Source: Caecitellus pseudoparvulus (Eukaryota > Protista > Bigyra: Bicosoecida). From it: a stretch of DNA of 64,000 nt. Positions within the stretch are counted from its first letter, which is position 1. Each line of letters opens with the position of its first letter. Positions 1-64,000 of this stretch are shown in pieces. The position numbers and the translations under genes were made by a program. The notes beneath the pieces were generated by a model. That model was not told where the DNA came from. It saw nothing but the letters and a program-made list of their open reading frames with translations, and searched no databases. The stretch is taken from contig CBFFRQ010000053.1 in the NCBI GenBank assembly GCA_965644315.1, positions 612,662-676,661 on the forward strand, in the 5' to 3' direction.

Positions 1-804
1 AAGCAGCGCCGCAAAGCCGCGCAGGCTAAGCACCGCCAGCATGGAGCGGCTCGCTCACCAGCTCCCGTGACGAAGCCGGCCCTTCCCCAGCAGACACAGG
101 AGCCGTCCCAAACACACCCACAAAGCACGCAACCACCCGCACTGGCGCAGCGTGTGCTTCGGGAGGTCATCCAGGCACACCCTGGCAAGGAAGGCAAGCA
201 GCCCCTCTCAGCTCAGGTAGTCGGCGTGCCCTCCAAGACACGCGTCCTGGTACGCTTCACTGACTCCGCTGGCTGGATCACGCTGCAAGGCGTCGTGAGT
301 CTGCCGGACACCTCTGCCGTGCAAGTTGGCGCACCTGTGCACGTATTGGCAACAGACGTCAGGCCCAGTGACCAAGGCAAATCCGGAGACGAATGGGTTG
401 TGCAGTGTGCTCCTGCCCCTTCGCCTGCCCGCCGAGCTCACTCCAGCACGCCGCCGCCACCCGCCGCGGCAGTGCCTGGCAAGACAACCCCACAGACACA
501 GGCTGTGCCGGCCAACTCAGCCACGGCCAGCAAGCCTGCCCCAGTGCGAGGCAAGCGCATGTTTAACCCACATGCCGCCGAGTGGGTGCCATCTCCCGCA
601 CAGCACCCAATGCCGCCGCCGTCGCCGTCGCCGTCGCTGGTGGCTGGCATGTCGTGGGCGGCCCAGCAGCAGGCGGCGCTGTCGTACAGCTTCATGATGC
701 ACCAGGCACACATGGCACACATGGCACGGGTGGCAGGTATGCCCAGTGCAGCAGCAGCAGCAACAGTGCCGGCCACCCAGGCCAAGGTGGCGGATGCGGA
801 GTGA
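1..804 (+). CDS. 3' part of a PAM2-motif protein with a possible S1/OB-like domain (5' end outside window)
   Basis: The frame is open from base 1 to TGA at 802-804. KRMFNPHAAEWVPS (~553-594) fits the PAM2 consensus (LNxxAxE[F/W]xP). A beta-rich stretch LSAQVVGV..RVLVRF..LQGVV..VQVGAPVHV is S1/OB-like (weak). The tail is P/Q/A-rich. Confidence 0.6.
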   Translation, partial: KQRRKAAQAKHRQHGAARSPAPVTKPALPQQTQEPSQTHPQSTQPPALAQRVLREVIQAHPGKEGKQPLSAQVVGVPSKTRVLVRFTDSAGWITLQGVVSLPDTSAVQVGAPVHVLATDVRPSDQGKSGDEWVVQCAPAPSPARRAHSSTPPPPAAAVPGKTTPQTQAVPANSATASKPAPVRGKRMFNPHAAEWVPSPAQHPMPPPSPSPSLVAGMSWAAQQQAALSYSFMMHQAHMAHMARVAGMPSAAAAATVPATQAKVADAE

Positions 805-987
805 TGGATCGGCGATGTAATGCAAGGCAGTGCCCGGCGCATCATCACGCAATGGTTGCATTCACAATGGTGCCTGTGCGTCAGGCCTTGAAGATGGCGG
901 CACGCGCAGCCTTGACGATGGTGGCGTGGTCCGCTGACAGGAAGGCGCCAGTCTTGGCGGTCTTCCACTTGGTAGCCTCCTCCTTGG
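686..987. repeat. Direct repeat copy 1 (~300 bp) of 15127-15421
   Basis: Manual alignment from acagcttcatgatgcac to gtagcctcctccttgg shows about 9 substitutions and a 7-bp indel (caggcac) relative to 15127-15421. Confidence 0.95.
881..987 (-). pseudogene. Orphan 3'-terminal fragment of eIF4G inside direct repeat 1
   Basis: Reads KEEATKWKTAKTGAFLSADHATIVKAARAAIFKA*, matching the eIF4G C-terminus at 15315-15421 (…AAISKA*). Similarity ends abruptly at 987. Confidence 0.9.
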
Positions 988-1390
988 AATCAGCTCATGT
1001 TTGGTGCCCCCAAACAGTTCGCGACACTCGGCGCTCTGCCACAGTCCACAAGCCGCGTACATAATCCGAGGCAATTATATCAATGAAAATGTACAAAAAT
1101 TCGTGTTTCCGGTTCTCTTCTGCGTCTGGCTTGCCCTCTGGCGGCGCACACTGCGTGATTGCGTCGTGTGTTGACGACTTGTCAATTTCCGCAAGTCAGC
1201 TCTTGCACGAGCTGTGGTTGGCAAGCCAGCCGCCATTGGCCTTTGCAGCACCGCCAAATCGGCTCTTCAACACTTGAAGTAACAGTGAGTGCAGTTCTGT
1301 GGCGTGGCGTGGCGATTCTCGTGGGCGCTCGTGCCTGCGTTGCCGCGCGCAAACTACACCCGGCACGATCTTCCGCACTGACTCTCAGGC

Positions 1391-3270
1391 ATGGGAGAAG
1401 CAACGTCACCCACGCTTGCCGCCCGCGGAACGAGAGAGCCTGGTCCCTTTGAGGAGATGTGTGTTGGTGCGCAGCCCCTGTGCAGTCGTCAAGTATTGAC
1501 CGAGGAGGACGATGCATTGTTGGCAGACATGGCAGCCGACACCACCCACCCCTTCGTGCCGATTGATCACCTGCTGCCGGCCATCCAAACACTGACTCGG
1601 ATGAAACGGATACTGCACGGTTGGCGTGGAGTGTCATCAGCCTACCTTCTGACAGGTCCCAGCGGCGTTGGGAAGACCCATCTGCTGGAGGCACATGCCC
1701 AGCAGTTGACTGTGAGGAACGCCAGAGCGAGAGGCGGCCGGCTCACACTGTGTTGCAGCACGAAGCTTGCTGTACGCGAGCCTTCAGACACTAGTAGCTT
1801 TCATGAGTGGCTGCTCAGGTCAGCCGCGAGCCAGCTGGCCGAGCTGCAACAACATGAGTCTGTCGCAAAGGTGCTGAGGCTGCTGGCCGGCTCTGCATGT
1901 GTGAACCCTGCACGACAGACGGTAGACGTGCAGCATCTGCTGGCCATGGCTGCAGGGGACAGCACCGGCAGCACTCCACCCACAGAGCTGTCGCCCGAGG
2001 TGCACGCAGCTCTGACTGGTGCTGGCACGAAGAATCGCCTGGGCCTGGCCTGCGCCGTGTTGAAGGAAGCCAACATCGCCGTCATTGTGCACATTGATGA
2101 CGCCGACTGTCTGTTCCAGGGCAAGCACTTCACACGGGGGTGTGCGAAGCGGTGGTGCTTGCAGCTGAAGGATTTGCTGTCTTTCAAGTACCCTGCAGTT
2201 GGCGTGGTCCTGTGCACTTCCTTCCAGCGGGCCAGCCAACTGTTCGTAGACGACGGAGAACCTCATGACTTCCCGCCCCGCTTCACACATCACGATCTGC
2301 GAGAGATCTGGAGCAGGCCTAAGTTCAAGGTCAGGCACACTCCCGTGGGAGGGCCTGCTTGGAACTGCACGTCTCTCATGGCCTTCCTCCTGACACACGC
2401 GGGCAGGGAAGTGGGCAGCTCATTCTCCCTCTTTCGGCGCCACCTTGACCAGCAGCCGTCAGAGGTAGCGCTTCGGGTGGCCAGGGGGCTCGATGAGCTG
2501 TGCCTGCAGAGCTGGAAGGGGGACGCTGGAGCAAGCTCTGCAGAGAAGCTGGACGCTTTCCTGGTGCACATCATGGAGCAGTTCGGGCACACACCCCAAG
2601 ACCTGGAGCATGCGGTGCCTGAGCTTGTGGACGCATGCCAAGCGCCTCAGACATGGCCAGTATCCACGGAGGAAGCTGCAGTGAAACTTGTCTCACGTGA
2701 ACATGCCCGTATGTTCAGGCTGGTGATGGATACTTTCCTGGAGATCTTGCCGGATGACGAGCAGGAACAGCTGGCCAAGGACACCCTGCTCACCTTCCGC
2801 TCTGGGCGGTACGCCGTGTCCAGTTCGCTGCTGGAAGAGTTCCTGGACGTATACATCACCCGCCAGGCACAACAGGCCGCAGCCGCAGCAGGTGGCAGCG
2901 CAGCTCACCAGGCACGTGCGCTTGTATGTCCGGCTGCTCTTCATTGCGTCAATACTGCCATGGATGCTGGGTGGCTCTCACCCCACCCCCGTGGTCTGAG
3001 CCTGGGGAGCCTGCAAGTGTACCGCCAGAGCATGTGTGGGGGTGTGCACCCTGACATCAAGTAGATACGGGGTGGTGGGTTTGGCGAGCAGGCTGAGATG
3101 CCCATGGCCCCTGTCTTTGCGAGGATGCCGAGGTTCAAAGGACGTGTGCTTGTAAAGCGTGCTGACGGGTCAGGGTGGTGCGACAATGTTGGCTCAAGGT
3201 CTTGATCACTGGGGTAGTGAGGGCTCCCAGCGTGTAGTCCCGCCGACCCTAGGTGCATCAACGATACAGG
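1391..3270 (+). pseudogene. Decayed paralog of the NTPase-nuclease gene (premature stop, nuclease region deleted)
   Basis: Near-identical to 12074-14896 over ~1496-3190 (Walker A GPSGVGKT at 1655-1678, Walker B VIVHIDD). TGG in copy 2 is TAG at 3062-3064. After ~3195 it jumps to the equivalent of ~14825, so about 0.8 kb with the D..QxK motifs is missing. Confidence 0.85.
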
Positions 3271-3862
3271 CAGAAGCGCAGCATTTGGAATGCAAAGCAG
3301 CGCCGTGCACCTGGCCTCGAACGCCGGCACCGTGTCTGGCTCTCTGCACTCCTAACTCGCCGCGCGCCTCTTGCCGCTTCTGCCCCAGATCTGTCACGCA
3401 GCGTATCTTCCGTGGAGATTGGGCTGGGCTGTTCAGCTGCGCTGGTGCTGCTGCTTCTTGCAGCATGCTGGAGCCCTGCTGAGACCCCGCTGGCCCATTC
3501 ACTGCACGGCACTGCCTCCATCACCTTCCACGCTGCAGAATACTTCCTGCAGCCAGGAGTGGCAAGCGTAGTCACGTCGCCCAGTGCTGGAGAAACGCTG
3601 ACTGGTTTGGTGATCTGAAGAAAAGAAACAGCGTTGACTCCCCCACAAATCCCCGCACAAGATCTGCCACGCACCTGGTTGAGCAAATCGTGAACCGACC
3701 GTTTTCATCGTCCTCCAAGGACTGTTCTGGCATTTTCAATGCACGCTTGACCACTTCGCCGTCCCTCACAGTGCCCGGGCACAGCGTTGGGGCAGGGTCG
3801 ACTCAAGATCGCGCGAAGCTGTCCCTCAACCAGATCTGCAAAGCAGCTTTCGAGCGCCACGT

Positions 3863-6800
3863 GAGGAAGCGGGTGCCACGTACACCCTCCTGCACTGGCT
3901 GCAAGACGAGGTGAAGCTGCCGGGCCCTGTGGACGATCTGGCAAAGCACTTCAGCAATGGTTACGCCTTCGCTGTGGTGCTGCACAACACCAACCAAATG
4001 ACGCCAGCAGAGTTCGGCCAGTGTGTGCAGGACGAAAAGAGCGACTCCAAGATTCAGAACTACTGCCAACTCTTTCCAGTCTTCCGACGGCTGGGCATCA
4101 AGTTCGATGCTCGCGTTGCCCAGCAGCTCATGCTGCGCAAGCCTGGCACCGCCCAGCGTGTGATGTACGAGCTGCGGACGGTATTGGCGCCCCTGTCACG
4201 AGTGAGGGTGGAGCGTGACTCGGAGTCCAAGCAACGCTTGCTGAAGCAGCGCTTGACGACCCGCAAGCCTCAGTACGACGCGGCACAGGCTGCGATATTT
4301 GAGCGCAACATCCGCGCCGCTGCTGAGAACCAAAACGCCGTCTTCCTCGACAAGCACATGGCCAAGTTCAAGCAGCACGTGGACGATCTGTGGGCCAGTC
4401 GAGACGCGACACATGCTGCCCGGGTGGGGGCGCACCGCAGCGCTCTGCGCCAGCAGCGCCAGCAGCGCTTGCACGCACTTCGCACACGGCACATGGTGGT
4501 GCATGCTCGGGAGGAGGCAGGTATCCGCGAGTGGCAGCGCAACCAGGAGATTCGCCTTGCACAAGTCCTGGCAGCGAAGGAGTTTCGGGCGACCAAGGCG
4601 GCCAAGGCACGGTCTGCTGCGAGGCGCCGAGTCGCCGACGCCCAGCGCGACACCACGTCAGACATTGCGGCGTTCGAGGCGAGGGCTGTGGCACAAGGCG
4701 TGCCAGTGATCGGCGCTGAGCCGTTGGACGAAGCCACCCTGCGTCGCAGCGTGCGCCGGAAGCTGGCGAGCCGAGCACGGACGAGGAAGCCAAGCTCGCC
4801 CAGCTGCCGGGCACGACCCTGACGTCTCAGGACACCCTGCACCTCCGCTTGACCCGCAAACTGGCCACCATCCAGGCGAGGGAGGACAGCGAGCCTTCCC
4901 CTGTCATGCAGCGCCTGCAGTCCAGGGGAGGAGGCGGCGGCGAGGCGCTGGCTGCTCGTGCTGCGCGTCGAAGCGCCTTCCTCGTTGCGTCCCGTGCAAG
5001 TCGCACGCGCCTGCACGCCAGGCAACGCCACGCCCAGCTGAAGGGCCTGCTCATGCACCGGTGTGGCTCGGAGCAGGAGTTGGATGACGTGGTGCTGCGC
5101 ACACTCAAGTGTGAGCTGGTGTTCCGGCAGAACCGCGCTTGTCGTGAGGCCGCGGTGGCGGAGCAGGCCAGGCGCGATGCCGACCTGCAGCTGGCCCGCC
5201 AGCGCGCTTCGCTGCTACAGCAGCAGAGTGCCTTCGAGGACGATGTCACTGCCTCGGCAGACAGGATGGTGGAGGCTGCAGGGGCTCGGCGGCGAGCGCA
5301 CGTGCACAGGGCGCACGCGATCGCCCTCGCCTGTGTGCAGGAGCTTGTCGAGGCTGCGCTGGGCTTGGCATGTGCGAGGGAAGCCAGCAACATACGGCTG
5401 CTGGAGCAGAGTGCGGGCTCTGCGGCGATGCCGTCCCTGCGTGTTCCGCGGCAGGGCGAAGAAGAGGGGAAGGAAGCGGAGGGGAAGGAAGAGGGGGGCG
5501 GTGTGGCGAAGGCGGATGGGGGAGTGCTTGTGGAGTGTCCTGGAGGGGTTGACCCGCTGACTGCCATTTTCACGCGGGTTGGCTTCAGGCACGCCGCTGG
5601 CATGCACAGCCACACTCAGTGGGCTGCCTCGCAAGCACTGCCGCTTCCCGACGTGCTGACCAGCCCTGACTTCGACGATGTCGTGTCACCCAAAGCAGGA
5701 GGGCGCAAGAGCCCGTCTGGTCGGCGGTCTCGGGCATCAGACACCGCGGATGATGCTCACACTGAAGTGCTGACTGTTCAGCGGGCTGCTGCAGCGTCGC
5801 TTGGCGGCGCTGGCGCGGCCACACTGCCCGCTGACGCGGCAGCAGATGAAACCAGCCACTCGCAACCCATGCCAGGAGTGCCCATTCCCCCTGGTGTCGT
5901 GGTGGCCATGTTGGGCGTGCAGGCCCAGCCTGCAGGCTGCAGTTCGCACGGCGAGGGCCCCAGTGCGCTGGACGAGGGCCTGCCCAAGGCAAGTGTGGAA
6001 GTCAGCGTGGGTGTCGAAGACGACACTTCGGAAGGCGGAGATGGTAAGGAAGGCGCTGATGCCGGAGCTGTGGAGCGCATCCAGGCGCGTTCGGGCCGTG
6101 CAGATAACGTAGAACAGCTGCGCCTGCCTTCTGGAGCAGGGGAAGGCGGGGCTGTTTCTGTCGGTGGTAGCTTGGAGCAGGCGCCAGCCCAGTCCGGGGC
6201 TGGTTCTGCAGAGCTGGTTCCGCAGCAGGCGTCTTGTGGCATGGCTGACACTGAGGTGAGTCCAGTTGCCATGGAGCTTTTCCAGCACTACGTTGCCAGG
6301 CACTTTGTGTGGCCAGCCGACGCCCCCGTGCCAGACGTGGTGGGCGACGAGGAGGCGGTGGCGGCTGCTCAGGCCCCACTGGAGGCACCCTTCCCGCCTG
6401 TGCTGGAGGCGGAGTCCAGCCTTCTGTCGCCAAAGAAGAGCCCTTCCAGCAAGAAAGGCAAGGCGGACGTTGCCGAGGTGGTCCTCCCGCATCCCGCCCC
6501 GCAGCCTGCTCTTGCCGCAGAGCCTCAACTACACGCTGCACAGCACCTACTTGGTAGCGTCTTGCAAAAGCTTCGCCGGGCAGCTGGCCCAGAGCCAGCT
6601 CTCCCCCCAACGTGCGATGTTCCGCAGTTTCCCTTCACCGTGGCGCTTGTGGGCCCTCCGGGCTCGGGAGTCAGCACGCAAGCTGGCTTCTTGGCCGCAG
6701 CACTGTCCTTGAAGGTGTTGCGTCCCAATGCGCTCATGTCACAGGCTCTGAGCATGGCAGATGGCAGCCTGTCCACGGAGCAGTGCGACCTCAGTGCACC

Positions 6801-9800
6801 CCACGCGGAAGCCCTCAAGAGGGTCGGGCAGCACGCACGGGCGGCAATGGCAGAGGGCGCAGCTGTGCCGGAGGTGTGCATGGTGCAAGCTGTCTTGTGT
6901 GGCATTCGCGACATGGCACGCGCACCAGTGGACCCATCCCTGGTCTCACTGCCTGCGCACGGCGAACCCCCCCCTCCCAGCGGTGATAGGGCTGACATTG
7001 AGCGGCTACATGACACCGTGCCCGCTGCAGCTGCCGCCCCCATGGAAGATGCCAACGGAGAAGAGCAGAAGTCTGAAGAGCCGGGGCCAGCCAGTGCCAA
7101 GCCTCATGCCCGAGAGCAAGCCCACCGAGGGTGGATTTTGGACGGCTTCCCGCAGACTCTCACTTAGGCAGTGCTGTTGGAAGAAGCCCTGACCTGGCAA
7201 GCTCCTGAGCTGGGTCCTGGGCTGCCGGAGCGAGCCCGTGTGGAGGGCCGGGGGACATGGGATACCAGTACTGCCCGACAGAAGGAACCCACTCAGGAAG
7301 ATGCTTGGGAAGCGGGCATGGTGCTGCCGGTGCCGCCACACCCTGTTCTCGACGCGAACGCAGATGAGGAGGACGGCCTGCCCAGCCATCGAGCACCCTG
7401 ACCCGTCTCTGCCCCAGTCCCTCTGCCCAAGCACCCCCATGGCGTGAAGCTCCTGATCCGCCTCGTGCTGCCCCCTGAACAAGCCCTACGCAAGGTGCTT
7501 GGCGTGCGTGTGGACCCAGCCCGCTTGGTCACTTTGGAAGCTTCAGATGCTGCAGAAGCAGCTGCTGCGCCAAGGGATGAAGAAGGGTCGCTGCAAGACG
7601 TCTTGGATGGTGACGTACCGTCCGCTGGCGCTGCCGTGTTTGGCCACGAGGGTGTCGACGGCACCGTCCGAGCTGGAGCCCGGGGCTTGAACCCACCCGC
7701 AGCTTTGCGGGGAGAGGCCATGAACGTGGTCGTCGGTGCTGAGCCGCTCCAATCCGTGACAGAAGGCAAAGCTGCGCAGGAAGAGGAAGAGGAAGAGGAG
7801 GTGCGCTGCGCCACACCCCAGCGCCGGGCCGAGGCAGGCGGCCCCTCTTCGAGCACAGCGCCGCGCCAAGGCGTGGTTGGCGCAGAACACCTCGCCGCAC
7901 AGGAGCAAGCAACAGCCACATTCACCTCCGACGCTTGGAGCAGTCCCAGCAGTGGACGAGGTGCGCCCAGGCGGAGGTCAGCAGGAGCCCCATGTGCCTC
8001 TTCGCAGTGCTGAGTCGCGCAGCCTCGGCTGCTGAGGAAGACATTGCCGCGCGTGAGGCAGCTCGTGAGCAGGTGTGGAGAGAGACCCTCGCACGCAGGG
8101 ATGCGGCCTTGGCGGCCGATGCCACAAGCGCTGCCACGGAGCTCGCCTTCCGCCACGGGGAAGACGTGCATGTGCAAGTTGTCGATGCGTTGGAGGCTCA
8201 ACAGGCAGAAGCCGCTGCGGCAGCCGCCGCTGCAGCGGCTTCCAAGAAATCTGGCTCCAAGGGCAAGTCCGATAGTCCAAAGGCAAGTGTGGCAGAAGGC
8301 AAGTCTGCAGATGGTGATAGATCCGAGCATGACAGTGCCCAGGAGGAGGTGTTGACCGCCTCTTCCTTGACTGCAGAGGAAGCTGAGGTGGTTGCGCCAA
8401 GTCTGCACGAACCGTATGTGATTGCCCCCGACCTTCCACCTGCTCCTTCCTTGGCCCAGGTTCCTCCAGCCTCGCCAACTGCCGAGCCTGCCGTGCATGA
8501 CACAGCTGAGGACGTGTCCCCCCAACGGGCGGAAGCACAGGTTGCGGCTCAGGCTGCCCTTGCAGCGCGAGCCGCTGCCCAAGCGTTGGTTGTTACTCCA
8601 GCACGCTTCGCAGGGGCTTTGGAAGACTCTGTGCCCCGAGACAAGGCGCTGGGCCTCCTGGCACAACTCTGGCAGCAGGCAGTTTCACACTACGGGCAAA
8701 TGCTCAGCAGCAGCTTCCACCGAGCTGCCTTGGAGCAAGTGGGTGTGCACGCGCGGTTGGGGGAAACGAGCCGTCTTCTGCACCGCTCCTTGCGGCGCCC
8801 CGTCCCCGCCTACCAGGCTCTCATGCGCCATGCTCAAGACGCAATCAACAGCTTGTCTTGGACTGAGCGCATGGGGCCCTCAGCGGAGGCCTGGTCTCAA
8901 GTCCCGTCTGTTGAAGAAGCAGCTTTGCAGGTGTGGGTGGAGGAGGCTCTGGAAGCCTCGGGTGGCAGCAAAGCTACCGCCTCAAAGTAGGGTAAGGGTG
9001 CCGCTGCGCCCGAAGCACAGGAGCCGTCGCCTGAAGCAAAGGCCGAGAAAGCAGCCTTGCGAGCGGCTGCGACCCGAGCTCAGCTGGCGGAAACGGTGCA
9101 GGTTGCCACCTCCTGCATGTTGGCCACTGCCGAAGCCCGGCGGGAGAGCGCCTTGCACCTGCTGCACGCAAAGGGGGACGACGGGTGGGTGCAGTACGTG
9201 CAAGGGGCGCTGGCGTCCCACTTCTGCAGCGCAGTGCAGGCAGAGGGCGACCGCCTTGTCGCCTCCCGCCTGGTGCTGATGGGGTACATGCGGGCGGCAG
9301 ACGGGGCGGATGGCTGTGGTATCCTGACCGGTCGCAATGCTGCGCACACCCAGGAGCCTGCAGATGAGGATGCTGCCTCCACACCTCGCAAAGGCAAAGC
9401 CGCCGGTGCCAGTCTATAAAGCGGCAGCAAGAAGTCCGCTGCGTCGGAAGACATCATGCCCGACAGCACCTCGGACATGCTGCAGCTCAGGGAGCACCTC
9501 GAAGGGACAGCACTCAGCGCCGTGAGAGCAGGTGAGCTGCTCGCTGCTGGCCATGTGGTGCTGCCCTGGGAGGGTTCCACAGGCGACGACCGCACCCCCT
9601 CCACCCCTCGTAAGGGTGCAGGCGGGAAGAAGGGCGGCGCTTCCAAGGCTGGCAAGGCCGTGGAGGAAGAGTCCAGTGCAGTCCGGCCACTGGCCGGCCC
9701 ATCCCCTGCCGCAGCTATTGGCCCTGTGATTGCCCCCGTCTGCCCAACTCTCTCAGTCGCCCCCCCCGCGTGCGACACAGCCGACCCTTGCATCAGTACC

Positions 9801-11494
9801 GGTGGTTCCGTCTCCGGCGCCGGATGCTTGTGACGGACTGTGGCAGGCAGTCAACCAAGACGCCGCAGCAGCCCCTGATACAGCCCGCTCCGGCAGCAGC
9901 GCGGGCAAGAAGCGCAGCCCACGGAAGGGACCTTCTGCAGTTGACCCAGATGATGATGGACTGCAGCACTGGCCCACTGGTTGGCCTGCAGCCAGTGAGC
10001 TTCCAGGCACTCCCCCCAGCGAGTGGGAGGCTGTTGCTGAAGCGGCAGGGGAAGCGGCGTCCCGACTGCGCACGCTGATCCAGGGCGCTGCACTTGGCAC
10101 CGGCGTTGGTGTGCCAGCCCATGGGGCGCAAGAACAGGCGCTCATGGAAGTTCTGGATGCTGCAGTCGCTTCACTTGCCCGGGCCACGGCGAGCGAGTCC
10201 CTGGCACAGCATTTTGCCGTGCAAGCTGCAGCTCGGGCAGAGGCACTGAGCGCTGCACAGGGCGGCAAGGGCGGCAAGAAGGGCGGCAGCAGCAAAGCAT
10301 GCAGCAAGAAGGACAAGCGCAAAGGAGGCAAGGATGACCCTGCTCCCGACGAAGTCCAGCAAGCGCTGGCTTGGCGAGATGCCGCCTGTCCACCTCCACA
10401 AGCGGACCAAGCGTTGCGACTGGCCCTGCAGGGTGCCGAGTCCCTTGCAGTCAACGTGCTGCGCCTGGTGGACGCAGAGGTGCAGACGCAAGAGCTGCAA
10501 CGCCAGCGCCACGCCGCCCTTGCTGTTGCCCGCGAGCGCCAGCGGCGTCGGCTCGAGTCGGAAGCTGCTGAGGCGGAAGCAGAGGCAACAGCGGCGATGG
10601 AGGCAGCACAGTTGGCTGAGGAGGAGGCTGCCGCTGCTGCAGCCGCTGCGGCAGCGTCGCCCAAGAAGGCATCCAGCAAGAGGGACAAGGCATCCGCCGG
10701 CAAGGGAGGTGGGAGGAAAGACAAGAAGGCAGGCAAGGAGGAGGTCGTAGAAGCGTCCCACCCCCCCCTCCCTGATGCAGGGCACGCAACCGTTCCCCCT
10801 GCCACCTGGTCAGCGGTTGTCGCTCAAGTGCAAGAGTTTCGTCACCGTGTGCGGCAGTTGTGCATGGCAGCTGGTCGAATGTGCGCAGCTGTGGAGGCTG
10901 CGGCATCCCGAGCCATGCGCGCTGGTGAAGCGCGCATTAACTTCATCATCGACCAGGAAGTCCGCGCCGTGCGTGCTTTTGAGGCTTACGCCATGCAGGC
11001 TGTGGCTTCTGGTGCACGGCTGCCACACGAACTGCGCTTCGTGCGGCCTCACGCAGCAGCTGACCTGGACTTGCTCCTGCCTGATCATGTGCAGCAGACG
11101 CCCAGCTTGCTGGCTTGCCAAGTCCCCGAAGCTGTTGCGCTGGGACGGGGAGTTCCGCACCCGTTCGCGTTGGACGCGGACCATGACTCGAGTGCTGAGC
11201 CAGAGCCGGAGCCTGCGGAGCACGGCGAGGGCAAGGATGCTGCTGGTGCCCCTGGGCTGCCTCTTCTCAAGGCTCCCGTGCAGCTACTGAGTCCCACTGG
11301 AGATCCACTTGACCCCACGCCATCAAGTGATCCGCAGGAATACGTGCTCCCGTATTCTCGACTGCACTTCCGGCGCCATTGGCAGCAGCGGCGGCTGCTG
11401 CGGAAGGCCTGCCATGGCAGAAGAGGAGGCGACCACCCGCGAAGCCGATGAAAGCACCACGGCATCAGTCAGACCAAAGCGAGGTAAAAAGTAA
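3863..11494 (+). pseudogene. SPEF2: SPEF2/CPC1-like (central-pair protein: CH domain, coiled coil, adenylate-kinase-like domain), multiply disrupted
   Basis: N-terminal CH domain: LLHWLQDEVKL..LAKHFSNGY..KIQNYCQLFPVFRRLGIKFD..KPGTAQRVMYELR. ADK-like motifs: LVGPPGSGVSTQA, GWILDGFPQT.xAVLLEEALT, VLGVRVDP. In-frame stops at 7165-67 (TAG), 8988-90 (TAG) and 9417-19 (TAA). Frame changes near ~4750, ~7385, ~7430, ~7920, ~9790 and ~11370. No in-frame ATG upstream of the CH domain. Confidence 0.75.
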
Positions 11495-12073
11495 ACCCTG
11501 CCATTGAGTTGGCTTACGCCAAGCCAAGTTGGGTGCGGGCTACCTTTGTCGTGACATGCACGCAAAGCTACTGGATTGGGATCTATGTGAACAATGCCCT
11601 GGCAGAACGTGTGCCACGGATGCGATAAGTGTCAGGCTGGATATGGGCCAACCTAGACGGGCTGGTGCTTTCAAGAGGGGGAGGTGGCGGTGTGGTGTGG
11701 TCCGGCAACATTTCCCTGAGCCGCAACGATACCCTGGCGAAGCAGAGCACACTCAAGGTGCTACAAACCTTTCACCGACCAAATCTGTGCACTTTTCCCT
11801 TGCAAGCATGCCCTTTTCTGCCGTTGCCCGCGACTTAACTGCCCTGTGGCTGGGCTCACGGTGTCATTGCGCCGTCTGGTTGTGACTTGAGCAAATTCCG
11901 CACGGCACACTTTGCAAGAGCTGTGCCTGGCGAACGTGCGGTCATTCCTCTTGACGACACCGCCTAATTGGTTCTTCAACACTCGAAATTAACAGTGAGT
12001 GCAGTTTTATGGCGTTGCGCTGCGTGGCTCATGAATCCTCATGCGTGCCACTGTACCCTTGCGTTGACTCAAG

Positions 12074-14896
12074 ATGGCGGCTGCGGCTGGCGCTGGGTCG
12101 AGTGCTCCCTCGTCCTTTGAGGAACTTTGCGCTGCGAGACTGCCCTTTCCAAGCTCACAACTCAAACCCAAGAAAGGCTCTGTGCTTCAACCAAGTCGGC
12201 GCTCAAGGAGATCTTCCCAAGCATTGGCTGGACAACCGGCGACACGACAAAGGCCACAGCCCACAATTGGCAAAGTCTTCTGGGTCAACGAAGCATTGAC
12301 CGAGGAGGACAAAGCCTGGTTGGCAGACATGGCAGCCGACACCACCCACCCCTTCGTGCCGATAGACCACCTGCTGCCGGCCATCCAAACACTGACGCTG
12401 ATGGAACGGATACTGCACGGTTGGCGTAGAGTGTCACCAGCCTACCTTCTGACAGGTCCCAGCGGCGTTGGGAAGACCCATCTGCTGGAGGCACATGCCC
12501 GGCAGTTGACTGTGAGGAGCGCCAGAGCGAGAGGTGGCCGGCTCACATTGTGTTGCAGCACGAAGCTTGCTGTACGCGAGCCTTCAGACACTAGTAGCTT
12601 TCATGGGTGGCTGCTCAGGTCAGTCGCGAGCCAGCTGGCCGAGCTGCAACAACATGAGTCTGTCGCAAAGGTGCTGAGGCTGCTGGCCGGCTCTGCACGT
12701 GGCAACCCTGCACGGCAGACGGTAGACGTGCAGCATCTGCTGGCCATGGTGTCGTCAGAGGGCGGCGCCGGCAGCACTCCACCCACAGAGCTGTCGCCCG
12801 AGGTGCACACAGCTCTGACTGGTGCTGGCACGAAGAATCGCCTGGGCCTGGCCTGCGCCGTGTTGAAGGAAGCCAACATCGCCGTCATTGTGCACATTGA
12901 TGACGCCGACTGTCTGTTCCAGGGCAAGCACTTCACACGGGGGTGTGCGAAGCGGTGGTGCTTGCAGCTGAAGGATTTGCTGTCTTTGAAGTACCCTGCC
13001 GTTGGCGTGGTCCTGTGCACTTCCTTCCAGCGGGCCAGCCAACTGTTCGTAGACGATGGAGAACCTCATGACTTCCCGCCCCGCTTCACACATCACGAGC
13101 TGCGAGAGATCTGGAGCAGGCCTAAGTTCAAGCTCAGGCACACTCCCGTGGGAGGGCCTGCTTGGAACTGCACGTCTCTCATGGCCTTCCTCCTCACACA
13201 CGCGGGCAGGGAAGTGGGCAGCTCATTCTCCCTCTTCCAGCGCCACCTTGACCAGCAGCCGTCAGAGGTAGCGCTTCGGGTGGCCAGGGGGCTCGATGCG
13301 CTGTGCTTGCAGAGCTGGAAGGGGGACGCTGGAGCAAGCACTGCGGTGAAGCTGGACGCTTTCCTGGTGCACATCATGGAGCAGTTCGGGCACACACCCC
13401 AAGACCTGGAGCGTGCGGTGCCTGAGCTTGTGGACGCATGCCAAGCGCCTCAGGCATGGCCAGTATCCACGGAGGAAGCTGCAGTGGAACTTGTCTCACG
13501 TGAACATGCCCGTATGCTCAGGCTGGTGATGGATACTTTCCTGGAGATCTTGCCGGATGACGAGCAGGAACAGCTGGCCAAGGACACCCTGCTCACCTTC
13601 CGCTCCAGGCGGTACGCCGTGTCCAGTTCGCTGTTGGCAGAGTTCCTGGACGTATACATCACCCGCCAGGCACAACAGGCTGCAGCCGCAGCAGGTGACA
13701 GCGCAGCTCACCAGGCACGTGCGCTTGTATGTCCGGCTGCTCTTCATTGCGTCAATACCGCCATGGATGCTGGGTGGCTCTTACCCCACCCCCGTGGTCT
13801 GAGCCTAGGGAGCCTGCAAGTATACCGCAAGAACATGTGTGGGGGTGTGCACCCTGACATCATCAAGTGGATGCGGGGAGGTGGGTTTGGCAAGCAGGCT
13901 GAGATGCCCATGGCCCTTGTCTTTGCGAGGATGCCGAGGTTCAAGGGACGTGTGCTTGTAAAGCGTGCTGACGGGTCAGTGTGGTGCGGCAACGATGACT
14001 CGGAAGCTGGAACGCTGGTGGAGTTGTTTGTTGGGAGGCGGAGGAGGAAGGCTGCTGGCGCACGCCAGCCCGAGGCCGTGCCTGCTGAGATAAGCGGTGC
14101 AGCACCTGCCGAGGCGGGCGCTGAGGGAGGTGGCGCGGCAGCTGAAGGTGGTGAAAGCTGGCTTGCCCGTGCGGAGGCTGCGTGTGAGTCGCTCAAGAGG
14201 GCTCCTCGTGAACTACAGGAGCTCTTGACTCTCACCCAGGGTGGTTTCTGGGTGAAGGAATCGCCCGATGAAAATGGAGCCGATCTTTTGGGGGTGCTAC
14301 CCAGTGTTGGTGCTGACGGGCTGTCTGTCAAGGTCGTGCGAGTTCAGGTAAAGCGAGCCATTCAGGATACACTGAAGGACCCTCGCCAGCACGAGAGAGC
14401 TGGTGCCTGTCTGCGGGAGGCTGTGGCGAAGCTCCTGGGTGTGGAGATCTTCAGAGATGGAAGTGCAGCTGATCTGGAGAACATTCACCTACCAGTGGTC
14501 AGGGCGGTGTGGGACATCATTGCTGTCGCCATCATTGCTGGCAGAGACGGGTGGCACGTATTGGACGACAAGCATTTGGTAGCAGAGAAGCTCAAGGAGC
14601 TCTTCGAAAGTGGAACAGTCCGCTTTGAGGATGGTGGGGCGTGCGTTGCCATGACACACGTGCCATCTCGAAGAACAAAGCAAAATGCGCAAGAAAAAGG
14701 CATCCAGGTCTTTGATGGCAAAGATCTGAAGAGCTACTGGGGGAGGGTGGCGGTCGTGTGTGCTGCCGCAGGTGTGTGGCTGTGGGATGGTGCGGCCGGC
14801 AGGGGCACCCCCCAACAACCAGGAGAACTCGAACGCAATGGGAGTGCCGACGACGGCCCGTCTCGCCGGCCCAGGGTGCCCGAAAAGGGCAGGTAG
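12074..14896 (+). CDS. P-loop (AAA/STAND-like) NTPase fused to a C-terminal Mrr-like PD-(D/E)XK endonuclease; Crinkler/RHS-type NTPase-REase architecture
   Basis: Intact intronless 940-aa ORF. Walker A GPSGVGKT (12455-12478) and Walker B VIVHIDDAD. The C-terminal region has GFGKQAE (helix-1 Glu), DENGADLL..VVRVQVKR (D..QxK) and MTHVPSRRTKQNAQEKGIQVFDGKDL, matching the Mrr_cat pattern. Confidence 0.7.
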   Translation: MAAAAGAGSSAPSSFEELCAARLPFPSSQLKPKKGSVLQPSRRSRRSSQALAGQPATRQRPQPTIGKVFWVNEALTEEDKAWLADMAADTTHPFVPIDHLLPAIQTLTLMERILHGWRRVSPAYLLTGPSGVGKTHLLEAHARQLTVRSARARGGRLTLCCSTKLAVREPSDTSSFHGWLLRSVASQLAELQQHESVAKVLRLLAGSARGNPARQTVDVQHLLAMVSSEGGAGSTPPTELSPEVHTALTGAGTKNRLGLACAVLKEANIAVIVHIDDADCLFQGKHFTRGCAKRWCLQLKDLLSLKYPAVGVVLCTSFQRASQLFVDDGEPHDFPPRFTHHELREIWSRPKFKLRHTPVGGPAWNCTSLMAFLLTHAGREVGSSFSLFQRHLDQQPSEVALRVARGLDALCLQSWKGDAGASTAVKLDAFLVHIMEQFGHTPQDLERAVPELVDACQAPQAWPVSTEEAAVELVSREHARMLRLVMDTFLEILPDDEQEQLAKDTLLTFRSRRYAVSSSLLAEFLDVYITRQAQQAAAAAGDSAAHQARALVCPAALHCVNTAMDAGWLLPHPRGLSLGSLQVYRKNMCGGVHPDIIKWMRGGGFGKQAEMPMALVFARMPRFKGRVLVKRADGSVWCGNDDSEAGTLVELFVGRRRRKAAGARQPEAVPAEISGAAPAEAGAEGGGAAAEGGESWLARAEAACESLKRAPRELQELLTLTQGGFWVKESPDENGADLLGVLPSVGADGLSVKVVRVQVKRAIQDTLKDPRQHERAGACLREAVAKLLGVEIFRDGSAADLENIHLPVVRAVWDIIAVAIIAGRDGWHVLDDKHLVAEKLKELFESGTVRFEDGGACVAMTHVPSRRTKQNAQEKGIQVFDGKDLKSYWGRVAVVCAAAGVWLWDGAAGRGTPQQPGELERNGSADDGPSRRPRVPEKGR

Positions 14897-15126
14897 TAGC
14901 GTAGCAGTTGGAATGCAAAGCAGCACCGTGTGCCCAGTCTCTCCCGCTGGCCCATGCCTGGCTCCCTGCACTCCTCACCCGCCGCACGCCACTCGCAGCT
15001 GCTACCCCAGATCTGTCGCGCAGCAATGCTGCTGTGGAGAGTGGACTGGGCTGATCACCTGCGCTGCTGCTACTTGCGGCATGCTGGGACCCAGCTCAGA
15101 CCCCGCCTGCCCACTGAGTGCGCGAC

Positions 15127-15421
15127 ACAGCTTCATGATGCACACATGGCACACATGGCGCGGATCGCAGGTATGCCCAGTGCAGCAGCAGCAGCAACAG
15201 TGCCGGCCACCCAGGCCAAGGTGACGGACGCGGAGTGATGGATCGGCGATGTAATGCAAGGCAGTGCACGGCGCATCATCACGCAATGGTTGCATTCACA
15301 ATGATGCCTGTGCGTCAGGCCTTGGAGATGGCGGCACGTGCAGCCTTGACGATGGTGGCGTGGTCCGCTGACAGGAAGGCGCCAGTCTTGGCGGTCTTCC
15401 ACTTGGTAGCCTCCTCCTTGG
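15127..15421. repeat. Direct repeat copy 2 (295 bp): orphan 3' end of the PAM2 gene plus the true eIF4G 3' end
   Basis: Matches 686-987. The PAM2-gene fragment (…AKVTDAE*, stop at 15236-38) has no upstream part and carries the 7-bp deletion. Confidence 0.95.
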
Positions 15422-18400
15422 TCACGATGCCCTGCTCCAGGAAGTACGCTGTGAAGGCCCCGATGACTGCTGGGCGAGCGTCGGCGGTGTACATGTCCTC
15501 CAGTTGGCAGTAGCGCCCAGTGCCTTCAAGCAGGAACGCCGCGAACTCCTCCGCTCCAGCGGCACGCCCGGCATCGGCGATGGTCTTCACGGCACCCTGC
15601 ACCTTGTGCAGCTGCTCGACGTCTGCGGCACCGGCGTTGCCGCCCATGCCAGCGTTGCCGGCATCACCGACCAGCTGCAAGAGAGCGCTGGCCGCGACGG
15701 GGGCGCTGGCACCGGACAGGTGTGTGCTCCATGCGGCGGCGATGTCCTCGGCACCCTTCCGGTCTGACTCTTGGCGCCATGCCAGCAGAGCCTGCAGGTG
15801 GGCCGCATCAGGGTGCGAGGCAATGGCGTCGCACTGCAGGGCAGCCGCCATGTTCTTGGTGAAGCCCCGTGTGTCGAAGGTGCAGGGGCCAGCCAGTGGC
15901 ATGAGGCTGACGTCGTGCGGGATGGTGACGGGAGGGCCGTCTTCGTTCACCTTGGCGGCCTCCGCCAACATGGTGCCAAGCAGGGCCAAGCCGGAGCCAG
16001 CGAAGAATGCGGTGCCAATGCTGCACAGCCGCACCAGGGTGGCCACGTGCATGCTGCCGTTGTTGATGACGGGGGCGAAGAGCTGCGAGGAGAGGGCAGG
16101 GCGGGAGGAGTGAGGCGGGCCGGCACAGGTGCAGGCGGGTGCGGGCGGGGACATGTGTGCACGGCAGTTGGTCAGTAGGCCTAGTCGCGGAGTGAAGATC
16201 AAGGCGGCAAGCCGCTCAGAATAGAGGTGTCAGAAAGTACGCGAATCGTCATCCCAACGCCAGTGCACACACGGACACCGGGCGTGCGCGCCACGTACCA
16301 CTCCCAAGTACACGTCCACCTTGGGCAAGTCGTATGCCTTGAAGTCCTTGTAGCCGGCGAGGTGGGTGGCGAGGCCGCTCACCACATCGTCCTGTGTGAT
16401 GGCGTCCTTGGCCCAGGCCAGGGACAGCAGCAGGGCAGCGTCCTCTCGGGCTTGGGCGTCCTTGGCATCCTTGGCCACCTTGAAGGCCTCTGAGATGAGG
16501 GCCTCACCCCGACCAGTGGAGGCTTGGATCTCCTGCAGGGAGGTCACGAGCTCCTTCCCGGCGGGGGTGTCTTCCAGCTCCTGCAGGGATGCCTGTCGGT
16601 GTTCGCTGCGCAGGTTGGAGCCGAAGTCCGTGAAGAAGGAGGCCACACGAAGGACCAGGGCATCCCCCTCCAGAGCCTCGGACGCTGCACCAGCTGCTGC
16701 GGCTGCTGCCGTCGCCTTGGGGGAAGCTGCTTGTGGAGAGCGGCCGACACCACCTGGGCGCCCTTGAGGGCGACCACTGCGCCGGCCGCCAGCTCGAGAC
16801 GCGTGGCGGGATGTGCCTGTCGCATCGGAGGCCACGCGGACATCTTGGTTGCGGTCGAAGCGCCCGCCACGCCTGCCGTCCCAGGCACTCCCCGAAGCGC
16901 CGCGAGCACCCCTCTGCTTCAGAGCGGCCACCTTCTTTGCCATGGCCTTCTCTTGCTCGGCTTTGTGGAACTCTTCCTTGGTCATGGTGCGGCTGGTCTT
17001 GGCGACGTGCCCGTCCCGGAACGTCCAGCCCTTCTCTGCCGCTTCCTTGACGTCAAGGGCACGGAAGCGCACAGTGGACCCGTGCGCCTTCTCCTCATAC
17101 AACGCCTGCAGGAAGCCCAGCATGTCGCTCAGCGTCAAGCGACGCCCCTTCAGCATGGCCTCACGCTTGGCGGGTTCCGCTGCAGCGCTAGCCTTTTCCT
17201 CCTCCTCCAGCTTGGCACCCACCACTGCCATGAGGTTGCAGAAAGCCAGAGCGTCAGTCTCGTCCACGACGTCGGGGTGGAGATTCTCACCGTGGTGCAG
17301 CAGTTTCAGGACGCAGAAGTCGATGATCATTGCCTTGGCGATGTTGACCTTGTACAGCTCTCCGATGAAGCTGATGTTGCTGAGCACCTTGCGCCGGCGC
17401 ACCATGCCCTCAAGCTGGCGCTCGTCTCGACGTGTTTGGAAGGCGTCGGCTTCCTTGTCGGTCAGCTTGCCGGCTGCAATCATCTCCGCTTCGGCGGCCT
17501 TGTCCTTGGCTTCGGCCTCCTCCAGGTCGTCGTATGTGACCTCCTTGCTGAACTCTGCTTGAGCTCGGTTCAACAGGATGCGCATGAAGGAGCAGCGTCG
17601 AGTCATGTCTTGCTCCGCCGCCTCCATGGTGGAGAAAGGGCCGAAGACGTGGGCGCGGCGTTCAGTGCTGCCTTCATCTGTGACTTGCGGGCGCTTCTCG
17701 CCGCTCAGGTCGGCATACCACTTGCCATCTTCAGCCTGGAAAGAGATGCCGAAGGTGTGCCGGCCGTCCTTGCCTTGAGTCCAGGCGGCGGCCGACTTGG
17801 TCAGCTTCAGACACAGGTCTGCGAAGAGGTCCTGGAACTTTTGGAACTCGACTGCCTTGTCGTACACGATACCAACAACGTCCACCAGCTCCTGCATGGA
17901 GGTGATGTCCACGGTCAAGATCTGGTTGCTCAGGCGGTCGAACGTGTCACGGGCGAGCTTGTTCAAGATGGAGGTGACCTCCTCCTTGAGTTCCTCTTGG
18001 TGTGACTTGGCTCGGGCCATCTGGTGCGTGTAAGACGCTTCCCCTGCACTGTGCAGCAGCACAGTCGGATCGCGCAAGGCCATGAAGTCCTTGCCACTCT
18101 TGCCCGAGGGGCCCTTGTCGCGGCTTGAGGACCCGGCGGGTGCACGCCTCCTCGTGCCGAAGCCACCATGCTGTGACTTGGCTGTGGGGACAGGCTCGGG
18201 GACGACCACCTTGAACGGCTTCAGGCCGGCATACCACAACGTCTGCCGGACTGGTTCAAGTTTGTTCATCCACTCCACGCTGTACACAGGGCCTCCAGCA
18301 GGAGCCTCTGGCAGCTTGTCTTCGCCGTGGACAAGCGCAACCGGTGGCTGCCACTCCTCGTACGCTTCAAGAGGCTCGAGCAGTCGATCCACTGGACTCA

Positions 18401-19380
18401 TGTACACGGTGGCCTTGCGGGGTTCGTCCTTGGAAGGGGTGGGCGAGTCGGCCGGCTTCTCGACAGGCTCTGAAGTGGTCACGGGCTCACTGGGGCCAGT
18501 GGACGGGACGGGGGTGTCCTTCTGCTGGGAGGCAGGCTCAGTAGTTGGTGCTACAGGCGAGGGTGCGCCACCACCGGCTCCAGGAGTGGGAGCAGGAGTG
18601 CCAGAGTCAGGCGCTGCCGCTGGAGCCTCAACAGCAGGGGTAGGTTCCGGGGAGATGGTTGCTGGTGCGCTTGCCTGTGCGGCACCTTCAACCTCCTCTT
18701 GGTTCAGGATGGTGCCGTCGTCATCTTCCAAGACAGCCACCCTCCTCGTGCGAGTGCGCTGTACGGCACTGCCCCCGTTGCTGCGAACTTGGTCAACAGT
18801 GCGGGTCGGGGAGGTGTACTGTGGCTGTCCGGGAGGAACGCCGTAGGACCAAGGCATCATCCCCATGCCACTGGACGTAGGTGGGAACTGGCCGAAAGTC
18901 ATGGGGCTGGGGATGAAGCTTGGGGCTCCCTGCGCCTGGCAAGTGAAGGAGGACAAGTTGGCGTAGGGGAAGCTTGGGCAAGCACAGCGCCGTGCACTTA
19001 CACCTGGCATTGGCATGCCCGCAGAGACTGCCACTCCTGGCACAGAATGCGCCGGAGGTGCTGATGTTGTTCGCTGTGGCAGGAAATGGGAGGCGTGCGC
19101 GTGAACGTGTATGCGTGTGTGCGTGGCGTTTCGTCCGCCAGGAACACTACGCAACCCCAACGTACGTGTGAGCCTACCCCGGCGTGGGCAGCTGCAAAGG
19201 GAGAGGATAACGAGAAAACAGAGTCAATACATGCTTGGGCAGCTGCACATGCCCCGCCAGTACTCACGTGGTGGCGACTGCCCGCCAAAGGGGGGGACGC
19301 TGAGGAGTGGTGTGGCGGCCGGCTCAAAATGACGCCGGGCAACCTCAACGGCGCCCAGCGAACGTGACGCACCCTGACAT
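15315..19380 (-). CDS. EIF4G: Eukaryotic translation initiation factor 4G (MIF4G + MA3 domains), multi-exon
   Basis: MIF4G signature: VTSILNKLARDTFDRL..IVYDKAV..FADLC..RILLNRAQAEF..SNISFIGELYK. A 4E-binding-like motif YSVEWMNKL lies at ~18260-18285. The MA3 motif DLPKVDVYLGV|LFAPVI is joined across a phase-0 GT-AG intron (16083-16298), linking ORFs 16230-19160 and 15315-16202. Several small 5' exons; probable ATG at 19378-80. Confidence 0.9.
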
Positions 19381-19880
19381 GATGGGTAGAAGTGACAGCG
19401 CCTGGCCTAGAGATACCTGGAGCCGTCGCTGCAAGGCACTGTAAGTGCTCTGGAGGGTGTGTAGCTCAGCCGGTGAGCTCAGGGAAAGCTGCCGATGGCT
19501 CGTCTCGTCAGCTGGAGCTGGGAGGGACAAGCACAGGCAGGCGATCGGATTAAGTTATTTGGGAAATCAAGCAATGAAATGGTGTCGCACATCAAATGTC
19601 AGAATAACTTTTTGTGTGTAATGTGTCGCTGGTTTAGCGGGTGATGGTTGTGTCGTGAGGGGGGTAGGTTGCCCCCTCCCAGTGCCTGGCTTGCTTGCGG
19701 GTTGCGCATGCCAGGGGCACAGTCGGCCGGACAAGCAGCAGGTGCAAGTTGCGGTAAGTGAAGGTTTGTATGAATTCTCTATGAGCAGTGCCATGGTGAG
19801 GCTGTGAGGCTGGCGTAGTCGCCGATACCAGGCTCATCACCATGCACAGCTTCTTGAGAGTAAAAAGGTAAGTATCAGAA

Positions 19881-21236
19881 TCAATAGAATGTCGGCTTCT
19901 TGCCGACAGAAAGATGAAATGCGCCAGTCTGCTCCTTCAATCGTAAAGCTGGACACTCTATCCACGCTTTCAGGGCGTTGAGATGTAGGGTGAGAGCGAG
20001 CAACTGCACCTTCACACCTACGTCAAACCCGTTGGTTTCCTCCCCACAAAGGTACCTCGCCGCTTTCCACAGCGTACTCGTGGCAAGTGCTGGGCGGATG
20101 AAGGCTTCCCAGCAGCGTGCCAGCATGAGCAGGGGGGCTTCCTGGATGCTGTACACCAGCAGCACATCCGGGTACCCATTCTCCACGTAGACCTTCTGCT
20201 GCTCGACGTCGACGTGTAGGTGGTGCCTTGCAAGGGGCCCTTCCTTGGTTGCAGCGTCGAATCGCTCCACCGTGGCCGAGATACGCGACTCATCGGCTTC
20301 GCGGTCAGGCACAGCCCAGTCTTGGAAGAAACGGTTCAGGTCCCACGGTCCACGCCAATGAGACAAGTGGCCGATCATAGTATGACGACCGTGGCTGCGT
20401 GGCTTCACATCTTCGGGTGTCGTCCACCTCATGATGTTGGCCAGGGATCTGGCGTCAGCATCGTTCCAGGCACCGAGGCCGTCAAGCGGGATGATGAGGA
20501 AGAACGCATCTTGTCTGTGCACCGTGGCAGGCAGCGACTCCCCTACCTGCAGTGACCACATGCTCTCTGGTAGTAGGCCGAGGCCTGAAGCAGGGTGTGG
20601 AGGGGGGGTGCCGACTGGATATGCCGGTTGCTCATCGGAGTCTGCCTCAGGCGAACCAGATGTAGGCCACTGGACTGGCGATGCCGAATGTGGACTGCCT
20701 GCCTCAGGAGGCAGCACGGGTGGCTTCCTTGAGTGGCGTGAAATCTTAGCAATATTTACTTGGACTGGTACGAAGGAATCAATAGCTTGTACAGCGTCGC
20801 CGTCATGCGGAGGCGTGTCTGGTTCTTCTCCCGCAACTTTTCGCTGCGACGCATGGACTGCCCGTGCCGCGTCCCCGTGGGGTTGCGCTGGCGATTGGGC
20901 ATCAAAAAAAGAATCCAACCCTGGACATGGCCATGGTGCTGGATGTTTGCTCTGCCAGGGTATGCTTCCGCCATCCTCGCTGGGGAGTGCTTCGCGGGGC
21001 ATGGCTGGCGCTGAGTGCTGGCTTGAGCTGGAGTGTGCGGCGAGTGTCGCCGTCTTGTGAGTGGTTGATATGGTAGGAGTTGGGTGAGGTTGCATGTTTG
21101 TGTTGTAGGTAGCGTGTGAAGTCATCGTTGTGGGCTCGGGCAGTGACTGCGGATGCACTGGAAGTGGGGACGCTTGGCCCCCACTTGCACCCCCCCCTCC
21201 ACACACACTCAGGGGCTGAGAAAATACATGAACCAC
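19881..21236 (-). CDS. Hypothetical protein (disordered N-terminal half, globular-looking C-terminal half)
   Basis: 451-aa ORF in a less GC-rich stretch. No motif recognised, and the start codon is uncertain. Confidence 0.45.
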   Translation of the reverse strand: MVHVFSQPLSVCGGGGASGGQASPLPVHPQSLPEPTTMTSHATYNTNMQPHPTPTISTTHKTATLAAHSSSSQHSAPAMPREALPSEDGGSIPWQSKHPAPWPCPGLDSFFDAQSPAQPHGDAARAVHASQRKVAGEEPDTPPHDGDAVQAIDSFVPVQVNIAKISRHSRKPPVLPPEAGSPHSASPVQWPTSGSPEADSDEQPAYPVGTPPPHPASGLGLLPESMWSLQVGESLPATVHRQDAFFLIIPLDGLGAWNDADARSLANIMRWTTPEDVKPRSHGRHTMIGHLSHWRGPWDLNRFFQDWAVPDREADESRISATVERFDAATKEGPLARHHLHVDVEQQKVYVENGYPDVLLVYSIQEAPLLMLARCWEAFIRPALATSTLWKAARYLCGEETNGFDVGVKVQLLALTLHLNALKAWIECPALRLKEQTGAFHLSVGKKPTFY

Positions 21237-21401
21237 TTTGCATCATGAGAGCAATCTGACCTTGATCTATCCCTGTTCAGTCCCGATATCACGCAGGCCC
21301 GCTCGTGTCGTGAACCGCAAGGCAGTTTCGCACGAGCCACGGTTGTGTCTGGGGCGCCACGCTCAGCAGCGCAAGTCTTGCACACACATAGCAGTGCGTG
21401 T

Positions 21402-23150
21402 ATGGACATGCCGGAGCAGCCGTCCAGGATTGATGCCGAGCAGGGCCGGCCACGTGAAGCGACGGCCAACCAGGGAAGCCCAAGGAAGCCAGAGGGCCCA
21501 CCATCTGGGCCTGACGCGGGCATGCTTGGGCAGTTCGTGTCAGGGGGTAGTCAGTGGGTGAACGACCACTACAAGGCACTCCGTCGGGCTGCACTTGCAG
21601 CAGCTGTGGTTGGAACTGGCGTCGCGCTGTTTTTCAGTCCGGGTGTGCGTAGTGCGGGATTTTTAGCGTGACCACGCCATTGCATGTGCTCCCGCTCGCA
21701 AGCGCAGTTTTCGCGGCACTCACACAAAGCCCTCTTTGAATTGAGCCAAAAAGGCAAATTGCGGCGCCTGAAGTGCCAAGTACTGCGGGTGGACGCCATA
21801 AGTCTCCCTGGCAGCAGCAGCGTGGTGCCCCTTCTCTGGGCTCGCCATTCGCCTCCCGGCGCATTCCTGAAGCCCTACGACGAGCAGCGCAAAGGTCCAT
21901 CCTGGTCCACGCTGTCTGAGGATGCATATGTATTCCCTGTGGTTCCGCTGGGAGTTCAATTCCCCCACCACGCCACCGTGGGCACGGACAGTATGCGATG
22001 GCTCCGCAACGAACTTACACCTCGCAGGTCCGGCGATCAGGCAGCGTACGGGAGCCTGCGAGCCAGTGGTGGGCACCACCCCAGCCATGTCATGGTGGAA
22101 GTACTCGGGCACGTGCAGGGTGCAGCCCACGTCAGTCCGCAGTCCCCTGCGCGCCCCGGGGACGAAGCGGGCGAGGCGAGGGAGCTGAGTCTGGTTTTGG
22201 GGAGCGTCTTCCGCAAGGCTCCCTGGTGGAGCTCTCTGCCCGCCTGGTTGCTGCACAGGACGGTGAATCTTGCTGCGTACCAGGCAGCAGAGGCCCTGTT
22301 CATCACGCAGAGCGTGCAGCGGCACTGCCGAGGAGAGACTCCCCCCCGGCACCTGGCACCTGTGCAACCGTGGCAGGCAGCTGAGCCTGTTGGAGGAGAT
22401 GAGGACTCCCTTGCCGCGGCTGGATCGGAGGCAAGCGCCCCTCCCGCTCCGCAGCAGCGCCAAGAGACTGCCTTGCAGTTGCTGCCCCCCGCCCAGTCCT
22501 GGGCAGACTGGGCCTACAGCTTGCCCAGCTCCCTGCCCCAGGCAGCGTCCCAGGCGGCACAGGGAGGGGCAGACTACGCGTCCAGGAGTGTGCAGGACCT
22601 GTTGCAAACCACCGGTGCTGCCAAGGCCTGGGACCAGGTCGCGAGCAGCTTGCCTTCCCTGCCGTGGGTGGGCGCCAGTGCCGACAGCGAGTCAGCAGAT
22701 GAGAAGGCGGGCCGGGCCCACAAGCCGCCCCCTGGCTTCACGCTGCGGCAGCCGCCCGTGGAGCAGGCTCCTTGGTGGGCATTTTGGTGGTCAGGGCCCA
22801 AACCCATTGCGCAGCCGCCCCACCCAGAAGGCGTGCTGTCAGGGCTGCAGGAGGGGGCGCCGCCCACGCGGCACGCGCACCCCAGGGATGGTCTGTGGGC
22901 CCTGGGCAGCGTCAGCTTGGCGCAGCACTTGGCCCAGCATGGTGCTGCCGTTCTCCACGAGGAGCTGGCCATTGGCCTGCTCGCCGGGCAGCAGCGAGAG
23001 GGCGCACCCCTGCACTTTACACCTGCTTCGTCTCCCAGGGAGGTGGCAGAGGCGCTGGGGAACGTGGAGATGGGGCAGTCTGCCGCGGCAGTGCACGGCC
23101 TGGGAGTGTGGGCCGACGCCGACTTTCTGCAGGAGTGGCAGGACAGGTGA
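21402..23150 (+). CDS. Membrane-anchored SNase-fold protein, C3orf33/LCL3-like
   Basis: Exon 1 has a TM segment (AALAAAVVGTGVALFF), then a phase-0 intron at 21645-21707. Motif order LKCQVLRV..ARHSP..VVPLGV..MRWLRNEL..VEVLG..SLAQHLAQHGAA..AAAVHGLGVW parallels the C3orf33/thermonuclease family, with long insertions. Confidence 0.5.
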
Positions 23151-23156
23151 AGGGCG

Positions 23157-23600
23157 TCACGTGCCCTTGCCCCGTCGGCGCAAGTGTTTGCGTCGGCCCA
23201 CAGCCTGGTCCTCCGAAATGCAGACGAGTGTGGGCAGCTTGATGACTTCCTCAGGCATCTTCACTTTCACGTCCTGGCACTGCACTTGCAGCAGGCTGCG
23301 CCCTGCATCGACGCCAGGCACAGGCACCGAGTTGACGGCGTGCAGGCGGCCGGAGACATGAACTGCTGCGGAGCTGTCAACACCTGACGACAGCTCTGCA
23401 TCCATGGCCTGCGCGAGGTCGACATGTTGGAGTAGAGTGCGGGCCATTTGGTGCCAGGGGCCGCTTGTGTCGCCTCCACTCACCTCAGCAAGCGCCGTGC
23501 GCAGTGCGGTTTTTGCGGCAGCCTCCAAGCCAGGCTCCTCAGCCATGGCGGCCTCCAAAGCCAGGGCGAGGCTTGTATGCTGGTACAGAGCGTACGTCAT
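23157..23600 (-). CDS. Divergent TFIIA gamma (small) subunit-like protein
   Basis: MTYALYQHTSLALAL (cf. YELYRxSTIG), MARTLLQHVD..AMDAEL (cf. LAxxVLxxFDxxMxxAL), VHVSGRLHAV (cf. vxxKGxLHTY), and a C-terminal beta region ending LVCISED. Confidence 0.55.
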   Translation of the reverse strand: MTYALYQHTSLALALEAAMAEEPGLEAAAKTALRTALAEVSGGDTSGPWHQMARTLLQHVDLAQAMDAELSSGVDSSAAVHVSGRLHAVNSVPVPGVDAGRSLLQVQCQDVKVKMPEEVIKLPTLVCISEDQAVGRRKHLRRRGKGT

Positions 23601-24123
23601 TGTACAAGGTAGCTACCACAGTCTCGGCCGAAGGCTGTGGTTGTTCAAAGGCTGAAGAACCCTTTCAAGCTGGCTAGTGCCCCAGCTCCACGAAGAGCGC
23701 AAGGTTCAGCATGTGACGCTTGCAGGCCAGCGAGCACTGGCTCGCAAGCACGAGTGCGAAGCGCATGTTTTGATCATGTTGACCTCCCCGTTGTTGCCGG
23801 GGGAGGGGGGGCGCCCGCACTGCGGAGCAGGGGGGCCAAGCAAGGGGGAGTTGGCAGGCTGTCACAGCCACCAGCATTGCCCATCAAGACCTGCCTCGCA
23901 GTAAATCACCGCACGCACACAATTGTCCTCTGATGCTATCGGGTGCGACCTGCACGTGCACAGCCCTTGTTTGCAGCCCGTGCAGCTTCAGCGTCACCTG
24001 CGAGAATCCGTCGACGCAGTCGGCTTCGCGTTTCACGAGGAAGCCAGCGTTTCGTGAGCTCCAGCGCCAGCGCTTTGGGGAGCTCCTCTGCGGCAGCGCG
24101 GGGGACCACTTGACAGGTGCGAA

Positions 24124-25521
24124 ATGGGGAACAGGCAGACTCACATGGGGGGCAAGGCTGGGGACGGGCCGACGAGGCGCGTCGGTGCGGCAGGACACGT
24201 CGGGGGGGGGCGAGCCCCGGCGGCGGCGGCGGCAAGCTCAGACGCCGAAGGCAAGGACGATGCCATTGACATTTATGCCAAACTGGGCACTGGTGCCTCT
24301 GGGAAGAAGCTGAGCATGGAGGACTTCGACGCGCTGGCGGTGCGTCCCGGCGCCAGCGTCGTGCCTGCCCTCGCTGCAACTGCATGGAGGGCCACCCCGC
24401 CGGTGCACAGGTGTTGGGCAAGGGTGCCTTTGCCAAGGTCATGTTGGTGCGGTTGAAGGCTACAGATGAGTTGTTTGCCATGAAGATCCTGAAGAAGTCG
24501 GAGATGCTGCGCCGGAAGCAGCTGGAACACACAAAGACCGAGCGAAGTGCGTGTGTGCTCTGCGGCAGCTGGCGCGACAGGCACACCCGCACCGAAGCGT
24601 GGAGAGGGGGCCTCGCGCCACCCTTGCCACAGGCGCGCCCCACCGCCCCCCTGCCTGCCCCCCCTCGCAGACGTCTTGCAGGCTGTGGACCACTACTACA
24701 TCGTGAAGCTGCGGTACGCGTGGCAGACGGACGACAAGCTGTACGTGGTGGTGGACTACTGCCCCGGCGGCGAGCTCTTCTTCTGGCTGCGCAAGCACCA
24801 GACCTTCTCCGAGTCCCGCGTGAAGCTGTACGGGGCGGAGCTGGCCCTGGCCCTCGCCCACCTGCACGAGATGGACGTCGTCTACCGCGACCTGAAGCCC
24901 GAGAACATCCTGCTGGACGCCGACGGCCACATCCAGCTGGCAGACTTCGGGCTGAGCAAGGAGGACGTGACCTCCTTTACACCAGGGGAGGGCGCCACGC
25001 ACACGTTCTGCGGCACGCCGGAGTACATCGCCCCCGAGGTGCTGCTGCAGCAGGAGGGGCACGGTAAGGCGGTGGACTGGTGGAGCCTGGGCACGCTCAT
25101 GTACGAGATGCTGAGCGGGCTGCCGCCCTTCTACGACGAGAACATCGAGACCATGTACAAGAAGATCATGACGGAGACGCTGACGTTCCCGGACCACTTC
25201 TCCCCCGAGGCGTGCGACCTGCTCAAGGGCATGCTGACGCGCGACCCCGCCAAGCGCCTGGGCAGTGTGCGGGGCGCTGAGGACGTCCTGCGGCACCCCT
25301 TCTTCGCTGACCTGGACGTGGAGGGCGTCATGCTGCGGGAGGTGGCCCCCGAGTTCGTGCCGCCCACCAAGAAGGCCGGCGTCGGCAACTTCGACAAGGA
25401 GTTCACCAGCGAGGCGCCCGTGGATTCTCTGGCTGGGCACCAGCTGTCCTCCACCGCCGTGGAGCGCGCCAACATCGAAGGCTTCACCTTTGTGGGGGAC
25501 AGCCACATGGGGCACAAGTGA
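24124..25521 (+). CDS. AGC-family Ser/Thr kinase (Akt/SGK/S6K-like) without a PH domain
   Basis: GKGAFAKV, FAMK, YRDLKPEN, DFG, TFCGTPEYIAPE, NFDKEFT turn motif, hydrophobic motif IEGFTFV. Introns at 24340-24410 and 24547-24670. The N-terminal MGNRQT is a possible myristoylation site. Confidence 0.93.
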
Positions 25522-25567
25522 GCAGGCTCACCCCCCACCCACCCTGGACGTCAACTGTGCAATGCAT

Positions 25568-26932
25568 TCAGCGCGCTGCGCCGCCCCGGCCCGCGGCACC
25601 TGCCTGTGCCGAGGCGGCCTTGGTTGCCACGAGGCCCGGCTGGGCGGCAGGCGACGCACCAGCCAGGCGCCGGCGGGTGCCAGCGGGCCTGCGCCCATGT
25701 GCCGCTTCGGCTGCCGTGGCTGTGCTCTTGGACACGGCGCCTGCGCGCAGTGACCGCGTGGAGGGCAGGCGGCCCGCCCGCTTCGCCGACGCCGACGCGG
25801 AGATTGCCCGGTCCCGTCCCATGGCTGCCTGGAAGGCGGGGAAGTTGTGTTTGAAGTTGTAGGCGAGGTGCAGGAGGGGCGTGGGGGGGGCCACCTCCAG
25901 GACGTCGCCTGGTCGCAGGCGACCCAGTGCGAACGGCCCGTACTCCAGGCGGTGCAGCTGCACGACGATGCAGCCGAAGACTCGCGTCATGTTCTTGATC
26001 TCGTTGCGCTTGCCCTCTGCCAGGGTCATGCGCAGCCAGGTGTGCGCGCCCTCGTGTGTCAGCACAGCCGCCGACACCGGCGCGTACTGCACCCCCTCCA
26101 CTCGCAAGCCGCGGGCGAGCGCCTTGACCATCTTGTCCACTCGCTTGGCGCCGCCCTGCTCGGGGCCGCCGTGCCACACGCGCACACGGTACACGCGTGT
26201 CAGGCCCGCGGCAGGGTGCTCCAGGAACCGCGAGAAGTCCCCGTCATTCGTCAGCAGCAGCAGGCCCTCCGTATTGAAGTCCAGGCGGCCGACTGGGTGC
26301 AGGCCGGGCGGCACGCCCATGGCTTCCAGGCGCGCCTGCACACTGGGGCGGCCTTGGGGGTCGCTGCGGGACACCAGCTCCCCCTTGAGCTTGTGCGCCA
26401 GGAAGACCTTGACGGGGGGCACGGAGCGCGCGACGGGCACGCCGTCCACACGCACCGTGGCGCCGGGTGGGACGTTGAAGGCGGGGGACCGCACCGCCTC
26501 CCCGTCCACCTGCACCCTGCCACCCATGACGATGGTCTCGCACTGCCGGCGGGAGCCCATGCCCCGCCGGGACAGGTACTTGGCGATGCGTTCGCCGGCC
26601 TTGCCGCCTGCCTTCACCGGCGGCGCCGCCAGCACATCTGACATCTTTGCGACGTCTTTGGGAAGCTGTTTGGGCGGCGCCACTGCGGCTTCAAGTGGCG
26701 ACAGCGCGCCCTCTGTTTGGGTCTCCGGGGCCTTGCGCGCCGGCGCCGGCGCTTGCGAGGAGAAGGGGGCGATGCGGAAATCGAACGCGAAATCCGCACT
26801 TGGCACCCCTCCCTGCGGCGCCCACAGCATGGCCGAGGCAGGGCTGATGCTGTTCACGGACAGCCCACATGCCGCAAAGCGCTGCCTGGCCACAGCAGCT
26901 CGCAAGGCACTCCCGAACGACGCCGCGGCCAT
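25568..26932 (-). CDS. RsuA/RluB-family pseudouridine synthase with S4 domain, probably organelle-targeted
   Basis: S4 domain ERIAKYLSRRGMGSRRQCE..GRVQVDG, HKLKGELVSRSDPQGR, catalytic VGRLDFNTEGLLLLTNDG, and LAEGKRNEIK. The N-terminus is Arg/Ala/Ser-rich and transit-peptide-like. Confidence 0.9.
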   Translation of the reverse strand: MAAASFGSALRAAVARQRFAACGLSVNSISPASAMLWAPQGGVPSADFAFDFRIAPFSSQAPAPARKAPETQTEGALSPLEAAVAPPKQLPKDVAKMSDVLAAPPVKAGGKAGERIAKYLSRRGMGSRRQCETIVMGGRVQVDGEAVRSPAFNVPPGATVRVDGVPVARSVPPVKVFLAHKLKGELVSRSDPQGRPSVQARLEAMGVPPGLHPVGRLDFNTEGLLLLTNDGDFSRFLEHPAAGLTRVYRVRVWHGGPEQGGAKRVDKMVKALARGLRVEGVQYAPVSAAVLTHEGAHTWLRMTLAEGKRNEIKNMTRVFGCIVVQLHRLEYGPFALGRLRPGDVLEVAPPTPLLHLAYNFKHNFPAFQAAMGRDRAISASASAKRAGRLPSTRSLRAGAVSKSTATAAEAAHGRRPAGTRRRLAGASPAAQPGLVATKAASAQAGAAGRGGAAR

Positions 26933-27099
26933 GTTTCCTGCTCGCCTGCAATTCCACGCACGAAACGCCGGCAGCGAGAAGCAGCCCCAGGGCCACAGAC
27001 GGCACGAGGCTGGGCGGCACTGAGATGTGCCGTGTCATGTTTGCAACACAGACTGCATTGCCCCACTGCAGTGGGGTGCCCCCCCCCGGCTCGCGGGGG

Positions 27100-28734
27100 C
27101 TAGTCCGAGAAGTCATCGTCATCCCCCAGCTCGTCGCCCAAGTCACTCTGGCTGGTGGAGGAGAAGTCCCCGTCCTCCGCCAGGTCGTCGTCGAACTCGC
27201 TGCCGGTGTCGTCATCGTCGTCCCCACCCGCCATGCTGCCCATGACCCGCCCCCCTGGCGCCCCCCCTCCCCCCGGTACTGCGGCACGCCACCCGCAGCG
27301 GCCGGCGCAGCGAACGCCCCTGCGCCGCCCCGAAAGCCCCCTCCCCGCGCCGCCACGGCACTGGGGTCCCCCGCATAGTCTTCGTCGCTGTACGAGTCTT
27401 CATCCCCCCCGTCCCCCTCCTGGCCTCGGAACAACTCCCTGTCCTGGGCGCGCCACTTGTCTTGCAGGCGCTGCAGTGCTCGGTGGGACGCCTCCATCTT
27501 CGCCTTCTCCCGCTTGGAGATGAGGTCCAGCTGGTGCTCCAGGTAGTCTGCGAAGCGGGGCGTGTGTGTGTGTGTGTGTGTGTTGCTGGGCGGGTCTCAC
27601 CCTCGCGGCACGCACGCAGGTTCCGGAAGCGCAGCATGTACGCTTCATACTCCTCCGCCAGCTCGCCCTCCAGGCGCTCGTACTCGTCCATGAAGGCGGG
27701 TCGCTGGTTGGCCAGGGCGGCCATGCGCTTCTCCTTGCGCTCTTTCTCCTTGGTCTTCTTGGCAGCCTTGGCGGCGAGGGCCTCCTTGTCCGCCTCCAGC
27801 TCAGCCACCTGCCGCTCCAGGGCCTCCACCTCGCCCTGCACGCTCTCGATGCTCTGTCGGATGCTCTTCTGCAGGTGGTCGTGCTCCGACCGGGAGTCCA
27901 GGTTGGACCCCACCGCATCCAGGAACTGCAGCGCACGCGCCCGGGCCTCACGAAGTTTGGGCTCCTCCTCCAGCAGCCCGTCAAGGCGCGCGCCACGGGT
28001 GGTGATCTCGCTGGCCAGCGCGCCCATGCTGGTCAGCTCAGACAGGCGGGAGGCAGCGCCGACGGTGGCATCCACGGCGTCCTCCGCCTCCGCTGCCAGC
28101 GCCACTTGCAGGTCACCGCCCGCCTCCACCAGGGCCTTGTTGGAGCGCAGGGCCTTGTACAGGACACGGGCGATCTTCAGCAGCTCGCGCACGGCACGGC
28201 CGTCGGCGGCGTACAGGTTCTTCGCCTTCAGCGCGATGCGGGCCCGCTGGGCCATGGCCTGTGGCGTTTTGGAGGGGGAGCGTGACGAGGCGGGCGACGG
28301 GTGCCAGCCACGGCCGTGCGCCCGCACCTGCACTGCGGAAGTGATGAACTCCACACGATCCTGCTCAGAGTCAATCCTATCGCTGATGCTGATCATGGGG
28401 TCGTACCTGCGGTCCAGCGGGGGGCAAAGCGCGGCAGCGTGAGGTGCGGGCGTTACGGCAGGCGTTTCGCTGCAGCTCTCACCGCTGCACCAGCCAATGC
28501 AGCGTGTCTGCGACGAGCCTGAAGTTCGGCTCCCTGAAGTTCTCCACTGAAATGGGCCTGATGTACCCCAGCGCACGCATGATCTCCGTGAAGTCTGTGA
28601 CAGGGGAGGGCAGGCCCGCTCGGTGCAGGGCAAGGCAAGCGACACACCATGCTGGACAGCTGAAGGCCTGCCAGCAATCTCGTGGTGGGCCCCGAGGCGA
28701 TTGGCAACGCACCTCGCAGCTCACGGTACGCCAT
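27100..28734 (-). CDS. CLUAP1: Clusterin-associated protein 1 / IFT38 (IFT-B2), multi-exon
   Basis: MAYRELR|[38 protein letters not shown]|[41 protein letters not shown]|DYLE, and an acidic tail ending DDDFSD-TAG (27100-02). One apparent frameshift in the G-runs near 27250-27275. Confidence 0.92.
27562..27582. repeat. (GT)n microsatellite in a CLUAP1 intron
   Basis: About 10 GT dinucleotides in a row. Confidence 0.85.
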
Positions 28735-28959
28735 GGTTGTCCTGGGCTTCCCTCCTTACTAGGATGGCGGCGCTTGCAAGCGAGCCGCTGAGGGCGTTTC
28801 TCACAGCCACGCCACGCCGTGCCCGGAGCAGGGCAGCTCGCCGGGCCTCGCTCTGCCACAGACAAGAACCAACGAGCAGTGTAGGGAGCATGTAAAATGC
28901 CTGCATCAGGTTGTCCTTGGCAGCTGGCGTTTGCGTGGCGACTGCATTTGACACTGGCG

Positions 28960-30208
28960 TCAGGCTGCCGGCAGCAGTGCCTGGCGCTCCACCTCCTTGG
29001 GGCACGCAGGGGTGCATGGAAGCGACGCGGCGGTGCCCTCGGCGGCGATGGAAGCGGAGTCACCTTCTCCGCCCTGTGCCTGGCTTGCCGTGAGGGTGTC
29101 GGCGGAGTTGTACAGGAAGATGCCGGCGACGATGACGACGAGGGCGAGGAAGTACAGCCAGGAGAGGCCCTGTCCAAACAGCAGGACACCGACGAGGACG
29201 CCCCACAGGTCGGACGTGAGCATGGACAGGTTGAAGAGGGTGGCGTCCCGCTGCTGCAGGAAGTGTGACGTCAGCACGTACATGGCGAAGAGACACAGAC
29301 CGAAGCCCAGCACCAGCCCCACAGTGGCGCCACTCCACACCACGCCCTGCAAGGTGTGCAGCTCCACCACCAGCAGCTGTACGCCGTTGATGAGGGCGCC
29401 CCAGGCGCCCAGCATGCCCAGGAACTCCACGCGGTCCCCGCCCTTCACGCTGGCCTCCTGGGCCACGTTGGACACGGCGTACAGGAAGGCGCCTGCCAGG
29501 CACAGCAGGTCTCCCACCCACTTGTGCCTGGGGTCCACGCTGTCCCCGCCGATGCCCCCTGCGATGTGCAGGACATCAGACAGCACCAACAGCCCCAGGC
29601 CTGCGAGGCAGACACCCACCCCTGCGTAGTGCCGCCACGTGTACCGCGTGCCCAGGAAGAGGAAGCTGAGCACCATGGCTGAGGGGATGGCAAAGCAGTC
29701 CAGCAGCATGACGCTGGTGATGGTGGTGTACTGGTACGCCATGACCACCAAGAAATTCGCCTCCACATCCGCCAGGGCGATCAGGGCATACTTCCACCAG
29801 GGCATCTGCGCAGGCACGGGCGCAGGCGGGTGACGACGGCTGCGGAAATCGATTCGCCCACACGCAAGCACCTTCGCGCCGCTCACCTGCAGCGAGTGCC
29901 GGCTGCGCGACCTCCACCACCACACCAGATGGGTGGCCAGCATGACGTAGTTCAACGTGCTCTGGGTCGTGGGGATGTGAACCTGCACGGGGGAGGCCGT
30001 CGGCGACCCTGCGAGCGGACTGCCGTTCCGCAGCTGCGCGGTGGAAACGCACGCCTGCCTGGGCCAAGTAGCTGCTGCAGATGCCCGTTCCGGTGATGAA
30101 AAACGTGATCACCTGGCCCAGCAGTAGAGTGCGCAAGGAGCGCCACGGGCCCTGTCCCTCGCCTTGTCCAGTCTGCACTGGGCTGGACGGTTCCACGCAC
30201 TTCGCCAT
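28960..30208 (-). CDS. SLC35F1/F2-family (DMT superfamily) transporter, 3 exons
   Basis: [96 protein letters not shown]. Confidence 0.9.
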
Positions 30209-30463
30209 GTTCGCTGGGGAGATACGGAGCAGGTGGAGACGGGAAGACCTGGCAAACGGGGCACGTGTTCAAATCTGCACTGAAAAATTCCGCCTCGCGA
30301 GTGGTCTTTGCAGGCCGAGATTTGCCCGTGTTAGGGACCTGCCTGCCACCCAAACCCCTCTTTGCTGCGGCAGGGAGCAGCGTTTCTTGCCTGCACCATT
30401 GCCCGCAGCAGCCAGCCCGCCAGGGAAGCTGCGCAGTAACTCCGCGGTGCCTGCTTGGTGAAC

Positions 30464-33042
30464 ATGAAGCTGAAGATCACCGTCCCCCGAAAGCAGCCGC
30501 GTGCGTGTCGCCTGCCGCATGCTGCAGCGCCGGGCCTGCGGCACCCGCCGCCAGCCGAGGTCGCCGCCGGCACAGTAACGCCAGGCCTGCTCAGGCGCTG
30601 CGGCCTGGCAGTGCTGGTGCTACTGTGTGCCTGTTGGGACCAACTGTATCAGCATGTCTGCCCTCTGCGTCCCACGCAGACTCTGAGTGTGTGCCGGCTG
30701 TCGGGTGGACGAGCTCAGGCGTGCTGGTGACGGCGTCCGATGACAGCAGCGTTATGGCGTGGAGCCCTGAGGGGCAAGTGCAAGGCAAGGTTGTCAGTGT
30801 GGACTACAACATCACGGCCATGTCATGGCAGCCTCGAGCACACTCTTCGTCAGGAGAACTGGCAGCCGTGGGGGCCAGCGACGGTGCGTTCTGAAGGCGC
30901 GCACTTCCGCAGTGCCGTTGCGCTTGCGTTTCACGTGCCCACCTTGCTCCGAACCACACAGGTTCACTGCGCCTGGTGCAACTCTCTGGGCGTGAAGAGA
31001 AGAAGGTGGCCGTGACGGCAGGGGCTGCCGTGACGGCAGTGCAGTGGTCCAGCGACGGCACAGCCATCGTGACGGGGGGCGAGGACGGTGCCGTGAAGGT
31101 GTGGTCTGCAGCTGGCATGCTGCGCAGCACGCTGGCGCAGACGGAGTTCCCCGTGTACGCCGCGGCGTGGGGCCCAGACAACGACCGGGTCGCCTTTGCA
31201 GCGGGCGACAAAGTCTTCATCAAGAGCCTCAGCACCGACCGCCGGCAGATGGCGTGGAAGGCGCACCAGGGCGTCGTGCTGAGCCTGGACTGGAACGCCG
31301 TCACGGGCCTCATCGTGACGGGGGGCGAGGACTGCAAGTACAAGGTGTGGGACGCCTTCGGCAAGCCCCTGTTCGCGTCGTCCCCCCTGGACAACGTCGT
31401 CACGGCCGTCAAGTGGCGGCCCGACGGCGCCGCCTTCGTCGCTGGCGCCTACAACACCCTGCGCCTGTGCGACCGGACAGGGTGGAGCCACAGCCGGGAG
31501 AGCCCCGAGATGGGCTCCGTGTACTCGGTGGCGTTCAGCCCCGACGGCACTCAGCTGGTGGCGGGGGGCGGCAGTGGCACCGTCATCATGGCCAGCTTGG
31601 TGGAGGTACGGGAGGCGTGGGGCAGTGTGGAGGCGACCCTGGTGGACCCCACCACCATCACCGTCACGGACGTGTTCACGGAGGCCAGTGAGAACCTGGA
31701 CTTCCGCGGCGACCGCGTCACGCACATGGCGCTGGGCTTCGGGCACCTCGTCGTCACCACCGCGACGCAGTGCTACGTGCACTCCGCCTCCAACTGGCAC
31801 TCCCCCCACATCTTCGACCTTCGTGGGCGGGCGTCCTTGGTGGTCCTGTCTGCGCGCCAGTTCCTCCTCGTGGACTCTGTCGCGGGCGTGCAGGTGTACT
31901 CCTACGAGGGGCGGGCGGGGGGCAACCCGAAGTTCGCAGGCCTGCGACCAGAAGCTTTGAGTGGCGAGGCGCTGGCCCTCGCCGCTGACTCAGTGGCCGT
32001 CATTGACTCCGCCGACGCCAGGGCTGTGCACGTGTTCGAGACGCGCACGGGGCGTGGTCTGCCGGGCGCTTTCAAGCACTCCTGCGAGGTGACGGAGGTG
32101 GCCCTGTCGCAGGGCGGCTCCGGGCTGCAGGAGCGCTACCTGGCGTTCGTGGACACCAACAAGGAGCTCTTCATCACGCCAGTCACCAACCCACGCATTG
32201 AAAAACTCACCGGCATGGTGGACTCCATTGCTTGGTGCTCCTCCTGCGACGTCCTGGTGGCGCTGGCCGACGGTGACATGGTCACGTGGCAACACCCTGC
32301 CGCGGCGTTCGTGGACCGCGACCTGCTCGCCGCAGGCTGCGAACGGCAGCCCCAGCCAGCGTTCGGCAAGCTGCCCAGCATCACCGCCTACGACGAGTCG
32401 CGTGTGACAGTGCAGCGAGGCGATGGCGCCGTCATCACAGCCACTGCTGCGTTGCACGGCCCCATGCTGCATTCGTTTGTGCGCAGCGGAGATTGGCAGT
32501 CAGCCCTCCGCCTGGCGCGCTTTGTCAAGGCCCAGCCTCTCTGGGCAGCCCTGGCGTCCATGGCCATCACCGCCAAGCACCTGGACGCTGCAGAGGTGTC
32601 CCTCGCAGCGCTGGGCGACGTCGCCAAGCTGGTGTACCTGCAGTACATCAAGGAAATACCCTCCCCTGAAGGGCGCAACGCGGAAATGGCGCTGTACCGA
32701 AAGGAGCCGCCCCAAGTGGCGGAGGACATCCTCCTGCAGGCGACGCCACCCCTCGTGTACCGCGCCATCAAGCTCAACACGCGCCTGTACCGGTGGGAGC
32801 GTGCGCTGGCCATTGCTGAGCGGTTCGGCGAGCACCTGGACACCGTGCGTGGCTACAGGCAGCGGCACCTGGATGCGACCCACCGGGAGGAGCACTTGTC
32901 TGCCTTCCTGAAGTATGCTGACAGGGGCCCTGTGGACTGGTCGGCCATCCAAGCCGCCAAGGCGGCGTCCAAGCAAGCGGAGGCAAGCCAGAGCGGCGCC
33001 GCAGCGCGGGGAGGCGGCGGCGGCGGGAAGGCCGACGACTGA
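30464..33042 (+). CDS. IFT80: Intraflagellar transport protein 80 (WD40, IFT-B2)
   Basis: GREEKKV, TGGEDGAVKVWSAAGMLRSTL, WKAHQGVVLSLDWN, GGEDCKYKVWDAFG, NWHSPHIFDL, ALRLARFVK, YRAIKLN..WERAL..HLDTVRGYRQ. Introns at 30501-30679 and 30884-30961. Confidence 0.95.
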
Positions 33043-33063
33043 CCGCAAGACACACACAATGCA

Positions 33064-33518
33064 TTACACCGTCTTGCGGCTGGCCACGACGCGGGAAATG
33101 CTGCCCAGCCCGCCCTGCTTCAGCAGCGCCGCATGCCACTTGAGCATGCTGCTGCACTCGTGTGTCTCAGCCATGGCCCGGTACACATACTTCATGGCCA
33201 TGTCACATTGGGGCGTGTTCAATGTCTTGGCCACCGTGCTAATCTTCGCGTCTGGCACAGCGCCCATGGCCTTGTACACCAGCTGTGCGTGCTGGGCCTG
33301 CGCTCGGCGAGCAGGCGGCCAGTGCAGCCTGCGGCAGTGCACCAGCGGAAGTTGGCGGCGACCCCACGCACCTTGACGTCCTCATCCTTTGAGTGCAGGG
33401 GCGCGTAGTCCATGGCCGCTGCCACAGCGCCAGCGATGTTTCCCGCTTGCATCTCTGCATCCACAGCCCCCTTCGCCTCGGCCAGTGTGGCTTGCCAGTC
33501 AGCCTCCCCGTCAGCCAT
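33064..33518 (-). CDS. ARPC5: Arp2/3 complex subunit 5
   Basis: APLHSKDEDVK|AQHA.., CDMAMKYVYRAM, MLKWHAALLKQGGLGSISRVVASRKTV-TAA. Intron at 33298-33371. Confidence 0.9.
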
Positions 33519-33710
33519 GGCGCTGCAAACTGAGTGCTCTCCGCCTGGTTCACCAACTCTTCCCTGTGCCGGCGAACAGGAGTGCGCAGGCAGGCCTGGT
33601 GTACCGCTGATCTTCAAGGGGTTGCATTGGTGGGGCTTGTGTGTGCGGGGCGGGATTTGGCCACACCTCGGGAAGTGCACCGGCAGCACCGCCACCCCGC
33701 CGACGCTCGC

Positions 33711-36449
<2,739 letters not shown>

Positions 36450-36686
36450 GACACTGCCTGGTTGAGGGGACTGCCGACAGAGCACTGGGGTGGCGGGCCC
36501 AAATTCCGCACGACCGAACCGCCCGGGGCACTGCCAGGAAACGCTGCAGGCACAGACGCAACGTGGAGCACGCGCCTCCACGTGATGCTGCAGAGCGGTT
36601 TCTGGTTTGTCGACGTGCGGCGAGTGTCGGTGCGCTGTGTCTGAGGTGTGGGGTGCACACAAACGCTGCATTTCAGCGTATGAGAA

Positions 36687-39600
36687 TCAGTCCCCTCCGT
36701 GCCAAAAGTGAACAACGCCCTCCACTTCGTCTTCCCTGCAGGCAGCCGCCCGCAGAGCAGCCTGCAGCTGTTCCACAGACACCGGGCTGCCGGCAGGGGG
36801 CTGTGCCCCCTCGCCCATCACCTGAGCCGCGTCCCCCCTCACCAGCCCGTCCACAGCCACGAGGCTGTCCCCCACGGCCACAACACCTGCCGCCGCCCTG
36901 TCATTGTGCAGGGCGATAACCCTCCCATCTCGAAACTCCGCACCCAGCCGCGATGCCGGTGCCTGCACACGCACAAGCTGCGCCGGTGCCGACGCCGCAG
37001 CCAGCGCAGCGGCGGACAACGAGGCAGAGGGGGGTCCTGAGTGCACTGCTGGTGCACTGCTACCTGCCAGGGCACTGGGCTGGCCTGCTCCTGGAACTTG
37101 TACAGGCGCAGGCGCCACAACCAGAGCCTGAACCCGGCGCAGAGTGGAGGTGGGCCTGGACACTGTGGGGGCTGTGTCGGGTCCCCTCAGGAGCAGTTGG
37201 CCGGGCCCACCCCCTCTGCCCGCCACGTCTTCACCGGTGCGCTCCCGGGGGTGTGGTGCAAGCGGAGCCAGGGTGATGTGAATGCGCGTGTGCTGCACTT
37301 CGTAACAGGTGCCGCTCTCCAGGGCGCCTGCTGGGCTTGCACCCGCAGCGGTAGCCGCCCTATGCGCAGGAGACACCTCGCATGCTTCTGACACAGCCTC
37401 ATGGGGAGCGCCACCCCTCTGTGGGCCCTCTCGCCAGGGTCCTGTGCCGCCTGGTCCGACAGGCGCCAGGTTCACTAGCCGCGGGTCAGCCGCCGACACG
37501 ACACTCCTGCGCATGCTCACGCCCGCATACGCGATGCCGCGCCCGAACGCAGCTGCCTCCGTCGCCTCCACCCTGAAGTGCCCTGGCACAGGGCCAGGCC
37601 CCGGGCCCCGCTGGGCAGGAGTGGTCACAGCTGACGCCTGTGCCGGCGGGGCAGGCACCAGCACATGCACCTTCCCAGCGCGCGGCGTGTAGAGTGTCAG
37701 GGACAAGGGCGGCAGCGACGCAGCCGAGGACTGTGCCAGCCGTCCGAGGCTCGCTGACTCGACTGGGCCATCGAGGTCCGTGCCCGGGGCCGCCCCTCGC
37801 TCTGCCGGTGCTTCAGAGGGGGCGGCTCCGGGAGCGTCAGGAAGTGGCAGCCACGCCACACGCATGACTGGCGGGACCTCACGCCCCGCCTGTGCGCCTG
37901 GCATGAACCACACATCGCTCCCACGCGCCATGGGCACCTCTCCGCCCCTCTGGGGCAGTGCAGCTGGCCCCGGGCCGCGTGTGGCAAGAGTTGTGGTGGG
38001 GTGGGCTGGAGGCGCAGGGGCGGGCGCCAGCAGCGCCACTCGCCCCCTCCCCCGCCCAGTGGACGAGAGCAGCCCGAGGCCTGCCAGGTCCAGGGCCTGC
38101 ACTGTCCCTGTGCGGGGCAGGTGGACCTCCGCTGCCTGAACCTGCACGCTGGCAGGCATTGACATGTCGCCACGCCTTGCTGGCGCCGTGACGGCGGCAG
38201 CGGCGACTGGAGACGGCACAGGCACCTCCACGACTCCTCGTGGAGAGGATGGCTGCACCTCCTGTGTCAGGCTCAGCTGCGCCCCCAACTGCCTGCCGTG
38301 TCGCACGCTCGGTGGAACCTCTGCTGCTTCCGAGAGGTGAGGCTCAGGCGCCGGGCCTGTCTCTGGCAGGCCTGTGCATGGTGCAGCTGCAGCTGGAGCA
38401 GGGGGGGGCATACTTGTGACCCGCGCAATTTGGTCGGGATTGGCGGCGAGCTGTGGCTGGCTGGAGCCTGCTCTGCGGTGCTGGGGAGGCACCTCCTGAG
38501 GCTGGCCAATGACGCCCTCAGCCGCATCCGGCACGCCTAAGGCTCGCAATGTGGCGAGGAGACCACCTCCCATGGCAGTGACGACAGCGTGTGCCGCCAC
38601 AGCGGGCGGCGGCGCGATGGTGACGCTACGTCGGGCAGCTGGGCGCCGCACCGGCCGCGCCGACTGGATGTCGATAGCGATGCTGGTTCGGTCAAGGCGG
38701 CCTCCTCGCTGGTGACGGAAAGGGCGAGGGGCGCTCACGCTGCGCGAGGTGCTCCCATGAGCCGCTGTGGAGTCTACAATCGACACCCGGACACTAGCTC
38801 CCCCCGAATCGTGCGCCAGGAAGATGCGAGGTGGGCCGCCTCCACGCTTGGCAACAGCTGGGGACTCCTCCACGATGGAGCTGAGTGTCCGCCTTGAACT
38901 CTGGGGTGCCGACATCCCAGGCTCAGCACCATCCACTACCACTGCACTTGGGGGCGTGGAGTGCAGTGGCCCTTCCTCCTCGGGTGCAGAGGGCGTCGCG
39001 CCCGCTCTTGGAGAAGAGTGGGTGAGCGCTCGCCGCAACGCCCCGCTGCGAGCGGCGCGAAGCAGCACGGACCAAGCTCTGCTGTGAGCACGAACGCCGC
39101 TGGCAGGGCGTGAGCTCGCGGCTTGCTCAGGCAAACTGGCATGGGGGGCCAGGAGTTCGAGTATGTCCTTGCCATACCGCTCCCGCAGGTAGTGCCTGGC
39201 ACACCGTTGCTGGAGCAATACCTCCGCCGTGATGGGTGGAGCGTGCACCTTCCCTTTCAGGAGGTCCTTGACTGTCGTGGTGGGGGGGCCTTGGGGCGCA
39301 GCACCTGCCTTGCGCGGGCCTGGCACGAAGTGCTCGGCGGGGCCGGCACCGAAATTCCCGTGGGGTTGTTGCGACGACGGCGCAGCGAGACGAAGCGCTC
39401 CCGCTCGACCATCTAGCATCATACGGCTGCCCGCCACTGACTGGTTGGCTGCCTCGCCGCCTCCTTGGGTCCTGCTTGCCACCTGCAAATCGTCGGACTC
39501 GTCCTCTGCAGCTGCTGTGTCGAATTGGTGCCCCTCGGCGTCCAAGTCACTCGCTGCAAAGACTACTTCTTCCCCACTGCTGCTCGTGGCACGCACAGAA

Positions 39601-42600
39601 GTGGACAGAAGCCTGTGCGGAGACTGCCCCGCTTGAGGCGACCCGCCATCGTTCCCGACCGCCGGCACCTCACCACGTTCGGAACTGTGGCTTTGGGCAC
39701 GGATGTCCTTTGACCCCGGTGCTCGTCCATGGATGTGCCTTTGCATCGCGTAGAACGCCCTTGCCACTTGTCGTCGCAGCCAGGCCACCATGCCACCCTC
39801 ACGGCCCGCGTGGAGGACTGGCGTGCTTCCCAGAGCCACCAACGCCTCATGACTCTGCAAGCCTGTCGCCCTTCCAGACGCCCTTAACAAAGTGAGGTGT
39901 TCCATCCGAGCCGAAAGGCCTCTTGAGTGTGGGCCTTGGCGACCCCCAAGCCCCAGGCAGTACACACCACAGCCCGGCAGCCAAGCCACAGCAGGCGAAA
40001 CTGAAGGACGCAGAACAAGGGACCAAAGCATTGAGAGCAATATGAGGGCTGGGTGAATCAACAGAAAAACGACAGCCTGTGTTGTACAAAACGTCTGCAC
40101 GTACGATAGGAGCACGCCGGGGCCGCGGGACAGGCCGAACAGCAGGATAAAGGAGAGCATTAAGGCATGAGCGCAAATGACACCCAACCACGCCAAGGGT
40201 GTCTCCCAGCCAAGAAGCCAACTAATTGGCCTCCCGGGGCCATCAATATACACACAGCAATGGGCAGAGGCCAGTTGGCGCAAAGCAATTGGAGGCAGCA
40301 GTGTACAACATTGACAGACGTAACGCATGGAGCCCTCCTGATCCGGCTGCCACTGGTGTGCCAGTGTTGACGTTGAGCTGGCAGAGGTGGTAGAAACAGC
40401 AACGGGTGAAGTTTGCCGGTCGATACCTTCGATACTGTGTGCCTCTGCTTCCTGGACTGCGTGCCCGACGAGAGGGTACCGCCTGCACCATGCCTTCACC
40501 GCAAGTTTCTGCAGGGACCTTGCAATAAGTGCTGAGAGTGATGGGAAAGCGACAGCATGCTCGGGATCAACGCGGCAGCAAGCACGGCTTGAGCTGCGAA
40601 TCTCCTCTCGACGAAGCGCCCACCTCGCTCGCATGCGCTGCGCAGTATCGGGGCCAACTTTGTCCAAAATAACAGCTTCCTCGATGCTACCAGGCGCAGG
40701 CGGAGCCACACGTGCGGCAGAACCCGTCCAGCAGCAGCCCCAAGGGTCAAAATCTGCCTCCCGAGACACGCGGACCCATTCCGCTCGCTGGCTTGGATGC
40801 CTGCTGCAGGCCTGCACACACACAGTGAAGTTTTCAAGACAGCAGAGCGGGGCATCAAACCATCCGTACAACAGTTCATCTTCTGTATCCACATCGCTGT
40901 CGTTGGGGTGCAAGATTGAATCCGGCGCAGGAGCCGGTGCTGCGCAATGAGAGAGAGGAATGGACACTCGCCCTCCACATGCGTCAACGTCAAGCCGCAA
41001 TTGGTGAACGAGATGGACTTCTTTCTCACCCTCTGGGTTCGGCGAAGTTGACTGCAAGCTTTGCGAATCGTCAAACTCCCGCTCCCAGCCACTAGTAGCA
41101 GAAGCAGCACCCTGAGATATACCTTGCTCACTCGCATAAACGGAGCGTGAGCGAGAAGGAAAGTAAAGGTGTTCGTCTGAAACTTCCCGCGCGAAGTGTG
41201 GCTGTTGGCGTGCCTCCTCCTCAAATGATTTGCGGGCGGCAATCTCTGCTGCGAGGGCGGGGTGCGCATTCGCGAACTCTGCACTCGCAGCAAAACTCAA
41301 GCACCATGAAACGAGAAGCGAGAATGGGATCTGCACTGCAGAAGATATCAACCCAAGCAGCAGGAGTTCATACCACACGGGTTCCTGTCCTTCCACGACT
41401 CCTGCTGCGTCAAAAACGAAAGCCGCAGCTGCAAGCGCAGCGACCAACGACGTGAACAGCACAGTAAGCCGCTTCGGACGAGAGAGCCTCGGATCAAACC
41501 GAAAGCAGAGCGACAGAATCGGATGCTGGAACACAAGCCGGAGCAAACCAGCTCTCCAAAAGAGCGACGCAGATCTGTTGGCCAGCTGCTGTTGGCCTTC
41601 TTTTCGCACAGCTCGGTCTTCGGTGAGAACGCCATCGCTTCGTTCAGGGTGTACACAGTCTTTTCGTGCCAGATAAAGGTCATGTTCACATGTTCTGCTG
41701 ACGTTTGATCCAAGGGAGCTCAATCGACTCACTGACGACGTGATCCCGCCCAGAGAGGCTGCCACTAGTTGATCAAGCCCTGTCAAGGTATTTTCCTCTG
41801 TCGGCGCCGCCACCCTGTCACCCATGCGTGTGCCACGCAGCTCAATGCACGGAATGCACGTTTGCCTAGCCCAATCGTAGTGCTCGCGTTGATCTACTCT
41901 TTCGTTTCCCACATTCCAGCCGTCTGCCTTGTGCTGCAGTCCACGGCTGCGCAGTGTAACCCGCTCCATGTTCCTCACCATGGTGACTTCTTCGTCCTCA
42001 GCAAGTGCTGCCAGAAAGTGCTTGTGTTGGAAACCATCCAGCACGATGCCAAGAGCGAGCAAGCCGACGAAAGCAACGGCCAGGGCGGACAAGAGGACAA
42101 CTACGTAAGTTTGGTCGGCCAGAAAGGCACTGTCCGATCCCCTCCCCCCCCCGACCGGACCATTGTCCTCCCCACCCTCAGTGGATGTCGAGTTGCCCTG
42201 TACTTCATCATCGTCATCGGGACTTGGCTCTCGCCGCTGCCTGGCTGTGGCACCAGAGAAGGTTGTTTTCAACCCAGAACCGATCCGGGCGAAGCGACTG
42301 GAAAACGCTGTCAAGTGATCGCAAGCGCAGGACAGGTGTGTTGCGTTCACAGCATAAGCCACACAGCCCTCCGTCTCCCATGAGCTGTTGCCTGGGTCAA
42401 ACCATGCGCATGCAGCGGTAATGGCAGCTGCAGGGCAAGTCACAGACACATTTCCACGAGCCATATCTTCTGTGCAAGTCACGTTCACTGTCCCAAGGGG
42501 GCATGCAACCTCAAGAATAGCAGACCCGCTGCGGTATGGATCCAACCAGGCAGCATCCTCCGAGCCGCCTGCCCACCAAGCCTCACTCGCATTGTCGGGG

Positions 42601-45600
42601 CAAGTCACCACATGCTGAGCTGCAAGCTCGCCCAAATCCTTTGAACGCAAGATAGAGTGAACCCCAGCAGGAGGTGGGCTCGATGATAAGAGCCTTGCTT
42701 TTAAGTCGCCCGATGTAAGGGTGTCTAGAATGGAGGCTTGCCTCTCTGACAGCTCTCCAAATGCACCTCGAGCCCCCACCTCTGGGCACAGGGGGACACT
42801 CAGCCTGGCTTCCTCCGACATCAAGGTGTCCTTCGTGCAACTCGTCCCACGCCGTCGAGCGCTGTCAGCATAGTGCACCAGCGGCAGCTCAAGCATGTCG
42901 CGCTTCAATCCCACGAGCGGAAGGTGAATGTACGCAAGCCCGGACCTTGACGGAGGTAGGTGCAAGCTCTGTGAGCTTGACTCGCCTTCCGAACTACCTC
43001 GCACAAGGGTGACGTCTGTCACGAACGATGACAAAGGCTGTGCAGCTGCACTCAGTGTCCCGTTTTCCCTTGCCACAAATGGATCGCCAGGGTCAGGCAG
43101 GGCCGTACAGAAGGGACGGCTGCGGAACTCCGCGAACAACAGCGCGACGGAGTTCTCAGTGCCATCATAGGAATCAACAAACCCGGAGTCAAACTCAAAC
43201 GCAGCCCGCTGGGTATTCACTGGCCGCGTCATCATATCTGAAAGATCACCGACATGGCAGGCTTCGACCGCTTCTGGTGCGATGCCGGAACCGGGCACCA
43301 GAAGCACTCCTCCAGATCGGGCACCTTGCCGAAGTGAAACAACCTGCCCTTGCACAGCCACACCGCCGAAATTGCTAGATGGGCAAGCAATCGAAGAAGA
43401 ATCTGAAATGGAACTCACCATCAATGGCCCTTCGTTCGCCAATGCCCCAGCCGTCATGGAGGCAGCGATCTCATGCACCAAACTTGCCAGCTGTCGCAGG
43501 GTGTCACTGGAGCAGCTTCGCGAGGAGAACTCAGCCTCGAGAGCAAGCTCAGCGTCCTCTACAGCTCTCTTGGAGGGTCTTCCCTTGGAGTGCTGCCCAA
43601 CCCAGCTGCGCAATAGACGCTTTGCTTGCAACAACCTGGAAGTCTCTACAGCACTGTCCGCATCGATAAGCTGACTGGCAACCTGGAGCATGGAAGATGC
43701 GATGGGAAGCGAGGAAGTGACCTGGTCTTGCCCGTCAGCGGATACGAGCAACGAGCGCACAATCGAATGGGACACGTTCAATAGCGAAGGTGAGACCTCC
43801 TCAGGCCTTGCTGTGACTTGTGCAAGACCACTGAGTGCAACGGCTCGCATTGTGTCATCAACAACTACCAGCTCGAGCCCAGCCTGAACCGCGCGGCCGA
43901 GGCGCTCTCGAAGTTCAGCACGCTCTGAGATGGGGTCTGGTCCCCCTTCGTCTTCTAGCTGGCGCCTGACGGGAGGGGTCAATTCCTCGCTTCCCTCCAA
44001 CCCCTCCAACCCCTCAAACTCCAGAAATGGAATGTGCCTTCTGACTACAGCAACGTATGGGTTGCGATCACCGCTCAAAAATCGTGGCGCAGTGGTGCCG
44101 CCCAGGCTGCGGCGTGCTTGGCGACTACTCGCCGAGCCAAGAAGCCCAGCCAGAGAAGAGACTGCGGCCATGGACTTGGCCCCGTTTCCTTCAGCAAGGG
44201 CCTGAGTTGCTGAGCCAACCTGATCGGAAACGAAGGAGACCGCTGCAAACTCAGGGTCTTCCCCGTCCTCCAGTGGCTGCGAGGCTGTCACTCGAACGAA
44301 CGATGAAGCCGTTGAGCCCAGACTATCCTCCACGTACAGCACCACTGTCACAAGCGACTGAGGGTGGGTTGAAATCGGCAAAACAGTAGCAATCGAGTTA
44401 TCTTGCGACTTTGCACCGAGGGGGGTGCCGACAGCTTTTGCGAGCAGTTCTTCCTGACTCGGGATGCCCCCAGAGGGATCCACCCAAAACGAATACCTGA
44501 GCGGCATGTCTTCTGGGTCGTCCACCCACCTCAAAGCCCGGAACCTAAAGGTGTCCTTCAGCGCCTTTCCTGTTGACCTGGCCGATTCCAAGAATCCTGC
44601 CGAAGGGGCTCTGTTCGCAAGCAAGAATACCCGTGTTGATCCTCCCAACTGGGGATGCTCCGCTGAAGTAGCATCGAGTCGCAAGGTGTACGCAGCGCCC
44701 GGAGTCAATGCTCCTGCCCGCAGTGCAACCCGAGCTTGGTCTAGTGGAGTCGAGAACAAGTCTCCTGCGGTTGTGCCGCCCACATCTCCAGCTTCCACAT
44801 TCCACTGGAAAACAAACTGGGAGCCTAGAGCGCTGTCTGAGAACGACGCGGCACCAGAGAGTACCAGCCTCGTCGACACATCAACTTTGAATGCAGTTCC
44901 AGAAGCAGATGGCACCAACAAGGTGCCTGCGGGTTGGCTCACAGTCACCCTTGGCACAGCTCCAGCGAGAATCGTGTAAGTAGCAGATGTGTACGCCCAC
45001 TTCCATGTCTGCGAGGAATCAAACAGAAGCACCGAAGACACATTCACTCCGACTTCCAAGTCTTGCCCTTGGTACTCCCCCAAAAGCACAGGTGAGACTG
45101 AGAACGCATCAATGGTGGAAAGTCCGGCAAATTCACCGGCGGGCAAAAGCTCTGAACAGGACTTGCCCGTCGAGCGCACCCGACAGGACCACTCAAACCA
45201 GTACTGGTGTGAGGCGCCAGCAGGTATACCTGAAACCCCCGACACACTCGGGCTAATGTCAGGATCAAACGATCTCCCAGCAGAAACCTGAAGCGGTTCA
45301 AGGACACCTGCAGTTCGACTACCGCCTTCAATTACAGGGACAACCGCTTGCTGGGAAAGTGAAACTTCAGCAATGGCAGCTGAAGACAGATGCTCAGTGG
45401 CTCCCAAGATGGAAGCAGTCACCTCAAAGCTGTAGCTAGCCCCAACAGCGAGCAACTCGCCCGCAGGTATCCTGACTGCTCGAGGATCGGGCAGCTGCAC
45501 AAATGACACCTGAGAAGGACCAGACACCTGGCGCCAAGAGTACTCCAAAGGGATCACGGCATCAGCCATACAGCTTGGCGCAGAACCCACAGCAGACAGA

Positions 45601-48600
45601 ACCAGCTCCCGCGACCTTGGTGTTTCCTTCGATCTCCCTCCGAATATCTGCACCGCTGGAAGCTGCGCAGCAGACACAGAAATGGTCACAAGCTGTCGCT
45701 GAGCCGCGAGGCTGGAGGTCAGCTGAAAGAAGTTCGTGGCAATCAGGTTGATGGTGTACTTTCCCCCAGGCTGAAGCTTCTCTCGAGGGAATGACACTGT
45801 ATCAGAGTTTGATGTGGTCGCATCAACCAGGGCAGCCATGAGGTCTTGTGCGCCAGAGCCACCAGCACCAGCTGCAACATCAAAGTGCGTGGCTTCCCAG
45901 CGAAATGACAGCGGCCTGCCTGCGCCCCCGGTACTCAAACTTGCATCAATGTACAGATCATCACATTGCCCCAAGCGCTGTGCGTACTTGACCACGATAG
46001 TCGGTGCCACGGCATTCAAAGGCGCCTCGGTGAAGAAAATTCCCGAGGCAGCCTCCGAATACCCTCCCGCCCTGCGAACCTTCTCTGGCAACAGGTCAAG
46101 CTGCTGGCCGACGGGGAGCAGTGCGCCTGCCCCCAAGGACACCATGACCTCCCGCTGAGATGCCCAAGCACAGAAAGCACCATCTCCAAGCATACGATCC
46201 AAGGCGAAGTGACCAGGAGTCACCCCAGCTGCCTCGGCTTCTTCCTCGAGCGCAGCAGTGCCCAACGGCAATTCGCTGAAGACTTGTTCAGACGCAACAC
46301 TGACAGAAAATAAAGCAGAGCAAGGAAACTTCCCTCCTAAACCTGCTTGGTCAGTATCGTCACCAAAGCTCACAACAACACGTGCTCCAATGCTGTTGAA
46401 CACAGCCCGGCCAAGGTGAGGTGCAGGCAACAAGTTGCTAGGAGATGGAGTTGCGGATGAGGTTGGGGTAGCGGATGAAGTTCGTGTGGGTGATGCACCT
46501 ACAGACTGCGTCGGAGCTGAGCTGGCGGAAGAGCTTGGAGTTGCCACTGCCGACACAGAGACTGTGCCCGACGATGTGGGGGTAACCGTGCCGGTACGAG
46601 AGGGAGACACGGATCTTGAAGGAGAACGACTGGCCGTTCCAGAGCTGGTTGAAGATGGTGTGCCTGTGATTGTGCTTGTAGCTGACGGTGTCACCGATGA
46701 AGATGGTGTCACAGACGCCGTTCCAGAGGAAGATGAAGTCGGGCTAGATGAAGGGGACCCCGATGCAGTCTGAGAACTTGAAGGAGTTGGCGATGCAGTT
46801 CTAGACGATGAGCTAGTCATGGTACTTGTTCCAGTAGACCTCGAAGAAGGTGACGACGATGCTCCAAGGGATACTGACGAAGTCCTTGTGGGTGACACAG
46901 AGGAAGTAACAGACGCGGTAACACTTGAAGACGAAGTAGGGGTAGAAGTCACTGACGCTGAAGAAGTCAAGCTTGATGTGCCGCTCACACTCGGCGTCCC
47001 GCTCACGCTGGACGTCGCCGTACCGCTCACACTCGGCGTCCCGCTCACGCTCGACGTCGCTGTGCCACTCACACTCGGCGTCCCGCTCACGCTCGACGTC
47101 GCTGTGCCACTCACACTCGGCGTCCCGCTCACGCTCGACGTCGCTGTGCCACTCACACTCGGCGTCCCGCTCACGCTGGACGTCGCTGTACCGCTCACAC
47201 TCGGCGTCCCGCTCACGCTCGACGTCGCTGTGCCACTCACACTCGGCGTCCCGCTCACGCTCGACGTCGCCGTGCCGCTCACACTCGGCGTGCCGCTCAC
47301 GCTGGACGTCGCCGTACCGCTCACACTCGGCGTCCCGCTCATGCTCGACGTCGCCGTACCGCTCACACTCGGCGTCCCGCTCACGCTGGACGTCGCCGTG
47401 CCGCTCACACTCGCCGTGCCGCTCACGCTCGACGTCGCCGTGCCGCTCACACTCGGCGTGCCGCTCACGCTCGACGTCGCCGTGCCGCTCACACTCGGCG
47501 TCCCGCTCATGCTCGACGTCGCCGTACCGCTCACACTCGGCGTCCCGCTCACGCTGGACGTCGCCGTGCCGCTCACACTCGGCGTCCCGCTCATGCTCGA
47601 CGTCGCCGTGCCGCTCACGCTCGACGTCGCCGTGCCGCTCACACTCGCCGTGCCGCTCACGCTGGACGTCGCCGTGCCGCTCACACTCGGCGTGCCGCTC
47701 ACGCTCGACGTCGCCGTGCCGCTCACACTCGCCGTGCCGCTCACGCTGGACGTCGCCGTGCCGCTCATGCTCGACGTCGCCGTGCCGCTCACGCTGGACG
47801 TCGCCGTGCCGCTCACACTCGCCGTGCCGCTCACGCTGGACGTCGCCGTGCCGCTCACACTCGGCGTCCCGCTCACGCTCGACGTCGCTGTGCCGCTCAC
47901 ACTCGGCGTCCCACTCACGCTCGACGTCGCTGTGCCACTCACACTCGGCGTCCCACTCACACTGGCCGTCGCCGTGCCGCTCACACTCGGCGTCCCGCTC
48001 ACGCTCGACGTCGCTGTGCCACTCACACTCGGCGTCCCGCTCACGCTGGACGTCGCCGTGCCGCTCACACTGGGCGTGCCCGACACACTCGGGCTCCCGC
48101 TCACGCTCGCCGTGCCCGACACCGTGCCAGACGCCGTCCCACTCGCACTGGCCGTCGCCGTACCGCTCACACTGGGCGTGCCCGACACACTCGGGCTCCC
48201 GCTCACGCTCGCCGTGCCCGACACCGTGCCAGACGCCGTCCCACTCGCACTGGCCGTCGCCGTACCGCTCACACTGGGCGTGCCCGACACACTCGGGCTC
48301 CCGCTCACGCTCGCCGTGCCCGACACCGTGCCAGACGCCGTCCCACTCGCACTGGCCGTCGCCGTACCGCTCACACTGGGCGTGCCCGACACACTCGGGC
48401 TCCCGCTCACGCTCGCCGTGCCCGACACCGTGCCAGACGCCGTCCCACTCGCACTGGCCGTCGCCGTACCGCTCACACTGGGCGTGCCCGACACACTCGG
48501 GCTCCCGCTCACGCTCGTCGTCGCCGTACCGCTCACACTGGGCGTGCCCGACACACTCGGGCTCCCGCTCACGCTCGCCGTGCCCGACACCGTGCCAGAC

Positions 48601-51600
48601 GCCGTCCCACTCGCACTGGCCGTCGCCGTACCGCTCACACTGGGCGTGCCCGACACACTCGGGCTCCCGCTCACGCTCGCCGTGCCCGACACCGTGCCAG
48701 ACGCCGTCCCACTCGCACTGGCCGTCGCCGTGCCGCTCACACTGGGCGTGCCCGACACACTCGGGCTCCCGCTCACGCTCGCCGTGCCCGACACCGTGCC
48801 AGACGCCGTCCCACTCGCACTGGCCGTCGCCGTACCGCTCACACTGGGCGTGCCCGACACACTCGGGCTCCCGCTCACGCTCGCCGTGCCCGACACCGTG
48901 CCAGACGCCGTCCCACTCGCACTGGCCGTCGCCGTACCGCTCACACTGGGCGTGCCCGACACACTCGGGCTCCCGCTCACGCTCGCCGTCGCCGTACCGC
49001 TCACACTGGGCGTGCCCGACACACTCGGGCTCCCGCTCACGCTCGCCGTGCCCGACACCGTGCCAGACGCCGTCCCACTCGCACTGGCCGTCGCCGTACC
49101 GCTCACACTGGGCGTGCCCGACACACTCGGGCTCCCGCTCACGCTCGCCGTGCCCGACACCGTGCCAGACGCCGTCCCACTCGCACTGGCCGTCGCCGTA
49201 CCGCTCACACTGGGCGTGCCCGACACACTCGGGCTCCCGCTCACGCTCGCCGTGCCCGACACCGTGCCAGACGCCGTCCCACTCGCACTGGCCGTCGCCG
49301 TACCGCTCACACTGGGCGTGCCCGACACACTCGGGCTCCCGCTCACGCTCGCCGTGCCCGACACCGTGCCAGACGCCGTCCCACTCGCACTGGCCGTCGC
49401 CGTACCGCTCACACTGGGCGTGCCCGACACACTCGGGCTCCCGCTCACGCTCGCCGTGCCCGACACCGTGCCAGACGCCGTCCCACTCGCACTGGCCGTC
49501 GCCGTACCGCTCACACTGGGCGTGCCCGACACACTCGGGCTCCCGCTCACGCTTGTCGTCGCCGTACCGCTCACACTGGGCGTGCCCGACACACTCGGGC
49601 TCCCGCTCACGCTCGCCGTGCCCGACACCGTGCCAGACGCCGTCCCACTCGCACTGGCCGTCGCCGTACCGCTCACACTGGGCGTGCCCGACACACTCGG
49701 GCTCCCGCTCACGCTCGCCGTGCCCGACACCGTGCCAGACGCCGCCCCACTCGCACTGGCCGTCGCCGTACCGCTCACACTGGGCGTGCCCGACACACTC
49801 GGGCTCCCGCTCACGCTCGCCGTGCCCGACACCGTGCCAGACGCCGTCCCACTCGCACTGGCCGTCGCCGTACCGCTCACACTGGGCGTGCCCGACACAC
49901 TCGGGCTCCCGCTCACGCTCGCCGTGCCCGACACCGTGCCAGACGCCGTCCCACTCGCACTGGCCGTCGCCGTACCGCTCACACTGGGCGTGCCCGACAC
50001 ACTCGGGCTCCCGCTCACGCTCGCCGTGCCCGACACCGTGCCAGACGCCGTCCCACTCGCACTGGCCGTCGCCGTACCGCTCACACTGGGCGTGCCCGAC
50101 ACACTCGGGCTCCCGCTCACGCTCGCCGTGCCCGACACCGTGCCAGACGCCGTCCCACTCGCACTGGCCGTCGCCGTACCGCTCACACTGGGCGTGCCCG
50201 ACACACTCGGGCTCCCGCTCACGCTCGCCGTGCCCGACACCGTGCCAGACGCCGCCCCACTCGCACTGGCCGTCGCCGTACCGCTCACACTGGGCGTGCC
50301 CGACACACTCGGGCTCCCGCTCACGCTCGCCGTGCCCGACACCGTGCCAGACGCCGTCCCACTCGCACTGGCCGTCGCCGTACCGCTCACACTGGGCGTG
50401 CCCGACACACTCGGGCTCCCGCTCACGCTCGCCGTGCCCGACACCGTGCCAGACGCCGTCCCACTCGCACTGGCCGTCGCCGTACCGCTCACACTGGGCG
50501 TGCCCGACACACTCGGGCTCCCGCTCACGCTCGCCGTCGCCGTACCGCTCACACTGGGCGTGCCCGACACACTCGGGCTCCCGCTCACGCTCGCCGTGCC
50601 CGACACCGTGCCAGACGCCGTCCCACTCGCACTGGCCGTCGCCGTACCGCTCACACTGGGCGTGCCCGACACACTCGGGCTCCCGCTCACGCTCGACGTC
50701 GCCGTACCGCTCACACTGGGCGTGCCCGACACACTCGGGCTCCCGCTCACGCTCGCCGTGCCCGACACCGTGCCAGACGCCGTCCCACTCGCACTGGCCG
50801 TCGCCGTACCGCTCACACTGGGCGTGCCCGACACACTCGGGCTCCCGCTCACGTTCGCCGTGCCCGACACCGTGCCAGACGCCGTCCCACTCGCACTGGC
50901 CGTCGCCGTACCGCTCACACTGGGCGTGCCCGACACACTCGGGCTCCCGCTCACGCTCGCCGTGCCCGACACCGTGCCAGACGCCGTCCCACTCGCACTG
51001 GCCGTCGCCGTACCGCTCACACTGGGCGTGCCCGACACACTCGGGCTCCCGCTCACGCTCGCCGTGCCCGACACCGTGCCAGACGCCGTCCCACTCGCAC
51101 TGGCCGTCGCCGTACCGCTCACACTGGGCGTGCCCGACACACTCGGGCTCCCACTCGCACTGGCCGTCGCCGTACCGCTCACACTGGGCGTGCCCGACAC
51201 ACTCGGGCTCCCGCTCACGCTCGCCGTGCCCGACACCGTGCCAGACGCCGTCCCACTCGCACTGGCCGTCGCCGTACCGCTCACACTGGGCGTGCCCGAC
51301 ACACTCGGGCTCCCGCTCACGCTCGCCGTGCCCGACACCGTGCCAGACGCCGTCCCACTCGCACTGGCCGTCGCCGTGCCGCTCACACTGGGCGTGCCCG
51401 ACACACTCGGGCTCCCGCTCACGCTCGACGTCGCCGTACCGCTCACACTGGGCGTGCCCGACACACTCGGGCTCCCGCTCACGCTCGCCGTGCCCGACAC
51501 CGTGCCAGACGCCGTCCCACTCGCACTGGCCGTCGCCGTACCGCTCACACTGGGCGTGCCCGACACACTCGGGCTCCCGCTCACGCTCGCCGTGCCCGAC

Positions 51601-54600
51601 ACCGTGCCAGACGCCGTCCCACTCGCACTGGCCGTCGCCGTACCGCTCACACTGGGCGTGCCCGACACACTCGGGCTCCCGCTCACGCTCGCCGTGCCCG
51701 ACACCGTGCCAGACGCCGTCCCACTCGCACTGGCCGTCGCCGTACCGCTCACACTGGGCGTGCCCGACACACTCGGGCTCCCGCTCACGCTCGCCGTGCC
51801 CGACACCGTGCCAGACGCCGTCCCACTCGCACTGGCCGTCGCCGTACCGCTCACACTGGGCGTGCCCGACACACTCGGGCTCCCGCTCACGCTCGCCGTG
51901 CCCGACACCGTGCCAGACGCCGTCCCACTCGCACTGGCCGTCGCCGTACCGCTCACACTGGGCGTGCCCGACACACTCGGGCTCCCGCTCACGCTCGCCG
52001 TCGCCGTACCGCTCACACTGGGCGTGCCCGACACACTCGGGCTCCCGCTCACGCTCGCCGTGCCCGACACCGTGCCAGACGCCGTCCCACTCGCACTGGC
52101 CGTCGCCGTACCGCTCACACTGGGCGTGCCCGACACACTCGGGCTCCCGCTCACGCTCGCCGTGCCCGACACCGTGCCAGACGCCGTCCCACTCGCACTG
52201 GCCGTCGCCGTACCGCTCACACTGGGCGTGCCCGACACACTCGGGCTCCCGCTCACGCTCGCCGTGCCCGACACCGTGCCAGACGCCGTCCCACTCGCAC
52301 TGGCCGTCGCCGTACCGCTCACACTGGGCGTGCCCGACACACTCGGGCTCCCGCTCACGCTCGCCGTGCCCGACACCGTGCCAGACGCCGTCCCACTCGC
52401 ACTGGCCGTCGCCGTACCGCTCACACTGGGCGTGCCCGACACACTCGGGCTCCCGCTCACGCTCGTCGTCGCCGTACCGCTCACACTGGGCGTGCCCGAC
52501 ACACTCGGGCTCCCGCTCACGCTCGCCGTGCCCGACACCGTGCCAGACGCCGTCCCACTCGCACTGGCCGTCGCCGTACCGCTCACACTGGGCGTGCCCG
52601 ACACACTCGGGCTCCCGCTCACGCTCGCCGTGCCCGACACCGTGCCAGACGCCGTCCCACTCGCACTGGCCGTCGCCGTACCGCTCACACTGGGCGTGCC
52701 CGACACACTCGGGCTCCCGCTCACGCTCGCCGTGCCCGACACCGTGCCAGACGCCGTCCCACTCGCACTGGCCGTCGCCGTACCGCTCACACTGGGCGTG
52801 CCCGACACACTCGGGCTCCCGCTCACGCTCGCCGTGCCCGACACCGTGCCAGACGCCGTCCCACTCGCACTGGCCGTCGCCGTACCGCTCACACTGGGCG
52901 TGCCCGACACACTCGGGCTCCCGCTCACGCTCGCCGTGCCCGACACCGTGCCAGACGCCGTCCCACTCGCACTGGCCGTCGCCGTACCGCTCACACTGGG
53001 CGTGCCCGACACACTCGGGCTCCCGCTCACGCTCGCCGTGCCCGACACCGTGCCAGACGCCGTCCCACTCGCACTGGCCGTCGCCGTACCGCTCACACTG
53101 GGCGTGCCCGACACACTCGGGCTCCCGCTCACGCTCGCCGTCGCCGTACCGCTCACACTGGGCGTGCCCGACACACTCGGGCTCCCGCTCACGCTCGCCG
53201 TGCCCGACACCGTGCCAGACGCCGTCCCACTCGCACTGGCCGTCGCCGTACCGCTCACACTGGGCGTGCCCGACACACTCGGGCTCCCGCTCACGCTCGC
53301 CGTGCCCGACACCGTGCCAGACGCCGTCCCACTCGCACTGGCCGTCGCCGTACCGCTCACACTGGGCGTGCCCGACACACTCGGGCTCCCGCTCACGCTC
53401 GCCGTGCCCGACACCGTGCCAGACGCCGTCCCACTCGCACTGGCCGTCGCCGTACCGCTCACACTGGGCGTGCCCGACACACTCGGGCTCCCGCTCACGC
53501 TCGCCGTCGCCGTACCGCTCACACTGGGCGTGCCCGACACACTCGGGCTCCCGCTCACGCTCGCCGTGCCCGACACCGTGCCAGACGCCGTCCCACTCGC
53601 ACTGGCCGTCGCCGTACCGCTCACACTGGGCGTGCCCGACACACTCGGGCTCCCGCTCACGCTCGTCGTCGCCGTACCGCTCACACTGGGCGTGCCCGAC
53701 ACACTCGGGCTCCCGCTCACGCTCGCCGTGCCCGACACCGTGCCAGACGCCGTCCCACTCGCACTGGCCGTCGCCGTACCGCTCACACTGGGCGTGCCCG
53801 ACACACTCGGGCTCCCGCTCACGCTCGCCGTGCCCGACACCGTGCCAGACGCCGTCCCACTCGCACTGGCCGTCGCCGTACCGCTCACACTGGGCGTGCC
53901 CGACACACTCGGGCTCCCGCTCACGCTCGCCGTGCCCGACACCGTGCCAGACGCCGTCCCACTCGCACTGGCCGTCGCCGTACCGCTCACACTGGGCGTG
54001 CCCGACACACTCGGGCTCCCGCTCACGCTCGCCGTGCCCGACACCGTGCCAGACGCCGTCCCACTCGCACTGGCCGTCGCCGTACCGCTCACACTGGGCG
54101 TGCCCGACACACTCGGGCTCCCGCTCACGCTCGCCGTGCCCGACACCGTGCCAGACGCCGTCCCACTCGCACTGGCCGTCGCCGTACCGCTCACACTGGG
54201 CGTGCCCGACACACTCGGGCTCCCGCTCACGCTCGCCGTGCCCGACACCGTGCCAGACGCCGTCCCACTCGCACTGGCCGTCGCCGTACCGCTCACACTG
54301 GGCGTGCCCGACACACTCGGGCTCCCGCTCACGCTCGCCGTGCCCGACACCGTGCCAGACGCCGTCCCACTCGCACTGGCCGTCGCCGTACCGCTCACAC
54401 TGGGCGTGCCCGACACACTCGGGCTCCCGCTCACGCTCGCCGTGCCCGACACCGTGCCAGACGCCGTCCCACTCGCACTGGCCGTCGCCGTACCGCTCAC
54501 ACTGGGCGTGCCCGACACACTCGGGCTCCCGCTCACGCTCGCCGTGCCCGACACCGTGCCAGACGCCGTCCCACTCGCACTGGCCGTCGCCGTACCGCTC

Positions 54601-57600
54601 ACACTGGGCGTGCCCGACACACTCGGGCTCCCGCTCACGCTCGCCGTGCCCGACACCGTGCCAGACGCCGTCCCACTCGCACTGGCCGTCGCCGTACCGC
54701 TCACACTGGGCGTGCCCGACACACTCGGGCTCCCGCTCACGCTCGCCGTCGCCGTACCGCTCACACTGGGCGTGCCCGACACACTCGGGCTCCCGCTCAC
54801 GCTCGCCGTGCCCGACACCGTGCCAGACGCCGTCCCACTCGCACTGGCCGTCGCCGTACCGCTCACACTGGGCGTGCCCGACACACTCGGGCTCCCGCTC
54901 ACGCTCGCCGTGCCCGACACCGTGCCAGACGCCGTCCCACTCGCACTGGCCGTCGCCGTACCGCTCACACTGGGCGTGCCCGACACACTCGGGCTCCCGC
55001 TCACGTTCGCCGTGCCCGACACCGTGCCAGACGCCGTCCCACTCGCACTGGCCGTCGCCGTACCGCTCACACTGGGCGTGCCCGACACACTCGGGCTCCC
55101 GCTCACGCTCGCCGTGCCCGACACCGTGCCAGACGCCGTCCCACTCGCACTGGCCGTCGCCGTACCGCTCACACTGGGCGTGCCCGACACACTCGGGCTC
55201 CCGCTCACGCTCGTCGTCGCCGTACCGCTCACACTGGGCGTGCCCGACACACTCGGGCTCCCGCTCACGCTCGCCGTGCCCGACACCGTGCCAGACGCCG
55301 TCCCACTCGCACTGGCCGTCGCCGTACCGCTCACACTGGGCGTGCCCGACACACTCGGGCTCCCGCTCACGCTCGCCGTGCCCGACACCGTGCCAGACGC
55401 CGTCCCACTCGCACTGGCCGTCGCCGTACCGCTCACACTGGGCGTGCCCGACACACTCGGGCTCCCGCTCACGCTCGCCGTGCCCGACACCGTGCCAGAC
55501 GCCGTCCCACTCGCACTGGCCGTCGCCGTACCGCTCACACTGGGCGTGCCCGACACACTCGGGCTCCCGCTCACGCTCGCCGTGCCCGACACCGTGCCAG
55601 ACGCCGTCCCACTCGCACTGGCCGTCGCCGTACCGCTCACACTGGGCGTGCCCGACACACTCGGGCTCCCGCTCACGCTCGCCGTGCCCGACACCGTGCC
55701 AGACGCCGTCCCACTCGCACTGGCCGTCGCCGTACCGCTCACACTGGGCGTGCCCGACACACTCGGGCTCCCGCTCACGCTCGCCGTGCCCGACACCGTG
55801 CCAGACGCCGTCCCACTCGCACTGGCCGTCGCCGTACCGCTCACACTGGGCGTGCCCGACACACTCGGGCTCCCGCTCACGCTCGCCGTCGCCGTACCGC
55901 TCACACTGGGCGTGCCCGACACACTCGGGCTCCCGCTCACGCTCGCCGTGCCCGACACCGTGCCAGACGCCGTCCCACTCGCACTGGCCGTCGCCGTACC
56001 GCTCACACTGGGCGTGCCCGACACACTCGGGCTCCCGCTCACGCTCGTCGTCGCCGTACCGCTCACACTGGGCGTGCCCGACACACTCGGGCTCCCGCTC
56101 ACGTTCGCCGTGCCCGACACCGTGCCAGACGCCGTCCCACTCGCACTGGCCGTCGCCGTACCGCTCACACTGGGCGTGCCCGACACACTCGGGCTCCCGC
56201 TCACGCTCGCCGTGCCCGACACCGTGCCAGACGCCGTCCCACTCGCACTGGCCGTCGCCGTACCGCTCACACTGGGCGTGCCCGACACACTCGGGCTCCC
56301 GCTCACGCTCGCCGTGCCCGACACCGTGCCAGACGCCGTCCCACTCGCACTGGCCGTCGCCGTACCGCTCACACTGGGCGTGCCCGACACACTCGGGCTC
56401 CCGCTCACGCTCGCCGTGCCCGACACCGTGCCAGACGCCGTCCCACTCGCACTGGCCGTCGCCGTACCGCTCACACTGGGCGTGCCCGACACACTCGGGC
56501 TCCCGCTCACGCTCGCCGTGCCCGACACCGTGCCAGACGCCGTCCCACTCGCACTGGCCGTCGCCGTACCGCTCACACTGGGCGTGCCCGACACACTCGG
56601 GCTCCCGCTCACGCTCGCCGTGCCCGACACCGTGCCAGACGCCGTCCCACTCGCACTGGCCGTCGCCGTACCGCTCACACTGGGCGTGCCCGACACACTC
56701 GGGCTCCCGCTCACGCTCGTCGTCGCCGTACCGCTCACACTGGGCGTGCCCGACACACTCGGGCTCCCGCTCACGCTCGCCGTGCCCGACACCGTGCCAG
56801 ACGCCGTCCCACTCGCACTGGCCGTCGCCGTACCGCTCACACTGGGCGTGCCCGACACACTCGGGCTCCCGCTCACGCTCGCCGTGCCCGACACCGTGCC
56901 AGACGCCGTCCCACTCGCACTGGCCGTCGCCGTACCGCTCACACTGGGCGTGCCCGACACACTCGGGCTCCCGCTCACGCTCGCCGTCGCCGTACCGCTC
57001 ACACTGGGCGTGCCCGACACACTCGGGCTCCCGCTCACGCTCGCCGTGCCCGACACCGTGCCAGACGCCGTCCCACTCGCACTGGCCGTCGCCGTACCGC
57101 TCACACTGGGCGTGCCCGACACACTCGGGCTCCCGCTCACGCTCGCCGTGCCCGACACCGTGCCAGACGCCGTCCCACTCGCACTGGCCGTCGCCGTACC
57201 GCTCACACTGGGCGTGCCCGACACACTCGGGCTCCCGCTCACGCTCGCCGTGCCCGACACCGTGCCAGACGCCGTCCCACTCGCACTGGCCGTCGCCGTA
57301 CCGCTCACACTGGGCGTGCCCGACACACTCGGGCTCCCGCTCACGCTCGCCGTGCCCGACACCGTGCCAGACGCCGTCCCACTCGCACTGGCCGTCGCCG
57401 TACCGCTCACACTGGGCGTGCCCGACACACTCGGGCTCCCGCTCACGCTCGCCGTGCCCGACACCGTACCAGACGCCGTCCCACTCGCACTGGCCGTCGC
57501 CGTACCGCTCACACTGGGCGTGCCCGACACACTCGGGCTCCCGCTCACGCTCGCCGTCGCCGTACCGCTCACACTGGGCGTGCCCGACACACTCGGGCTC

Positions 57601-60600
57601 CCGCTCACGCTCGCCGTGCCCGACACCGTGCCAGACGCCGTCCCACTCGCACTGGCCGTCGCCGTACCGCTCACACTGGGCGTGCCCGACACACTCGGGC
57701 TCCCGCTCACGCTCGCCGTGCCCGACACCGTGCCAGACGCCGTCCCACTCGCACTGGCCGTCGCCGTACCGCTCACACTGGGCGTGCCCGACACACTCGG
57801 GCTCCCGCTCACGCTCGTCGTCGCCGTACCGCTCACACTGGGCGTGCCCGACACACTCGGGCTCCCGCTCACGCTCGCCGTGCCCGACACCGTGCCAGAC
57901 GCCGTCCCACTCGCACTGGCCGTCGCCGTACCGCTCACACTGGGCGTGCCCGACACACTCGGGCTCCCGCTCACGCTCGCCGTGCCCGACACCGTGCCAG
58001 ACGCCGTCCCACTCGCACTGGCCGTCGCCGTACCGCTCACACTGGGCGTGCCCGACACACTCGGGCTCCCGCTCACGCTCGCCGTCGCCGTACCGCTCAC
58101 ACTGGGCGTGCCCGACACACTCGGGCTCCCGCTCACGCTCGCCGTGCCCGACACCGTGCCAGACGCCGTCCCACTCGCACTGGCCGTCGCCGTACCGCTC
58201 ACACTGGGCGTGCCCGACACACTCGGGCTCCCGCTCACGCTCGCCGTGCCCGACACCGTGCCAGACGCCGTCCCACTCGCACTGGCCGTCGCCGTACCGC
58301 TCACACTGGGCGTGCCCGACACACTCGGGCTCCCGCTCACGCTCGCCGTGCCCGACACCGTGCCAGACGCCGTCCCACTCGCACTGGCCGTCGCCGTACC
58401 GCTCACACTGGGCGTGCCCGACACACTCGGGCTCCCGCTCACGCTCGCCGTGCCCGACACCGTGCCAGACGCCGTCCCACTCGCACTGGCCGTCGCCGTA
58501 CCGCTCACACTGGGCGTGCCCGACACACTCGGGCTCCCGCTCACGCTCGCCGTGCCCGACACCGTGCCAGACGCCGTCCCACTCGCACTGGCCGTCGCCG
58601 TACCGCTCACACTGGGCGTGCCCGACACACTCGGGCTCCCGCTCACGCTCGTCGTCGCCGTACCGCTCACACTGGGCGTGCCCGACACACTCGGGCTCCC
58701 GCTCACGCTCGCCGTGCCCGACACCGTGCCAGACGCCGTCCCACTCGCACTGGCCGTCGCCGTACCGCTCACACTGGGCGTGCCCGACACACTCGGGCTC
58801 CCGCTCACGTTCGCCGTGCCCGACACCGTGCCAGACGCCGTCCCACTCGCACTGGCCGTCGCCGTACCGCTCACACTGGGCGTGCCCGACACACTCGGGC
58901 TCCCGCTCACGCTCGCCGTGCCCGACACCGTGCCAGACGCCGTCCCACTCGCACTGGCCGTCGCCGTACCGCTCACACTGGGCGTGCCCGACACACTCGG
59001 GCTCCCGCTCACGCTCGCCGTGCCCGACACCGTGCCAGACGCCGTCCCACTCGCACTGGCCGTCGCCGTACCGCTCACACTGGGCGTGCCCGACACACTC
59101 GGGCTCCCGCTCACGCTCGCCGTGCCCGACACCGTGCCAGACGCCGTCCCACTCGCACTGGCCGTCGCCGTACCGCTCACACTGGGCGTGCCCGACACAC
59201 TCGGGCTCCCGCTCACGCTCGCCGTGCCCGACACCGTGCCAGACGCCGTCCCACTCGCACTGGCCGTCGCCGTACCGCTCACACTGGGCGTGCCCGACAC
59301 ACTCGGGCTCCCGCTCACGCTCGCCGTCGCCGTACCGCTCACACTGGGCGTGCCCGACACACTCGGGCTCCCGCTCACGCTCGCCGTGCCCGACACCGTG
59401 CCAGACGCCGTCCCACTCGCACTGGCCGTCGCCGTACCGCTCACACTGGGCGTGCCCGACACACTCGGGCTCCCGCTCACGCTCGTCGTCGCCGTACCGC
59501 TCACACTGGGCGTGCCCGACACACTCGGGCTCCCGCTCACGCTCGCCGTGCCCGACACCGTGCCAGACGCCGTCCCACTCGCACTGGCCGTCGCCGTACC
59601 GCTCACACTGGGCGTGCCCGACACACTCGGGCTCCCGCTCACGCTCGCCGTGCCCGACACCGTGCCAGACGCCGTCCCACTCGCACTGGCCGTCGCCGTA
59701 CCGCTCACACTGGGCGTGCCCGACACACTCGGGCTCCCGCTCACGCTCGCCGTGCCCGACACCGTGCCAGACGCCGTCCCACTCGCACTGGCCGTCGCCG
59801 TACCGCTCACACTGGGCGTGCCCGACACACTCGGGCTCCCGCTCACGCTCGTCGTCGCCGTACCGCTCACACTGGGCGTGCCCGACACACTCGGGCTCCC
59901 GCTCACGCTCGCCGTGCCCGACACCGTGCCAGACGCCGTCCCACTCGCACTGGCCGTCGCCGTACCGCTCACACTGGGCGTGCCCGACACACTCGGGCTC
60001 CCGCTCACGCTCGCCGTGCCCGACACCGTGCCAGACGCCGTCCCACTCGCACTGGCCGTCGCCGTACCGCTCACACTGGGCGTGCCCGACACACTCGGGC
60101 TCCCGCTCACGCTCGTCGTCGCCGTACCGCTCACACTGGGCGTGCCCGACACACTCGGGCTCCCGCTCACGCTCGCCGTGCCCGACACCGTGCCAGACGC
60201 CGTCCCACTCGCACTGGCCGTCGCCGTACCGCTCACACTGGGCGTGCCCGACACACTCGGGCTCCCGCTCACGCTCGCCGTGCCCGACACCGTGCCAGAC
60301 GCCGTCCCACTCGCACTGGCCGTCGCCGTACCGCTCACGCTGGGCGTGCCCGACACACTCGGGCTCCCGCTCACGCTCGCCGTCGCCGTACCGCTCACAC
60401 TGGGCGTGCCCGACACACTCGGGCTCCCGCTCACGCTCGCCGTGCCCGACACCGTGCCAGACGCCGTCCCACTCGCACTGGCCGTCGCCGTACCGCTCAC
60501 ACTGGGCGTGCCCGACACACTCGGGCTCCCGCTCACGCTCGCCGTGCCCGACACCGTGCCAGACGCCGTCCCACTCGCACTGGCCGTCGCCGTACCGCTC

Positions 60601-63600
60601 ACACTGGGCGTGCCCGACACACTCGGGCTCCCGCTCACGCTCGCCGTGCCCGACACCGTGCCAGACGCCGTCCCACTCGCACTGGCCGTCGCCGTACCGC
60701 TCACACTGGGCGTGCCCGACACACTCGGGCTCCCGCTCACGCTCGCCGTGCCCGACACCGTGCCAGACGCCGTCCCACTCGCACTGGCCGTCGCCGTACC
60801 GCTCACACTGGGCGTGCCCGACACACTCGGGCTCCCGCTCACGCTCGCCGTGCCCGACACCGTACCAGACGCCGTCCCACTCGCACTGGCCGTCGCCGTA
60901 CCGCTCACACTGGGCGTGCCCGACACACTCGGGCTCCCGCTCACGCTCGCCGTCGCCGTACCGCTCACACTGGGCGTGCCCGACACACTCGGGCTCCCGC
61001 TCACGCTCGCCGTGCCCGACACCGTGCCAGACGCCGTCCCACTCGCACTGGCCGTCGCCGTACCGCTCACACTGGGCGTGCCCGACACACTCGGGCTCCC
61101 GCTCACGCTCGCCGTGCCCGACACCGTGCCAGACGCCGTCCCACTCGCACTGGCCGTCGCCGTACCGCTCACACTGGGCGTGCCCGACACACTCGGGCTC
61201 CCGCTCACGCTCGCCGTGCCCGACACCGTGCCAGACGCCGTCCCACTCGCACTGGCCGTCGCCGTACCGCTCACACTGGGCGTGCCCGACACACTCGGGC
61301 TCCCGCTCACGCTCGCCGTGCCCGACACCGTGCCAGACGCCGTCCCACTCGCACTGGCCGTCGCCGTACCGCTCACACTGGGCGTGCCCGACACACTCGG
61401 GCTCCCGCTCACGCTCGCCGTGCCCGACACCGTGCCAGACGCCGTCCCACTCGCACTGGCCGTCGCCGTACCGCTCACACTGGGCGTGCCCGACACACTC
61501 GGGCTCCCGCTCACGCTCGTCGTCGCCGTACCGCTCACACTGGGCGTGCCCGACACACTCGGGCTCCCGCTCACGCTCACACTGGGCGTGCCCGACACAC
61601 TCGGGCTCCCGCTCACGCTCGCCGTGCCCGACACCGTGCCAGACGCGGTCCCACTCGCACTGGCCGTCGCCGTACCGCTCACACTGGGCGTGCCCGACAC
61701 ACTCGGGCTCCCGCTCACGCTCGCCGTGCCCGACACCGTGCCAGACGCCGTCCCACTCGCACTGGCCGTCGCCGTACCGCTCACACTGGGCGTGCCCGAC
61801 ACACTCGGGCTCCCGCTCACGCTCGTCGTCGCCGTACCGCTCACACTGGGCGTGCCCGACACACTCGGGCTCCCGCTCACGCTCGCCGTGCCCGACACCG
61901 TGCCAGACGCCGTCCCACTCGCACTGGCCGTCGCCGTACCGCTCACACTGGGCGTGCCCGACACACTCGGGCTCCCGCTCACGCTCGCCGTGCCCGACAC
62001 CGTGCCAGACGCCGTCCCACTCGCACTGGCCGTCGCCGTACCGCTCACACTGGGCGTGCCCGACACACTCGGGCTCCCGCTCACGCTCGCCGTGCCCGAC
62101 ACCGTGCCAGACGCCGTCCCACTCGCACTGGCCGTCGCCGTACCGCTCACACTGGGCGTGCCCGACACACTCGGGCTCCCGCTCACGCTCGCCGTGCCCG
62201 ACACCGTGCCAGACGCCGTCCCACTCGCACTGGCCGTCGCCGTACCGCTCACACTGGGCGTGCCCGACACACTCGGGCTCCCGCTCACGCTCGTCGTCGC
62301 CGTACCGCTCACACTGGGCGTGCCCGACACACTCGGGCTCCCGCTCACGCTCACACTGGGCGTGCCCGACACACTCGGGCTCCCGCTCACGCTCGCCGTG
62401 CCCGACACCGTGCCAGACGCGGTCCCACTCGCACTGGCCGTCGCCGTACCGCTCACACTGGGCGTGCCCGACACACTCGGGCTCCCGCTCACGCTCGCCG
62501 TGCCCGACACCGTGCCAGACGCCGTCCCACTCGCACTCGTCGTCGCCGTACCGCTCACACTGGGCGTGCCCGACACACTCGGGCTCCCGCTCACGCTCGC
62601 CGTCGCCGTACCGCTCACACTGGGCGTGCCCGACACACTCGGGCTCCCGCTCACGCTCGCCGTGCCCGACACCGTGCCAGACGCCGTCCCACTCGCACTG
62701 GCCGTCGCCGTACCGCTCACACTGGGCGTGCCCGACACACTCGGGCTCCCGCTCACGCTCGCCGTGCCCGACACCGTGCCAGACGCCGTCCCACTCGCAC
62801 TGGCCGTCGCCGTACCGCTCACACTGGGCGTGCCCGACACACTCGGGCTCCCGCTCACGCTCGCCGTGCCCGACACCGTGCCAGACGCCGTCCCACTCGC
62901 ACTGGCCGTCGCCGTACCGCTCACACTGGGCGTGCCCGACACACTCGGGCTCCCGCTCACGCTCGCCGTGCCCGACACCGTGCCAGACGCCGTCCCACTC
63001 GCACTGGCCGTCGCCGTACCGCTCACACTGGGCGTGCCCGACACACTCGGGCTCCCGCTCACGCTCGTCGTCGCCGTACCGCTCACACTGGGCGTGCCCG
63101 ACACACTCGGGCTCCCGCTCACGCTCACACTGGGCGTGCCCGACACACTCGGGCTCCCGCTCACGCTCGCCGTGCCCGACACCGTGCCAGACGCGGTCCC
63201 ACTCGCACTGGCCGTCGCCGTACCGCTCACACTGGGCGTGCCCGACACACTCGGGCTCCCGCTCACGCTCGCCGTGCCCGACACCGTGCCAGACGCCGTC
63301 CCACTCGCACTGGCCGTCGCCGTACCGCTCACACTGGGCGTGCCCGACACACTACGGCTCCCGCTCACGCTCGTCGTCGCCGTACCGCTCACACTGGGCG
63401 TGCCCGACACACTCGGGCTCCCGCTCACGCTCGCCGTGCCCGACACCGTGCCAGACGCCGTCCCACTCGCACTGGCCGTCGCCGTACCGCTCACACTGGG
63501 CGTGCCCGACACACTCGGGCTCCCGCTCACGCTCGCCGTGCCCGACACCGTGCCAGACGCCGTCCCACTCGCACTGGCCGTCGCCGTACCGCTCACACTG

Positions 63601-64000
63601 GGCGTGCCCGACACACTCGGGCTCCCGCTCACGCTCGCCGTGCCCGACACCGTGCCAGACGCCGTCCCACTCGCACTGGCCGTCGCCGTACCGCTCACAC
63701 TGGGCGTGCCCGACACACTCGGGCTCCCGCTCACGCTCGCCGTGCCCGACACCGTGCCAGACGCCGTCCCACTCGCACTGGCCGTCGCCGTACCGCTCAC
63801 ACTGGGCGTGCCCGACACACTCGGGCTCCCGCTCACGCTCGTCGTCGCCGTACCGCTCACACTGGGCGTGCCCGACACACTCGGGCTCCCGCTCACGCTC
63901 ACACTGGGCGTGCCCGACACACTCGGGCTCCCGCTCACGCTCGCCGTGCCCGACACCGTGCCAGACGCGGTCCCACTCGCACTGGCCGTCGCCGTACCGC
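36687..64000 (-). CDS. Giant polycystin-1 (PKD1/REJ)-like membrane protein with a Ser/Thr repeat stalk, REJ, GPS, 5 TM and PDZ-like tail (5' end outside window)
   Basis: Single stop-free frame of >9,089 aa. REJ signature NRAPSAG..G..LKDTFRF..WVDDPEDMPLRYSF (~44490-44625). GPS CAWFD..WETEGC..SCACDHLTAFS (~42298-42415). TM1 at ~42040-42110. PKD1-type HPILSL..SRPKRLTVLF and further TM segments at ~40010-41470. Confidence 0.85.
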   Translation of the reverse strand, partial: GTATASASGTASGTVSGTASVSGSPSVSGTPSVSVSGSPSVSGTPSVSGTATTSVSGSPSVSGTPSVSGTATASASGTASGTVSGTASVSGSPSVSGTPSVSGTATASASGTASGTVSGTASVSGSPSVSGTPSVSGTATASASGTASGTVSGTASVSGSPSVSGTPSVSGTATASASGTASGTVSGTASVSGSPSVSGTPSVSGTATTSVSGSRSVSGTPSVSGTATASASGTASGTVSGTASVSGSPSVSGTPSVSGTATASASGTASGTVSGTASVSGSPSVSGTPSVSVSGSPSVSGTPSVSGTATTSVSGSPSVSGTPSVSGTATASASGTASGTVSGTASVSGSPSVSGTPSVSGTATASASGTASGTVSGTASVSGSPSVSGTPSVSGTATASASGTASGTVSGTASVSGSPSVSGTPSVSGTATASASGTASGTVSGTASVSGSPSVSGTPSVSGTATASVSGSPSVSGTPSVSGTATTSASGTASGTVSGTASVSGSPSVSGTPSVSGTATASASGTASGTVSGTASVSGSPSVSGTPSVSVSGSPSVSGTPSVSGTATTSVSGSPSVSGTPSVSGTATASASGTASGTVSGTASVSGSPSVSGTPSVSGTATASASGTASGTVSGTASVSGSPSVSGTPSVSGTATASASGTASGTVSGTASVSGSPSVSGTPSVSGTATASASGTASGTVSGTASVSGSPSVSGTPSVSGTATTSVSGSPSVSGTPSVSGTATASASGTASGTVSGTASVSGSPSVSGTPSVSGTATASASGTASGTVSGTASVSGSPSVSGTPSVSVSGSPSVSGTPSVSGTATTSVSGSPSVSGTPSVSGTATASASGTASGTVSGTASVSGSPSVSGTPSVSGTATASASGTASGTVSGTASVSGSPSVSGTPSVSGTATASASGTASGTVSGTASVSGSPSVSGTPSVSGTATASASGTASGTVSGTASVSGSPSVSGTPSVSGTATASASGTASGTVSGTASVSGSPSVSGTPSVSGTATASVSGSPSVSGTPSVSGTATASASGTASGTVSGTASVSGSPSVSGTPSVSGTATASASGTASGTVSGTASVSGSPSVSGTPSVSGTATASASGTASGTVSGTASVSGSPSVSGTPSVSGTATASASGTASGTVSGTASVSGSPSVSGTPSVSGTATASASGTASGTVSGTASVSGSPSVSGTPSVSGTATASVSGSPSVSGTPSVSGTATASASGTASGTVSGTASVSGSPSVSGTPSVSGTATASASGTASGTVSGTASVSGSPSVSGTPSVSGTATTSVSGSPSVSGTPSVSGTATASASGTASGTVSGTASVSGSPSVSGTPSVSGTATASASGTASGTVSGTASVSGSPSVSGTPSVSGTATTSVSGSPSVSGTPSVSGTATASASGTASGTVSGTASVSGSPSVSGTPSVSGTATASASGTASGTVSGTASVSGSPSVSGTPSVSGTATASASGTASGTVSGTASVSGSPSVSGTPSVSGTATTSVSGSPSVSGTPSVSGTATASASGTASGTVSGTASVSGSPSVSGTPSVSGTATASVSGSPSVSGTPSVSGTATASASGTASGTVSGTASVSGSPSVSGTPSVSGTATASASGTASGTVSGTASVSGSPSVSGTPSVSGTATASASGTASGTVSGTASVSGSPSVSGTPSVSGTATASASGTASGTVSGTASVSGSPSVSGTPSVSGTATASASGTASGTVSGTANVSGSPSVSGTPSVSGTATASASGTASGTVSGTASVSGSPSVSGTPSVSGTATTSVSGSPSVSGTPSVSGTATASASGTASGTVSGTASVSGSPSVSGTPSVSGTATASASGTASGTVSGTASVSGSPSVSGTPSVSGTATASASGTASGTVSGTASVSGSPSVSGTPSVSGTATASASGTASGTVSGTASVSGSPSVSGTPSVSGTATASASGTASGTVSGTASVSGSPSVSGTPSVSGTATASVSGSPSVSGTPSVSGTATASASGTASGTVSGTASVSGSPSVSGTPSVSGTATASASGTASGTVSGTASVSGSPSVSGTPSVSGTATTSVSGSPSVSGTPSVSGTATASASGTASGTVSGTASVSGSPSVSGTPSVSGTATASASGTASGTVSGTASVSGSPSVSGTPSVSGTATASVSGSPSVSGTPSVSGTATASASGTASGTVSGTASVSGSPSVSGTPSVSGTATASASGTASGTVSGTASVSGSPSVSGTPSVSGTATASASGTASGTVSGTASVSGSPSVSGTPSVSGTATASASGTASGTVSGTASVSGSPSVSGTPSVSGTATASASGTASGTVSGTASVSGSPSVSGTPSVSGTATASVSGSPSVSGTPSVSGTATASASGTASGTVSGTASVSGSPSVSGTPSVSGTATASASGTASGTVSGTASVSGSPSVSGTPSVSGTATTSVSGSPSVSGTPSVSGTATASASGTASGTVSGTASVSGSPSVSGTPSVSGTATASASGTASGTVSGTASVSGSPSVSGTPSVSGTATASASGTASGTVSGTASVSGSPSVSGTPSVSGTATASASGTASGTVSGTASVSGSPSVSGTPSVSGTATASASGTASGTVSGTASVSGSPSVSGTPSVSGTATASASGTASGTVSGTANVSGSPSVSGTPSVSGTATTSVSGSPSVSGTPSVSGTATASASGTASGTVSGTASVSGSPSVSGTPSVSGTATASVSGSPSVSGTPSVSGTATASASGTASGTVSGTASVSGSPSVSGTPSVSGTATASASGTASGTVSGTASVSGSPSVSGTPSVSGTATASASGTASGTVSGTASVSGSPSVSGTPSVSGTATASASGTASGTVSGTASVSGSPSVSGTPSVSGTATASASGTASGTVSGTASVSGSPSVSGTPSVSGTATASASGTASGTVSGTASVSGSPSVSGTPSVSGTATTSVSGSPSVSGTPSVSGTATASASGTASGTVSGTASVSGSPSVSGTPSVSGTATASASGTASGTVSGTANVSGSPSVSGTPSVSGTATASASGTASGTVSGTASVSGSPSVSGTPSVSGTATASASGTASGTVSGTASVSGSPSVSGTPSVSGTATASVSGSPSVSGTPSVSGTATASASGTASGTVSGTASVSGSPSVSGTPSVSGTATASASGTASGTVSGTASVSGSPSVSGTPSVSGTATASASGTASGTVSGTASVSGSPSVSGTPSVSGTATASASGTASGTVSGTASVSGSPSVSGTPSVSGTATASASGTASGTVSGTASVSGSPSVSGTPSVSGTATASASGTASGTVSGTASVSGSPSVSGTPSVSGTATASASGTASGTVSGTASVSGSPSVSGTPSVSGTATASASGTASGTVSGTASVSGSPSVSGTPSVSGTATASASGTASGTVSGTASVSGSPSVSGTPSVSGTATASASGTASGTVSGTASVSGSPSVSGTPSVSGTATTSVSGSPSVSGTPSVSGTATASASGTASGTVSGTASVSGSPSVSGTPSVSGTATASVSGSPSVSGTPSVSGTATASASGTASGTVSGTASVSGSPSVSGTPSVSGTATASASGTASGTVSGTASVSGSPSVSGTPSVSGTATASASGTASGTVSGTASVSGSPSVSGTPSVSGTATASVSGSPSVSGTPSVSGTATASASGTASGTVSGTASVSGSPSVSGTPSVSGTATASASGTASGTVSGTASVSGSPSVSGTPSVSGTATASASGTASGTVSGTASVSGSPSVSGTPSVSGTATASASGTASGTVSGTASVSGSPSVSGTPSVSGTATASASGTASGTVSGTASVSGSPSVSGTPSVSGTATASASGTASGTVSGTASVSGSPSVSGTPSVSGTATTSVSGSPSVSGTPSVSGTATASASGTASGTVSGTASVSGSPSVSGTPSVSGTATASASGTASGTVSGTASVSGSPSVSGTPSVSGTATASASGTASGTVSGTASVSGSPSVSGTPSVSGTATASASGTASGTVSGTASVSGSPSVSGTPSVSGTATASVSGSPSVSGTPSVSGTATASASGTASGTVSGTASVSGSPSVSGTPSVSGTATASASGTASGTVSGTASVSGSPSVSGTPSVSGTATASASGTASGTVSGTASVSGSPSVSGTPSVSGTATASASGTASGTVSGTASVSGSPSVSGTPSVSGTATASASGTASGTVSGTASVSGSPSVSGTPSVSGTATSSVSGSPSVSGTPSVSGTATASASGTASGTVSGTASVSGSPSVSGTPSVSGTATASASGTASGTVSGTASVSGSPSVSGTPSVSGTATASASGSPSVSGTPSVSGTATASASGTASGTVSGTASVSGSPSVSGTPSVSGTATASASGTASGTVSGTASVSGSPSVSGTPSVSGTATASASGTASGTVSGTANVSGSPSVSGTPSVSGTATASASGTASGTVSGTASVSGSPSVSGTPSVSGTATSSVSGSPSVSGTPSVSGTATASASGTASGTVSGTASVSGSPSVSGTPSVSGTATASVSGSPSVSGTPSVSGTATASASGTASGTVSGTASVSGSPSVSGTPSVSGTATASASGTASGTVSGTASVSGSPSVSGTPSVSGTATASASGAASGTVSGTASVSGSPSVSGTPSVSGTATASASGTASGTVSGTASVSGSPSVSGTPSVSGTATASASGTASGTVSGTASVSGSPSVSGTPSVSGTATASASGTASGTVSGTASVSGSPSVSGTPSVSGTATASASGTASGTVSGTASVSGSPSVSGTPSVSGTATASASGAASGTVSGTASVSGSPSVSGTPSVSGTATASASGTASGTVSGTASVSGSPSVSGTPSVSGTATTSVSGSPSVSGTPSVSGTATASASGTASGTVSGTASVSGSPSVSGTPSVSGTATASASGTASGTVSGTASVSGSPSVSGTPSVSGTATASASGTASGTVSGTASVSGSPSVSGTPSVSGTATASASGTASGTVSGTASVSGSPSVSGTPSVSGTATASASGTASGTVSGTASVSGSPSVSGTPSVSGTATASVSGSPSVSGTPSVSGTATASASGTASGTVSGTASVSGSPSVSGTPSVSGTATASASGTASGTVSGTASVSGSPSVSGTPSVSGTATASASGTASGTVSGTASVSGSPSVSGTPSVSGTATASASGTASGTVSGTASVSGSPSVSGTPSVSGTATTSVSGSPSVSGTPSVSGTATASASGTASGTVSGTASVSGSPSVSGTPSVSGTATASASGTASGTVSGTASVSGSPSVSGTPSVSGTATASASGTASGTVSGTASVSGSPSVSGTPSVSGTATASASGTASGTVSGTASVSGSPSVSGTPSVSGTATSSVSGTPSVSGTATSSVSGTPSVSGTATASVSGTPSVSGTATSSVSGTPSVSGTATSSVSGTPSVSGTATSSVSGTASVSGTATSSVSGTATSSMSGTATSSVSGTASVSGTATSSVSGTPSVSGTATSSVSGTASVSGTATSSVSGTATSSMSGTPSVSGTATSSVSGTPSVSGTATSSMSGTPSVSGTATSSVSGTPSVSGTATSSVSGTASVSGTATSSVSGTPSVSGTATSSMSGTPSVSGTATSSVSGTPSVSGTATSSVSGTPSVSGTATSSVSGTPSVSGTATSSVSGTPSVSGTATSSVSGTPSVSGTATSSVSGTPSVSGTATSSVSGTPSVSGTATSSVSGTPSVSGTSSLTSSASVTSTPTSSSSVTASVTSSVSPTRTSSVSLGASSSPSSRSTGTSTMTSSSSRTASPTPSSSQTASGSPSSSPTSSSSGTASVTPSSSVTPSATSTITGTPSSTSSGTASRSPSRSVSPSRTGTVTPTSSGTVSVSAVATPSSSASSAPTQSVGASPTRTSSATPTSSATPSPSNLLPAPHLGRAVFNSIGARVVVSFGDDTDQAGLGGKFPCSALFSVSVASEQVFSELPLGTAALEEEAEAAGVTPGHFALDRMLGDGAFCAWASQREVMVSLGAGALLPVGQQLDLLPEKVRRAGGYSEAASGIFFTEAPLNAVAPTIVVKYAQRLGQCDDLYIDASLSTGGAGRPLSFRWEATHFDVAAGAGGSGAQDLMAALVDATTSNSDTVSFPREKLQPGGKYTINLIATNFFQLTSSLAAQRQLVTISVSAAQLPAVQIFGGRSKETPRSRELVLSAVGSAPSCMADAVIPLEYSWRQVSGPSQVSFVQLPDPRAVRIPAGELLAVGASYSFEVTASILGATEHLSSAAIAEVSLSQQAVVPVIEGGSRTAGVLEPLQVSAGRSFDPDISPSVSGVSGIPAGASHQYWFEWSCRVRSTGKSCSELLPAGEFAGLSTIDAFSVSPVLLGEYQGQDLEVGVNVSSVLLFDSSQTWKWAYTSATYTILAGAVPRVTVSQPAGTLLVPSASGTAFKVDVSTRLVLSGAASFSDSALGSQFVFQWNVEAGDVGGTTAGDLFSTPLDQARVALRAGALTPGAAYTLRLDATSAEHPQLGGSTRVFLLANRAPSAGFLESARSTGKALKDTFRFRALRWVDDPEDMPLRYSFWVDPSGGIPSQEELLAKAVGTPLGAKSQDNSIATVLPISTHPQSLVTVVLYVEDSLGSTASSFVRVTASQPLEDGEDPEFAAVSFVSDQVGSATQALAEGNGAKSMAAVSSLAGLLGSASSRQARRSLGGTTAPRFLSGDRNPYVAVVRRHIPFLEFEGLEGLEGSEELTPPVRRQLEDEGGPDPISERAELRERLGRAVQAGLELVVVDDTMRAVALSGLAQVTARPEEVSPSLLNVSHSIVRSLLVSADGQDQVTSSLPIASSMLQVASQLIDADSAVETSRLLQAKRLLRSWVGQHSKGRPSKRAVEDAELALEAEFSSRSCSSDTLRQLASLVHEIAASMTAGALANEGPLMVSSISDSSSIACPSSNFGGVAVQGQVVSLRQGARSGGVLLVPGSGIAPEAVEACHVGDLSDMMTRPVNTQRAAFEFDSGFVDSYDGTENSVALLFAEFRSRPFCTALPDPGDPFVARENGTLSAAAQPLSSFVTDVTLVRGSSEGESSSQSLHLPPSRSGLAYIHLPLVGLKRDMLELPLVHYADSARRRGTSCTKDTLMSEEARLSVPLCPEVGARGAFGELSERQASILDTLTSGDLKARLLSSSPPPAGVHSILRSKDLGELAAQHVVTCPDNASEAWWAGGSEDAAWLDPYRSGSAILEVACPLGTVNVTCTEDMARGNVSVTCPAAAITAACAWFDPGNSSWETEGCVAYAVNATHLSCACDHLTAFSSRFARIGSGLKTTFSGATARQRREPSPDDDDEVQGNSTSTEGGEDNGPVGGGRGSDSAFLADQTYVVVLLSALAVAFVGLLALGIVLDGFQHKHFLAALAEDEEVTMVRNMERVTLRSRGLQHKADGWNVGNERVDQREHYDWARQTCIPCIELRGTRMGDRVAAPTEENTLTGLDQLVAASLGGITSSVSRLSSLGSNVSRTCEHDLYLARKDCVHPERSDGVLTEDRAVRKEGQQQLANRSASLFWRAGLLRLVFQHPILSLCFRFDPRLSRPKRLTVLFTSLVAALAAAAFVFDAAGVVEGQEPVWYELLLLGLISSAVQIPFSLLVSWCLSFAASAEFANAHPALAAEIAARKSFEEEARQQPHFAREVSDEHLYFPSRSRSVYASEQGISQGAASATSGWEREFDDSQSLQSTSPNPEGEKEVHLVHQLRLDVDACGGRVSIPLSHCAAPAPAPDSILHPNDSDVDTEDELLYGWFDAPLCCLENFTVCVQACSRHPSQRAEWVRVSREADFDPWGCCWTGSAARVAPPAPGSIEEAVILDKVGPDTAQRMRARWALRREEIRSSSRACCRVDPEHAVAFPSLSALIARSLQKLAVKAWCRRYPLVGHAVQEAEAHSIEGIDRQTSPVAVSTTSASSTSTLAHQWQPDQEGSMRYVCQCCTLLPPIALRQLASAHCCVYIDGPGRPISWLLGWETPLAWLGVICAHALMLSFILLFGLSRGPGVLLSYVQTFCTTQAVVFLLIHPALILLSMLWSLVLRPSVSPAVAWLPGCGVYCLGLGGRQGPHSRGLSARMEHLTLLRASGRATGLQSHEALVALGSTPVLHAGREGGMVAWLRRQVARAFYAMQRHIHGRAPGSKDIRAQSHSSERGEVPAVGNDGGSPQAGQSPHRLLSTSVRATSSSGEEVVFAASDLDAEGHQFDTAAAEDESDDLQVASRTQGGGEAANQSVAGSRMMLDGRAGALRLAAPSSQQPHGNFGAGPAEHFVPGPRKAGAAPQGPPTTTVKDLLKGKVHAPPITAEVLLQQRCARHYLRERYGKDILELLAPHASLPEQAASSRPASGVRAHSRAWSVLLRAARSGALRRALTHSSPRAGATPSAPEEEGPLHSTPPSAVVVDGAEPGMSAPQSSRRTLSSIVEESPAVAKRGGGPPRIFLAHDSGGASVRVSIVDSTAAHGSTSRSVSAPRPFRHQRGGRLDRTSIAIDIQSARPVRRPAARRSVTIAPPPAVAAHAVVTAMGGGLLATLRALGVPDAAEGVIGQPQEVPPQHRRAGSSQPQLAANPDQIARVTSMPPPAPAAAAPCTGLPETGPAPEPHLSEAAEVPPSVRHGRQLGAQLSLTQEVQPSSPRGVVEVPVPSPVAAAAVTAPARRGDMSMPASVQVQAAEVHLPRTGTVQALDLAGLGLLSSTGRGRGRVALLAPAPAPPAHPTTTLATRGPGPAALPQRGGEVPMARGSDVWFMPGAQAGREVPPVMRVAWLPLPDAPGAAPSEAPAERGAAPGTDLDGPVESASLGRLAQSSAASLPPLSLTLYTPRAGKVHVLVPAPPAQASAVTTPAQRGPGPGPVPGHFRVEATEAAAFGRGIAYAGVSMRRSVVSAADPRLVNLAPVGPGGTGPWREGPQRGGAPHEAVSEACEVSPAHRAATAAGASPAGALESGTCYEVQHTRIHITLAPLAPHPRERTGEDVAGRGGGPGQLLLRGPDTAPTVSRPTSTLRRVQALVVAPAPVQVPGAGQPSALAGSSAPAVHSGPPSASLSAAALAAASAPAQLVRVQAPASRLGAEFRDGRVIALHNDRAAAGVVAVGDSLVAVDGLVRGDAAQVMGEGAQPPAGSPVSVEQLQAALRAAACREDEVEGVVHFWHGGD
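46978..48060. repeat. Coding tandem repeat with a 42-bp unit (SGTATSSVSGTPSV) and 24-bp variants
   Basis: Repeated ccgctcacactcggcgtcccgctcacgctcgacgtcgc(c/t)gt(g/a), with more synonymous variation than the distal array. Confidence 0.95.
48061..64000. repeat. Coding tandem array: 102-bp unit (34 aa, SGTASVSGSPSVSGTPSVSGTATASASGTASGTV) interspersed with 60-bp units and rare 42-bp units; continues past the window edge
   Basis: The 102-bp period is read directly (48061 to 48163). Units are nearly identical, and all unit lengths are multiples of 6 nt. Confidence 0.98.

Follow-up and report, generated by a model that had tools for sequence, protein, structure and literature searches.

Proteins of the polycystin-1 family (human PC1, PKDREJ and sea-urchin SpREJ1-10) share an REJ region, a GPS with an HL|T triplet ahead of TM1, and a bundle formed by TM1–TM5. 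The family is variable in its membrane part, with 1 to 11 TM segments (PMC1934368). In stramenopiles, Esi0130_0068 of Ectocarpus is a receptor that is specific to male gametes and carries a fast-evolving REJ region (PMC4700764). In general build, a stramenopile receptor with REJ, GPS and several TM segments, it resembles the protein described here; it has 1,427 aa and 6–7 predicted TMs, and no giant array has been reported for it.

A giant S/T array followed by an autoproteolytic SEA or GAIN/GPS module and then by a membrane anchor is seen in MUC1, MUC4, MUC16 and ADGRG4/GPR112. Such tethered mucins and mucin-stalked adhesion GPCRs have the design of shedding or force-sensing proteins, and in MUC1 and MUC16 the SEA domain serves regulated shedding. 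Among the bacterial serine-rich-repeat proteins, PsrP has a total length of 4,776 aa. Fap1, GspB and PsrP are characterized by long stretches in which Ser alternates with Ala, Val or Thr, and these repeats are held to be O-glycosylated, rod-like surface stalks of very variable repeat number (PMC6973325). The three proteins depend on accessory Sec export and an LPXTG wall anchor, and present a folded binding region. On the motile cilium of Chlamydomonas, a polycystin-type membrane protein bears a long extracellular glycoprotein hair, for which a mechanosensory design has been proposed (PMC7265326, PMC11015965); this hair is a separate hydroxyproline-rich MST1 polymer on the PKD2 channel.

The gene analysed here lies on the minus strand of a 64,000-nt stretch of DNA (the window), where a frame scan found 9,103 codons without a stop, starting at window position 63998 (Table 1). 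The remaining two minus-strand frames contain 482 and 112 stops, bearing out the claim of an earlier, sequence-only reading that a giant protein is encoded in a single open frame that requires no intron. The ORF listing gives 9,089 aa because it counts from the first GTG; the frame itself reaches the window edge. That reading was also right that the frame runs off the window, but contig C53 itself ends there too, at window position 64000 and inside the repeat. The 5' end was found on contig C180, on whose plus strand the same array runs from ~92,230 to the contig end at 112,611. Upstream of the array on C180, and in frame, are an ATG at 91,961, a classic signal peptide and ~65 unique residues. 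The upstream sequence, in which both a signal peptide and a tip domain had been expected, thus supplies the former and not the latter: as the N-terminus consists of a signal peptide and ~65 residues and then the array, the unseen N-terminal domain that had been placed at the tip does not exist.

C180 and C53 overlap by ~17 kb within the array, with reading phase agreeing at the best-scoring alignment and with an identical order of unit variants. The two assembled versions of the overlap agree at 98.1–99.7 % and differ in length by ~0.6 kb. In a genome search, the C180 flank and the REJ region each turned up once, pointing to one locus. With the contigs joined, the array measures ~20.7–21.3 kb (~6,900–7,100 aa), two thirds of a protein of ~10,400 aa. 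A single assembly underlies this length, with the 0.6 kb just given between its two versions. Array length is reproducible within a few percent inside this one assembly; since the units are near-identical, collapse, expansion or length polymorphism of the array is possible. C53 is continuously in frame for 27.3 kb, and on C180 the frame set by the signal peptide carries on through the initial 3.9 kb of array. The C180 copy carries frameshifts, confined to garbled patches that recur every 779–783 nt at one unit variant, with scattered single substitutions only between the patches; these frameshifts look like local consensus errors. Shortly past the stop codon lies a probable poly(A) signal, AATGCA. 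As read from the sequence, a single real gene without introns is divided between two contig ends, and the resulting gene model, complete from start to stop and probable poly(A) signal, predicts one of the longest single-exon protist surface proteins seen.

Table 1. Features of the gene in the window, ordered from the N-terminal end of the window frame.
Feature	Residues (window frame)	Window position	Strand	Basis or remark
S/T array, C-terminal 17 kb	1-5,673	46980..64000	-	composition, TRF, register
S/T/P-rich linker, degenerate, non-repetitive	5,674-5,865	46404..46979	-	translation, register scan
Folded ectodomain	5,866-6,596	44211..46403	-	contains Pfam REJ
REJ (PF02010)	6,152-6,596	44211-45545	-	E 4.1e-35, 121.7 bits, profile 15-432/452
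REJ-to-GPS region, candidate GAIN domain body	6,597-7,195	42414..44210	-	conserved with P0002, P0005 and P0006
GPS	7,196-7,233	42300..42413	-	PF01825, E 1.7e-8 to 6.6e-9
Stalk and five-TM module	to 8,080	39759..42299	-	hydropathy; AF2
TM1		42045-42101	-	
TM2		41412-41468	-	
TM3		41310-41366	-	
TM4		40131-40187	-	
TM5		40017-40073	-	
C-terminal tail, A/P/R/G-rich, presumably cytoplasmic and disordered	8,081-9,103	36690..39758	-	no Pfam
Stop codon and AATGCA (candidate poly(A) signal)		36687-36689 and 36667-36672	-	AATGCA starts 15 nt past the stop; sole coding-strand copy in 11 kb

The repeat had been put at 5,600 residues or more of S, T, G, V, A and P, N-terminal to the REJ, GPS and TM modules, and 5,673 residues of it lie in the window frame; on C180 it extends ~3.6–4 kb further, as far as the gene start. 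These 5,673 residues consist of about 33 % S, 17 % T, 17 % G, 13 % A and 12 % V (S and T together, 50 %). Its low Pro content (6 %) sets the array apart from classical PTS mucins. S or T occupies 2,839 of 2,845 alternate positions (99.8 %), partnered by G, A, V or P, and the register never slips. Units of 34, 20, 14 and 48 aa (102, 60, 42 and 144 nt) make up the array, in which TRF found periods of 102, 60, 42 and 468, and Pro is placed regularly inside each unit. All unit lengths are even in aa, and each length variant among the 195 units is a multiple of 6 nt, indicating that the reading frame is under constraint. Synonymous and non-synonymous counts among the units were uninformative, as the DNA is the same in 118 of the 123 main units. 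A non-coding satellite was rejected, since 195 of 195 units keep the frame, which the array shares with signal peptide and REJ; a distant orthologue with the same arrangement also contradicts it. The alternation fades near aa 5,824, within the linker. Further arrays in this genome, on contigs C41 and C81, hold the register at 99.7–99.8 %, and the alternating S/T array is a building block of this organism. No JGI metagenome contig matched the repeat unit in an exact-pattern scan.

By analogy with mucin domains and bacterial serine-rich-repeat regions, the array probably receives dense O-glycans along the secretory pathway and would form a long, extended, flexible polymer. Glycosyltransferase candidates in the genome include Glyco_transf_7C and PMT matches. 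Arithmetic gives the full array a contour length of ~1.7–2.4 micrometres. As contour, the micrometre stalk proposed earlier stands, but as reach it was overstated: from worm-like-chain behaviour, an unstretched flexible glycopolymer of this kind would measure only a few hundred nm from end to end. In contrast to Fap1, GspB and PsrP, the protein is eukaryotic, has a PC1-type membrane anchor, lacks a binding region and carries a longer array, and the likeness to the bacterial proteins is one of analogy, not homology. It departs from the tethered mucins and ADGRG4 in its Pro-poor, strict two-residue register, in having REJ and GPS in place of SEA and five TMs in place of one or seven, and in belonging to a protist. 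Where the Chlamydomonas hair is a polymer mounted on a channel, a single covalent PC1-like chain is predicted here.

The REJ and GPS modules named in the sequence-only reading both match Pfam profiles (Table 1), the REJ was also recovered in a genome profile search, and five TM helices follow the GPS. The ectodomain has 35 % identity to the orthologue P0002. AF2 modelled aa 6597-7340 (7 sequences) as helices followed by strands, with a mean pLDDT of 32.5, too low to trust; with the GAIN model this poor, competence for autoproteolysis has to be judged from the GPS motif alone. That motif, C-x-C-D-H-L-T-A-F (aa 7224-7232), retains an intact triplet, H7228-L7229-T7230 (HL|T; window 42309-42317), and TM1 follows 70 residues on. 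The family profile matches the adhesion GPCR GPS at E 3e-10.

Within the membrane module, long cytoplasmic loops are found between TM1 and TM2 and between TM3 and TM4. An AF2 model of the module, built from a 28-sequence alignment, has a core pLDDT of 80–95. VIA-align matched it to polycystin-1 (8z6b_A) at Z 14.9, with an rmsd of 3.4 Å over 198 aa and 21 % identity; this link depends on a single structural aligner, and the mean pLDDT of the model is 66. Model residues 89–839 correspond in this alignment to PC1 residues 3063–3610 (stalk to TM5), and the next best entry has Z 6.8. As modelled, the five-helix bundle is equivalent to polycystin-1 TM1–TM5. Foldseek returned nothing at E<=0.001 for the model against PDB, and PDB searches with the single sequence or the 28-sequence profile matched adhesion GPCR GPS motifs only and no PC1 TM segment; nor does the HMM profile of this family pick up PC1 by sequence. 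A 'DPRLSR..R' block, which we take to resemble the PC1 TM2 block 'RSRFTRIQR', finds no support in sequence statistics, leaving the structural alignment as the sole argument for the PC1 relation. An ESM-Atlas shape search gave meaningless TM-scores (<=0.13), and an Atlas feature search found GPS-type clusters only, at 0.85–0.87, under the trust level. The 7tm_2 Pfam profile did not match, and adhesion GPCR chains align at Z 5.3–6.8, which is background for helical bundles.

The module also differs from PC1 in extent. No PLAT domain (PF01477) was matched at E<=10; the 190-aa TM1–TM2 loop, where PC1 has it, is predicted to be helical or disordered, and PLAT is present in none of 22 relatives. PKD_channel (PF08016), representing the channel-like TM6–TM11 half, likewise had no match at E<=10, and there are five TM helices only, so the protein cannot fill the place of PC1 in the 1:3 PC1/PC2 channel. 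The LRR, C-lectin and PKD repeats of PC1 are missing too, with the array of ~7,000 aa in their stead. The label polycystin-1-like, given to this protein earlier, is therefore apt for the membrane part, whereas full PKD1-family membership does not hold, in view of the missing PLAT and TM6–TM11.

Searches with the GPS-5TM module returned 211 relatives at E<1e-3, and the 5TM module, its loops and the membrane-proximal helices are conserved over >70 proteins at E<1e-10. Judged by sequence similarity, these form a family of >200 relatives, mostly uncharacterised, for which Pfam has no family. The N-terminal five-helix bundle of PC1 would thus occur by itself behind a GPS, which bears on the question of what TM1–TM5 of PC1 does apart from the channel half. 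Two metagenome contigs carry orthologues, L022 (99 %) and L023 (35 %); each begins in an in-frame alternating S/T array, followed by the linker and REJ. These short-read contigs break off at the array. Over 10.3 kb, the 99 % copy shows 0 indels relative to our gene. The architecture of S/T array, REJ, GPS and 5TM is conserved in the 35 % orthologue, and the strict S/T register, seen in this orthologue and in several unrelated arrays, offers a eukaryotic parallel to bacterial serine-rich-repeat glycoproteins. A paralogue on C18 has the REJ-GPS-5TM module (39 %) together with an integrin-like propeller tip, and a 300-aa S/T/A/P linker only. That the protein with a tip has only a short linker counts in favour of the array as a spacer.

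We propose, at about even chances, that the locus is a single intronless gene for a surface glycoprotein of ~10,400 aa whose N-terminus is extracellular, and in which the array is the mechanical element of a GPS/5TM receptor. From N- to C-terminus, the order is signal peptide, ~65 residues, a (Ser/Thr)-(Gly/Ala/Val/Pro) array of ~6,900–7,100 residues, S/T/P linker, REJ, GPS, 5TM and tail. Because nothing is presented at the end of the stalk, the array itself must be the working part, and it may serve for drag, tethering or as a brush at the surface of the cell or its flagellum; glycosylated rod-like regions of alternating Ser provide a precedent (PMC6973325). Following GPS autoproteolysis, the huge N-terminal fragment would stay attached to the stalk/5TM fragment by non-covalent contacts. 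When flow, contact or entanglement pulled on the array, the N-terminal fragment would be strained or removed and the stalk peptide unmasked for the 5TM bundle, in line with what the tethered-agonist model describes for PC1 and adhesion GPCRs (PMC9672506). The bundle could signal via its loops and the tail, or via a partner. A candidate partner is one of the genome's many PKD2-type channels, the PKD_channel profile having 22 matches in at least 15 separate genes.

Several other readings of the locus have to be weighed against this receptor. A purely structural membrane-tethered mucin, whose array would give a flagellate that has no wall a hydrated glycocalyx or coat, for lubrication or to keep off viruses, grazers or fouling, is possible though doubtful. 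In this case the GPS would serve regulated shedding only and the 5TM would be a mere anchor. The missing tip domain would fit, as would the similar arrays in several surface proteins of the genome and the extreme length and homogenised units, which are typical of fast-evolving coat genes, and the unconserved tail speaks against a precise signalling interface. However, the conservation of bundle, loops and membrane-proximal helices across the family exceeds what an anchor needs, and REJ-GPS-5TM is kept at 35–39 % identity in both orthologue and paralogue. We regard as unlikely an adhesive or prey-capture thread, put forward in the sequence-only reading, in which the glycosylated array is sticky, or is bound by lectins of bacteria or gametes, and tethers particles. 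The micrometre-range contour length agrees with this, bacterial serine-rich-repeat proteins are adhesins (PMC6973325), and REJ proteins act in sea urchin gamete recognition and are male-gamete-specific in Ectocarpus (PMC1934368, PMC4700764). In the bacterial proteins, however, it is a folded binding region that adheres, and this protein lacks one; outside the repeat, Pfam detects no lectin or adhesion domain, and the propeller-tipped paralogues have short linkers.

The size might also be partly artefactual, or the gene not expressed as read, because the array is mis-assembled, spliced out or part of a decaying locus. Both contigs end within the array, as do the short-read metagenome contigs, the units are near-identical and the C180 copy is frameshifted. 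These points are countered by the shared order of unit variants over ~17 kb, the long open stretches on both C53 and C180, the local, garbled nature of the frameshifts, the indel-free match to the 99 % copy and the in-frame array of the orthologue, making this reading quite unlikely. Finally, the array might adopt a regular beta structure, either silk-like or a beta-solenoid whose hydroxyls share a face, instead of a glycosylated random rod, and the result could be a stiff fibre or a surface that binds ice or minerals. Perfect two-residue periodicity with small G, A and V partners would put the hydroxyls on one strand face, and the register is held in independent arrays, but the regular Pro in each unit disfavours long strands, and bacterial serine-rich repeats with the same alternation go with glycosylation and not with beta-fibres (PMC6973325). 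We consider such a structure highly improbable.

A wider version of the receptor proposal is rather unlikely but may be worth stating. The serine-rich-repeat design might have arisen independently in stramenopile flagellates, with ~7,000 residues of it fused to a stand-alone PC1 TM1–5 receptor. The product could be a single-molecule hair with a contour length in micrometres, a 'built-in mastigoneme', that pulls a GAIN/stalk switch and gates flagellar PKD2-type channels. In that event, GPS-5TM would represent the ancestral receptor half, and animal PC1 would have come about by its fusion with a TRPP channel.

The C-terminal tail (~1,020 aa) evolves fast. It has no Pfam match at E<=10 and, with SEG filtering on, no similarity to any relative; in PC1, the C-terminus bears a coiled coil to which PKD2 binds. 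A PDZ-like C-terminus was considered and rejected, the last 124 aa having no Pfam match at E<=10 and not being conserved in P0002. In a codon-position test against the 99 % metagenome copy, the tail showed 70 substitutions only, with no clear third-position excess, and the test was therefore uninformative. The frame is open throughout the tail, the 35 % orthologue likewise keeps its frame open over 918 aa, and GC content by codon position follows the order GC1>GC3>GC2.

The giant gene of this window is complete once two contigs are joined, and it encodes a signal peptide, a very long Ser/Thr-alternating array, REJ and GPS domains, five transmembrane (TM) helices and a C-terminal tail. On contig C53, its minus-strand frame is open for 9,103 codons, from window position 63998 to a TGA at 36687–36689, with 482 and 112 stops in the remaining two minus-strand frames; an ORF listing gives 9,089 aa because it counts from the first GTG, the frame itself being open to the window edge. 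The sequence-only reading had described an open frame, a repeat and downstream modules, and all are present where it placed them. The window covers C53:612662–676661; the frame does run to its edge, but C53 too ends exactly there, at window 64000.

Residues 1–5,673 (window 46980–63998) are uniform in composition (about 33% S, 17% T, 17% G, 13% A, 12% V and 6% P), and Tandem Repeats Finder detects periods of 102, 60 and 42 nt plus higher-order periods. Ser or Thr occupies 2,839 of 2,845 alternate positions (5,690 residues) with zero register slips, and 98% of the partner positions hold G/A/V/P. All unit lengths are even: 34 aa (130 units), 20 aa (35), 14 aa (22), 48 aa and 8 aa. The alternation extends into a degenerate linker and is kept up to about aa 5,824. 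GC content is 0.73 in the array, with strong skew, 0.56–0.58 from REJ to TM, and 0.67–0.68 in the tail. This is a marked shift within a single ORF: GC3 is only about 0.55 at window 40000–46000 (REJ-to-TM), while the tail and adjoining genes have a GC of 0.66–0.74.

With 118 of the 123 main units sharing one DNA sequence, the array must be young or strongly homogenised, and length polymorphism should be expected. Two further strict arrays in the genome (see table) have unit sequences unlike those of the giant gene, and the array of P0002, a metagenome orthologue, keeps 93% register. Retention of the register in differing arrays argues for selection on the S/T-X pattern itself over simple inheritance from a single unit. 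A text search of the literature returned no eukaryotic case worded as serine-rich-repeat-type alternation, which is weak evidence of absence.

The 5′ end of the gene lies on a second contig, C180. The window holds 165 copies of a 25-nt word taken from the repeat unit. Another 199, in opposite orientation, lie elsewhere in the genome, and a rarer 34-nt unit variant locates these to C180, 92.8–106.8 kb. Successive spacings of this variant on C180 (834, 672, 1098, 834, 834, 366 and 264 nt) equal those on C53, and BLAST aligns the two arrays in a collinear chain at 98.1–99.7% identity. C180 (112,611 nt) also ends inside the array, its end corresponding to about window 47,600, and window 64000 corresponds to about C180:95,874. 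Since the unique C180 flank and the C53 REJ region each occur once in the assembly, the contigs represent opposite sides of a single locus and overlap redundantly by about 17 kb, which the assembly contains twice; the shared array part is about 0.6 kb longer on C180. At the best-scoring junction (C180:95,874/window 64000), reading phase is consistent between contigs. The joined array is about 20.7–21.3 kb (about 6,900–7,100 aa), as a composite of two overlapping contig ends from one assembly, and the protein is about 10,400 aa.

In the array frame on C180, the first ATG, at 91,961, begins a textbook signal peptide (basic n-region, a hydrophobic core of ~15 residues, then small residues), so the signal peptide that the sequence-only reading expected upstream is there. 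The N-terminal domain that it also supposed does not appear: next come about 65 residues, mostly charged, before the array starts at about C180:92,230. Frameshifts in the C180 array copy lie downstream of 96,043 and are confined to short garbled patches of clustered small indels every 779–783 nt, always at a unit variant with an extra 'SVSV' segment; between patches, C180 and C53 differ only by scattered single substitutions. These patches look like a consensus or polishing artefact of overlapping contig ends, not mutations.

Downstream of the array, Pfam scans of the protein in pieces detected REJ and GPS as the only significant matches, the latter with its consensus H-L-T at aa 7228–7230; PLAT, PKD_channel, 7tm_2, lectin and PDZ were absent even at E ≤ 10. 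An exhaustive HMMER search with aa 7150–8080 recovered 211 proteins at E < 1e-3 (71 at E < 1e-10), in which four blocks are conserved: GPS, TM2–3, a loop block, and TM4–5 with subsequent helices. Among 22 relatives scanned for domains, 19 carry GPS, two REJ, and none PLAT or PKD_channel. The TM module (stalk plus five TM helices) is without a Pfam family. An AF2 model of it from a 28-sequence alignment has a mean pLDDT of 66, with 80–95 in the helical core. Structural alignment against representatives placed polycystin-1 (PC1; 8z6b_A) on top (Z 14.9, rmsd 3.4 Å, 198 residues, 21% identity), the runner-up reaching Z 6.8; model residues 89–839 map onto PC1 3063–3610, the stalk through TM5. PC1 was not recovered for the TM module by Foldseek, ESM-Atlas or sequence/profile searches of PDB. 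The predicted structure offers good, single-method evidence that the module is related to PC1 TM1–5. For the REJ-to-GPS region, a candidate GAIN body, AF2 gave a pLDDT of 32.5, too low to assign a fold.

Features of the giant protein and of related loci, with their coordinates
Feature	Location	Description
REJ	aa 6152–6596	Pfam E 4.1e-35
GPS	aa 7196–7233	Pfam E 1.7e-8
TM helices (hydropathy)	aa 7300, 7511, 7545, 7938, 7976	five
Second strict S/T-X array	C41:17449–21626 (L003)	register 99.7–99.8%; about 590 aa, inside FG-GAP/integrin-like protein
Third strict S/T-X array	C81:179270–182771 (L004)	register 99.7–99.8%; occupies all 3.5 kb of the locus (≥1,166 aa)
TM-module paralogue	C18:353438–364210 (L024–L026)	FG-GAP/integrin-like propeller, 300-aa S/T/A/P linker, REJ, GPS, 5TM, tail
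Indel clusters, redundant array copy	C180:95,979–98,388 (L019); 105,458–105,463 (L020)	
Overlapping open frames (examples)	window 33711–36671 minus; 33412–35679 plus; 35007–36644 plus	

The contigs of two metagenome relatives begin within an array. P0001, on a short-read scaffold that starts in the last array units, matches the giant protein at 98.8% identity across 3,228 aa, with the same stop position and zero indels over 10.3 kb. P0002 (JGI) aligns at 35% identity across the entire stretch from folded ectodomain through TM module, and its contig begins in an in-frame S/T array of different unit sequence. The genome itself has three REJ genes and one TM-module paralogue (39% identity, 3,591 aa), whose coiled-coil-like tail terminates in a perfect 'AEKAEAERIA'-type repeat. 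Relatives do bear tip domains on short linkers. By comparison, the giant gene has lost its tip, or never had one, and has expanded the linker about twenty-fold. The PKD_channel profile (PF08016) has 22 matches in at least 15 genes of the 30.6-Mb genome; several sit in open frames of 2,000–4,000 aa, a large TRPP-type channel repertoire. The genome also encodes candidate O-glycosyltransferases (Glyco_transf_7C, PMT), but these belong to families that are not specific.

How far the protein is polycystin-1-like, as it was initially called, can now be stated. REJ, GPS and TM1–5 are shared, but two defining features of the PKD1 family, PLAT and the 11-TM channel half, are missing; we therefore classify it as a PC1-related REJ-GPS-5TM receptor and not a polycystin-1 orthologue. 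Lacking the channel half, it cannot be a PC1-like pore subunit, and any ion flux would require a partner protein. PKD1-family members are already known with anything from 1 to 11 TM segments (PMC1934368), and a REJ-GPS multi-TM protein is known in the stramenopile Ectocarpus (PMC4700764). What is new is the complete gene model spanning two contigs, the lack of any tip, an array of this size and strict register, and recognition that the GPS-plus-PC1-TM1–5 module forms a widespread family for which Pfam has no model.

The predicted topology is N-out, with signal peptide, array, REJ and GPS outside, then the five TM helices, and the tail inside. By analogy with mucins and serine-rich repeats, dense O-glycosylation would make the array an extended polymer. 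A stalk of ~1.4–2 µm had been proposed; the contour would indeed be about 1.7–2.4 µm at 0.25–0.35 nm per residue, but we estimate a relaxed end-to-end distance of only about 140–250 nm (worm-like chain, persistence length 5–15 nm), so micrometre reach would need tension or flow. Studies of PC1 and adhesion GPCRs underlie a model of GPS cleavage and force-driven stalk exposure (PMC9672506). If it applies here, autoproteolysis would leave the N-terminal fragment held non-covalently, and force on that fragment would make the stalk accessible to the TM bundle. The protein would work like membrane-tethered mucins or mucin-stalked adhesion receptors. Given the absence of a tip domain, our preferred reading is that the array would serve as drag, tether or brush and be linked to a GAIN switch; the main rival is a purely structural, sheddable coat mucin.

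The A/P/R/G-rich tail (residues 8081–9103) has no Pfam match and no similarity to any relative. Long ORFs by themselves mean little in this genome. Here, the post-TM frame is open for about 1,020 codons, and for 918 in P0002, with GC1>GC3>GC2 as in coding sequence; at a stop frequency that we estimate as roughly 2% for such composition, a chance open frame of this length is not credible. The only coding-strand AATGCA between 36,000 and 47,000 (window 36667–36672, minus) starts 15 nt past the stop. IFT80 and IFT38/Cluap1 genes also lie in the window, indicating a flagellated organism, with no bearing on the giant protein's location. Beyond the giant gene's end, a Myb/CDC5-like gene comes next, starting after about 240 nt. 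Window 33400–36700 (GC 0.74) holds several overlapping opposite-strand open frames of 545–986 aa; at each place, no more than one of these can be the real gene, and the Myb/CDC5-like gene is situated there.
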